Assembly: GCF_028641065.1 (NCBI RefSeq)
Contig: NC_073379.1
Coordinates: 39,494,001 to 39,558,000, forward strand
Direction of reading: 5' to 3'
Source of the DNA: Leucoraja erinacea
Taxonomy: Eukaryota
DNA: 64,000 bases
Numbering within the stretch: position 1 is the first letter of the stretch; every line of letters begins with the position of its first letter. This document shows positions 1-64,000 of this stretch, in pieces. Below the pieces are notes generated by a model. That model was not told where the DNA came from, searched no databases, and saw only the letters and a program-made list of their open reading frames with translations. The position numbers and the translations under genes were made by a program.

Positions 1-564
1 TTGGCTGAATCAGCCTCCCCTTCTGGCTCCTTCCAATCAGAGCACTGAGGTTCACATTCTCACCAGAACGTCCCGTAACGCCCTTCAACATCCAGGTTAC
101 CTCCCACATCATACATCGCATGTGCATTTAAATTAGACATTTTGTCATGATGGGTGTTGTCGTAATATTCGTAATGCCGTTTCCCCCAGTTCTCGTAATG
201 TTTCTGCTGGACTGCTTATCTTCTAATTCTCAACCTAATGTCACTACCTGTTCTTCTGCTGTTACTAGCAAGCCAAGCGCGGTCGGGTGTTCGTGCTGAA
301 GCTCACTATTATCCTACCTCAGCTATTTCTCAGGATTTCTAGTCTAAATCAACTATCCCTATTAACCCATTTCCTCACAATAACATTTATTATTGTTTTA
401 ATTGGGGTGAGTTTGAGTTTGAGTATGTTTAGTTTATTGTCACGCATACCGAGGTACAGTAAAAAGCTTTTGTTGCGTGAGCCTGAGATGTGTTGTTATT
501 CAGTAGACGCTTGGCATTCTGAAAACTCTAGTTTATTTTAGTTTAGTTTACAGATACAGTGTGG

Positions 565-825
565 AAACAAGCCCTTCGGCTCACTGAGTCTGCGTCAACC
601 AGCAAACCCAGTACATTTTCACTATCCTACACACCAGGGAGAACTTACAACTTTACCAAGCCAATTAACCTACAAACCTGTACGTCTTTGCAGTGTGGGG
701 GGGGGAGGGGGGGGGGGACCAGAGTACCCGAAGAAAACCCATGCAGGTCATGGGGACAATATACAAACTCCGAACGGACAGCACCCGTAGTCGGGATCAA
801 ACCCGGGTCTCTGGCGCTGTAAACT
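565..825 (-). mobile_element. tRNA-derived HE1/V-SINE-like SINE
   Basis: Reverse complement contains CAGCGCCAGAGACCCGGGTTTGATCC (B-box) and the shared core CAAAGACGTACAGGTTTGTAGGTTAATTGG also seen at about 12890 and 19380. Confidence 0.7.
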
Positions 826-1529
826 GTAGGAAGAGCGAGCATTTAGAAAGACCTTGTCCTGGTGTTGCAACCACAATCTTTATCTGGCTGATCCAGTTCT
901 GGTCAACTGTGAGACCAGATTAATAATGGTGAAAGGACTCCATGATGGTCATTCAATTGAACATCACGAATAGGTGATTAGACTCTCTCCTCTTGGAGAT
1001 AGTATTTACCTGGGAGATTGTGGCAAGATATTACTCATGGTCCAGTGTGTAAATATAGTCTGGCTCATGTTGCATGATGGCATGATGGCATGGACAGCTT
1101 CATTTGCTGAGGGGTTGCAAATAGTATTTAACATTGTGGAACTATTTGTAAATTTCAACTCTTTTGACCCAATGATTGATGAAGTCATTGATGAAGCAGC
1201 TGAAAATATATGGCGTCTAGGAACTCCTGCACATTTGTGCCCTGAAGCTGGGATGACTGACCTGTGTCCTTTAGAAAATGACCATAAGACATAGAAGTAA
1301 AATTTGGCCATTCAGCTCATCGAGTCTACTCTACCATTTAATTATGAATGGTTACAGCCAGGAGAGCACTTGACCCATTGAGTCTGTGCCAGCTCTATGC
1401 CAAAGCACACTACAGTTGGATCTGCCTCTATAAAACATCCCTGGAAAAATATTCCACCCCTTCACCACTCACCGTGTTAAAAATCCCATGTTAATTTATT
1501 TTCTTCTGCCAATTCAGTCATACGCTTGT

Positions 1530-2190
1530 CATAGGAACGGAATGACACCATGCAGCTCATTGAGTCAACTCCACCATTCAATCATGGCTGATCATCTTTC
1601 TCTCTCAACCCTTCCTTCTCCCCATACTGATCAAGAACCTATCAATCTCTGCTTTAAAAAAGCCCAGCAACTTGGCCTCCGCAGCTGTCTGTGGCAATGA
1701 ATTCCACAGATTCACCACTCTCTGACTAAAGAAATTCCTCCTCATCTCCATTCTGAAGGATCGTCCATTTATTCGGAGGTTATGCCCTCAGGTTCCAGAC
1801 TCTCCCATTACTGGAAACATCCTTTCCACGTGAACTCTATTATTATTATTATTATTATTATTGCTATTAAATCATTGAAAACATTAGCGACGCAATGGTG
1901 CTGGTTTCCGACGGGCAACCTATCTAGGCCTTTTGTTTTCTGGTAGGTTTACAATAAGATACCCCTCATCCTTCTAAACACCAGTTTATACAGGCCTTCT
2001 ACATGAACCCAATCATCTCCGGGGTTATTCTCGTAAACCATCTCCGTACCCTCTTTAAAGTCAGCACACCCTCCCTCAAATCTGGGACCCAAAACTGCTC
2101 ACAATGTTCCAAATGTTGCCTCACCAGTGTTTGACAAAGCTTCAGCATTACATCCTTGCTAGTATCATCTAGTCCCCTTGAAATGAATGG
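1530..2190 (-). mobile_element. Degraded CR1-type LINE 3' fragment, with a short (ATT)n-tailed insert at about 1838-1920
   Basis: CCATTCAATCATGGCTGATC 3' UTR motif and AATTCCACAGATTCACCAC shared with other CR1 tails in the window. Confidence 0.65.
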
Positions 2191-2261
2191 GAGTTTTTTT
2201 TTCAGGGATGACTGGAAACACCACAGTATTACCAGAAGACAGTAGGTACAAGATCAAAAGA

Positions 2262-2480
2262 GAAGAGGGGTTTTGGCCCGAAACGTTGCCGGTCTGAAGA
2301 AGGGTTTTGGCCCGAAACGTTGCCTATTTCCTTCGCTCCATAGATGCTACTGCACCTGCTGAGTTTCTCCAGCATTTTTGTGTACCATCAAAAGAGAAGA
2401 GTCTGAAGAAAGGTCCTGACCCAAAACGTCACCTATTCATGTTCTCCAGAGATACTACCTGACCCGCAGCATTTTGTGCT
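2262..2480 (+). ncRNA. Cluster of three Penelope-type minimal hammerhead ribozyme motifs
   Basis: CTGAAGA-A-GGGTTTTGGCCC-GAAAC-GTT at 2294-2321, a partial tandem copy at 2262-2290 and a mutated copy at 2403-2430. Confidence 0.6.
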
Positions 2481-3349
2481 TTTTTTTTACTGTAGCATTA
2501 GCTCCTTGAAGTCCATTGGTAAGTGTTGCCTGGGTTTCTTGATGTCACACTCAGAAAAATGCTGCCTTGATGTTTAGATTAATGTTGTGATGGGTCTGGT
2601 GCCAAATGGTCATGGCAACATTTAAATCGAGTATCAGTGAGCTGGTTATTGAGGGTTATTGAGGAGTAAATGCTGTTTGATAACTCTGTTAACAACATTG
2701 CCTACACTTTGCTGATGGCCATTCCGTCACTGTCACAGATAGATAATGTACAGCAGGTCACATTCTTTTCATACGTTAAGTCTCTGGCCAAGGACTAAGG
2801 GAATCAAGAACTGAATGGCATAGGTTTAAAGTGAAAGTGAAAAAAATTTAATAGGGACCTGAAAGGAAACGTTTTCACACAGAGGGTCATGGGCATATGG
2901 AACGATCTGCTTGAGGAAGTAATTGATGTGGGTTCCATTCCAACATTTAAAGGGCATTTAGACAGGTGCATGGAGAAAACTGTTTTAGAGGGACATGGAC
3001 CAAATGACAGCAAAGGGTTTATTTTGGTCAGCACAGGCAAGTTAGGCCAAAGGATGTGTTTCTGTGCTATCTGACTCAATGATCCCAAGACTGAAAGCAG
3101 ACTGATTGCACTGTAATGAGCCACATTCGATTTGTCTTCCATTTTGTGGAAAGATCGGAACTGAGCCATTTTCTTTTTCGTCAGGTTGAAAATGAAGTTG
3201 TAATAATGGAATAGCTTGGCTAGAGGCGCAGCTTGTTCTGAAACACTACACTTCAGCATTACAGCTGGATATTGCGTCTGGCCCTATAGCCTTTGATGCA
3301 TCCAGTGAATAGTGAGCATTGAGTGCGGGGTACAATAAGCTGACTCTGT

Positions 3350-3486
3350 TTATTCTTCTTACGTATGGCGTGCACAACCTAAAGTTGTAGGTCAACTTGT
3401 TCTATTTGATCTTGTTTGTGCACGTCGGGTTGATTGCATTAGTCGAAACGGGGTGGACCACGTGAAGGTTGCAATCTCCCACCCCA
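3350..3486 (-). mobile_element. 3' end of a Vingi/Ingi- or RTE-like non-LTR element
   Basis: Minus strand ends ...GCACGCCATACGTAAGAAGAA, a (GAA)n-type tail; CpG-retaining. Confidence 0.35.
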
Positions 3487-3859
3487 CTGACGCTGCTTGT
3501 ACAGTGTAGGAAGGAACTGCAGTTGCTGGTTTACACCGAAGATAGACACAAAATGTTGAAGCAACTCAGCAGTTCAGGCAGCATCACTGGAGAAAATGAA
3601 TAGGTGACCTTTTGGGTCAGGACCATTCTTCAGACTGAGTGTCAGGGGAGAGGGAAACTAGAGATAAGGAAAGGTACAAAGAACAGATGAATAAAAAGTA
3701 TGAAAAGAACTTCAAACCCAGCAACAATTATCAAGCAAAGGTGAAACCCACAAGCCTTTGCTTGTACAGTCTTAAATGCTGTCAAGTGAGGAAGAATTTT
3801 TGGGTAACCATTTTAACATGTCCGAGTCAGAGAAACTAGGCCTGCTGCCAGTTTCTTTA

Positions 3860-4380
3860 TGGGCCTGTCGTACTAGGATGACCTAATCCACGAGTTTAGA
3901 AGACCCTAGACGAGTTGAAAAAAAAGTCAAGGTCGTGTGGACTCGCCGAAGTAAAAGGCCTCCTACGACTATGTCAATGACCTTCTAAGAACCCCGTCGA
4001 CCTCAGTCTTCCACACCTAAGACCAACTACGACTAGCTACGATTGGCAAATGATCATATGATAAAATGATGCCATGTTTTCATTTTTTTTCTCGGGCCAG
4101 TTACCGACCTACGACTACCATCATGACCTAACTACGACCTACCGACGAGTAAAAAGTATCAATTGTTTCCATGCCGACCTTTTTTTACTCGTGGACATTT
4201 TTTATCAGGCTGGAAAAAATGCCGCAACCTACTTGAGGCCACGAGTACGCGGAGACCACTCACGAGCATGAGGAAGAGTTTCGAAGGTCTCCTACGACCT
4301 TGTGGCGACCATGCTGCGAGTATGTCAAGGGCAAACTCGGCAGAGGTCGCCAATCAGATTGTGAAAGTGGGGCAGGGGCT
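3860..4380. mobile_element. PIF/Harbinger-like MITE
   Basis: Imperfect TIRs (TGGGCCTGTCGTACT ... AGTGGGGCAGGGGCT), TTA on both flanks, internal ACGAC-rich subrepeats. Confidence 0.6.
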
Positions 4381-4525
4381 TTAGTTTGAGGGTGTGGTTG
4401 TACTTGCCTGCACCCTCCATTCATATGATTGTTTTATGGGATAAAGAGCCTTGAGGCTCAGAACATTCTGTCAGTGTTTTGATGACTGTTCAGCAGGTAC
4501 AGCACAGGAGAGCATTTGAACCATT

Positions 4526-7120
4526 AAGTCAATGGTTCACTGATGTCAATGAAGTTGTTGCAGGCCTCAGTTAAGTCTGTTGCCTTGTCCTTAGGTAAAG
4601 TCACCGACATGTGAACTGAGTCAATGGTGAACCCTAAGTAATCCATAGTTGTGGAAGGTGTCAGCTTAGATTTAACTGGATGGGTGATAAATCCCTTTTC
4701 TCAAACAATTGTTTGGTGGCTGATACAGCTGATTTGGCTGAATCCAAAGTTTTCCCCACAATTAATATATCATCTAGGTAAGCCATGACCATATGTTTTT
4801 GTTTCCGAAGAAACGCTAGGGCTGGTTTTAAAATTTTAGTAAATAGTCTGGGGGCGGATGTTAATCCATTAGGTAGTGCTCTATACTGCCAGATCTGCCC
4901 CATCCAGTTAAACTTTAAATAACTTCTGTGATCCTTCCGTATAGGCACCGAATAGTATGCATCTTTTAAATCGATGCAAGCCATGAAGTAGCCTTTGGAA
5001 ATCAATTGTTTGGCTGTAACAAAGGTTTCCATTTTGAAATGAATATACTGCACAAATGTATTCAGTTTGGTCAAATCTATAATAATGCGGCAACCACCAT
5101 CTTTTTTGTTTTTTGTAAAGATATTTGACACAAATTCCAGAGTCGTGTTGAGTTTTCTCAATGACCCCCTTAGCATATAGCCTCTCCAGTTCAGCATGAG
5201 CTTACAGTTTTTCTTGTCGCGAAAGCACGAATGTTCGGTTCGGTACATGCTGAGCCGGAGGATAGTTTTTGTGCACAGATTCGATTGTATATCCCTGAAT
5301 ACTATGCAGGATATAAGTGTCAGTAGTTATTGCACTCCATGCCTCCCAAAAAAAGTGTAACCTACCACCAATTTGTGTATTATTTACACTTCCTGTTTTT
5401 TGGAAGGAACCAGACCCACCTACCTCCATGGTTACCAGTGGAAAGTTTATTTCTTCCTGTTCTGTCGCCGTAGAGGTTGAGGCGCCGGAGTGTGGGGTTT
5501 GCGCATCTTCCACGAAGGCCGGTCTGGGCCATGGCCTAAAAAAGACCTTTGTCCTGTTTGCCCGGCCCTTGAGCTTTCACCAGCTTCTTTGTGTCTTGCT
5601 CTGCTGGTGGGTGCGTAGGGGTGCTGTCGCCGTGTGTAAGAGGTCCTGCCCATTGCCGTCTTTATGAGCCCGACGGCTTTAGCCTCATCGTCAAGCTCTT
5701 TTACCTGTTTTGACAGGTTGCCCCCAAATAGTAATATTGGTGGATCAACAACGCAGGGTCCTGTGACTCTGCCCGGCTCAACCTGCGGACTCGGGAACTG
5801 CGGACTCCGGCTGCAGGAGGCGGCTGATCGGGAGGTCCAGGCCGCTGAGGAGGAGGATGTTCACCGTCGGGGTTCGGCGTCGGCGTTCCACTAGCCCGGC
5901 GTGAGGGCCTGAACATCGGGCCACCCGGGGCGGCGACTGCGGGTGCTCGGAAGGCCCCGACCACGGATGAACATCTGGGAAGATCGGAGGGGAGGCTGGC
6001 TGGACAATGGTGCCTTCCTCACCTTGGTGCCACTGTGTTGTGTTGTGTCGTGGACTTTCTGTGTGCTTTTTTTTAAATTCTATTTTATTTTTTTAATATG
6101 TTTTAATATTTATTATTTATTTATTTTATGATACTGACTGTAAAGAGAAATTCATTTTGTTGTCTCTAATTGAGACAATGACAATAAATTTGAATACAAT
6201 ACAATACAATACAATTAGTACCTCCAGGTTTGCACAGCCCTGCAAACTTGGGGTTTAAGGCTGGGTGGATGGCGTTCTTCCTGAGACTATTAATCTTGTA
6301 CTGCGTATTGCAGAATAATGCCAGAGTGTCTTGCTGTGGTTCCGACATCTCCTTTCCATTCACTGACCGGGCAAATGCTGTGATCCCTGCAGTCAATAGT
6401 TTTAGGATTTTTTGAAGCTTGACCTCCTGGCTTCTGACTCCCGCTCCAATGTATCCCAGAATGCAACTGTTCACCACGGGAACGTTGAGAGATACACAAT
6501 TTACCGGTGCCAAATATTTGGCAGTAGTGTCCATCACAGCCTGTTCTTGTAGTGGTTTAAATGAGAGGTAGTCAATACTAGATGCTAATTTTAGTTCTAA
6601 TGGCTGTCCAGTCTGCTCTGGTTGTGCAAATTTGGACACCACTTCCAGCAGGGTTTCTTGTTTTTGCACCCCCTGCACACTTGTTGTTTCTTCAGCAAAC
6701 CCCTCTTCAGAGCCAGCCCAGAATTGGCTCCTAGTGCTCCCCTCTGTCGAGGGAGATGCACTATGCAGCCCTGGACATGGTGACTAGACTCCATCTCCCG
6801 GAGTTTGTCACGGTGGAGCACCTGCTCCATAAGCCGCTCCATGCGCCCAAGCGATCACGGTCGCAAGCCGCCCGCGGCATTCCCTCGCAGTCCAACTCGT
6901 CTGAGTCAACGGCCCTGTCAGTCTTCCGTTTGGCCTTCCCGCCCGGCCGTGGTGTTGATCTGGCCGGCGCAGGTGCCAAGTCGGGCACAGCTGATCGCAC
7001 TATAGACGATTCTGGTGCAGTCGGCCGCTGCTGGCTGCCCGCAACTCCGCGGTCCTCCCCAGCCAGCTTTATCGCAGCCCTTGTGGACTTCTTCGTTTTG
7101 TCCATAGTTTCCCCCTGTAA
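4526..7120 (-). mobile_element. Truncated DIRS-group (tyrosine-recombinase) retrotransposon: gag-like ORF plus RT
   Basis: RT ORF 4661..5248 (KKDGGCRIIIDL..FKMET..IDLKDAYYSVPI..LPNGLTSAPRLFTK..YLDDILI), upstream GGRLHFFWEAW, and gag-like ORFs 6166..7105 continuing as LLFGGNLSKQVKELD. RNase H and recombinase regions are absent. Confidence 0.85.
5747..6215 (+). mobile_element. GC-rich non-autonomous retroelement (3' part) inserted in the DIRS gag
   Basis: Interrupts the gag frame; ends in a stem-loop, TGACAATAAA and (AATAC)n. Confidence 0.65.
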
Positions 7121-7181
7121 TACAGGGGGAAACTATGGTGTCCAAATTTTTTCCTTCTAATTAGAATGTTGAAAGCTTTAA

Positions 7182-7375
7182 TATTTTGAAGCTGTTTTTT
7201 AAAAGGTTAATAACTTGAGAAATATAGGTTGAAATGCGACGGGAAGATATGTATCCGGTCGGGGGAGAAAATGTGAGTAGCACGTGTGAAAATGGGAAGG
7301 CTGGGGCCAAGCGTTTGGAAGAAGATACAAATTAAGGAGATGAAAAGAAAGTCAACATAACCCTGGCTCACACAG
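7182..7375. repeat. 194-bp direct repeat, copy 1
   Basis: Matches 9455-9648 with two visible mismatches. Confidence 0.95.
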
Positions 7376-9454
7376 TTATTTGTATTCATCAAATACTTTT
7401 CCCATCTATCCTTCGAGATCTTTATCATTAGCTCGTGTTCCCAATCTTCCCTTAGTGCTTCTGTTGAGGGTGATTCTCTATTTAATATATTATTATAAAA
7501 GTATGATATTAATTTTTGTGAATCAGCCTTAATATTCATTGCTTCTTCTAAAGGGTCTAAAAATATAGTTTGAAATCTATGTGTATATTTCTTCATAAAG
7601 TCACATACCTGTATATATTTAAAATATTGATTATCCTTCAATTTAAATTTTAATTTTTATTGTTGAAATGATAACAGTTTGCCCACTTCATACATATCCC
7701 CTACTTTCCTAATCCCCAGTCTATCCCATTGTTGTTATGTGTTGTCGATGAGAGAAGGTTTGAATGCGGGGTTGTTCAATAGTGGGGTTAGTACTGATAA
7801 ATTATTTAATTTCAAGGATACTTTTATTTGTTTCCAAATTCTTATTATATTGTGAATAATTGGGTTCTTCTTATATATTATACTATTCAATTTTATCGGT
7901 GAGAGCAGGATCGTTCCTATATCGTGCGGATAGCACTCCTCTTTCTCCATTCTTATCCACTCCAACTGCTGAATGGAACTATCCAGCCAGTACATTATGT
8001 TCTTAATATGCACAGCCCAGTAGTAATACATAAAGTTAGGTAATGATAAACCCCCAACTTCTTTAGATTTGCACAAACGCTTTTGTTGAATTCTATGTGT
8101 TCTGTAGTCCCATATAAAATGAGTGATAGTGGAATCTTTGAAAAAATATTTTGGAATATATATTGGGATCGCTTGAAACAAATATATTAATTGTGGTAAG
8201 AAAGTCATTTTTATAGCGTTAATTCTACCTATCAATGAGAGCGGAAGCGTTTTCCAAAATTTAATCGTATCATTCAGTTTATTTAATAGTGGTATAAAAT
8301 TGGCACTAAATAATGATTTGTGTCTTCTCGTAATTTGAATACCCAGATACTTGAATTTTTCTGTTGCAATTTTGAAGGGGAATTTTAGTAAGTGTCTCGA
8401 ATCCTGTGGTTTTAAAGACATAATTTCGTTTTTATTCCAATTTATTCTATATCCTGAAAAAGAGCCGAATTCCTCAATTAGTGTTAATAAGGTGGGTATA
8501 ATCGTTTGTGTATTAGTAATATATAAAAGGATATCTTCAGCATATAATTAAATTTTATTCTTTGAGTCCTTGGTGTTATATCCGTGAATATTCGGGTGAT
8601 TTCTAATCCTTTCGGCCAGCGGTTCTATCATAAGGGCAAATAGCAATGGTGATAAGGCACACCCTTGCCTATTACCCCTTGATAAGTAAAATTTTGGAGA
8701 TAGCGTATTGTTAGTTAATATTCTTGCCGTAGGTCTATCGTAAAGTAGTTTAACCCATCTAATAAAATTCTCTCCCGTATTAAATTTCAAGATTCAAGAT
8801 AGATTTAATTGTCACATGTGCCAGATGGCACAGTGAAATGAATTCCCATACAGCCATACAATAAAAATAAACAGGACTCAACACACTATAGAATTTAACA
8901 CAAAAAACATCCCCACACAGCAGAATCAAAGTTTCCCACTGTGTGGCAAGGCACCAAAGTCAGTCTTCTTCCTCCACTGTTCCCCGTGGTCAGTGGAGTG
9001 CCTTGTATAAATACTGCCATTCTACTTGATCAAATGCCTTCTCTGCATCCAACGTGACAACTGAAATATCTTCATTGTCCTCATTATGAGAGTACATTAT
9101 ATTGAAAAGCCTTCTCAAATTATTAAATGATTGTCTTTTGGGTATAAATCCCGTTTGATCCATATTTATTAAATTGTTAATATAATTATTTAGCCTTCTA
9201 GCTAGAATCTTTGCTAAAATTTTCTGATCCGTATTTAGAAGTGAAATAGCTCTATAAGAACCCGGTTCATCTAAGTCTTTATCTTTTTTTGGTATAAGCG
9301 TTATTGTTGCTTCTGCTAGGGTTTCTGGTAGTTTATTTTCAGTATAAGCCTGCATGTATAAATTGAATAATCTTGGTACAATTGACTCCTGACATTTTTT
9401 ATAAAATTCATTACTAAAACCGTCTGGTCCTGGGGTCTTCACATTTTTCAGTAT
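7376..9454 (-). mobile_element. Internal L1-clade LINE ORF2 (RT) fragment, frameshifted, with a nested insert at about 8788-8995
   Basis: KTPGPDGFSNEFYK, SYRAISLLNTDQKILAK, DQTGFI, LDAEKAFDQVEW, GNRQGCALSPLLF, FKYLGI, GGLSLPNF. Confidence 0.9.
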
Positions 9455-9648
9455 TATTTTGAAGCTGTTTTTTAAAAGGTTAATAACTTGAGAAATATAG
9501 GTTGAAATGCGACGGGAAGATATGTATCCGGTCGGGGGAGAAAATGTGAGTAGCACGTGTGAAAATGAGAAGGCTGGGGCCATGCGTTTGGAAGAAGATA
9601 CAAATTAAGGAGATGAAAAGAAAGTCAACATAACCCTGGCTCACACAG
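9455..9648. repeat. 194-bp direct repeat, copy 2
   Basis: Matches 7182-7375. Confidence 0.95.
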
Positions 9649-10386
9649 ACATTTAAAATGTTGAGAACAAAGGGAAGTGTTTAAGTATAATAGAGATATT
9701 TATGTGACTCAGCAGAAGACGCCCAAGATTGTAATTTACTTTTATTTTAAAGACAATTAATAAAATACAGCAATCCTGCAGAACGTGAAAGTCAGGCCAC
9801 TACAATAGAATGTAGTTAATCGTCCTATTTTGCAGCAACTGCTTGTTAATAATAATTAGTCAAATTTTCATAAATTCAAAAGATAATATTTAATGTGGAT
9901 GCTGCAATAATCATTGCTAAATCGTAAATATGGTTAGGTCACATTTTGTCCATGCATTCCAGGGCATCAGTTTGATTGTCTGATAATTGTTGCGGGGTGG
10001 GAAATAGACAATAGGCGCAGGAATAGGCCATTTGGCCCTTCAAGCCAGCGCCGCCATTCACTGTGATCATGGCTGATCATCCTGAAACCTGTCTTTACAC
10101 TTGAGTGCTAAGCGTGTGCAAGCTCACCATCGCATAGCCGATTCAGGATATAAACCCGAGTGTGCAAGAGATGAGTGTAACTGAAAGGCAACACTCTTGC
10201 AATAATCTCTCTACCCATTTTCTTTCACAATATCATTCTGGCAGTACTGCATGTTCCTGTCTGAGCCAAGAAGGTTAACGGCAACGTGGCTTAGTTGATG
10301 TGCATGTCAGACACATTAAACCCAGTATACATTTATGTAGCCACCCATGACAATGATTAAGCTGTGTTGGCATACCCTTTGTGGCT

Positions 10387-10684
10387 TCAATCCTCAAGAT
10401 TCAGAGAGGAAATATTTAGCTCTCCCTGTGTAGCAATTAGTTTGCTCTTCAAAGGTTTTGATTTCTGCAATGCTGTGTCATTTTCATGGGTGTTTAGATG
10501 AGTTGAACTCTCATTGGATTTGGCTTCGTCATTAACATCACTGCCGTCATCACCATTGAGGTCAGAGTCATCAGTGCTATCAGCATCTCCATCCTCATCG
10601 TCTTCGCTTCCCTTTACGCAACCTCTTGTGCCAGGATTTGTTTCAGCTTCATCTTGTTTGGTTTGGGTTTCTGAAGAAGTCAAC
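10387..10684 (-). CDS. C9orf85: C9orf85 homolog, terminal coding exon (acidic low-complexity tail)
   Basis: Pyrimidine tract plus CCCAG acceptor. The phase-2 join CC|G continues in frame into ORF 10387..10683 (LTSSETQ...SEDDEDGDADSTDDSD...NLED*), consistent with the acidic C-terminus of the family. Confidence 0.8.
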
Positions 10685-10732
10685 CTGGGAAGTGGGTGAG
10701 TAAAGCTTTATTATTCAGCAAGCATAAACCAG

Positions 10733-10767
10733 TGGGGGGGGGGGGGGGGGGGGGGGTGGGGGGGGGA
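10733..10767 (+). repeat. Poly-G tract (poly-C on the C9orf85 sense strand) about 50 nt upstream of the last acceptor
   Basis: Directly visible homopolymer with one interruption. Confidence 0.9.
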
Positions 10768-12887
10768 AATTGCATTTATGCCCATGGTCATTGAAAGACA
10801 ATTCTTTTTTTTTTTTTTAAGAAGAATAGTCACAGTTGCAAGAGCAACTTGCATAAATTAGGATCCACAAAGAGAATGCATAAATAATAATCAGAACATT
10901 GGATTTTAGACTATTTCTTATATATTTGTATGTTCAAGGAAAGAGGGTATGACTGACGAATCCAGCATTAATTGTCCATCTTCATTTGCTCTTGAAGTTA
11001 CTGAGCCGGCCTTTTCAGAGGCAGTTACGAGTCAACCAGACTGCTCTGAGGCTGAAGTTTCATGGAGATCAGACAGGGCAAGGACTGAAGAAGGTTTGAA
11101 GAAGGGCCCCGACCCTAAATGTCACCCATCCTTTCTCTCCAGAGATATTTTCTGACCGCTGAGTTACTGCAGCACTGTGTTTATTCAGTGTAAGGACACC
11201 AGATGTTTCATGAAGATGAAGAAGGGTTTTCTGATAGTCTGACTGTTTCAGAACTGATATGAACTTATTAGTCTTGCTTAATTTTAAATTATTCCGCTTT
11301 AGTTTATACACTGTTTAATGGTGTTTTGCATTTTCCCATCATATTGTTTTAATGATCATTATCATGTATACTATGTATACTGTGAGGTTCAGGTGACCAA
11401 GGAATTCCATTGCACCAGTATATATAACAAACTAAATCTAATGTGATCTAATTGTGTAGATGGACCTCGATAGAACACACTGATTCAGTGGAAGACATGC
11501 CTTTCCCAGGATTTAGGCACCAAGCATCCACTAGGGAGACCAACTTCCCACATAATAAAGGGGGAGCTGGGTATTGTTATTTTTTCAAAACCAAGAAAAG
11601 CTTCAAACTTTTTCTAAGGTTTATTGTGACCTCACCTACAGCTCAGAAACTCCTATTTATGCACAGGCTCTAATCACAAGGGATTGGACCAGTTCCAGAC
11701 CATGTGTGTTTCTCAGACTCTGCTGTCATCGTTGTTTACATTGCTGGTAAGGCAGGAACAGGTACCCGTGTTGCACAGCTGGGGTCAGTGGTCCTTGTGG
11801 TTTCTCCCAGACACGACCCAGCATCAACCCGAGAGGCTGCAGGCTCTCCGGATGCAATGCTGGAACCCCCGCAGAACTGGCTCTGCACAATCATAAGAGA
11901 TAGGAACAGGATAAGGCCATTTGGCCCATCAAGTCTACTCCGCCATTCAATCATGGCTGATCTATCTCTCCTTCCTAACTCCATTTTCCTGCCTGCCCCC
12001 ATAACCTGACACTCCTTCCAATTAAGAATTTATCCACAGAGCCATAATCACAGCTAGGATTTGGGAGGGAAATCTCAGCCAAGCTCTGTTCACTGGTATT
12101 TCTCTGCATAAGTGAGAGCAGTTTCTACGACCTAGGAAGGATTTCTTTGGGAGTTACAGAATAATGTAGAAACTTGCGTAGGAAGGAACTGCAGATGCTG
12201 GTCTACTCTGAAGATAGACACAAAATATTGGAGGCAGCATCTCTAGATTGAAGGAATGGGTGACGTATCGGGTGGAGACCCTTCTTCAGACTGATCAAGT
12301 AAAGATGTGGGAGTAGGAGCCTGGAAAACAGAAGTTATTGAAGAGACGGCATGTGAGGTGTCTTGGACCTAGGTCAGGAGGGATTGGACTGGGGGGGGAG
12401 GGGGGAGATAGCATGGAGTCGAGTTATGTGGAAATTAATTCAGTGGGACAGGAGCAAGCAGAAACAATGGGTCTGCCCATTGCCCAGTTATGAAAATTGC
12501 CCAGTTATGTCAAATTCATAGAGGAATACAATACAGAAAAAGGCCCTTCGGCCCACTGTGTCCATGCTGAGCACGAGCACAAGCGACAAACATGCACGTA
12601 TCAGGAAATTTGGGAAGCTGTGCAAACCACAATTCCCAGATTACCCGGCAGCTATGACCTTTCATGGAAGCAGTCATAGAGTTTGGTTCACCAGCACTAC
12701 TGAACGAAATCTTCCCAATGAACGTGTGCCTGGGTCCTTTAAAAAAAAAAGGACAGTGCTTGCTCCAGGTGCAGTAAACCAATTCCATTCAGTTGTGAGA
12801 AACATCTGCCAGTGTGTTAAATATGAGCCTTTTTTTAAACGTTAATCGAGGTTTCACAAGCTTTTAATAAAATATTTCCTTTTTTGA

Positions 12888-13115
12888 GGGCGGCACAGTG
12901 GTGCAACGGTAGAGTTGCTGCCTTACAGCACCAGACCTCGGTTCGTTCCTGACCGTGGGCGCCACCTGTAAAGAGTTTTTATGTTCTCCCTTTGGCCACA
13001 TGGGTTTTCTCCGGGTGTTTCAGTTTCCTGTCACACTCCAAAGACGTACAGGTTTGTAGTTTAATTGGCCTCGGTAAAAATAGTAAAATTGTACATCAGG
13101 TGATCGCTGGTCAGC
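12888..13115 (+). mobile_element. HE1/V-SINE-like tRNA-derived SINE
   Basis: GGGCGGCACAGTGGTGCAACGGTAG (A-box), GGTTCGTTCC (B-box) and conserved core. Confidence 0.75.
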
Positions 13116-14169
13116 TATTCTTGCCAAAGCCTCTCGTGCAAAGCCTCAGTTCTGCCCTTGGCCTCAACACGGCACTTCGCCTCAATACAGCCTCTCTAAC
13201 AGCCCTTTTGAACCGTTCTGAAGCTGGGAAAGATTAAAGGAAAACACAAATGCTGGAGTAACTCAGCGGGTCAGACATTATTTGTGGAGGGAATGGACAG
13301 CCAATGTTTCCGGTCGGGACCCTTCTTCAGACTGGAATTTTTTCAGAAACTAAAGGAGGCTGGTTTACATCAAGCTCCTATCAGCGCTTGTTGGGTGGAC
13401 CTTGTTGTGGCTTTACACCACAATGGGACTTACACCTGTCACAGGGCCTCTACATAGGATGGCGTCTGTGAGATCATTCTCCATACAATACAATATATTT
13501 GTTGTCATTTCAACCTCATTGAAGTTCAAAAGAAATTTGGTTTCTGCAGTCATACAACAAGAAAAGAACCAAGACACAAAACAATTTATACAAATATCCA
13601 TCACAGTGAATCTCCTCCTCACTGTGATGGAAGGCAAAATCTTATCTCTCCCCTGCACTCCCCATTACCTTTGGTATCCAAGGGCTTTAACCAAGAACAA
13701 TATTTGGTAATCACACTGCTGAGGGTGTTTGGTGTTCACAAATCATTAGTCACTTTCATACATTGCAATGGTAACTACACTGAGAAAAGTACCCATGACT
13801 GTACACTTTGGGTGAGATCCTGAAATGCAATCCTTCATAACAGAATAGTGGAACAGACCTTCAGAGCCAAATAGACTTCTATTATGCTCCCAAAATATAT
13901 ATATTTTCAACCAAGACTGGGCATTGAATTTGAAATTAAAACATGAATTCAAGAAAGGATAAAGAGCCCTGCACTACACGATATCACAGGAAGTCCAGAT
14001 GATGTCACATCGTTTGCCAAGAACCGACTATTTTACAATCAAGATGACCTTAAACTCCAATTGGAAAACTAACAACTGGAGAAACAACACGATTACCTAA
14101 ATTCCTCACAATTCCGGCACATGTAAACTGAGTGTGCAAGCTACGAGTTGCTGGGTCTACCTACTAGAT

Positions 14170-17100
14170 TATAGCAGGAAGCATGTGAAGGCTCTATTGA
14201 TGGGGTACAGCTGGAACGGCTGGCAGGAGTATTTGCAGACATCTTTAACCTAGTCCAAGCTGAGGTTCATGCCTACTTTACAAAGACCACTGTCATCCAG
14301 TGCCAAAGAGTAACAAGGAAACGCGCTGAAATGCCAAGCACCTGGTGGCTCTGACATCCACCATGAAACATCTGACATCAAGTATGAAGTGCTTTGAAAC
14401 GCTGGCCAGGGTGCACATCGACTCCAGCCCCCCAGACAGCCTTGATCCATTGCCATTCGCCCACCACTGCAACAAGTCCCGAGGACATGCCATCTCCATG
14501 GCCGTACACTCATCCGTGGAACACCTGCACAAGGACTTCTGCATCAGTCTTCAACTTATTGACTATAGCTCTGCCTTCAGCATCAAACTTCGTACAAGAT
14601 TCCTCACTTCACTCCTGGACCTAGGACTCGGATGCAACCTTCCCCTGCCCCACCCCTGTCTGCAACTGGATCCTCAACATCCTGACCTAAGAACTGCAAT
14701 CTTTCCCCCATATTAAGTATCAACACGGATGTACTTTTCCCAGCAAGGATGTACTTTTGCCCCTAACAATACTCCCTGGAATCTAATTGTTGTAGAATAG
14801 TAGTTGTCCCTGGACCAGGTGTTGTGAGACTTCAGACTTCTCTGCCTCGTGTCCAATGGTAGCAAGAAGAGGGCATAGCCCAGATTGTAGGAATCTTTGA
14901 TGATAGATGCCACCTTCTTAAGGCAGCACCTCATCTAGATGCATTCAATGGCGCGGAGGGCTGTGCCAATGGTAGCCTGAGCTGCGTTCACCACTCTCTG
15001 CAGCCTCTTGCATTCCTGTGTTTTGAAGTTGCCTTACCAGGCCATGGTACAACCAGTCAGGACACTTTCAACAGTGCATACAGTATCCTCCAGAATGTTT
15101 GAGTCAAAGACCCATAATTTATTTATTTGCCTCTGTACTCCGCATTTAGAAATTTGTAATAGAAAAAAAATCACATGTGGTTAAAGTGCACATTGCAGAT
15201 TTTATTAAAGGCCATTTTCATATATTTTGGTTTCAACATGTAGAAATTGCAGCTGTGTTTACACATAATCCACCCCCACCCCCACCATAATGTTTAGGAC
15301 ATATGGCTTCACAGGCGTTTGTAATTGCTCAGGTGTGTTTAACTGCCTCCTTAATACAGGTATAAGAGCTCTCAGCACTTAGTCTTTCCTACAGTCTTTC
15401 CATCACCCTTGGAAACTTTTATTGCTGTTTATCAACATGAGGCCAATGAAAGTCAAAGAAGCCATTATGGGACTGAGAAACAAGAATAAAGCTGTTAAGA
15501 GATATCAGCCAAATATTAGGCTTACCAAAATCAACTGTTTGGAACATCATTAAGAAGAAAGAGAGCACTGGTGAGCTTACTAATCGCAAAGGGACTTGCA
15601 AGCCAAGGAAGACCTCCACAGCTGATGACAGAAGAATTCTCTCTATAATTTAAATAAATCCCCAAACACCTGTCCGACAGCTCAGAAACACTCTCGGTGT
15701 CAGATGTGGATTTGACAATGATCCCTGTCCCCAGAAGACATCATTAACAGAAATATAGAGGCTACACTGCAAGATGCAAACCCACTGGTTAGCCGCAAAA
15801 ATAGGATGGCCAGGTTACAGTTTGCCAAGAAGTACTTAAAAGAGCAACCACAGTTCCGGAAAAAGGTCTTGTGGACAGATGAGACAAAGAATAACTTATA
15901 GCAGAGTGATGGCAAGAGCAAACTATGCAGGAGAGAAGGAACTGCCCAAGATCCAAAGCATACCACCTCATCTGTGAAACACGGTGGTGGGGGTGTTATG
16001 GCCTGGGCATGTATGGCTGCTGAAGGTACAGGCTCACTTATCTTCATTGAAGATATAACTGCTTATTGTAATAGCATAATGAATTCTGAAGTGTATAGAC
16101 ACATCCTATCTGCTCAAGTTCAAACAAATGCCTCAAAACTCGGTGTCCGGCAGTTCATTCTACAGCAAGACAATGATCCCAAACATACTGCTAAAGCAAC
16201 AAAGGAGTTTTTCAAAGCTAAAAATGGTCAATTCTTGAGTGGCCAAGTAAATCACCTGATCTGAACCCAATTGAGCATGTCTTTTATATGCTGAAGAGAA
16301 AACTGAAAGGTACTAGCCCCCAAAACAAGCAAAAGCTAAAGATGACTGCAATACAGGCCTGGCAGAGCATCACCAGAGATGACACCCAGCAACTGGTGAT
16401 CTCCATCGCAGACTTCAAGTAGTCATTGCATGCAAAGAATATGCAACAAAATACTAAACATGATTACTTTCATTTACATGACATTGCTGTGTCCTAAACA
16501 TTATGGTGCCCTGAAATGGGAGGGACTATTAAATTTAATGACAATTAAATTGACTCTGACTGACTCTGACTGACTCTGACTATGTATAAACACTGCTGTA
16601 ATTTCTACATGGTGAAACCAAAATGTATAAAAATGGCCTTTATTAAAATCTGACAATGTGCATTTTAACCACATGTGCTTTTTTCTATTACAAATCTCAA
16701 ATTGTGGAGCACAGAGGCATATAAATAAATGATGGGTCTTTGTCCCAAACACAAGGAGGGCATTGTATGTAGAGGTTTGAGAAGGAGTACAGGAAGGAGA
16801 TAGAAAGTTTAGTGTCATGGTGTAAAGACAACAACCTCTCCCTTAATGTCAGCAAGATGGAGCTGGTCGTCGACTTCAGGAACCAGGGTAGAAAATGCAC
16901 CCCAGTCTGTATCAATGCTGTATTGAGAGCTTCAAGTTTTAAGGTAAATACATCACCACCAATTTGTCTTGGTCCAATCGCAATGACACTGAGGCCAAGA
17001 ATGCACACCAATGCCTCTAATGCCTTAGAAGGCTAAGAAGGTTTGGCATGTCTCCAAAAACACTAATTTTTATACATGCACCACAGAAAGCATCAACAGG

Positions 17101-17385
17101 TGGCAAAAGCTTCAAACCATGTACTATGAGACTCAAGAATAGCTTCTTCCCTGTTGTTATCAGACTCTTGAACAGACTTCCCAAATGCCATGCATGAATT
17201 CCAGGTCTCTAATCTTTGCTCTCTCTTTATCTACATTTTATTTGAAGCTGCACACCATATTCTACACTCTGTTCATTTTATTTTTTGCACTGCCCGATGC
17301 ACTTGTGGATGGTATGATTTGTTCAAATAGCAGCTAAAACAGTTTTTACACATATCTCAGTACGTGATAATAATAAACCAATATC
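14170..17385. mobile_element. Degraded Rex1/Babar LINE fragments on both strands, interrupted by Tc1
   Basis: Remnants VALTS..MKCFE, LDPLPFAH, IDYSSAF, WCKDNNLSLNVSK..VVDFR. Confidence 0.65.
15081..16765 (+). mobile_element. Tc1-like transposon, family A, near full length and inactivated
   Basis: TA|CAGT...ATTG|TA ends with long TIRs; transposase remnants VLWTDETK, KHGGGGVMAWACMAA, QQDNDPKHTAK, DLNPIEH. Confidence 0.92.
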
Positions 17386-18052
17386 AATAATTTCAGTATC
17401 AGTTAGTCTGCAGGAAAATTGATCAGGTAATTTGGCCTAGTACACCCTCCCTAACATGATTGTGGATATGTCCACACCTCAAGGACTGCAGTGATCCAGG
17501 AAGGCAGCACACCATCACCTTATATTTGAGGATTTCCAATCTGCTGGGACCGTTCCAGAAATTGGGAATCTTGTATGATCATGACCAATTAATCTATTAT
17601 CAGTGTAGCCACTTTTTGTTGAGAAGGCAAGCCATTAGGTCCAGTGAATTATCATCCTTCAGTGTCATTGGTGTGTCTGGCAGTTTTCCTCAAGCAATTT
17701 GATCTTTTTCCGTCGCCTTTCCCTTTTGCATATGGATTTTCTAGTATTATTTGAATGCTTTTAAAGTCTGTTATCATGAAAACAAAATCAACATGTTCAA
17801 AGTCTCTGCCATTTTTTTATTTCTTATTAATTCCATAGTCTTCCCCTCTAAGAGGCAAACATTTTGCAACTTTTCCTTTTTAATGTTTATAGAGCAACAA
17901 TAAATCCTGGCTGGCTGGTGTTGTCTTTGTTAAGAAAGAAGGCATCCTTTTCAGGTCACAGAGAGCTTATCAATGAAACAGCCTGTTTATTGTGAACTAA
18001 AAGAATTCCACTGGTTTTGAACCAACTGTAAAATCTGTCACAAACTACTTAC

Positions 18053-18166
18053 GGGTGCACAATCTCTTCTTTCTTCCCACATTTGGCACAGAGTTCCAGT
18101 TTGAAAGCACATGGTTTACACATAATGTGGTAAGAATCCTTCACCGTCTTCTGAAGGCATTTAACA
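18053..18166 (-). CDS. C9orf85: C9orf85 homolog, coding exon 3 (CxxC motifs)
   Basis: TTTAG acceptor; (C)VKCLQKTVKDSYHIMCKPCAFKLELCAKCGKKEEIVH(P); GTAAGT donor; 114 nt, phase 2 to 2. Confidence 0.95.
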
Positions 18167-18479
18167 CTAAACAGGATTTTGAAAAATCAAAATATGATGA
18201 AAGATATTAAAAATACAGAAAATATTTAAAATCATAATACAGGCTCAGCGTGTAAATAGTATTTTTTGAAGGTTTTCAACATATAAAATGTTGAAAGTTT
18301 GAGAAGCTTGAAAGGCCACACCACAGAAAGAGGCAGCTCAGTCCATTTGATCAGTTGTGGTATAAGCCATCTGGATGAATTCCAAAACTTCCAATGTCCT
18401 CATGAATGCAAATATTAAAGTAATTCAAAAGGGAATTAACAATCTTAAAGTTCATGTTACCGTTTTGCTGATCAGAAAA

Positions 18480-19067
18480 GGCAGCAAGGTGGCGCAGTGG
18501 TGGAGTTGCTGCCTTATGCCCCTGTCCCACTTAGGAAACCTGAACGGGACCTCTGGTGACCTTGTGCCCCACCCAAGGTTTCCATGCGGTTCCAGGAGGT
18601 TTTGGTCACTCTCCCTAATGGTCGAAAGTGGTTTCCATGTAGTCGAGGCTTCTTCTACGTTCCTGCGATTATTTCAACAAAATCAAACCGGCCTCGACTA
18701 AAAATAGGTTGCTGTTTGGTCGAATCCCGTGGAGTGGGGTCACTATTTACTGACAGGCAGTCGAAGGCAATCTCCTTCACTGACCGGCCATTTTGATTGG
18801 CTTATTGGAGTTTTCAGCAAAGATCCTATAGGATCTTTGGTTTTCAGGACTTAGAAGATTTGCCGGAAGGTAAAATGCCCGCTAACTTTGTTAAACTAAT
18901 TAAAACTGTCTCCACCCCTTCTCTCCCTCCTTTCCCCTTCTCTCCCTCCCTCCCGCGCTCTCTAAAGGACTTACGGTGCTCTGTGGCAGCCGTTTACCTT
19001 CCTCTTCATCGCGCAGACAGCGCTCCTCCGCTGTCCCTGGCCCCCACCTTCGCGATGTGTTTGAGTG

Positions 19068-19100
<33 letters not shown>

Positions 19101-19540
19101 GGTAGCAAAGATCCTGTAGGATCTATGGTCAGTAGATGCAACTCACGCTTCGGTCAAGGCTTTCCAGGCGAGTGACCAAAACCTCTGGCGACTCATGGAA
19201 ACCTTGGGTGGGGCACAAGGTCACCAGAGGTTTCCATTCAGGTTTCCTAAGTGGGACAGGGACATTACTGTGCCAGAGACCTATGTTTGATCCTGACTGC
19301 GGTGCTGATTGCACAAACTTTGTACGTCCTTGTGATTGCGTGGGTTTTCTCCGGGTGCTCCAATTTCCTCCCACACTCCAAAGACATACATGTTTGTAGG
19401 TTAATGGCTTTGGTAAATTGTCCCTAGTGTGCAGGATAGTACTAGTGTACGAAAATTGCAGGTTAGCGTGGACTCGAGAGATTGCTGGTCAGCGTGGGCC
19501 AGAGATGCTATTTCCATGCTGTTTATCTAATCTAAACTAA
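18480..19540 (+). mobile_element. HE1/V-SINE-like SINE split by a MITE
   Basis: The SINE head GGTGGCGCAGTGG..GCTGCCTTA resumes after 19267 as CTGTGCCAGAGACC. Confidence 0.7.
18517..19264. mobile_element. PIF/Harbinger-like MITE with about 70-bp TIRs
   Basis: TIR TGCCCCTGTCCCACTTAGGAAACCTGAA..., TTA target duplication (18514-18516 and 19265-19267), internal (TG)n. Confidence 0.85.
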
Positions 19541-19567
19541 ATACTCCATCATCATTTACATCAATAT

Positions 19568-21022
19568 GTGTCTTTTTACAATACTGCACACAAAAATGAG
19601 ACAGGGGGTCAAAATTCAAATTCCGTCAAAAAAAGTTGACAAGCACTTTATTGGGTTCATAACTAACATAGTATCAACAAATATTAAAATAAAACATATT
19701 GATGGCAAGTTTCCGAAAATGGCATCAGATTACACAAATACATTTTGTGTAACGGTTGTTGCATGGTATCCACCAGTGACCTCGTTGGCACAGTAAACGC
19801 ACATATTTCTTATTCCTTTCTATGTTTATGAATACCACATGGAACAACAAAATTGCAAATACCATTTCCACTTCATTCACCTGATCATGTAGTAGAATTC
19901 TGCATCCATGAGTGGACACCGCAACGACCATTACACATCATACATACAAACGTACGTTGCAGTGGACACTAAAAGGTTTGGTGTCCCAGGAACACATGTT
20001 TCATTATTAGCGAGAACCAAGCATTTTCACCAATGTGGTCTAACGGTAAATTACCTTATGGATTTGAGCTATCGATGGCCGATGATTCGTCAGATCGTTA
20101 GATTTGAGCTGATTTTTTTTGCAAGTAAAATGTCTCCGTAACGGTCGTTGCGGAGCTTCCCGAAGTTGACACGAAGGAATTAGGTTAGCGACTTGGTCCG
20201 TACAAAAGGTAAACAAGAGACATTGTGTTGCCAAATTAAAGATTGGCTCAGTTTCTTAGATTTGATGACCAATTTATGTCCAAAAATGATTTTTTATTGA
20301 TTTTAAATTGTCAGAAAAGATATCGTAAACGATCGTTTGTGTTTTTGACACCACGATCCTTTTGGATATATTAAATTGTAAAATAAGAAAAAAAATTAAC
20401 TCGCCCAAAAATCACTACTACCATAGGATACCTGGTTGGGTTTTTGAAAAGCATTAGAGGTTTGGAGCCTCCATGATTTAACTTACGGAGGTACCGACCC
20501 CGATAACGGTCGTTGTGACCTTTATTGGACTGTATTATCATTCTGTTACTGTATTTTTCTCCAGGTATTGATGAGGATATTTCCTTATCCGTCTGAAGAA
20601 GGGTCTCGACCCAAAACGTCACCTATACCTTCGCTCCATATATGCCGCCTCACCCGCTGAGTATCTCCAGCATTTTTGTCTACCTTCGATCTTTCCAGCA
20701 TCTGCATTCTTTCTTAAATATTTCCCTAGATCATTATCAAAACGTATATGTATGAGGGGCCATATGAAGTTTATATTTGAATTAAATATTTATGACTAAA
20801 TGTGGCAGCGTTTTTAATGTCACATTTTTGGTGTCCAAATTGGTGGTAAAACGATAAAGATTTGTCTGTCATGAAAAAAGTTTTTGACTTTCGATCTTTC
20901 AGTTATCTAATTTATATCTGTTATTTATAAAGTTTCACATGATAGGTAGATTTTTGTATTGGTGTGAAAAACTGAATAATTATATTGTTCCTCAAAATCT
21001 CTCCAGTATTGTAAAAAGACAC
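19568..21022. mobile_element. Unclassified non-autonomous TIR DNA transposon
   Basis: Perfect inverted repeat ATATGTGTCTTTTTACAATACTG at 19564-19586 and 21004-21026. Confidence 0.75.
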
Positions 21023-23846
21023 ATATATGTGTCCGTAAACTTTCAAAGATGATTGCTTAACATTTTCAATGGTCACCGATTTCTAACTACTCCAGTCTTT
21101 ATTGTCCTTCTGAGTCCAGCAAGAATGAGGTGATCTTCTCATAGCATCAATCAACATCACCCTGTTCAGCTAATAAACATAGAAGTCGAGCCTCTCAGCA
21201 GAATTCCTCCTCCCCTTCCCCGCCCCGCATGGCAGACAGTGCAGCCACTTCATACCTCACACATTGATTGTAATTTTATTGTACAAGCAATCTTTTCTTC
21301 TGTATCCTGCACCACCCCACCCCACCAATGGGTTATAAAAGGCTTATTATTTTTAAAAACAAGCTGAAAATTAGTTTGCCATGAGATGAGAAAGGCATTT
21401 TATATTATACAATTAATGACCACTTGCTGAACCAAGATTACCAAGCTATTGGCAACCTTGTTTTTAAGCACAAAGAGAATTTGAATCTCATTATAAGCCT
21501 GCTCATGATGGAGTTTGAACACAAAGAAGCAACAATGCAAGATTCACATTTAGCTAACTAAAGTTAAATTCCCATGGATTCTCCATTCGAGTATTTGTTA
21601 ACAGTGGGGGAGGGGCAGTAGAGGGGTAATGCTTCATGGTATGCTTCATGCTTTATTTCTTTCCCATTGATCATGGAAGAATGGATGTAAAACCCTAATC
21701 AGGTTGCAATACACTATCCAAGCATTATGAGTTCCTGATGGTCTACGGAGTCCCCCACACAATATCAGGCTTTTTGGCCCTACCTCTCCGAGCCAGTGTT
21801 AATGGTCACATACCATTCCGCTTCATCTGATGTTTTCTAAACATCTCTATTCCTTTCCTATCCTTTATTTTCGTCTCTCACATTATGACACAGGAGGACA
21901 TTCAGTCCTTCGGGTTCAAGCCAGATCCCAGCAGAACAATCCATTCCCATTCCTGTTTTCCTAATTTCCCAGCACCCTACTCACTCTGACACATGCCCCT
22001 CAACTCCTTTGCCATCCACCAACACTGGGGATCATTTGGAGTAGACAGTTAACCTACAGGCACCTCTCTGGGAAGTGGGAGTCAGAGCCCCCAGTGAAAA
22101 GAAAACCCGACGGCAGCACCTGTGGGAGGATTACAGCCTACAGCTGCTGAACCATCCTCTTCCACGCCATATTCCTTTCTCATTTGCATTTCTCAAGGCG
22201 TTCCTCTTAAATGCATTGATGGCAAGTACATCAAGGATTTTGATACCTAACTGTGAAAGAGTCAATCATTGCCATGCTACCTCCACCTATGAAAACCCAA
22301 ATGGAACTGTCTTTCATTCTTCAACCCCTGCTTGGAAAAGTTTATTTTAATTCACTAATATGATGCAAGCTTCACACAAGTCCAGTACTTATTACTCACT
22401 GTTGGTCGTCACTGAGAATGAGGTAGTGAGCAGCAATGCACAAACTGTGGTGGTCCATTTGGGCTAGGTGCTAACAGGCATGAAGTTTCAGAAAAAAAAG
22501 ACACTAAGTGCTGGAGAAATTCAGCGGGTCAGGCAGCATCCCAGGAGAATATGGATAGGCAGCGTTTCGGGTCGGGACCCTTTATACTGATTTGGGAGGG
22601 GGGGGAGAGAGAGAAAGAAAGCTTGAAGGAGGCCCAGGGCAAATGCCAGAGATGTATAGACAGAAGGTGTGAGACAAGAGGATTGAAGAGTTGTGAATTG
22701 TGAAGCCAGAGGAAGGAATGAAGGTGGAGGGGGAAGGGGAGAAATAGGTGTGAGTTCAGGCAGGGCACAGGGGAGTGGGGGAAAGGGTGTGGAGAAGGGG
22801 GAAGAAAGGAGCGGGTGGGGGCGGGGTTGTTAGAGGTTACCTAAAATTAGAAGTTTCAGGATTAAGGCAGGATAATGTGTTAGATGGTAGTGAACTTGCA
22901 AGGTGACATTCCAACTTATTGTCAATTCTCACTTTAAAGGCTGACTTAGCTGCTGAAGTAAATTTTGTAGGTGGGACACATTGCAACACAGAGAACTGGT
23001 GATGAGGAAGCGCACATTTAGGGCAATAATAATAGGGTGCATATCACGCAGACTGCTTGGGTCATATTGAGCTTCTTGAGCACCTTTGGAGCGGTATCCA
23101 TCTCGACATCAAGACAAGTTTCTTTACACTCCTGCTCGTATGTGAGTACTGAAGATTTGACAATTATTTCCTCTACTATTCTACCATCTATTGCAAAGTT
23201 GTATATAGGGTTAATCTGATTCAGTCTTCAAACATTTACACCAATGTATTGATAAAAAGTATAGCCCGAGTGAGACAATGGAGTGGTCCAAGCTTGCATC
23301 CTCTCCTAAAGCAGTACCAGGAAGCTGAGATAGACTAACAATATGCCCAGAACTGAAATAAGCATGCATACAACATCATGCAAAGAGATGAAATGCATGG
23401 TCAAATATTAAACACCCAATCAGATTTGGGATAAAAACAATGGAAATAATCACCGGGAGGGAAATATTTTGTCTATAATTTCCAGCAGCACTACCATCTT
23501 GAAATCCTTGCTCAAGCCACTCAACAATGTTATGGAAGTCATCATGGTTATAGCAAGAGAATCATAGGGATTTACGGTCCAGGAGAAGTCATAGATTCGA
23601 GATATTCCCCCATGTTACTGACCTCACTGCCAAGGAAAATAATTTATTTCTGTTCACAAACAGTATAATCCTCCCTCTGACTCTCCATTGTCCAACATTC
23701 CCCAGGCCCTACCTGCCCTGGTGTGTCCACCTTTTGCTATGCTATAGGCACCGCACAATTGGAAATGGTTGTTATTGATATGCATTTGAGCAGTCATTCT
23801 CGTGCACCCTGAAAAGTTTTATTGGAAAGGTTATCTTTTAACTTAC

Positions 23847-23953
23847 CATCTCCGAGGCTGACTGAGTGGCTTATACTTGCTATATTTTATTTTCCATTCC
23901 AACACTTCCTTACATCTTTTGCATACACCTTCAAGCACGATAGCGTTTAGTCT
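23847..23953 (-). CDS. C9orf85: C9orf85 homolog, coding exon 2
   Basis: TTCACAG acceptor; RLNAIVLEGVCKRCKEVLEWKIKYSKYKPLSQPRR(C); GTAAGT donor; 107 nt, phase 0 to 2. Confidence 0.95.
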
Positions 23954-24604
23954 CTGTGAAGCAAGAAACATTACTGTGTTAATGTTACTACAATAGTTAC
24001 CTGATTAGCTTCAGAATAACATGTTTTAACTATAAGTTAAAACATTGAAACTATAAGAAAGATTAAATAAGCAAAATGTATTTTCTTTAGAAAAGACAGG
24101 AGAGGGAGTTAACCAATAACAGGTCTTTAAAACAAGGAACAGCTCAATATGATATTTGAAGGGGATATTTCTTATTGGGCAAGTGTCCAAAAGAAAGGAA
24201 TAAATACCAACATATCCATAAGATGTTCAATGGAAACTTCTTACCAAGAATGTGAACCGCAGCAAAGTGCAATTTAATAATGTAAACTCGCTGTGGCTCC
24301 TTCTTTCACTGAAAATCCTGATATACAATAGATAGACACAAAATGCTGGAGTAACTCAGTAGGACAGGCAGCATCTCTGGAGAGAAGGAATGGGTGACGT
24401 TTCAGGACAAAACCCTTCTCCAGATATCCCTATTCCGATATACAATCACAGATTCACAAATGCAAGGAAGGATCTTCACCTTAGGTAAGTATTTATGTAT
24501 TTGTGTAGGAAAGAACTGCAGATGCTGGTTTAAATCGAAGGTAGACATAAAATGCTGAAGTAACTCAGCGAGACAGGCAGCATCTCTGGAGAGAAGGAAT
24601 GGGT

Positions 24605-24632
24605 GACGTTTCGGGTCAAGACCCTTCTTCAG
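24605..24632 (-). ncRNA. Minimal hammerhead ribozyme motif with intact core, in a Penelope terminal repeat
   Basis: Minus strand CTGAAGAAGGGTCTTGACCCGAAACGTC. Confidence 0.65.
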
Positions 24633-24769
24633 ACTGATGTCAGGGGAGTGGGCAGAACAGAGATAGAATGTAGTCACAGACAGTAAGACAGGTGGGAGAA
24701 CTGGTAAGGGGGGGAGATGGAGAGAGACGGAAAGCAAGGGCTATTTGAAGTTAGAGAAGCCCAATATTC

Positions 24770-25370
24770 AGGCCTTCTCGCCGGATAATTGAAACTCCGA
24801 TGTCGGTATGGAAGAACATTCGCAGCGGCTTGCAGTTTCCGAATCGGCCACTTCTTACCGGAGACCGCGGCTCCCGAAGTCTACAGGCCGAGCTGGTCGG
24901 AGATTCAACACTGACGGCCCTCGTCAAAGGGATCCCAGGACACCGCGATGTTAAAGTCAGCGCTGCCCACGGCTAGATGCTCTGCAACCACAGCTACACG
25001 ATGTTAAAGCAGCAGGCCCAAAACTCCAGAGCTTGAACACAGTGATCCCCGATGAGGCATCGTCCGCTCCGCGATGGTCAATCAGTGCTGCGCTGCTGCT
25101 GAAGCTCTGGTCGGTGTCCGGCAGGAAAGGCCACGCCAATCCAGATGGTGGGGGGGGGGGGGGGCGAAGACGAGACTCGGAGACTAGTCACATCTTCGAC
25201 CAAGAAGTGACTGAGAAACTGTTTTCCCCTTACCCTCCCCACCTCCCCCACATAAAAAGACTAAGAAACCTCCAAAAACATATACTTTTTAAACAGACTA
25301 AAAATGACAAAAAGATGTAAAAACAGAGACTGTAGGCAGAGGCTGCCATCATATGGCACCCCTGGTGGTC
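24770..25370 (-). mobile_element. GC-rich non-autonomous retroelement, 5' part
   Basis: Same architecture as 30970-31812 and 61650-62575 (GATGGCAGCCTC head, T-rich tract, GC-rich body). Confidence 0.55.
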
Positions 25371-25371
25371 T

Positions 25372-26735
25372 TGAGATTTTAGATTTGTAATAGAAAAAAA
25401 AATCACATGTGGTGGTTAAAGTGCACATTATCAGATTTTAATAAAGGGTATTTTTATACATTTTGATTTCACCATGTAGAAATTACAGCAGTGTTTATAC
25501 ATCCTCCCCCCATTTCAGGGCACCATGATGTTTGGGACACAGCAATGTCATATAAATAAAAGTATTTATGTTTAGTATTTTGTTGCATTTCCTTTGCATG
25601 CAATGACTGCTCGAAGTCTGCAATTCATGGACATCACCAGTTACTGAGTGCCTTCTCTGGTGATGCTCTGCCAGGCCCCGTATTGCAGCCATACTGGTTT
25701 TGGGGGCTAGTACCCTTCAGTTTTCTCTTCAGCAAATAAAAGACAAGCTCAATTGGGTTCAGATCAGGTGGTTGACTTGGGTACTCAAGAATTGACCATT
25801 TTTTTAGCTTTCCTTTGTTGCTTTAGCAGTATGTTTGGGATCATTGTCTTACTCTAGAATGAACCGCCGGCCAATGTGTTTTGAGGTATTTGTTTGAACT
25901 TGAGCAGATAGGATATGTCTATACACTTCACAATTCATTATGCTACTACCATCAGCAGTTGTATCATCAATGAAGATAAGTGAGCTGGTACCTTCAGCAG
26001 CCATACATGCCCAGGCCATAACACCCCCACCACCGTGTTTCACAGATTAGGTGGTATGCATTGAATCTTGGGCAGTTCCTTCTCTCCTCCATACTTTGCT
26101 CTTGCCATCACTCTGATAGAAGTTAATCTTCGTCTCATCTGTCCACAAGACCTTTTTTCCAGAACTGTGGTTGCTCTTTTAAGTAATTCTTGGCAAACTG
26201 TAACCTGGCCATCTTATTTTTGCGGCTAACCAGTGGTTTGCATCTTGCAGTTTAGCCTCTGTATTTCTGTTCATGAAGTCTTCTGCGGACAGTAGCCATT
26301 GACAAATCTACACCCGACTCCTGAAGAGTGTTTCTGATCTGTCGGACAAGTGTTTGGGGATTTTTCTTAATTATAGAGAATTCTTCTGTCATCAGCTGTG
26401 GAGGTATTCCTTGGCCTGCCAGTCCCTTTGCGATTAGTAAGCTCACCAGTGCTCTCTTTCTACTTAATGAATGTTCCAAACAGTTGATTTTGGTAAGCCT
26501 AAGGTTTGGCTGATGTCTCTAACAGTTTTATTCGTGTTTCTCTGTCTCATAATGGCTTCTTTGAATTTCATTGGCACAACTTTTGGTCCTCATGTTGATA
26601 AACAGCAATAAAAGTTTCCAAAGGTGATGGAAAGACTGGAGGAAAGACGAGGCGCTGAGAGCTCTATTATACCTGCATTAAGGAGGCAATTAAACACACC
26701 TGAGCAATTACAAACACCTGTGAAGCCACGTGTCC
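25372..26735 (-). mobile_element. Tc1-like transposon family A, truncated copy
   Basis: KHGGGGVMAWACMAAEG ORF 25849..26043; reverse-complement similarity to 15081-16765. Confidence 0.9.
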
Positions 26736-26739
26736 AGCA

Positions 26740-27320
26740 TTCGGATGGCGCCGTGAGCCGGCAGCCTCACCAACAGCTGTTCGTTCTTTCCACTTTTTTG
26801 TTTGTTTTTAGTGTCTAAAAGTGTGTTATAGTGTGTTTAAGTGTGGGGGTGTGGGCGGGAATTGGGGGAAACTTTTTTTAGGCACTTACCTCGGTGGAAT
26901 GCGACTTTTCTCCTAGTTTCCTAACCGGAAGTGGCGGCGCTGCCTTAGCAGCCGCCTGCAGTCCGTCTGTTTTTTCTTTTTTTGTTGTTTTCTTGTCCTG
27001 TTATAGTTAGTTAATTTTAGTTATTAGGTTGTGTATGTGTGGGGTGGGAGAAACTTGTTTTAGTCTTTCCTTCGGGGGAATGCGACCTTTTCTTGTCTTA
27101 TCCCCCGTCTCCGTCTGCGCTGAGGCCTAATGGCAGAGCAGGCGGCCTCCAACTGGGACCGACCTCCAGGCTCCGGAGGCAGAGCCAGCCAGGACTTACC
27201 AGCGCGAGGCTGGCCGACTTCGGGGCTGTGGCGGCGTTCCGTAGGCGGCCCGACCGGGGCTGTGGCGGCGTTCCGGCGGCGGCCCGACTTCAGGGCTGTG
27301 GCGGCGTTCCGGCGGAAAAT
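26740..27320 (+). mobile_element. Two stacked 5' heads of GC-rich retroelements, with three tandem repeats of about 35 bp at about 27214-27315
   Basis: GATGGCGCC head at about 26744 and CCGGAAGTGGCGGCG head at about 26925; repeat unit CCGACTTCGGGGCTGTGGCGGCGTTCCG. Confidence 0.55.
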
Positions 27321-27324
27321 GAAA

Positions 27325-29180
27325 TGCCTAATGAAAACAGGTACTCCCTCTTGGTAGCTGTCGGGGCAGACGGCTCTTCCAGTCTGAACGGCAGACAGGT
27401 CGGTGACTCCAATCCTAGCTATGAGACTCGACCGACGTAGGGCAGAGCCATAGCGGTGGGTGGCTCCATTGTCTGGGGTGCGGACAGGAGATTCTGTGGT
27501 GGCAGGCGAGACTCAAGGATGGTCTGGCGCCTCTCTGGTGCCAGGGTTCATGATGTCACGGACCGACATCAGAACAACCTCGAGAGGGAAGGTGAACAGC
27601 CGGCAGTAGTTGTGCACGTGGGCATAAACGACATCGGGAAGGAGAGGAAGGAGGTTCTGCAATGTGAGTTTAGAGAGTTAGGAAGAAGACTGAAAAGCAG
27701 AACTTCTACAGTGGTTATCTCTGGATTGCTTCCAGTACCTCGTGGTGGTGAGGGCAGGAACAGGGAGATAGGGGATCTGAATGTGTGGCGGGGGGCTAGT
27801 GCAGGGAGCAGGGATTCAGAATTATAGACCACTGGGATCTCTTCTGGGGTAGAGGTGACCTGTACAAAAGGGACGGGTTACACCTTAACTGGAGGGGGGA
27901 CCAATGTTTTGGCAGGCAGGTTTGCTAGGGTTACACGTGTGGGTTTAAACTAAATGGCGGGGGGGAGGGGTTGACAAATTGGGAGTATAAAGATGGAGTT
28001 AAAGGGGAAGTGAGTACAGGAAAAGTTACAAAAGACTCCAAAATTAATGGGAAGGAAAGTTTGAGAGGGGATGAGAGAGAGGGGTCAGGGCCAATAGTGA
28101 CCAGTGTGAGAGGAGAGGTGAATACCGAAGTTAAAATGTTGTATATGAATGCGTGAAGTATAAGAAATATAGTGGATGAGCTTGAGGCTCAGTTAGAAAT
28201 TGGCAAGTATGATGTTGTGAGAATTACAGAGACATGGCTGCAAGAGGGCCAGGGCTGGGAACTAAATATTCAGGGGTATACGTCCAATCGAAAAGAGAGA
28301 CAAGTGGGCAGATGGGGTGGGGTAGCTCTGTTGGTAAGGAATGAAATTCAATCCCTTGCAAGGGGTGACATAGAATCAGGAGATGTAGAGTCAGTATGGA
28401 TAGAACTGAGGAATTGTAAGGGTAAAAATACCCTAATGGGAGTTATCTACAGCCCCCAAACAGTAGCCTGGATATAGCGTGCAAGTTGAATCAAGAGTTA
28501 AAATTGGCATGTTGCAAAGGTAGTGCTACGGTTGTTATGGGAGATTTCAACATGCAGATAGACTGGGAAAATCAGGTTGGTACTGGACCCCAAGAAAGGG
28601 GGTTTATGGAGTGCCTTCGAGATGGATTAATAGAGCAGGTTGTGCTGGAGCCTACCAGGGAGAAGGCAATTCTGGATTTAATGTTGTGTAATGAACCGGA
28701 TTTGATAAGGGGACTCAAGGTTAAGGAGCCAATAGGAGGTAGTGAGCATAATATGATGTTTTAATCTACAATTTGAGAGGGAGAAGGGAAAATCGGAGAT
28801 GTCGGTATTACAGTTGAACAAAGGGGACTATGGAGGCATGAGGGAGGAGCTGGCCAAAGATGACTGGAAAGAGACCCTAGCAGGGATGACAGTGGAACAA
28901 CAATGGAAGGTCTTTCTGGGAATAATACAGAAGGTGCAGGATCACTTCATTCCAAAGAGGAAGAAAGATTCTAAGAGGAGTAAATGGCGATCGTGGCTGA
29001 CAAGGGAAGTCAAGGACAGTATAAAAATAAAAGAGAAGAAATATAACATTGCACAGATGAGCAGGAAGCCAGGGGATTGGGTAATGTTTAAAGAGCAACA
29101 GAAGATAACTAAAATGGCAATACGGGAAGAAATGATGAGGTACGAAGGTAAGCTAGCCAAGAATATAAAGGAGGATAGGG
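27325..29180 (+). mobile_element. CR1 LINE, ORF1 (SGNH esterase) plus ORF2 APE endonuclease, 3'-truncated and degenerate
   Basis: NRYSLL..GGSIV..GARVHDV..VVHVGINDIG..VISGLLPVPR; then MLYMNA, ITETWL, GGVALLV, VMGDFN, PTREKAILDL. Confidence 0.9.
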
Positions 29181-29612
29181 TTAGGCTCTCGCCGATGTAG
29201 AGAAGTTGACACCTGGAACAGCAGATGCAGTAGATGAGGTGCAGGTGAACCTTTGCCTCACCTGGAAAGACTGCTTGGGTCCTTGGATGAAGTCGAGGGG
29301 GAAGATAAAGCGACAAGTGTAGCAGCATTTCTTACGGTTGCAAAGGAAAGTACCGGGTGAGGAGGTGGTTTGGGTGGGAAGTGACGAATTGATCAGGGAT
29401 TTACCGAGGGAATGGTCTCTGCGGAAAGCAAAAAGGGGAGATGGGAAGATGTGGCCAGTGGTGGGATCCCACTGGAGGTGGCGAAAATGTCGGAGGATTA
29501 TATGTTGTATACGACGGCTGGTAGGGTGGACGGTGAGGAGAAGGGGGACTCTGTCCTTGTTTCGAGTAAGGGGATAGGGAGTAAGAGCAGAGCTGCGGGT
29601 AAGAGCGGAGCC
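29181..29612 (-). mobile_element. Penelope-like element fragment (GIY-YIG region)
   Basis: GPKQSFQVRQRFTCTS / YCICCSRCQLLYIGE. Confidence 0.85.
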
Positions 29613-29615
29613 ATT

Positions 29616-29707
29616 GCATACAACATATAATCCAGTCGTAGCATACAACATATATCCAGACATCGCATACAACATATGATCCAGCTTTCACATACACCAT
29701 ATAATCC
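29616..29707. repeat. Four tandem units of about 25 bp (GCATACAACATATAATCC core)
   Basis: The core is the reverse complement of 29495-29512. Confidence 0.8.
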
Positions 29708-30800
29708 TCTCACAGCTCCGCACTTACTCTATAGTGAGAAGGGAAAGATTTATTAGGAACCTGAGGGGCAGCATTTTCACACAGATGGTGGTGGGAATAT
29801 GGAATGAGCTGCCAGAGGACAGTTGAAGCAGGTACTATAGCAACATTTAAAAGACATTTGCACAGGTACATGGGTAGGAAATGTTTAGCGGGATATGGGC
29901 CAAACGCGGGCAGATAGATCTAGTGTAGATAAGGTAACTTGGTTGGCAATGGCAAGTTGAGCCGAAGGACCCGTTTCCGTTCTGTAGGACTCTCTGTCAG
30001 TGGAACTGAATACTTTTATACCCGTTTTGAACATTCAAACAAAGTTCCAACAATGCACAATCCCCACCCCACCGCCACTATCCAATTCACCCCAGTGACA
30101 GAAGTCAGATCTACTTTTATGGGAGTAAATTTGGAAAACAGCCAACCCAACCTGATGAGAGTCTTCACCAACATCTTCATCCTCCCCCTTCAACAGTTTA
30201 CTGTCCCCGTCTGTTTCAAGGGATCCTCCATCATTCCTGTCCGCATGAAAGTAAAGTAACCTATCTAATTGACTACTGGCCAGTAGCGCAACATTGACCA
30301 CAATGAAGTGCTTTGAAAGACTAGTAATGGCCCCATCTTCATCAGTTGCTCAGATAATCTTCACTCCTTGCAATTTGTGTACAGGACTCAGTCTGAGTAT
30401 GTCATCTCTTGTGCACTGCACTCAGCCTCTGGATCAACATGACAATAAGAACATCTATGTCACCATGCTATTTGTTGACTATAGCTCAGCCTTGAACACC
30501 ATAATGCCAAATAAATCCATCTCTAAATGTTTAGATCTTAGTCTTGCAACTGCAACTGGTTTCTGAACACCCGACCGGCAGACCTCAATCGGTTGGAATT
30601 GGTAACAACACCCTGCCCTCAACACTGGTGCCTTGAGATTGTGTGCTCAGTCCCCTGCTCTACATCCATGACTGAGTGGCCACGGACAAATTCAACTTGT
30701 GTAGGAAAGAATTGCAGATGTTGGTTTACATCGAAGGTAGTCACAAAATGCTGGAGTGACTCGGTGGGACAGACAGCATCTCTGGAGAGAAGGAATGGGT

Positions 30801-30828
30801 GACGTTTCGGGTCGAGACCCTTCTTCAG
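30801..30828 (-). ncRNA. Minimal hammerhead ribozyme motif with consensus core; a degenerate plus-strand copy follows at about 30852
   Basis: Minus strand CTGAAGAAGGGTCTCGACCCGAAACGTC. Confidence 0.65.
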
Positions 30829-30969
30829 ATTGATTCTGTCTGTCTGACAGTCTGAAGAAGGACCTCGACCCAAAATGTCACACTTCTCTCTTAGAGATGT
30901 TGCCTGTTCTGCTTCCACTCCAGCATTTTGTGTCTATCTTCGATAAAGCCAACTAGATCTTTAAGTACA

Positions 30970-31812
30970 CCGGTAGGCGGCGCGACTCTCGTCAGCAGTG
31001 GCCTCTGCAGCCCGTCTGCGTTTTTATTATTTTTTGTCTATGTTTTTATGTAGTTTTTGTTATTTTTTGTTGGGGTATGTGTGTGGGGGGGTGGGGGTGG
31101 GGTAACTTTTAAATCTCTCCCTGCAGGGGAGACCCGACCTTTTCTTTGTCGAGTCTCCGTTGTCGTTGGGGCTGCAACGAGGAGCGGCCTCCAACAGGAA
31201 GACCGGAGGCTCTGGTGCCGACGACTCACCTCACCGTCGCGGAGCTGGCCGAGTCCAGAGCGGGTGGAGCGGTGGTGGAGCGCTGCTGCTGCTGCGGCCC
31301 GACCTCCGGAGATTCGGAGGCTGCAACTGCGGGTCTGGCGGACGGCAGCACCGGGAGCCCTCGGGTCCCTGGAGGGAGACCGCTTTTCAGGGTTCCCGCA
31401 ACGGCGACTTCTCCCGCCCGAGTTGCGGGGTTGAAGAGCTCCTGGAGCGGGGCCTTACAGCACCTCCCCGCGCGGCTTGGAATGACCGCGGGACTCTGCG
31501 AGCGCACGCCGGGGGCTCTAACATCAAAACCCGTTGTGCGACCTTACATCACTCGGAGTGGCTTTAATGGCCGCGGGACAATCGCCATCGCCAGCCGGGG
31601 GCTTTGACTTTGACTCTGACATCGGGGAGGGGGGGGGTGTGCAGTGGAGAGATAAGTTTTTTTGGCCTTCCATCACAGCGATATGATGGATGTTTATGTA
31701 AATTATGTTGTGTCTTGGGTCTATTTGTTTGTAATGTATGGCTGCAGAAACGGCATTTCGTTTGGACCTCAAGGGGTCCAAATGACAATTAAATTGAATC
31801 TTGAATCTTGAA
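30970..31812 (+). mobile_element. Apparently full-length GC-rich non-autonomous retroelement (about 840 bp)
   Basis: GGCGGCGCG head, T-rich tract, CpG-rich body, 3' stem-loop TTTGGACC..GGTCCAAA, then TGACAATTAAA and (TTGAATC)n; interrupts the Rex RT at the KF..DDTT motif. Confidence 0.7.
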
Positions 31813-32894
31813 GTTCATCGACGATACTACTATTGTTGGCTGGGTCACCAACAATGATGAGAAGAATGGGGAAGAAATATGGAACCTTGCTTCATGGTGT
31901 CAGAACAATAACCTACCTCTTAATGCCAGCAAGGCAAAGGAGTCGACAGTACACCTAGGGAAGTGAGTTGGGGGACGGGGGTTGTGAACACAATCTATTC
32001 CAAACAATAAAGCTACTGTAGAGATAGTCGACAGCTTCACATTTTTAGGCATCCAATTCGCCAGCAACCTAATCTGGTCCCTTCACATTGATGTAGTTTT
32101 CAAGAAAGCGCACCACCATTTTTACTTTCTTGTGCATCTGAGAAAATTTGGCATGTGCACAAGGATTCTCTCAAACTGCTACAGATGCACTATAGAAATT
32201 ATTCTGACAGGATGCATCGCAGCCTGGTACGACAACTGTTCTATTCTCGATCGCCGTCTACCCGTAGAGAGTAGTGAACAACACCCAGTCGATTACAGGC
32301 TCGTCACCTCCTTTCACCCAGTCCATCTTCATGCTGCATTGCATCAGGAAGACTAGAAGTAGCCTCAAAGATGATGCCACCCTGGGCATTCCTGTCTCCT
32401 TCTGGGAGAAGGTACAGAAGCTTGAAAGCCTAGAACAAGACTTAAGAACAGCTTCTTTCCCACTGCTGTCAGACTCCTGAACCAATCACTTCTTTCACAA
32501 CACCCTCCAGGGGTTCTGCCACGTACTTTTAATCGCAATTCTACTAAATTTAGTTAGTCCGTAGTTGCACTTTAGTATTTTTTGCACTACAATCCTTACA
32601 CCGTTCTACTTTTCTTGGTTTAATGATGTAGAGTCGAGTGTTAATTGTTATATGGTCCAGAACAGCGAAATTCTTACTTGTTGCAACTTTACACACATTA
32701 AACACAACAAATATACAATAAACGTTCAGTTACCCTTGGTGAACCATTATTCATCAGTGTATTTATAGCTGTATCTATTATTACCGTGTATACCGATTAC
32801 TCTGAGTTCCAGATGGACAAGGAATTCCATGATGTGTGTGACAAGAAACTAATCTGAATCTGACATCCATTCAAAAACTGAAGTGATTGCTTAC

Positions 32895-32996
32895 CTTTAT
32901 CTTATTAGTTTTGTCATACTTGTCATTTTTAAACGCAATACAATTTTGATGCTTCTGTGCTCGCTTTCTTGTGACATTTCCCCTTTCAGAGCTCAT
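32895..32996 (-). CDS. C9orf85: C9orf85 homolog, coding exon 1
   Basis: Manual translation MSSERGNVTRKRAQKHQNCIAFKNDKYDKTNKIK resembles the C9orf85 N-terminus (MSSQKGNV..QKHQN..FKNDK.DK). 102 nt, followed by a GTAAGC donor, phase 0. Confidence 0.93.
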
Positions 32997-33019
32997 TATA
33001 TTCCTTTGTTAAATGGGTT

Positions 33020-33250
33020 TTTTGGCGAGCCACATGCGCTCCAACCACAATTACCCCGGAAGTTGATGGGCAGAAATCAATCACATGGAAACCTGCCAAT
33101 GCTACATCCATCCGTCGTTTCCTGTGTTAGGATGGTCGATAGGTCGCTCAGCACGTCAGTCATCGAAATATATCCAACCAAGGAAAAGGTGAGCGATCAC
33201 ACTGCCCATATTTTGCATGAAGCCTGGTTACAGCGACTATTTTAAATTGT
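33020..33250 (-). promoter_or_regulatory. Probable C9orf85 proximal promoter
   Basis: CCGGAAGT ETS/GABP motif (about 33056-33063) and an NRF1-like CACATGCGC (about 33031) within 70 bp of the ATG; locally retained CpGs. Confidence 0.5.
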
Positions 33251-35199
33251 TATTTTTTATTACCGACCTCTTCTCAATTGCATTACACATACCACACTTC
33301 TCTAAAGCGCCCCCAAAGGATGGCAACGTGTTATTTTTATTTCCACATTTATTACAATTTATAATATAAGAATCTACCATTGTTGGACAAGATGCACTCC
33401 AGCCTCTCAATGTTGAATGATCCTGTGAACACCAAGTGCTCCCTCTCCAGGCTTACCCAGGTACAGACGAATCTTCAGAAGTGGGACAGGCAGCTTGCTA
33501 TTTCATACGAAAAAGACCCACTGCCAGGGTCTGTGAAAGGAACACTTTTCCAATCCTACAAGCAAACTGACAATAGTCCCAAGCAAAAAATAACCTGCTG
33601 GAAGAACACAGTGGATCAAGCAATATCCGTGGAGATGAACATAGACACAACATGCTGGACAGGCAGCATCTCTGGAGAGAAGCAATGGGTGGTGACGTTT
33701 CGGCTGGAGACCCTTCAGACTGATCCGTGGAGATGAAGGGTGATATTTCAGGTCGTGCTCCTGCATCAGTACTGAAGCTGAAAAAATGTAAGACTCTATT
33801 CAAACTAAAAACACTCTGCAGAAACAAAAGATTGAATGGTTATGAGCTGGACCAGTGATTTTCTTTTCTGTTTGGTTATTTCTTGTTTGTGGACTGTTCA
33901 ACAGATTTTGGGTCCATTTGTTCCCATTATTCTGTTTTTCCATGAAAATGTATAGAAAATAAGAGGGGGTAGGACCAGAAAAGTTTTCGAACTTCTTCTT
34001 ACCCCTTTTGAACATGAACGATATTATTTGTATTATTTGAGTTACTTATTTGTTTGTTTTCCTTTGTGTTTTATTTTCTTTTTTTATTGCTTACAAGTTT
34101 ATTTGTGTTTGTATTTTTTAACACGTTCAATAAATTAATTTAATAAAAAAATAAAAAAATAAAAAAGGATGATAACCAGCAAAGATATCTTTGATAACCA
34201 GTGTAATAAAAGTGGGAGAGAGGGGTGAGACAGAGGCTGGTGAAAGGCTGAACCCGATAAGGGAGGCATGGTTGGGCAGACGGGACCAGGTGGAAGAGGG
34301 AATAACAAAAGTGGACCAAGCGATAAGAATCCCAGGAAGAAAGATAGATGGGTTATGAGCTGATGGAAGCAGTGATGGTAATGGCACATTCTTAGTTATG
34401 TGTATGACCAAAATATGAAAAATTGTGGAATAAATCTCGTCTAATTCGGAAAGCATTACAGGTATGTTTTGTACTGTATATATGATGCATATTTTTTCGA
34501 AGTTTATGAATTTAATTTTTTTTTGTTATGCAGACAATGTTTGTTTAGGGTCAGAGGTCAAATATGACTGGTCACGTGTGTGGCCTCACACGGAAGCATT
34601 TTTTTCATAACTCCTTTTTCTCTTACAAACTGTGACTTTTAAAAAGCTAGAATGTTCATATATTTAGCAGACATGCGTTATAGTTCTGTATGTATGAAAA
34701 TAGCAATGAATAAGATTAATCTCTTACAAGAATTTGTTAATGTATTAATTTAGATGATGACATTAGGTCAAATGTGTGAAATTTGGTTCACTTTCCAAAG
34801 AATGGTCCTAATAAACATTCATATCAAGTGATGAAGGGAGAGAGACCCTGGGTGGATCGATGGGTCATGGGTTGCTTGCAATTTAAACAATTGGGTCCCC
34901 AGACTTGCATTCCTCTGCACTGGAAATGTGTGGATGGGTAATTCACTTAACAACTTCTTGCCTCATTCCCCCAAAACCAAACTATGCACCAATGTTTTGG
35001 CTGCCTTTTTCTCCAACTGGTCACATATGCTACATTCAGCTGAGCAGGTCCCTTCAGCAGCAACTGGGGAACGAAATAGCAGGTAATAGAAAACAAAAAA
35101 GAAAATCAAGCTGGAAGTTCTCAGCAGGTCAGGTGGGGAATTAAGTAGAATTAATGTTTCAGGTTGAGGTCTTTAAAGAACTGGACACGTGGACAAATA

Positions 35200-36812
35200 C
35201 AGTGCATTCAGAAAGTAATCGGACCCCTTCACTTTTTCCACATTTTGTTACGTCACAGCCTTATTCTAAAATGGATTAAATTCATTTTTGTTTATCATCC
35301 ATGTGCACACAATACCCCATAATGAAAAATCAAAAACAGGTGTTTAGACATTTTTGTAAAGTAGTTAAAAATAAATAACTGAAATACCTGTATTACATTT
35401 ACATAAGTATTCAGACCCTTTGTTGAGGTACCTTTGGCAGCAATTACAGCCTCAAGCCTTCTTGGGTTTGACGCTACAAGCTTGGCACACCATTATTTGG
35501 GTAATTTCTCCCATTCTTCTCTGCAGATCTTCTCAAGCTCTGTCAGGTTGGATGGGGAGCGTCAATGCACAGCTATTTTCAGGTCCCTCCAGAGATGTTC
35601 TATCGGGATTCAAGTCCGGGCTCTGGCCGGGCCACTCATGGACATTCACAGACTTGTCATGAAGCCACTCCTGTGTTGTATTGGCTGTGTGCTTAGGGGC
35701 ATTGTTCTGTTGAAAGGAGAACCTCTGCCCCAGTCTGAGGTCCTGAATGCTCAGGAGCAGGTTTTCATCAAGGATCTCTCTGTACTTTGCTCCGTTCATC
35801 TTTCCCTCAATCGTGACTAGGCTCCCAATTCCTGCCACTGAAAAACATCCCCACAGCATGATGCTGCCACCACCATGCTTCGCCGTAGGTATGGTTTTGG
35901 CCAGGTGATGAGTGGTGCCTGGTTCCTTCCAGACGTGACACTTGGCATTCAGGCCAACGAGTTCAATCTTGGTTTCATCTGACCAGAGAATCTTGTTTAG
36001 GAGCCTTTTGGCAAACTCCAAGCGAGCTGTCATGTGCCTTTTACTGAGGAGTGACTTCCATCTGGCCACTCTACCATAAAGGCCTGATTGGTGGAGTGTT
36101 GCAGATATAGTTGTCCTTCTAGAATTTTCTCCCATCTCCACAGAGGAACTCTGGAGCTCTGTCAGAATGACCATCGGGTTCTTGGTCACCTCCCTGACCA
36201 AGGCTCCTTTCTCTCGATTGATCAGTTTGGCCGGGTGGCTGCCTCTAAGAAGAGACGTGGTGGTTTCAAAGTTCTTCCATTTAAGAATGACGGAGGCCAC
36301 TGTGCTCTTCGGGACCTGCAATGCTGCCAAAATTGTTTTATAACTTTCCCCAGATCTGTGTCTCCAGATCTGTGTCTCGACTGAGGTCTCCGGACAATTC
36401 CATCATCTTCATTGCTTGATTTTTGTTCTGACATGCACTGTCAACTGCAGGACCTTATATAGACAGGTGTGTGCTTTTCCAAATCATGTACAATCAATTT
36501 AATTTACCACTTGTGAACTCCAATCCACTTGTAGAAACATCTCAAGGATAATCAATGGAAACAGGATGCACCGAAGTTCAATTCTGAGTGTCACAGCAAA
36601 GGGTCTGAATACTTATCTAAATGTGAAATTTCAGTTATTTATTTTTAATTACTTTGCAAATATTTCTAAACACCTGTTTTTGCTTTTATATTATGAGGTA
36701 TTGTGTGTAGATTGATGATAAAACAAATGAATTTAATCCATTTTAGAATAAGGCTGTAACGTAACAAAATGTGGAAAAGGTGATGGGGTCTGAATACTTT
36801 CTGAATGCACTG
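35200..36812 (-). mobile_element. Tc1-like transposon, family B, full length
   Basis: TA|CAGTGCATTCAGAAAGTA...TACTTTCTGAATGCACTG|TA with about 210-bp TIRs; 265-aa transposase remnant (ILWSDETKIEL, KHGGGSIMLWGCFS, QQNNAPKH, WPGQSPDLNP). The second catalytic Asp reads Asn and the C-terminus is frameshifted. Confidence 0.95.
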
Positions 36813-37559
36813 TAAGTACAGTTTTAGTTGCAGAAAGACGGAGAGATAGAGGAATACTTGTAATAGGATGGGCCAAAGTTGTCAAGGTAACAATCACTTT
36901 AAAAACTGCATTTGGATCAAGATGATAAGGAAATAATTTGAGACATAATAAATTGGAGCAGGAAGGTTCAATTCAATTCTATACCCTTCCCTGTAAAAGG
37001 TAAGAGTTGCTGCAGAAGATAAGAGATGTCTCCAGAGATGCTGCCCGACCTGCTGAGTTACTCTTCCACTATGTTTTTTGATAAATCAGCATATGCAACG
37101 CCTTGTGCCTCTTCCCCATCATTTCAATTTCAACCAAACATTTTTTTCTCATGGAACTTATAATGCCACAGTAGAAGTTGTTAAAGCTCATCTTTTTATT
37201 TGTTCTCCTTCATCCAGTAACATAGAACATTATAGAATGCTTCCATTCAGTTTGCAAGGGTGACGAGCATCCAGTTGCTTATCTCTTTAATTCCCCTCCA
37301 ACTTTCATTCTCTGCATCTCCAGTCTCCAACAGCATTGGCAAACATAAAATCGGGAAAAATGTAATCTGTCTCTGGGAACATGGGAACCATCAGTAGTAA
37401 GTTTAATAATTCCACGTAAAACACAATTGTTCTCACAGATGTGGCTGTTCCATACTGTTTCAATTTATGTCTCGGATTGATTAGGTATCATTTTATCCTA
37501 ACCTATTTTTAAAACTTGATCTGTAAATTTGATCTGTATTGTACGTAAGGTCACTGGGT

Positions 37560-38376
37560 CATAGGGCTGGATGCACGGAGCCGCTCAATCCATCTGGAGG
37601 ACATCCGTAACTTCCAGTATATGTTATTAATGCAAGAAACGCGTACTTTTCTACCTGTTAAAAACCGCCAAAATGTTGAATTTTTGCGCTGTAAAAAAAT
37701 TGTGGAAGTCGGGGTAACCGTGAGAGACATGTACCCAACTTCAGAATTCCAAAGGTGAAGCGAAATGAAGGTAAAGAGAAGCGAGAACCGAAGGGACAAC
37801 AACCGCTAAAGTGCTTGACGAACATTGGCTTGGCGCACAAGGCATTATTTGTGTTTTTTCTTGATTCCTTTGGTATCTAAAAAGTCTGAGAAGTGATAAA
37901 TCTGGTTGTAGATTTTGCTTCAGAGGCGTTTCCTTTTTGTATGTAAAAACCACTTGAGAACCATGGGCGATTTTAAAATTTTACAGCCAGATTTATCACT
38001 TCTGAAACATTTTAGATGCCAAAGGAATCAAGAAAAAACACAAATAATGCCTTGGTTGATGAAATGCAGTGAGCAAACGGTCAATGTTTGCCAAGCACTT
38101 TGGCTGTTGTTGTCCCTTCAGCTCTCGCTTCTATCTACCGTAATTTCTCCTCACTTTTGGAATTCTGAAGTAGGCTAAATGTCTCTGACGCTTATCCTGA
38201 TTTCCATAATTATTTACAGCGCAAATATTGACAATTTCGGCGGGTTTTAACGGGCCAGCTACGCTGGAAACAATGGTCAGTGCTTACTTGCAGTTCATCG
38301 CGTGTACTCCATTTGGCGTAGCGTAGCAATACTACGGGTCATGAGTCGTGACCCGACTGCCGTGAAACCTCCCTAT
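37560..38376. mobile_element. Foldback-type non-autonomous DNA element
   Basis: Long imperfect inverted repeat, about 37655-37915 versus 37978-38253; weak terminal similarity ATAGGG..CACGG / CCGTG..CCCTAT. Confidence 0.6.
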
Positions 38377-38496
38377 TCGTAATTTGTATCTAACGGAATC
38401 GGGATATGGGGAGAAAGCAGGAACGGGGTACTGATTCTAGATGATCAGCCATGATCATATTGAATGGCGGTGCTGGCTCGAAGGACCGAATGGCCG

Positions 38497-39640
38497 GACC
38501 CCGGACATCCTCATTGGTAAACTGGTCACTCTCGGCCTCCCCACTGTCACATGTGCCTGGATTAAGGATTTCCTCACAAACCGGCCCCAGACTGTGAGAC
38601 TTGGCCCCCACCTCTCCTCCACTCGCAGGTTGAGTACCGGTTCCCCACAGGGCTGTGTGCTAAGCCCCCTCTTATACTGTCTCTACACCTACGACTGTAG
38701 TCCGGCCCACAACAACAACCGCATCGTCAAATTTGCTGACGACACTACTGTGGTCGGACTTATTTCAAAGGGAGACGAGGCAGCCTACAGAGAGGAAGTC
38801 CTGAAGTTGACAACCTGGTGCTCAGAAAACAATCTGGCTCTGAACACCAGGAAAAAAAAAGAGCTCATTGTCGACTTCAGGAGGCACAGCACCGACTTAG
38901 TCCCCCTACACATTAACGGCGAGTGTGTGGAGAGGGTCAACACCTTCCGGTTTCTCGGCGTCCATATCGCGGCTGACATCTCCTGGACGGACAACACGAC
39001 AGCGGTCATCAAGAAGGCTCAGCAGCGGCTGCACTTCCTGAGGGTCCTCAGGAAGCACAACCTGGACTCTAACCTGCTGCTGACCTTCTACCGCTCGTCC
39101 ATCGAGAGCCTGCTGACATACTGCATTACAGCATGGTATGGCAGCTGCACCATGGCAGACAGGGAGAGGCTTCAGAGGGTAACCAGGACAGCGCAGAGGA
39201 TCATTGGTTGCCCTCTCCCCTCCCTGATGGACATCTACACCTCCCGCTGCCTTAGCAGGGCAAAGAAGATCACCAAAGACAGCTCCCATCCTGCGTTTGG
39301 ACTGTTCGACCTGCTGCCCTCTGGAAGGCGCTATAGGTGCATCAAATCCAGGACAAACAGACTCAGGAATAGCTGCTTCCCGAGAATTATATCTACCATA
39401 AATTCAAATCCACACATGCACTGACTACACCGCCCAACACGGACTTCCATCTGTATATATGTATATATGTATGTAGCGCCGTAGAAATTGTGCACCTATT
39501 CCCCCCCCCCCCCCCCCCTGTTTTGTTTTTTTTCTGTTTCTTGTTTTTTGTGTAAAATTGTATGTATGCACTGAGTACGAGCAGCTTTCAGTTTCACTGT
39601 ACATGTATAGTGACAATAAATGGCATATCATATCTATATC
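38497..39640 (+). mobile_element. Young 5'-truncated Rex1/Babar LINE (uninterrupted RT C-terminal ORF plus 3' UTR) inserted in a CR1 tail
   Basis: ORF to 39424 with [46 protein letters not shown]; tail TGACAATAAA then (TATC)-like repeats; the host CR1 tail GAATGGCC|TACTCCTGCACC is split by it. Confidence 0.92.
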
Positions 39641-40039
39641 TACTCCTGCACCTATTTTTCTATGTTTCTAAATCAAAAAATAAGCGACAGACAAATCTGT
39701 ATTTAAAACAGAAAATGCTGCAAAACCTAATGTTTTTCAGCAATTTCCGTTTTAATTTTGATAGCATTCTGTCAGACAATTCTCAATTCGCTCTACTTTT
39801 CTCTCAAAAAACCAACATGTCTTTTCATTGATCTTTCCGATGGCCGATCCTATTCCCTTCCCCAGTTTGCTTGAAAAAATAGGCTTTATTCACAACAAAT
39901 ATATACCAAACGGAACAAAAAACTTCATGCATTCTCTTAATAATTCAGTAGTGATCGCACCGATCTCATAGCAAACACACTAGCCCCACTAATACTATTT
40001 GACCTGCAGAATGACCTCATCCTCCTTCATTTCCTGGAA

Positions 40040-41520
40040 GGCTCAGTTCGACCCGGGGTGTGCGCATGAGTAGACGAGTGAAAGCCTGCGTACAGCGCAC
40101 GCGCAGCCCGGCGTCTCCAGCCGACGCTCCGCGCCCCCGTCTTCGCGCATGCGCCTCGCCCAGCGGGAAAGCCCTGCTAGCAAAAAAATCGTGACGGTCG
40201 CGACTGCGCCTGCGCCCCACCCCCTCTTCCTCTTCCTCCCCGGCGAGATCCACACCCCGCATGCGCGCCGGCCCGGCCCGGCGACCGGCCCTCGTCTCCC
40301 CGCCCCTCACCCGCACCAGTGAAAGGCGTGTCCGCACCAGCCAACTGGAGCACACGTATTATTTTAAAATATAAAGTATGGGAACGCCTCCGGCGACAGG
40401 CGCAAAAATATAATCCCGGGTGTGAGGGAAGCTGCGGCTGGAGCGAGTGCGGTGATCGTCCCGGCGGATTAAGGAGCTGCTGCTGCCGCCGCCGACCGTT
40501 GTGTCCTCCGTGGCCTGGCGCCGGTCGACAGGTGGAGGAGGAGGCAAGAGAGGAGCCGCCGCCACCGACACCGACACCGCCACCGCATTGTCCCACAGGC
40601 CGCCGGCACCGAGCAAAGGACGCGGCCTCCCTCCCTCCCTCCCTCCCACCACCACTAGGGCCGCAGACTGAAGCGGGATCTCGCCTGGGTTCCCCACCGC
40701 CTCCCCGGCGCAGATGACTCGTAGATTCAGGTCAAGTTTCTCTTCCTTTTGTGAGAGGACTCCTGGCTTTCACTTCGATCGATGAGCGTTGAGAAAGGGG
40801 GGCTAGGGATTACGCTGGATTTATCACTAGAGCATCCGGTCTGTGGCTGCCCGACTTCCCTCGGAAGATTAAACATGCGATCCATCGCCGGCTTGGAGTC
40901 CAATCGCCGGTGAGGACATTGTACAAGGAAAATTCTCGGAGAAAGTTTCCCGTTGATATCTTCAACCCAGTAGTTTCTCCCCTGCGATCACTGGAATAGT
41001 TCATTTGTTCATTATTTATTTGATTGATTGACTGGGACTGACTGGCCTTGCCATGAATAACCTGTCTCTGAGTGAGCTGTGCTGCCTCTTCTGTTGTCCG
41101 CCCTGCCCGGGTCGCATCGCCTCCAAACTCGCTTTCCTGCCGCCGGAGCCCACTTACGCTCTGCTGCCCGACGAGTCCGGGGGCCACTGGAGCCTGCACC
41201 TGTCCGAGCGAGCCGACTGGCAGTACTCGCAGCGGGAGAAGGACTCCATCGAGGCCTTTATGACCAGGACGAGCCGGGGCAACCGCATTGGTTGTATGTT
41301 TATCCGTTGTTCCCCCAGCGCCAAATTCACGCTGCTCTTCTCGCATGGTAATGCCGTGGATCTGGGCCAGATGAGCAGCTTCTACATCGGTCTGGGCTCC
41401 AGAATCAACTGCAACGTCTTCTCCTACGACTACTCGGGTTACGGGGCCAGCTCTGGGAAGCCTTCTGAGAAAAACCTCTATGCAGACGTAGACGCGGCTT
41501 GGCAGGCCCTCAGGACCAGG
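40040..41520 (+). promoter_or_regulatory. CpG island, ABHD17B promoter and 5' region
   Basis: Very GC- and CpG-rich non-repeat DNA with NRF1-type GCGCATGCGC-like motifs (about 40061, 40145, 40259) and a GC box, running into the first coding exon. Confidence 0.85.
41053..41519 (+). CDS. ABHD17B: Alpha/beta hydrolase domain-containing 17B (protein depalmitoylase), first coding exon
   Basis: [31 protein letters not shown]...[14 protein letters not shown]...[21 protein letters not shown]; N-terminal Cys cluster; GCCATG Kozak context; donor AG|GTAGGG at 41519/41520; head-to-head with C9orf85 as in other vertebrates. Confidence 0.95.
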
Positions 41521-42394
41521 TAGGGTAATACCACCACATGGTTTATCATAGACTATATGCCATCAGAGCAATCTTTTGAATTTAGCTCATCCAATAGTTC
41601 ACCACACCCCTGCTGCCCTGCAAATTATTCAATTTCAATTATATGTATTCGCTTTTGAAACGTTATGTGAATTAATTTTATTACCTGCATTATGCTTTCA
41701 GACTCTGATACTGTTTGGTATCGTGTAGAATTCAACTGCCCTTTGGCTCTTTCATGCTGCCTACTTGATCTATTTGGCCCATATCCCTCCAAGCCTTTCT
41801 TATCAACAAATGTGTCCAAATGTCTTTTAAACATTAATTGTACTATGTAATCTTGGAACTGGTTCCATATACCCAGCACCCCTTGTAGGAAAACTTTGCC
41901 CCTCCAGATGGCATCATTTTAATTCTTAATTCTGATTACATGTGTATCTCTAAATTTAATTCCCGTTGGCACCCCTGACTTCAGCCATGCCTTCAGCTGC
42001 TTACGTAATCTAAATTCTGCTATTCCTTTACCAAAGCTCTTTACCTCTTGTACCTCCTTCATGGCACACCTTAAAGCTTTCCTCTCTGACTAAACATTTA
42101 GTCACCTTATTTTGTCTGAATGCCATTTTATTTTGTTCGCTAATTACTCTGAATGATTTAGGGGTGTTTTTGCTGTATTAAAATGTGACCAAATGAAGTT
42201 ACTGTATCTTAACAAAAACAAAATCAGTTCTGTCTTTAATTACTACCTTTGCTTTCCACCATTTTCTTCCTTTGTCTTCCAGTGTTCTACCAGAGTATTA
42301 GTTTCTGTCTGTAATAAACATGCAGTTAAGATGTACCTGAAAAATCATTTGAAAGCCATGCTCCTTCAGACTTCATCTATCACATCATAGTGGG

Positions 42395-43130
42395 AATAGA
42401 AGGTAGACAAAAATGCTGGATAAACTCAGTGGGTTAGGCAGCATCTATGGAGTGAAGGAATTTCTGGTCGAGACCCTTCTTCAGACTGATGTGAGGGTGG
42501 GGGGGGAGAGAAGAAGAAAGGAAGAGGCGGAGACAGTGGGCTGTGGGAGAGCTGGGAAGGAGGAAGAAAGCAAGGACTACCTGAAATTGGAAAAGTCAAT
42601 GTTCATACCGCTGGGGTGTAAACTTCCCAAGTGAAATATGAGGTGCTGCTCCTCCAATTTGCAGTGGGACTCACTCAGGCCATGGAGGAGGCCCAGGACA
42701 GAAAGTTTGGATACGGAATGGGAGGGGGAGTTGAAGTGCTGAGCAGGAGATCGGGTTGGTTAATGCGAACTGTGCGGAGGTTTTGGGCAAAGCGATCGCC
42801 AAGCCTGCGCTTGGTCTCACCGATGTAGAGCAGTTGACACCTAGAGCAGCGGATGCAATAGATGATGTTGGAGGAGGTGCAGGTGAACCTCTGCCTCACC
42901 TGGAAAGACTGCTTGGGTCCTTGGATGGAGTCGAGGGGGGAGGTAAAGCAACAAGTGTAACATTTCCTGCGGTTGCAAGGGAAAGTACCGGGGAGGGGGT
43001 GGTTTGGGTGGGATGGGACAAATTGACCAGGGGGTTACGGAGGGAGCAGTCTCTGCGGAAAACCGAAAGATGTGGCCAGTGGTGAGATCCCGTTGGAGGT
43101 GGCAAAAATGTCAGAGAATTATCTGTTGCA
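42395..43130 (-). mobile_element. Penelope-like element 3' fragment
   Basis: QRFTCTSSNIIYCIRCSRCQLLYIGETKRRLGDRFAQ (GIY-YIG) followed by the hammerhead-bearing terminal segment. Confidence 0.9.
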
Positions 43131-43351
43131 GGATTAGTTGTGGGATTGGAAATTAGTTAATATCTGGAAACTATGCACAATAAAGGCAGGTATTTAAGAT
43201 TGGGAGTATGTGATATGTTGTGGTTCACACCAATGCCATGCTGTATCAGGTACTGACTTCTCAATAATGTTCTGAAGCTTGCACCCTCAAAATGGAAGGA
43301 ATGCACGCCACAATTAGAATACATCTCCGATGTAACCTTTGTGCTGAATAA

Positions 43352-43560
43352 GTGTAAGAAAGAACTGCAGATGCTGGTTTAAATCGAAGGTAGACACAAA
43401 ATGCTGGAGTAACTGAGCGGGACAGGCAGCATCACTGGAGAGAAGGAATGGGCGACTTTTCGGGTCGAGACCCTTTTTTCAGCCTGACCCGAAACATCAC
43501 CTATTCCTTCCCTTCAGGGATGCTGCCCCGCTGAGTTACTCCAGCATTTTATGTCTACCT
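43352..43560. repeat. Inverted pair of Penelope terminal (hammerhead) segments
   Basis: Minus copy 43352-43482 is fused directly to plus copy 43483-43560. Confidence 0.75.
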
Positions 43561-43914
43561 GTTGAATAAGGGTGTTCAGTATAGCTACGTGAAAGAATAA
43601 TAACCAGAAATTTGCAGAATTATCACTGGCTGCTAAAAGCTAATGAACATCAATTATCTGTGCATTCAATAAAATGTGGCCAGTCGATGATAAAGGAAGT
43701 GGCAAACAGAAGAACTTGTACCCTGGCTGCATGATTGCACGGCTACAGAAAAGTACCAACTCGGGCTGGATCTTCAACTTCCTGGATGAAGTTTGTAATT
43801 CAAGAAAGAATGACCAATAAACTGCAAAGGAGAAATAGAATAAGAATAAACTATCATGAGACATACAACCAGCCTGTGGACCTTCTAAGGATTAGACTAG
43901 TAATAGAATGTTCT

Positions 43915-44437
43915 TCCTAATTTGAGGAAGGACATTCTTGCTATTGAGGGAGTGCAGCATAGGTTTACATGGTTAATTCCTGGGATGGCGGGACTGTCAT
44001 ATGCTGAGAGAATGGAGCGGCTGGGCTTGTACACTCTGGAGTTTGGAAGGATGAGAGGGTATCTTATTGAAACATATAAGATTGTTAAGCGTTTGGTCAC
44101 GCTAGAGGCAGGAAACGTGTTCCCGATGTTGGGGGAGTCCAGTACCAGGGGCCACAGGTTAAGAATAAGGAGTAAGCCATTTAGAACGGAGGCGAAGAAA
44201 CACTTTTTGACACAGAGTTGTGTGTCTGTGGAATTCTCTGCCTCAGAGGGTGGTGGAGGCCGGTTCTCTGGATACTTTCAAGAGAGAGTTAGACAGGGCT
44301 CTTAAAGACAGTGGAATCAGGGGATATGGGGAGAAGGCAGGAATGGGGTACTGATTGGGGATGATCAGCCATGATCACATTGAATGGCAGTGCTGGCTCG
44401 AAGGGCCAAATGGACTACTCCTGCACCTATTGTCTAT
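43915..44437 (+). mobile_element. CR1 LINE 3' end
   Basis: RKDILAIEGVQHRFT..LSYAERMERLGLYTLE..RGYLIETYKI..TRGH plus the conserved 3' UTR. Confidence 0.9.
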
Positions 44438-45703
44438 AAAGGCAACCCGTGTTTCTTACAGGCGGGTGTGAGGATTTATAATGTGGAATAAGGAAATGGC
44501 AGAAAGATTAAACAATTACTTTGTGTCTGCCTTTGCAACGCAATAAGTACTGGAAAGTCATGCTTCCAGTGCAACTGAGGAAGTAAAATGTATTAATATT
44601 GGTGGACGCTCTGGTTATCCTCAAAGTTCTGTGGATTCTGGAATATTTCCTACAGATCGATAGATGGCAAATGTGGCATAATTTCACTCGAAAATGAGGA
44701 AAAAGAATACGTGGTGTTAACAACCTCTCAGACTGACGTCAGAAGTTGAAAATGCAAAAATTTAAAGTTAATGATTAGATTTCAAGACATCTAAATAAAT
44801 AATGATATGATATGAAAATACTCCATATGGATTTACAAAATGGATGTCGTGTTTAAGTAATGTATCTACTAGGTAGATGAGTGGGATATAAATGTGATGT
44901 GATATATTTGATTTTTTGAAAGTCTTTGGATTAGATTGCTGAGCAAAGCTAGAGAAATGGTGTACACACTGATATACTGGTATAGATTGAGAATGTAGTT
45001 AAATAAAAGGTAGGAATAAAAAGAACCACTTAGTTGGCAAATGGAGACAAACTGAGTGAGTTGGCAACAACAGGGCAGATGCAGTGTAATATGGAAAAAT
45101 GCGAGGGTATCCACTTTAATTTAAAGCAAAAAATACTTGTAAACTTACTTGTAGGGTAAGATTTTAGGAAAGTTGATATTTAAAGGGATCTGGTGCCTTT
45201 GCATATGTCATTCAAAGTTAGCATGTAGTTGCAGCAGGCCATGAAGAAGATAATAAAAAGTACCTTTACGTTTGCTACTGGAGGATTTGAGTATAAGATA
45301 CAAAGCTGCCTCATAATTGTGTATTGATGAGACCACACTATTTCCATAATATTAATTTCCTTGCCTGTAAGCTTCTGCTTGCCATGGTGGAGTTCAGTGT
45401 TGATTTACCAGGCTGATTTCTAGGATGATAGGTCTATCGTATGAAGAGTTTGAGTCGGCTGGATCTCCATTCTCAATTGTTTAGAAGAATGAGAGGTGAC
45501 CGCAGTGAAACATACAAAATACTTGAAGGGCTCAATATTATAGATACTGGGAGGATGTTTCTCCTAACTGAGGAATCTAGAACAAGGTTCATAACCTCAA
45601 ACTAAGCGATAGAACTGAAATGAGGATGTTTTTTTTTCTTCCAAGGCGGCGTTTCTTTTCCAGAGGTCTGTGAAGATTCAATCCGTTGATAACATTTGAT
45701 TAC

Positions 45704-46217
45704 AATCAAAACAGATTGGTAGATTTCTGAACATTGACGTATGACGTATATTGCCTTCCATAAAGTATATTGACTATTGCTACAATTATGTTCAGCTGTG
45801 AGTTACGTGGCCCAGCCGCGCCGCCCCCCCCCCCCCCCCCCCCCCCCCACTCTCCCTCTCTAGGAAGTGGTGAATATTGGGATCTATGGGTGAGTGGTGG
45901 AGTATTGCGTTGGGGAACCAGCCCTCCCATGTGATGCCACGCTCCCAACCCCTCAATCTCTGCCCGTCCCTCTCCACCCCCCTCGTCCCCCGTCCCCCCC
46001 GTCCCTCTAGCTGCGCCTGCGCAGTTGGGGGTTATGCGTGAGTGGATAGGGCGGGAGATGAGGTAAAAGGAGCAAATTAATAATATTAATATAATATCAA
46101 GGTGGGGGATTAGTGTGTATGGGGGGGGGGGGGGGTTAGTGTGTTTGTGCGTGTGTGACGCCGAAGGTCACCCCTCCCCACAACGCGACTGGACCCAACG
46201 GGTCCCCCTTGGTCAAG
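45704..46217 (+). mobile_element. Putative non-autonomous Helitron-like element
   Basis: Subterminal hairpin GGACCC-AAC-GGGTCC (46191-46205) 8 nt before CAAG|T (variant of CTAG|T); internal C and G tracts. Confidence 0.5.
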
Positions 46218-47019
46218 TAAGTAATAATTGTTTACATACCCTGGTGTTGGTTGTATTATTCAAATTGTGTATTCTGCACATAAAAATTTGTGTGGAATCT
46301 TTTGTTTGGTATCTCTGGTCTTCTCAAATTGTTGAGCTCTGATTGCATCTAAGGTTGATTGATTTCCTACGGATTACTTTGAATACATTAAGTGAAAAAA
46401 ACCTCATGCTATTTGTGGCTAATATTAATTTAGAAATAATTGGTACTGTTGCATGCAGCCTTTTGAATATTTAAGGATCACTGTGACCACTGAATCAATA
46501 GGTTGGACAATATCTGGTTCTGTCAATTTTGCTGATTGGTGCTAATTTTCTATCAGATTTTGACAAATATTTTATGAATGTAAAAGTAGATTAAGTACTA
46601 GCACTTATTGATTTTTAATGCCTTTTATTTAATCCTAATGCTGCTCCAAAAAATTAATCTAAGATGGCAGTAATGTAAAACCGAAAAAGCACGGACTGAC
46701 TGGGATCTTAACTATGGTCAGTGGTGGAAAGTACACTCGTGAAGACCTACATGTTGTGAGCAATATCACTGAACCGGCCACCAAAAATAAACAGCTCGGG
46801 TGCTGGGAAGAGGGAGTGGCCAGGGTGCAATTTGTCCTTGATTGTGCTGCTTGCCTTGCCGAGGCAGTGCGAGGTATAAATGGAGTCCATGGAAGGGAAG
46901 TTGGTTTGTGATAGTCTGGGCTGCGTCCACAATTCACTGCAATTTCTTGCAGTCTTGGATGGAGCTGTTCCGAAACCCAATGTGTAGGAAAGAACTGCAG
47001 ATAGTGGTTCCCCGACATT

Positions 47020-48410
47020 ATAATCAAACCCGCCAACATGTGCCGTGGTAATCTGGCACGCTGACCTCTACTGGGGTAGAGGCCAGGCAACAACTCTCAG
47101 CCACCACCTCCTACATCCTTGGACCATGATCGCATAGACGAGCACCAGGGCATAATATCACCATTTCATTACTTCCAGCTGTCTGCCCTACAAAGCCTCC
47201 AACCTTATAGATTCCCAGACCTGCGCGTCCTGATGTTATCTTCTCCCCAAAATCCACAAACAGAACTGCCCTGGCAGACCCATTGTTTCTGCTTGTTCAT
47301 GTCCCACTGAATTAATTTCCACATTCCTCGACTCCATCCTAACTCCTCCTCGGTGCTATCTCTTGCACCCATGCAGAACTCATTGACTTCATCAACTCCA
47401 CGACTAATTTTCATCCTGCACTCACTTGGACAATCTCCGACATTTCCCCTACCGTTTCTAGATCTCACCGTCTCCATCACAGGAGACAGACTATCGACTG
47501 ACATCTATTATAAACCCACTGACTCCTATAGCTATCTAGACTACGCTTCTTGTCCCCTCAATATTCCACAGCTCCGCTCGTACTCCCCCTCCCCCCATCC
47601 GTCCCACAGTCCCACATGCCCTCACATTCCACCTCATTAACCGTTGCATACAGCACGTAATCCTCTGACATTTTCGTCACCTCCAACGTGATCCCGATAA
47701 TAGCCACCTTACCATCTCCACCCCTTTCTGCTTTCCGCAGAGACTGTTTCCTCCGCAACTCTCTGGTCACCTCGGCCCTTCCCACCCAACCCACCCCAGG
47801 TACTTTCCCCTGCAACTGCAGGAGTTGCAATGCATGTCCTTATACCTCCCTTTCGACTGTCCGAGGACCCCGGCAGTCTTTTCAGGTGAGGCACAGATTC
47901 ACTTGCATCTCCTCCAACCTCATCTACTGTATCCACTGTTCCAGGTGTGGTCTCGTATATTGGCGAGACCAAGCGCAGGTTTGGCGATTGTTTCGCTGAA
48001 CACTTCAGCTCATTCTGCCTAAACCTACCTGATGTCCTGGTTGCTCGACAGTTTAACTCCCCCTCCCAATTCCACGCTGACCTTTCTGTCCTGGACCTCC
48101 TCCACTGTCAGAGTGAGGCCCAGCGCAGATTGGAGGAACAGCGCCTCGTATTTCACTTTGGTAGCTTACTCCCAGCAGTATGAACATTGACTTCTCTAAC
48201 TTCAAGTACCCCTTGCTTTCCCTTACTCTACATCGCCTCTCCCTTCCCAGTTCTTCGACCAGTCTTGCGTCTCCGACTACATTTTATCTCTGTCCCACCC
48301 ACTCCCGTGACATCGGTCTGAAGAAGGTTCTCAACCTGAAATGTCACTCATTCCTTCTCTCCAGAGATGCCACATGTCCTGCTGAGTTCCTCCAGCATTT
48401 TGTGTCTGTT
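47020..48410 (+). mobile_element. Degraded Penelope-like element (RT remnants, GIY-YIG, terminal hammerhead segment)
   Basis: LPFLDLTVSITGDRLSTDIYYKPTDS, YIGETKRRFGDCFAEH, EAQRRLEEQRLVFHFGSL; CTGAAGA motif at 48318. Confidence 0.9.
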
Positions 48411-49844
48411 CCGAAAGCAAGCTGTGAAGCATCCTAACAAAAGTAGTTGTAATGAGCTGAAAGTCGCTATACTAATAGAGATCTTTTATTTTGCTTTGCA
48501 GTTTTATGATACTAGTAGCCCTCTGGAACTCTGTCAATGACCTTGTGTTAGCATCATTATTTCAAATGCTGTTTAGTGTCCAGTCAAGCTGCACCCAGCC
48601 TGTGCGTAGCTACGGCTGCATGAATATCTTGTGTTATTCCTTCACTTGGGAATTCTGCTTAGCTTGTATGAATATTTTGTCACATCAGTAGTTTTGGATT
48701 AAAATGTTGTGCTCATTGGTGGATGCCATGTGCTTGCAGGACCATCAGATACTTTCACTTTATATCAGTTTGATGTAATGTTGGTTGTTGAGAATGGAAG
48801 ATCAGCGAGATGCTTTTAAAGGTTTGGGAAATTGTAGATCTTGGACCTCAGTAATGAAGACACAGTCGCCAAAAGTGTAATGTTAAGATAAGGATGAACT
48901 AGAGCTAAAAACTTGAAGGAGTATTGAGATCTCAGTCATGGAGTTGAAGGAACTAATAAGGAAGGGGAGAGACAAAGTCATCCAAAGAGTTGTGCCTGAT
49001 TTGGATGGATCAATTCTACATGATGAAGAAAGTAAACTAACATTTATCTGTATCTCGATGGATGAAATTAATAGTGCAGAATATGTTTACTTGTATGCAA
49101 TAATTATTCAATAGCTATCTACTAATAATTGGATGGTGATGATGATTTCTTCACAGGGCTGAACACAAGATTAATGCTATTTTCTTTTTAAATAGTGTAC
49201 TCAATTACAATAGTATAGTTATTGTAAACCTTAACCTCAACCGCTTAAACACGGCTCTAAGTGCATTCTGCTTTTGCGTCTCTGCATTGTTAATGTGATT
49301 TCTGTAAAAAAATCACTCCCATTTCAAATTTTTTCTCAATTGTTGGAGGTGCAGGGGAGGGATGGGGACAGGTGAAGAAAGAGCCAAGAGGGGATGAATG
49401 GGCATTGGTTTTTATGTCATCAGTTCCTGGTACCTCAAATTCTGCAAGGACTTGTTGCAAGTTCAGAATGTGTGATTTTGTTTCAAGTATGTTGCTTCAC
49501 AGGACCTGCTGCTGATGAGTCAGACTGCAGCAAACTTTATGCTTTTCTGAAGCTTGTCCGTTGGGTGTGCCCTATCATAATTAACTGCCATAGTAATAGT
49601 TTTGTCATGTCTATAAACACATTTGGGTGTTGACAGTAAGTAATTACAAGAACAGCACCTGGAAATTTGGTAGATGGTGAAGAGACCTCTTTGGGTGTTT
49701 TATTTCTATTGTGCTTTAAAAAAAAATACAAATTTTAATCCAAACCAGCAAATTAGAGCCTAATGTGTATTTGACCATTGTTTCAGGAAGTGATTATATG
49801 ATGGCCTTTTGCTTATCCATTCTTTTCTCAGCACATCATCCCTT

Positions 49845-50053
49845 ACAAGAATGATCCCAGGAAAGAGTAGATTAATCTATGATGAACATTTGTCGGCACT
49901 GGGCCTGTACTCGCTGGAGTTTAGAAGATTGGGAGGGGATCTCATTGAAATGCAGAATAGTGAAAGTGGATGTGGAGAGGATGTTTCCACTAGTGGGAGA
50001 GTCTAGGACCAGAGGTCATAGCCTCAGAATTCCCTGACTCCATTATCTTCTCT

Positions 50054-50107
<54 letters not shown>

Positions 50108-50702
50108 ACCCCCCCCCCCCCCCCACCCCAGAGATAGATAGATTTTTGATTAGTACAGGTGACCTAATTCTACTACTCCTATTCCTTATGACAACTCAGT
50201 GGATCAGGCAACATGAGTAATGCATTTTCTCCTGAATTCCCGTTGGGCTTGTGGTGACTGATACACTTTGGACTTAGCGGCACGGGTGGAATCTTGGATC
50301 CCGGGCATGAACGGAGGTGATCGAGGGAGCTGCAGAACAGAGAACAGAGACGCTGGCGGTCAGAGGAAGATTTACCGTAAAAGTCATAACTGGGATAGTG
50401 AGAACTTGTACATTCTAATTCCGACACTTGCACAAACCAACAGAGCCTTTTGGTGCCAAGAGGGACCAGAGGTCATAGCCTCAGAATTCCCTGACTCCAT
50501 TATCTATCTTCTCTTCCCCCCCCCCCCCCCCCCCCCGTTTTAAAGGCAGAGATAGATAGATTTTTGATTAGTACAGCTGTCAGAGGTTATGGGGAGAAGG
50601 CAGGGGAATGGGGTTAGGAGAGAAGGATAGATCAGCCATGATTGAATGGCGAAGTAGACATGATGGGCCGTATGACCTAATTCTACTCCTATCACTTATG
50701 AC
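49845..50702 (+). mobile_element. Rearranged CR1 3' fragment with internal duplication and a poly-C tract of about 75 nt (50055-50129)
   Basis: GGACCAGAGGTCATAGCCTCAGAATTCCCTGACTCCATTATC occurs at about 50006 and 50463. Confidence 0.75.
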
Positions 50703-51289
50703 GTGATCTTATTGGCCATGGCTCAGTGCTGGAGAGCTAGCTCCTCGAGTTACTGCAATCATTTGGTTAAGGTGCTTGTTGGTATTCTAGGAATAACATT
50801 TGTTAGAATATGCTGGATCCAGCAACAATGAAGGATGATATATTTCCAAATTGGGGTGGTATATGACTCGGTGAGTATCAACAGGTGATGGTATGCATGC
50901 TGCCCAATCCTTTATGATGGTGACAGCATTCACATGTTTGGGAGAATTTGCCAAGGCGCGTTACATCCATGCATTTTATGGTTGGTGCACACTGTGTATC
51001 CACTGCACAAGTGGTGGATTAGAATAAAAGTTTAAGTTGGTAGATGTCATGCGAAGTGAGCAAGCTGTTTCATCCTGCAAAGTTGAGCATCTCGAAGATT
51101 GTTGGAGCTGAACACATTCAGATAAATGATGAGTATGCCGTCAAACAGAGGTAACTGAAGAAGTTCATAGAGTGAATCCCAGATCTAATGGTCAAGGCAA
51201 CTATTTGTGGATGTCATGGATGGAAATTTGGGGATGATCAGGGGACAAGAGTTAGAACTGGAGTTGGTTAGAGCAATATGGAAGGGAAT

Positions 51290-51425
51290 TAAAATCTGAC
51301 AATATGCACTTTAACCACATGTGATTTTTATTTTATTTTTTGTTTATTACAAATCTCAAATTGTGGAGTACAGAGCCAAATAAATAAATGATGGGTCTTT
51401 GCCCCAAACATTATGGAGGGCACTG
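51290..51425. mobile_element. Solo TIR fragment of Tc1 family A
   Basis: Ends CAAACATTATGGAGGGCACTG|TA. Confidence 0.85.
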
Positions 51426-53664
51426 TAAAATTCTTATATTTCCTCACAGGGCACGAGTTCATCAACAGACACCCAGAGCGCACACGATCTAACTCGCCCA
51501 CTTGCCTCTCGTACAGGGCAAATTACAATCACCAATTAACCTGTCAGCGCCTCTTTGGGATATGAGAAGAAACCAAGCAAACGGGAAAAACCTATGGTGT
51601 CACATGAAAAATGCACAAACTCCGTACGGAAGGTCTGGATGGAATCTGGGTCATTGGAGTTATGACGTAGCAGCACTGCCCGTGTGCCACTATAGCACCC
51701 TAAATTATTCAGTTGCATATTTTCAGTTTAGTTTTCTTGTCACGTGTACCGAGGTACAGTGAAACTGTACTGTTTGCACTTTGATTTTAAATAAAGTGGG
51801 CAGCTTATCACACATTAATTAAAATAGCCTTTTTACCTTTCCCTATAATAAAATAAGTTTCTGAAGTAATGCAAAAAACATGGAATTTATACTTGGGGTT
51901 TTTCAAATGCCCAGTGGATGGAATAATGTTACGTTTGACAAAAATAAGATATTGCTTCCCTCTTCTGAAGACTCAGTTATAGTTTCACAAAAAATCAGCT
52001 GCTTGCTCTTGTCTCAATGATTCAGATGCAAGATCAGATGAATGGAGGGCATTAGAGTCTCTCCAACCCTGTCCCCTGAAACATTACAACAGATCACAAA
52101 TTCAATATTGATAAAGAGTCTGTAATTTCAGGATCCATTTTGTCTTATAGCCTTGTGCCACTCAAGCTGAAAATAGTTGGCCAAGAGAAGACTGACCAAT
52201 GCATAGTCAAAGTAAATGTAAACAAATATACCTGGACTTCAGTGTTTTATACAACGTGTGGCTCCACACTTTCGATGTAAAAGATTGTTGGTGGGAGAGC
52301 TTCGATGAATAGCCTCAGCAGGATACCTCCAGGTTGAAATAAATTGGATAAATGGATCAACTCTGCAGCTTGTAAGTTTAAGTAATAAACTTGTTGGCTT
52401 TAGTTATGTAAACTATTTAAACTACCTCTTTAATATAGAATATGAATACAAAATTAACTGGACAGATTTAGTAAACAGTAATTTATTTGTGCAGTGAAGT
52501 TGCAGTCGCTTCCTTCACAATAATAAAGTATTTCAATTGTTAAAAATATAATCTTAAACCTCAAAAACAACTGAAACTTGTCAATTTAAACATCAAGATC
52601 TAAGGATTCCATCCCGTAACAGATTCAAAGACAAAATAGTGCAGATTTTGGAAACCTGAAAGGCAAGCAAAAAATGCTGAAAATACTTGGGTCAGGCTGC
52701 ATTTGTGGAGAGAAATAGAATTAATGTTTCAAGTTATTGATCTTTCATCCTAATCAGATTCAACCAGAAGCTTAAATCTTGCATTTTCTGAAAGCAGGCA
52801 AGAATTATAGAATTCTGGTGATTTCAGCTTTTCAGACTAATGACTGTCAGGTCTCAACGTGCAAAAGATTTTAATACATGCAAATTGAGATTCATCCATT
52901 TTGCAAATAGTCTTAAGTGGTCAAATAATGTTAAGCGGTTTCATTTACTGGACTGCAAAGAGCAAACGGAAGGATGCATATTAATATTTAACCAGATGCT
53001 TCAACACATAACATAATGCGTATTGCTCTTCACACAAGCATCAAAATGACTAAATCCAATATGAAATAAAAACATTAATGATGTTATATCTATAAAAAGC
53101 CTTGAAATGTTTTATCAGATTTTGTACAGCACAAACTAACAATGCATGATGTTTGTCATGCGGAAAGGCTTTACACTTCCTTGCCTATTATTTCACATGC
53201 CTGCATCACTAAAACGTTGCACAGGAATTTGCCTTTTGCCCCTTGGGAATTAACTTAAGTCTGGAAATAACTTCAAGGACTTTCTAAAGAATCCAATCAA
53301 TCCATGTCAGTGTTTATACTTCACATGAGTCTCCTCCCACCTTATTTTGGGTCTCAATATGTGCTTCTATTCCTCCATGCCTTTACAGCTTTGTGATATA
53401 ATTCCTATGAAAACATTCTCATATTACAGCATTTTGAAATATATTTACCACCAAATACCCTATTTAGCAAATGTATATAGTTCTAAAATATATTCATTTT
53501 TTCCGCTCCAATATAGCTGCATCTGCAAATTTGATGTTTTATAATATCTATTTTTTAAATATATGAATGGTTTATAAATGTGGCATTATTGCTTATGAGA
53601 TGTCATTTTCCATTTTCTGCTGCTTCAGATTAATCCATTACATTCTGCTTTAAGTGTAAGGTTG

Positions 53665-53822
53665 TTAGATGTGGCCCTTGTGGCTAAGGGGATCAGGGGG
53701 TATGGAGAGAAGGCAGGTACGGATACTGAATTGGATGATCAGCCATGATCATATTGAATGGCGGTGCAGGCTCGAAGGGCCGAATGGCCTACTCCTGCAC
53801 CTATTTTCTATGTTTCTATGTT
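53665..53822 (+). mobile_element. CR1 3' tail
   Basis: GATCAGCCATGATCATATTGAATGGCGGTGCAGGCTCGAAGGGCCGAATGGCCTACTCC followed by (TTTCTATG)n. Confidence 0.85.
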
Positions 53823-54295
53823 GCTTTCCATCTGACCATTTGTTCCCTGAAATTACATAATCTGGTTATTTATTCAGTCGATTTGGCAGAATGATCTACC
53901 TTTTCTTTGAAATCTAGATGGATAACACTCACCCTATTGTCCTCACCTCTTTTGTGAGAGTATTCAGCAAGGTAGTACTTAAAGCTTGATTGAGATTTTT
54001 TTTAAAGAGTCCCTTGGCCTGCCTTCTCTTTCTTAAACGTAGCTTTAAAAGCAGCAATCCAACAATGCCAGATTCTACTGGCAATATATTTTCTTTAAAT
54101 TATTAAATATGTGTAAAAGCGACTGCTATTTTTTGCTAAAATCTTCCAAAATCTGCATATGCCATCCAGTGCAGGTATTTATTTTTAATTTTTCTAAAAA
54201 GGTTCAAAACCTTGTTTGTCTCATTCATGCTGCTTCATTAATTTGAGGCATCATCTTATTTTAAGCATGAGTCACTGTCAGCCATGGTTTTCTTA

Positions 54296-54496
54296 TGCCC
54301 CTGTCCCACTTAGGAAACCTGAACGGAAACCTCTAGAGACCCAAGGTTTCTGTGCGGTTCTCGGAGGTTGCAGGTGGTTGCCGGAGGTTGCAGGTAGGGA
54401 GACTGACAAAAACCTCTGGGAACCGCATGGAAACCTTGGGTGGGGCACAAAGTCTCCAGAGGTTTCCGTTCCGGTTTCCTAAGTGGGACAGGGGCA
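54296..54496. mobile_element. Short deletion derivative of the 18517-19264 Harbinger-like MITE
   Basis: Same TIRs, 201 bp, almost entirely palindromic. Confidence 0.85.
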
Positions 54497-55394
54497 TTTG
54501 CATTTCAATTCAAATATCCATAATGTTTTCCTCAGAATCTGCTTTTCTCCAGGTTATGAATGTGAATTTAGTCATATTTCTAATCGGTATGTTGGGAAAC
54601 ATGCCTGTTAACCATTTCTGTTTAGTTTAGTGATAGAGTTGAAACAGGCCCTTCGGCCAGTTTGCAAACCTTCTGATCTCTGTCACACTTTTTGGCAATG
54701 ACAACATTTTCCAAATTTGAGAGCTCGCAGTTTTCATGTAATCGAGTTTAAAAGCAGATCTGAAAACAAAAGTTTGCAGTCAAATTACAGGTGAATAGGC
54801 AGACACCATATATTACCCTCTCCACTTTCATAACAAGATACATTATAAGATAGACATGCAAACCATTTCAGTGGGATTTATATAGACATTTGTTCAATTC
54901 AGGCAGTTTTCGTGTTTTTTCCCAGAATTAATAATTCTAACATGACTGTTGAAATGTAACTGCAGTAATGATTAACAGTAACAAATAGCTTTTAAAAAGT
55001 TGGTTAATTCTCTGTTCATTGTTAGACTTGTATAAAATGAGAAAATGTAAATTTGCTAGTCTCATCGAATGGAATCAAAATTAAAATACATTTTAATTTA
55101 TATTAAAGCATAGGAACAAGAGTCCATTCAACTCCAGTACTTTACCACAATTGAATTAGATAAAACACAACCTTAGTTCATCATCATTCATCTTTCATCT
55201 GTACTATTTAAGATTACCGCTTAAAAACACTGATCCCAATCTTGCAAATTTCAATTTAGTTAGGATCAATAAACTTTTGGTAGGATTGGGGAATGCAGAG
55301 TTTAATGTTTCCATTACACATGGGAAATGCTCTGTCCTAAATTACCGATATCTACTTGTGCTTTCCCACTAGAAAAGAGAGTGTTTTAAATGAC

Positions 55395-56000
55395 TGAATG
55401 AATAAGTTTATTGGCCAAGTGTTCACATACAAGGAATTTGACTTGGTGCTCCGCCCGCAAGTGACAACATGACATACAATGACAGTTAAGAATGATAAAT
55501 GAATGATAAATTAAGAATGAAACATTAAACATTAATAATAAAACAACATTGATTAAACATGTGAATTAAATATAATACCAGAGCAAAATGAGGCTACAGA
55601 TTTTTGGTTATTGAGTAGAGCTACTACTCGTGGAAAAAAGCTGTCTGGCTGTGGCAGCTTTGACAGTCCAGAGTCACCTTCCAAAGAGAAGTAATTCAAA
55701 GAGTTTGTGGTCAGGGTGAGAGGGGTCAAAGATGATCTTACCCATTTGCTTCCTGGCCCTTGCAGTGTACAGTTTGTCAATGGAGGGAAGGTTTCAGCCA
55801 ATAACCTTCTTAGCCAATCGGATGATTCGCTGCAGCCTCCAGATGTCTTGCTTGGTGGCTGAGCCAAACCAGACCATGATGGAGAAGGTGAGGTCATCTA
55901 CGATGGCTATATTGAATTGGACCATCATTGCCTGAGGCAGATTGTGTTTCCTCAGCTGCCGCAGAAAGTACATCCTCTGTTGTGCCTTTTTGACGAGTCA
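55395..56000 (-). mobile_element. Rex1/Babar-like LINE 3' fragment
   Basis: Minus strand KKAQQRMYFLRQLRKHNLPQAMMVQF; tail CCAATAAAC then (TTCA)-like repeats. Confidence 0.75.
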
Positions 56001-56006
56001 ATGGTA

Positions 56007-56545
56007 CAGTGCTCGAAATTAATGGTTGCCCGGGTGCCAATGGCAACCTAAAGTCCCGCCGGGCAACCTAAAAGCCGTGCCATTTTGCCCAGCTTGGCAA
56101 GCACCCGGGACACCTGCCGCTCAACTCTGAGCGGGGGCCCCCTCTATCCCTCTCTGTCACTCTCTGTCTCTGCCCATCATCCGTGTCCGGGCCACCGGGC
56201 TCTGCTCAATGATCTTTGGCCGAGTCTCCGCTCTCCGGCCACTCCTCATCCGCCGGCACGGCCGGCCGTCTTGCACATGCGCATTGCCACGACCTACACA
56301 CCCTCCACTGCACATGCATACAACCACGGCCAGCACATCATCGGCCACTCTGCACATGCGCACTGCCACGGCAACTGGTCGGCGCCGGGCACTTTCTCCC
56401 TCCCTGTGCAATGAGGGAGATCTGGCCACCATTGCTGTCCAGGGAGCTGCCTCGCCGCGACCTCTGAAAACCATCGCAGAATTACTCCTTGGAACTGGAG
56501 TAAATTTTGCTTCTTGGTTTCCTGGTCCTCCAAAAATATCCAAAA
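56007..56545. mobile_element. Possible hAT-like DNA transposon end
   Basis: Begins CAGTGCTCGAAATT with repeated GGCAACC/GGTTGCC subterminal motifs; GC-rich; no second TIR seen. Confidence 0.35.
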
Positions 56546-56724
56546 AAAACCTGCCTTAAATTTAGTTGCATCTGGTTGGGTAATTATGGTAGGGTGAAGA
56601 CTATTCCATGCTTTAATTGTGCGGGGGAAGTCCATGGAGCAGTCAGCAACTCTGGATAGAAGAAATTAGGTGACGTTTTCGGTAGAGGCCCTTCTTTAGA
56701 CTCCCTCTGGTTTTAATATTTTTA

Positions 56725-58800
56725 GTTTTGGTTTTACTGTGTAGAAATTACAGCAGTGTTTATACATAGTCCTCCCATTTCAAGGGCACCATAATGTTTG
56801 GAAAACAGCAATATAATGTAAATGAAAGTAGTCATGTTTAGTATTTGTTGCATTTCCTTTGCATGCAATGACTGCTTGAAGTCTGCGATTCATGGACATC
56901 ACCAGTTGCTGGGAAAGTCGTGCTCAATTATGTTCAGATCGGGTGATTGACGGCCACTCGAATTGACCATTTTTTAGCTTTGACAAACTCCTTTGTTGCT
57001 TTAACAGTATGTTTGGGATCATTGTTTTGCTGTAGAATGAACTACCGACCAATTAATTTTGAGGCATTTGTTTGAACTTAAGCTGATAGGATGTGCCTAT
57101 GCAATTATAACCATATAACCATATAACAATTACAGCACGGAAACAGGCCATCTCGACCTTTCTAGTCCGTTCCGAACACATAATCTCCCCTAGTCCCACT
57201 TCAGAATTCATTATGCTACTACCATCAGCAGTTGTATCATCAATGAAGATAAGTGAGCCAAAACCTTCAGCAGCCATACATGCCCAGGCCATAACACCCC
57301 CACCACCGTGTTTTGCAGATGATGTGGTATTTTTTTGAGCTTGAGCAGTTCCCTCTCTCCTTCATATCAGTGGTGGCAAGAGCCCCCCCTTCCTTCACCA
57401 GCCCATTATGCAGGCGGGGAACAGGGCAAGCGTGTCTGAGTGAAATTCACACGTTGCAAAGCCAATGTGATACAGCCACATACACCGCGATGAACAGGAA
57501 GGTTGACTCTGTTATTAAGACGGTGAAAGCACATTGTATGGGAAGGGTCACATAAGTCCTTTAAAAGGGAGGGAGCGAAGGAGTGGAGACAACTTTTAAG
57601 AAGCCAAAGATACACGGCTGTGAAGCTCAGCAGACATTAACATTACCAGACGGTTATCCTTGGTTTTGAAAACTACTGCTTGTGTTTTTTTTCCCCAATG
57701 AGCCAATGAAATTCACCGGTCAGCACCGGCTACACCTACCCCAACCTTCGACCTCCTGGCCACTCACTTACGGCACGAGAATTCTCGCTACTCTACATGG
57801 CGGCTTCGTTCTGGTTGCCGCTAATTTTTCAACATTAAAAAAATTTGCGGCAACCATAACGAGGCTGCCACTAGTTCCCAGAATGCGGGAACTCCTCATG
57901 TCCATGAAGGCGACTCCCCGGCAACCACCCGCGAACATGTGGTAACCGCAGTCGTCCAAAAAATCGCCTAAGTGGGACAGGTTCATTAATATTTGTCTCA
58001 TCTGTCCACAAGACCTTTTTCCAGAACTGTGGTTTCTCTTTTTATTACTTCTTGGGAACCTTAACCTGGCCATCCTATTTTTGCGGCTAAACAGTGGTTT
58101 GCATCATGCAGTATTTCTGTTCGTGAAGTCTTTTGCGGGCAGTGGTCATTGACAAATCCACACCTGACACCTGAAGAATGTTTCTGATCTGTCAGACAGG
58201 TGTTTGGAGCTTTTTCTTTATTATAGAGAGAATTCTTCTGTCATCAGCTGTGGAGGTCTACCTTGGCCTGCCAGTCCCTTTGTGATTAGTAATCTCACCA
58301 GTGCTCTCTTTCTTCTTTATGATGTTCCAAACAGTTGATTTTGGTAAGTCTAAGGTTTGGCTGATGTCTCTAAGAATTTTAATCTTGTTTCTCAGTCTCA
58401 TAATGGCTTCTTTGACTTTCATTGGCACAACTTTAGTCCTCATGTTGATAAACAGCAATAAAAGTTTACAATGGTGATGGAAAGACGAGGCGCTGAGAGT
58501 TCTCTTATACCTGCATTAAAGAAGCATTTAAACACACCTGAGCAATTACAAACACCTGTGAAGCCATGTGTCCCAAACATTATGGTGCCCTGAAATGGGG
58601 GGGGGGGAGACTATGCATAAACACAGCAGTAATTTCTACATGGTGAAAACAAAATGTAAAAAAATGTCCTTTATTAAAATCTGACAATGTGCAGTTTAAC
58701 CACGTGATTTTTTTTTTCCTATTACAAATCTGAAATTGTTGAGTTCAGATGCAAATAAATAAATGATGGGTCTTTGTCCCAAACATTGTGGAGGGCACTG
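56725..58800 (-). mobile_element. Tc1 family A copy with nested CR1 tail (about 57105-57197) and Harbinger-like MITE fragment (about 57370-57985)
   Basis: MAWACMAAEG and MRTKVVPMKVKEAIMRL remnants; TIR ends GGAGGGCACTG|TA at 58800; the insert ends CCTAAGTGGGACAGG. Confidence 0.88.
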
Positions 58801-58809
58801 TATATAAAA

Positions 58810-60305
58810 TAGGAAGAGCAGCTAAAGTAACTTGGAGAATGAATCTGCTGAATAGGAAATGGAGAATGGACAATGATTTTGTATAATTAATGATAAAAGA
58901 CAATAAATTATCACAATAACAGTAGATAATCATGGGGCTATTGGAAAAACTTCAAGCAATCTTTATCATTAGACAAACACCAATTGGCTAAAGGGCGATA
59001 AAAAATTTTCGGGCCCGAATAGCCTGCTTCCATGATTCTTAATGGAAGTGGCTGCAGAGGTAGTGAATGTAATCGACCAAAATTCCCTCTGTTCTGGAGA
59101 GATCCCAGAGGATTGGGAGAGAAAACACATGTAATGTTATTCAAGAAAGGAAGCAGTAAACTTTAGGATAGTTCGCCTAACTTCTGTCATTGGGAAATTG
59201 ATTCCATTATTGAGGAAGTAATGAAGCAGGACATTTAAAAAAAAATCATAATATAATCAAATGGAATCAAAATGATTTCATGAAATGGATTTATTTATTT
59301 ATTTGGATTTTCAGAAGACATCTTTTGTGTGACATAAGGTTAGTGCACAAATGAGACTGCATGGTGTTGAGGGTAACGTTTCATGTGGGTAAGGGTTTAG
59401 CTAACCAGTGGAAAGTGGGTAGTATAAATGGATGTTTTCAAATTGGCATTCAGTGACTACGGTGTTACAAGAATCAGTACTTGGCCTCGACTATTTACAA
59501 TCTGTATTAATAATCGGGAATTTGGACCAACTGTCCTTCAGCCAAATTTGTTGAACATAAGTCAGTTGCAAAGAGCCTGCAAAGGGATGTAAATATGTTT
59601 TGTGAGTGGGCAAGATGTTTGCTGATGGAATGTAATAAAGAAAAATGAGAAATTGGAATGAAAGAAGAAGAATATTGGAATGAGACTATAGATGTTGTGA
59701 TACATCATGGGCTCTAATTGCATAAAACAAAGGATTGGCATGTAGATAAGCAAGTAATCAGAAAGACTAACATAATCTTGGCCTTCATTACAAAGGATAT
59801 ACATTATAAAAGGGGTGTTTTCATGTAATTTTACATGGTGCTGATGAGGCCACAACTACCCCACTGCCCATAGTTTTGCTCTACGTAATTAAGAAAGGAA
59901 ATACTGACATTGCAGAGACGGTTCACTTGGTTCAATCCTTAACGAGTTTGAGGAGGTCGTGCTTATACCTATTGTGCTTCAGAAGAATGAGTGATGATCT
60001 GAAATATTAGTTTCTGAGGAAAATAAAACAGTTGTGTTTCTGGAATAAGGGAGCATTGCCACACAATATAAAGTCACCTATTTTCGACAGATGAGGAGGA
60101 ATTTCTAATGATTGTTGTGATTCTTTGGAATTGTCCACCCTGCTTGGCTGTGGAAGTAGACTCATTTGTTACATTTAAGACAGTTATTTGAATCCGATGC
60201 GGGGAAGAGAGTGCGAAATTGGCATTAAGGCCAAGGTGTTGGGCTGTGAGCTTATTGGCAGAGCAGACTCGGAGCATTTAGCCTACTCTTGCTCTTGTTT
60301 CTTAT
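58810..60305 (+). mobile_element. Old, highly degraded CR1 LINE
   Basis: Scattered RT-region and 3' tail remnants ending GCCTACTCTTGCTCTTGTTTCTTATG. Confidence 0.55.
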
Positions 60306-60553
60306 GCTCACACATGCTTACAATACACAAATGCACATATATGATAAATGGGCACATGCACAATTTGCGCACAGACTGCTCAGGCAGTCCCTCTGAATAA
60401 ATTATTACTTCCCCTCTATTGTTGTTTTTTGTGGTCACTAAAGAAGCCTATGTGGAAAATTCGGACTCTTAATATGTTTGTAACTGAGGTTAATGAATCA
60501 AAACAATCCTTTACCCTTTGTAGTTATAAATGTTTTCGCACCAAGAGCGCGCG

Positions 60554-60555
60554 CA

Positions 60556-60619
<64 letters not shown>
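60554..60619. repeat. (CA)n microsatellite flanked by (GC)n
   Basis: Directly visible. Confidence 0.97.
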
Positions 60620-60621
<2 letters not shown>

Positions 60622-61417
60622 CGCGCGTGCGAGCCAGATGCCAGAGTTCTGCAGCTGCAGATATCAGCTTAATATTTTGCTTTGTTCCATAAGAATAATG
60701 TACAGATAGGCAATTATACTAATATAATGGATTATAGTCTAAGGGACCAGAATCTGCATTCTCTTCAGTAAATAGCTAATGGCTCTTAATGCTAACCCTG
60801 TGTGTCGGGTCCAGCTGGAGCAACAAATAACATTTTTTAAATCCATTTTGAAAAGCTTTTCTGTTAGATTAATGGACATGTGATTTTTCTCAAATAAAGC
60901 CAAAATATATTTTCTACTTCAACATAAGTAAAAACAAACTCTGGTGTTAAAAGAAAACGAATGAACTTTTATTTATATAATTCTTTCTGTGTGCTTTTAG
61001 GAATTCCAAAGCACAGTACAGCCAATGGAACACCTTGTGCAGTGCAGCAGTTAGTGGAGCACACTAAACTCTCATCAATGGTAGACGATCTTTGTTATTT
61101 TACTGTATTAATTGAAAGAGAGACGCTTTGCAGGGATAGCACTCCTGCTGCTCTTGTTTCAATCTACACAAAAAAAAGAATCGGGCAAGGCCTCGATTTA
61201 AGGTCTGGTGTGTGGAGAAAATTTTGGTGGCGGAGCAATCAGTTACCCATGATTGTGTTCTTTCGGTTTTGTTTTGGAGAGACTTTATGCATTATAGCTT
61301 CCAAAAAACACATTGCACTTTATAATTTAATGGGACCCACAACAGACAGGTTGTTTATTACAAGGTTTTGGTTCAATACCGACAAGAGGCATCTGTACCT
61401 AGTGCACGAACAACATA

Positions 61418-61552
61418 TGTGTAGGAAAGAACTGCAGATACTGGTTTACATCGAAGGTAGACACAAAATGCTGGAGTAACTCAGTGGGACAGGCAGCATC
61501 TCTGGAGAGAGAGAATGGGTGATGTTTCGGGGCAAGACCCTTCTTCAGACTG
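61418..61552 (-). repeat. Stand-alone Penelope terminal segment with hammerhead motif
   Basis: Minus strand CTGAAGAAGGGTCTTGCCCCGAAACATC followed by the shared tail of about 100 nt. Confidence 0.8.
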
Positions 61553-61649
61553 AATATGATGATGCATTTTATTTGCTGGCGCCTAAGGACACCTTGCAGG
61601 ACATAAAATCACAATACATTTATCAATATTAAAATCTTCGGGCGCTTTT

Positions 61650-62575
61650 CAAAGTCTCAAGTACACCTTACAAAAATTAACAGAAGAGAAAAAAAACATA
61701 TGTCGGAGAAAAATAAATAATAAGGACATCATCAATACACAAATTAAAGATAGAAATCGCTCCAAAGACACAAAATCAAAAAAAAACAATGTGAAGAGAG
61801 AGCAGCGGCATCTAAAGCGCGTCAGCGTCCACTCTCCCTTCCGACAGCCATCTTGGACACAGACTAACATGATTAACTTACACACAGAAAAATCATCCCC
61901 CCACAATGGTTACCACTGTGGGGGAAGGCACAATGTCCAGTCCCCATCCCCAGTTCACCGAAAGTCAGGCCTATTGAGGCCACCGCTATTGTCTCTACGG
62001 AGGCCCGATGTTCCTGGCCGTTCTAGCCGGGTGGTGTTGCCCCGGCGTCGGGAGAGTCCTCACAGCGGCTGGGCCACCTGGAACGGCCGCTTCCTAGCAG
62101 GGAATTGTCGGCTTCCGAAGCCAACAGGGCCGCGCCGGGTTGGAGCTCCCAGGCTCCCGATGTTAAAGTCGGCGCTGCCCGCTCCGCAGACCCGCAGCCC
62201 GGAGGTGTTGATCTCGGCAGTCACGGCTCACCGGAGCTCCAGCGCGGCGACCCAGGCAAGGCATCGCCCGCTCCGCGATAGGGCTCCAGCGCTGTGCTGC
62301 CAACGAAGCCGAGGTGCTGGGCGGTCCCGGCCAGGAAACGGCGCTCCACGCCCGCTGGTAGGCACGAGGACGGGTCGACGAGCAGCCCGGAGAAAAAAGC
62401 TGTCTCACCGACCAGGTAGGGACCTAGAAGTATAATTACCTCCTTCTCCCCACATTAAGAAGTCCATTTCTCCAACAAACGAAGAACATGACTCACTAAA
62501 AACTTTAAGAAAAAATGAATTAAACGGACGGCTGCTGGTTAGTAGTCGTTCCTCAAGATAGCTCCTCCTCCTCTT
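61650..62575 (-). mobile_element. GC-rich non-autonomous retroelement
   Basis: Similar to 24770-25370 (GATGTTAAAGTC.GCGCTGCCC) with the same head, T-tract and body layout. Confidence 0.6.
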
Positions 62576-63054
62576 ATTCAGAATATATTCTGAATAATAC
62601 TAAATAAATTGTTTAATTATTAATTGAGTTATTGTAATTGATATGGTGCAATATTTTTCTGGTCGTCACAATTGTAGTTGCAGTAATGGGTGCAGTCGTG
62701 CTTTATATAGAGGAAAAACTCAACTCTTAAATATTTTCAAAGCTGTGCTGAAAATACACAGCACACTGTAAACAGACAAGCAGCAGCATTGCATCTAATT
62801 TTAATTTGCCGGTTCCAATTGAGGGCCTGCTGCAGTAATTTTTCTGTTGTACTTCCTGCACTTTGTGTGCTTTGACTTTGCATCACCTTAGATAATTGCT
62901 ACAGCTGATTATAATGTCAGCATGGTTTTATTATATATTGGGGAAACATTGATGCAGGGTTGATTTTGTTGCATTGATATTAATGTTTACTGCATTATGT
63001 CAGCTGTGTTATAGATGAATTGTGAACAATGTAGAAGAGAACATTGCAAGCATA

Positions 63055-64000
63055 GTTTGAGTTTAGTTTATTATCACGTGTACTGAGGTACAGTGAAAAG
63101 CTTTTGTTACAAGCTAACCAGTCAGTGGAAGGACAATACATGATTACAATCGTGTCGTCCATGGTGTACAGATACACGATAAAGGGAAAAATGTGAATGG
63201 TGTTTAGTGCAAGGTAAAGTCTGATGGAGGGTCTCCAATAAGGTAGATAGTAGCTCAGGACTGCTCTTTAGTTGTTGATGGGGTGGTTCAATTGCCTGAT
63301 AGTAGGCAATTTTGTTGTTATTGTGGAAGAAACTGTCCCTGAATCTGGAGGTGTGCATTTTCACTCTTCTATACCTTTTGCCTGATGGGATAGGGGAGGA
63401 GAGGGAATGGCAGTGTGCTTCCTTGATTTTGCTGGTGGCCTTGTCGAGGCAGTGTAAGGTGTAAATGGATTAGATGGAAGGGTGGTTGGTTTGTGTGATG
63501 GTCTGGGCTGTGATTTTTTGTGGAGCTGTTTTTCCCAAACCATGATGTGATGCATCTCGATAAATTGTTTTCTACCGCACATCAGTAGAAGTTGTTGGGG
63601 ACCTGCTGAACTTCCTAAGCCTTCTAAGGAAGTAGAGACATTGGGGTGCTTTCTTGGCCATTGCTTTAATGTGGAAGGTCCAGGACAAGTTGCTGGTGAT
63701 ATTTACTCCTAGGAATTTGAAACTCTCAACCATCCCTACATTGGTAGAGTCAATGCAAATCGGATATGTGCACCGCTTTGCTTCCTGAAGTCGATCACTA
63801 TCTCCTTTGTCTTGCTGACATTGAGAGAAATGTTGTTGTCTCAAAACCAGGTCATGAGGTTCTCGGTCTCCTTTCTGTACTCCGTCTCATCTTTGTTTGA
63901 TATCTGGCACACCACGATGGTGTCGTCTGCGAATTTGTAAATTGAATTGGATTTGTACATGGCTGCGCAGTTGTGGGTGTGCAAGGAGTAAAGAAGGGGG
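63055..64000 (-). mobile_element. Rex1/Babar LINE 3' portion
   Basis: KFADDT, ESFKFLGVNITSNLSW, KKAPQCLYFLRRLRKF; tail GTACCTCAGTACACGTGATAATAAAC(TAAAC). Confidence 0.85.

Follow-up and report, generated by a model that had tools for sequence, protein, structure and literature searches.

The locus and its cassettes

The window, by which we mean the whole 64,000-nucleotide stretch of the Leucoraja erinacea genome analyzed here, contains a DUF2039 gene on the minus strand with exons at 18070-18165 and 23849-23962. Its domain was the sole one above the cut-off when 150 of the 228 unmasked open frames were scanned. The window also contains many copies of a short cassette with a hammerhead ribozyme motif. 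The initial annotation placed these in the introns of two genes; two cassettes do lie between the exons of the DUF2039 gene, but no second gene was identified.

A profile made from the window copies and searched over the window recovered 22 cassettes with an E-value cut-off of 1e-3 and 21 with a bit-score cut-off of 20; reversed-sequence decoys gave 0 matches at both thresholds. In the bit-score set of 21, the minus strand carries 13 copies. The cassettes are about 100-135 bases long and most are decayed. Intact cores were found in three of the 17 window copies that span the core (2294, 24605, and 30801), exactly the three named in the initial annotation. Its estimate of about 20 dispersed cassettes agrees with this census, and all 20 of its positions fall on a copy, 2262 being a partial core duplicate without CUGA. 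That list lacked strands, gave the GUC end as the coordinate of minus-strand copies, and overlooked four pieces (33577-33635, 37029-37108, 52636-52736, and the tail 46981-47009). It was also noted correctly that most copies have no ORF sequence and that only two are clearly joined to GIY-YIG remnants, which we see at 42395-43121 and 47400-48410. The features are as follows (PLE, Penelope-like element; TSD, target site duplication).

2260-2391, plus: partial core duplicate (2260-2289, no CUGA), then a short young-subfamily cassette with intact core, C3 at 2294; TSD ~14 bp
2396-2497, plus: cassette with internal deletion; core broken, G12 lost
3503-3710, minus: long cassette (position 3606) with ~76 nt of PLE 3' UTR, of another UTR type; core broken
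11093-11186, plus: short old-subfamily cassette; core broken
12175-12297, minus: long cassette with internal deletion; 5' flank unique; core broken
13223-13336, minus: old-subfamily cassette; 5' flank unique; helix III palindrome broken
20587-20720, plus: long cassette with unique flank; TSD ~11 bp by eye; between the two DUF2039 exons, antisense to the gene
22491-22584, minus: short cassette without intact CUGA; between the two DUF2039 exons
24308-24425, minus: cassette in which CUGA is dead and the cleavage triplet preserved; the 24605 copy lies 209 nt upstream
24501-24770, minus: long cassette (position 24605) with intact core (C3 at 24632) and ~138 nt of 3' UTR, up to the ORF stop
29187-29598, minus: PLE GIY-YIG remnant without cassette
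30698-30950: head-to-head pair; long arm 30698-30835 (minus, intact core), shorter arm 30846-30950 (plus, broken)
33577-33725, minus: short cassette (33637-33725), TSD ~15 bp by eye; adjoining partial copy (33577-33635)
37029-37108, plus: 5'-truncated cassette without hammerhead; absent from the earlier list
42397-43121, minus: 5'-truncated PLE with GIY-YIG remnant, 3' UTR, and short cassette; cleavage site deleted
43351-43567: head-to-head pair; long arm 43351-43488 (minus), short 5'-truncated arm 43483-43567 (plus); TSD ~11 bp by eye
46981-47009, minus: fragment of tail only
47350-48411, plus: 5'-truncated PLE with RT C-terminal remnant, GIY-YIG remnant, 3' UTR, and short cassette (core broken)
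52636-52736, minus: old partial cassette; absent from the earlier list
56626-56704, minus: dead-core cassette fragment, a passenger inside a separate composite repeat family
61417-61555, minus: long cassette; 5' flank unique; core broken

In its cassette content the window is ordinary for this genome: the density is 0.33/kb, against 0.40/kb in 140 evenly spaced 10-kb loci. These 1.4 Mb of sampled sequence held 566 copies, which extrapolates to ~0.9 million genome-wide. The core is intact in 45 of the 304 sampled copies that span it, or ~70,000 intact cores by extrapolation.

The parent element

The cassette occurs at both ends of a Penelope-like element of ~3.3 kb that has RT and GIY-YIG domains; it is the element's terminal repeat, made up of the pLTR and the tail. 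Long copies contain, in order, RT motifs (DKG, PKIHK, YIDD), a CX4CxxC linker, GIY-YIG, ~115 nt of UTR, and the cassette. In the decayed copies L043, L048, and L049, the RT and the C-terminal GIY-YIG lie in one reading unit. A match to PF01541 scored 24.3 bits, above the cut-off; the broken RT pieces gave no match to Pfam RT. The cassette also occurs 5' of the ORF start; in L157 and L166 it is found at both ends. A pLTR at both ends, an inverted copy, and a tail of 30-40 bp on one side are all present, as are the DKG motif and the CX2-5CxxC linker before the endonuclease (features as named in PMC8557442). By these features the family appears to fit an EN+ PLE of the Neptune/Nematis type.

The cassettes fall into three subfamilies, including a young and an old one. 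The UTR is of low complexity and differs among the subfamilies. Among 14 ORF-linked 5' cassettes that reach the core (30 loci, inspected by eye), seven start within -7..+2, three have 10-20 nt of UTR, and four have a long UTR.

Ends of the copies

That many copies start within a few nucleotides of CUGA had been observed in the window; it is true genome-wide, and the copy ends are non-random. In a random sample of 321 copies reaching CUGA, the upstream neighbor is unique flank in 135, an inverted copy in 95, and a tandem copy in seven, and at most 84 continue into the UTR. The 5' ends pile up at about -7..0 upstream of CUGA, with an overall spread of about -10..0 and not at one base. Copies end at a rate of ~9%/nt in the -7..0 zone and 1.1%/nt in the UTR; the true rate within the cassette is above the measured 0.6%/nt, since very short copies escape detection. 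No pile-up was seen at the cleavage site, where 17 starts fall at +24..32 and 40 and 24 fall in the adjoining bins.

The short copies are discrete insertions flanked by TSDs of 9-17 bp. Among the 128 unique copies, 39 have a TSD score of 7 or more (null 2.6%); among 98 pairs, 41 have a score of 8 or more (null 1.7%). These duplications bear on the possibility that solo cassettes arose through pLTR recombination or deletion, or through random 5' truncation compounded by alignment artefacts. TSD-less solo pLTRs in Adineta were ascribed to recombination or deletion (PMC3846280), and old UTRs, being of low complexity and subfamily-specific, can be missed. However, TSDs lie directly at the ends of the short copies, and this reading is thereby largely refuted. 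The end rate is ~8-15x higher in the -7..0 zone, identity to the UTR drops to background within ~5 nt, and an anchored-extension null separates cleanly at score 27. We consider such an origin highly improbable.

There are two 3' ends ~33 nt apart, at ~97 and ~130 nt past CUGA. The ratio of long to short 3' ends is 42:69 in unique-flank copies and 30:41 in UTR-bearing copies (p=0.64); since usage is equal, nothing shows that the two types of copy come from different RNA ends.

Alternatively, the RNA could be longer, and the pile-up would then mark not a transcription start but a place where that RNA is processed or its copying is blocked: the edge of a structure, the footprint of a protein, or an occupied splice acceptor or branch point. 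The short copies would in that case be 5'-truncated products of the 3' pLTR. In every UTR type an acceptor-like pyrimidine tract and CAG stand right before the hammerhead, a sequence resembling a strong splice donor, with 999 matches in the genome, overlaps the ORF start, and in L258 two copies are joined precisely donor to acceptor. The spread of the ends and the equal 3'-end usage also agree with this alternative, as does the D. virilis intron that ends at the 5' end of helix I (PMC4209133). However, the exact joint pattern has four matches against the 999 unspliced ones, and a leader precedes the joint only in L258. The upstream breakpoint is variable in 20 further junction loci as well as the earlier ones, as template jumps predict, and the predicted hairpin would stall the RT at its 3' side (+45) and not at -7..0. 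On balance a barrier or splice point seems rather unlikely. Treating the ORF as an intron, or the joints as back-splices, was rejected: L258 alone fits, and the other junctions vary.

Head-to-head pairs

Head-to-head pairs contain 38% of the copies, and the orientation is strongly skewed, with 111 head-to-head and six tail-to-tail pairs. The arms are long plus short in 72 pairs, short plus short in eight, long plus long in seven, and intermediate or truncated in 24 (p ~1e-9). The two arms come from one subfamily in 69 of the 87 pairs, where 24 would be expected; subfamily age may partly account for this. The long arm of the pairs is not significantly more truncated (p=0.14).

Structure and decay of the hammerhead

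The modal bases in the 566 copies give a minimal hammerhead of the Penelope type, as the initial annotation had proposed, with the catalytic boxes, an extra nucleotide 9/10.1, a G10.1-C11.1 pair, and palindromic 15.2-16.2. Helix I, described earlier as 2-3 bp, is 2 bp long: -1/28 and -2/29 are paired in 82% of copies and -3/30 in 16%. Subfamily changes in helices I and II retain pairs one-sidedly (U-A to U-G, C-G to U-G). Covariation on 15 window copies was not above shuffles (139/500); the register beats slid versions on cells paired. An Rfam scan gave no hammerhead family match at E<=10, and over no copy a match to tRNA, 7SL, or 5S RNA, the sources of typical SINE heads.

The initial annotation held that a core no more conserved than its flanks would count against its reading. 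At the level of the copies this is what we found: the core decays like other subfamily-invariant positions (0.92 versus 0.90). The copies decay neutrally after insertion. In a folding model without tertiary and protein terms, the probability of helix II is at most 0.14 in six folds, and two tandems in the window would need 11-16 kcal/mol to adopt an active fold. Self-cleavage of the intronic copies looks unlikely, given a helix I of only 2 bp and a competing hairpin. In the scattered copies the hammerhead would be expected to stay inactive unless the element's protein is present.

Short copies and long copies compared

The initial annotation suggested a non-autonomous SINE- or retrozyme-like family, in which the short copies would themselves be transcribed and re-mobilised in trans. 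Several observations speak for such a family: the discrete ends and TSDs, the excess of cassettes over cassette-to-ORF-start pieces (~280:1; 566 versus 2 in the sample), and the existence of cassette-leader-cassette dimers at 166-296 nt spacing. Retrozymes derived from pLTRs have also been described (bioRxiv 10.64898/2026.07.22.740005). Were a promoter and the +97 priming site both located within the cassette, neither would be missing from any copy. However, no separate lineage was seen, since short copies occur in all three subfamilies without diagnostic changes. No position distinguishing short from long copies passed Bonferroni correction in the three subfamilies, in a test of limited power (85 columns, 14-57 long copies per subfamily). 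Short and long copies are similarly divergent, the dimer junctions are independent, the deep back-joint of a public run has one match in the genome, and ends at the cleavage site are absent. The anole protein needs RNA ~55-60 nt past the priming site (PMC11167929), which the short copies lack. A family of this kind is, in our judgment, quite improbable.

No tandem arrays of a fixed hammerhead unit were found (7 of 321 copies are tandem, with varying junctions), and a fixed-unit retrozyme of ~265 nt was rejected, its junctions being variable with one genomic match. Four public contig runs, none of them recorded as RNA, were aligned to L176. In two runs, possibly of RNA, a back-joint has a depth of 141-166, which is no more than a lead; runs of this type cannot show ends or expression.

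Origin of the short copies

We favor the interpretation that the short copies are run-off cDNAs of the terminal repeat, primed internally and stopping where the template RNA likely begins; we put its probability at about 0.6. It draws on the identity of the cassette with both ends of the ~3.3-kb element, the two 3' ends, the 5' pile-up, the TSDs, the short class in all subfamilies, the long-plus-short pairs, and the neutral decay. The element's RT would prime internally at one of two sites, ~97 or ~130 nt past CUGA, would copy the hammerhead while it is uncleaved, and would stop a few bases upstream of it, at the likely 5' end of the RNA. An internal Pol II promoter that overlaps the hammerhead may determine where the RNA begins. 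We further propose that the protein primes on each of the two nicked target strands, using one start site for the first strand and the other for the second, which would yield the mirror-image pairs. In anoles, a PLE protein starts reverse transcription from two internal sites, works with RNA that has not been cleaved, and lengthens both strands of the target (PMC11167929); the Penelope of Drosophila has an internal TATA-less promoter (PMC2377424).

With A(-3) taken as +1, and with motif definitions from the table in PMC4581360, both Inr consensuses (TCAKTY and YYANWYY) are matched, as are Bridge part I (CGANC, at +18..22) and five of the six DPE positions. For MTE, eight of the ten first letters match (chance 0.004, post hoc). 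All promoter matches are post hoc and over bases constrained by the hammerhead, and the young subfamily does not match Bridge part I. The match runs through -5, that is, upstream of the proposed +1, in 18 of 78 unique copies with intact CTG. An extra G at -4, as a cap would leave, was seen in 7 of 20 (p=0.20). A G excess at junction loci was rejected as a cap signal, being accounted for by query bias and microhomology.

A bolder version, which we offer tentatively as possible, is that the hammerhead is dual-coded with an internal Pol II core promoter (Inr, Bridge/MTE, DPE), and that the ~0.9 million stubs are for the most part strong-stop-like copies of the mRNA's first 100-135 nt, made by a dimeric protein priming one strand per RT start site. 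If true, this version would explain the inverted pLTR and one-sided tail of PLEs, and the genome would contain tens of thousands of promoter-plus-ribozyme modules that a PLE protein could activate or re-mobilise. The promoter overlap, if real, would give a reason for the retention of a nearly inactive hammerhead.

Comparison with known systems

The ribozyme itself is ordinary: dispersed single minimal hammerheads of PLEs have been known since 2014. It shares with them the CUGANGA / GAAA / UH core, the extra nucleotide 9-10.1, the G10.1-C11.1 pair, and the palindromic remnant of helix III. Also described for them are opposite-strand pairs, low in vitro activity, and single motifs dispersed in their thousands, which were ascribed to truncated PLEs. 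Here helix II has 4 bp and a tetraloop, and helix I has only 2 bp (2 in D. virilis, 4-5 in Schistosoma). The extrapolated ~0.9 million cassettes and ~70,000 intact cores compare with 4,000-9,000 motifs in coelacanth and Xenopus.

With the EN+ PLEs of the Neptune/Nematis type, as described in PMC8557442 and PMC3846280, the family shares the RT with C-terminal GIY-YIG, CX2-5CxxC, DKG, partial tandems, the head-to-head inverted copy, the one-sided tail of 30-40 bp, a TSD of ~9-10 bp on inverted inserts, and solo pLTRs. It differs in that pLTR-only insertions are the majority and in the quantified one-long/one-short rule (72:8:7). For head-to-head repeats, PMC3846280 proposed self-priming on an antisense template. 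Two-strand target priming would account for the present pairs more simply.

Non-LTR retrozymes (PMC7229834; bioRxiv 10.64898/2026.07.22.740005) share the Type I hammerhead, the pLTR origin, dispersed monomers, and occasional 170-300-nt dimers. In contrast to them, there are no fixed-unit arrays here, the hammerhead is minimal and not canonical, the copies start before the core, and no separate lineage is seen.

PAc, the Poseidon of Anolis (Frangieh et al. 2024, PMC11167929), agrees with the mechanism proposed here in the two internal RT starts that define the tail, the extension of both strands, and the use of uncleaved RNA. Its hammerhead is inactive without protein, with no RNA-seq ends at the cut site. 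PAc is of a different clade, and its ORF starts in the hammerhead, whereas the ORF here starts ~165 nt downstream. The accessible text of that paper draws no link that we found from the PAc mechanism to genomic run-off stubs or inverted pairs. In the open literature, as far as its texts were accessible, we found neither a fixed 5' start zone nor two-strand priming for PLE pairs.

The unusual feature of the present family is that most copies start at the same spot just before the hammerhead, which is likely the RNA start. The cassettes are a very large natural record of the PLE transposition mechanism, from which two predictions follow: a transcription start in the 5'-end zone and, by the long-plus-short rule, priming on both strands.

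Abundance of the Hammerhead Cassettes

A regular-expression scan, with inspection of every listed position, placed the hammerhead motif on both strands of the window (G000:C3:39494001-39558000; genome 2.19 Gb). A nucleotide profile detected 22 cassettes there at E<=1e-3 and 21 at a score of at least 20 bits, with none among reversed decoys; an Rfam scan of the window for hammerheads gave no match at E<=10. The initial annotation had named intact cores at 2294, 24605, and 30801, and exactly these were recovered, three of the 17 window copies that cover the core. Across 140 evenly spaced 10-kb stretches of the genome, 566 cassettes were found (0.40/kb, or about 0.9 million by extrapolation), and the core is intact in 45 of the 304 sampled copies covering it. 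The density in the window, 0.33/kb, is near that of the sample; the window is therefore ordinary for cassettes.

The Parent Element

Two window cassettes lie downstream of GIY-YIG remnants, as previously noted. The best genomic matches reach stepwise upstream into a decayed ORF with DKG, PKIHK, YIDD, a CX4CxxC linker, and GIY-YIG. Judged by the features given in PMC8557442, the parent is a Penelope-like element (PLE) of the Neptune/Nematis type. The 5' walk ends beyond the ORF start, crossing a leader of about 35 nt and then entering the same cassette; overlapping copies give a cassette-to-cassette length of about 3.25 kb. Since the cassette flanks the ORF on its 5' and 3' sides, it is the pLTR of both PLE ends. 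Numbering the C3 nucleotide of CUGA as 0, with upstream positions negative, cassettes have two 3' ends, near +97 and +130, and the stretch between them corresponds to the known 30-40-bp PLE tail. At L168-L197, just before the ORF, a strong match to a 5' splice donor includes the PLE start codon, so splicing there would take out that codon.

Short and Long Copies

A mixture model applied to 421 copies returned three real subfamilies, diverged by about 7%, 10%, and 20%, and two deletion bins. Short and long copies are present in each of the three, and after correction no column splits short from long copies in any subfamily; the separate SINE- or retrozyme-like family proposed earlier is thus not borne out, and we regard SINE-like re-mobilization of the short copies as unlikely. 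One exception stands against the lack of a separate family: window copy 56672 has a dead core and travels as a passenger of a different composite repeat:

56540-56730, (-) strand, composite repeat (related loci L244, L246, and L303-L305)

This repeat joins a tail resembling a SINE, an AT linker, a fragment of the cassette carrying the common dead core (G5 to A), and a 3' end resembling a LINE; both labels are presumptive. All 40 scored matches (of 2286 candidates) extend over the greater part of the 191-nt query; apart from the self match, their identity is 91-94%. The composite repeat has been amplified in one piece, 450 to more than 850 nt long, and the genome sample holds two copies.

5' Ends of the Copies

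Among the 566 sampled copies, 239 begin inside the cassette and 327 extend to +3 or beyond; six of the latter were left out for short flanks. The remaining 321 comprise 135 with a unique 5' flank, 95 abutting an inverted copy, 7 abutting a tandem copy, and 84 whose upstream sequence is shared, for the most part PLE UTR of several types, a few of them being false members (the shared-flank threshold was set from a null, 1 of 60 null cases lying above it). Identity of the unique copies to the UTR is 0.81 at 0, 0.59 at -3, 0.37 at -4, and near background at about -6. The rate of 5' ends is about 0.6% per nt inside the cassette, 9% per nt in the zone at about -7 to 0, and 1.1% per nt in the UTR; 7 of 14 ORF-linked 5' cassettes begin in this same zone. 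Target site duplications (TSDs) accompany 39 of 128 unique copies (null 2.6%), are 9-16 bp long in the listed cases, and define 5' ends between -14 and 0; that these ends reflect artefact or recombination appears very improbable. No excess of 5' ends was seen at the hammerhead cleavage site in the sampled copies, which argues that copies are made from uncleaved RNA. In cassette-leader-cassette dimers, the upstream breakpoint differs by locus and the downstream side usually restarts at -8 to 0, the pattern expected of template jumps at a template end.

We favor, with a probability of roughly 0.6, a reading in which an internal promoter overlapping the hammerhead would set the RNA start, and run-off synthesis to the RNA 5' end after internal priming would yield the short copies. 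With A(-3) as +1, matches to the Inr, Bridge part I, and DPE (5 of 6), as tabulated in PMC4581360, are in register, and 8 of 10 MTE letters match. Drosophila Penelope has an internal promoter (PMC2377424). Against this reading, the 5' ends are spread out, no cap-G signal was seen at them, and 3'-end usage is the same in short and UTR-bearing copies. The stop site is also splice-acceptor-like, and a barrier or splice point setting the zone is a less probable, tentative alternative; one exact donor-to-acceptor locus (L258) was found versus 999 unspliced matches.

At L258:1149-1645, a single inverted insertion contains two copies in which the donor-like site preceding the ORF start is fused exactly to the acceptor-like site that precedes CUGA; a 166-nt unit, spliced or back-spliced and then retroposed, is a possible source. 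At L176:1386-1647, contigs from sequencing runs X6 and X9 connect ORF position about +265 backwards to the start of the cassette, at a depth of 141-166, with low depth beyond the joint. These runs come from two studies and may be RNA; a similar joint occurs in X1, which is probably DNA. The joint may reflect a tandem or circular unit of about 265 nt.

Ribozyme Core and Predicted Fold

Core positions are conserved about as well as other subfamily-invariant positions: mean conservation is 0.92 in non-CpG core columns, compared with 0.90 over the 66 3' columns that do not vary between subfamilies and 0.82 over all 96. The core is fixed between subfamilies, yet the decay of individual copies is neutral. 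In helices I and II, changes between subfamilies preserve pairing on one side only, and helix covariation among 15 window copies was not above shuffles. Helix I, suspected to be very short, is 2 bp. In the predicted fold, a competing hairpin buries G8/A9 and helix II, the latter forming with a probability of at most 0.14 in six folds. Predicted energies are -6 for the hammerhead dimer versus -30 kcal/mol, and active folds in cis would cost 15.8 (24605 with 24396) and 11.4 kcal/mol (2260 with 2294), all leaving out tertiary and protein effects. Published minimal hammerheads show no activity as monomers and weak activity as dimers (PMC4209133), or depend on the PLE protein (PMC11167929).

At 2260-2325 (+), a short core duplication creates a self-contained type III-like arrangement with a 5-bp helix III and a 1-bp helix I, disfavored by a predicted 11 kcal/mol. 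L078:5022-5140 contains three 42-nt core repeats.

Host Gene and Other Features

The window contains two exons of the single-copy DUF2039 gene:

18070-18165, (-) strand, DUF2039 exon
23849-23962, (-) strand, DUF2039 exon

Two cassettes lie between these exons. The intact cores at 24605 and 30801 lie upstream of them in the sense of the gene and are probably intronic. A CpG island at about 40000-41500 may hold the gene's promoter, and 10390-10707 (-) is a possible acidic exon. A long inverted repeat at 37694-38215 (153-nt arms, 79%) is probably a MITE; its hairpin core weakly matches MIR8007 (62.5 bits, far under the 195 cut-off). Another dispersed repeat, with several 84-95% identical copies in both orientations (15079-16768, 25398-26470, 51330-51427, and 56971-58803), resembles a DNA-transposon derivative.

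Inverted Pairs and Comparison with Known Elements

The 587 copies of the sample and window include 111 head-to-head versus 6 tail-to-tail pairs. The head-to-head arms are long with short in 72 pairs, short with short in 8, and long with long in 7, while 24 have an intermediate or truncated arm (arm-length pairing: chi-square 37, p ~1e-9). TSDs are present at 41 of 98 pairs (null 1.7%). Both arms belong to one subfamily in 69 of 87 pairs; similarity between partner arms (0.83) slightly exceeds that among other arms of the same subfamily (0.80). Many head-to-head joints at the sampled loci fall at +8 to +10, where helix II is palindromic, which suggests that arms were joined by microhomology via the ribozyme stem.

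This architecture is already known for PLEs, as described in PMC3846280 and PMC8557442. A PLE protein uses two internal start sites to extend both strands of the target (PMC11167929); linking the two, we infer that such extension may explain the inverted pairs. The cassettes are real, abundant, and of a known kind, PLEs with minimal hammerheads, to which these data add useful mechanistic statistics.
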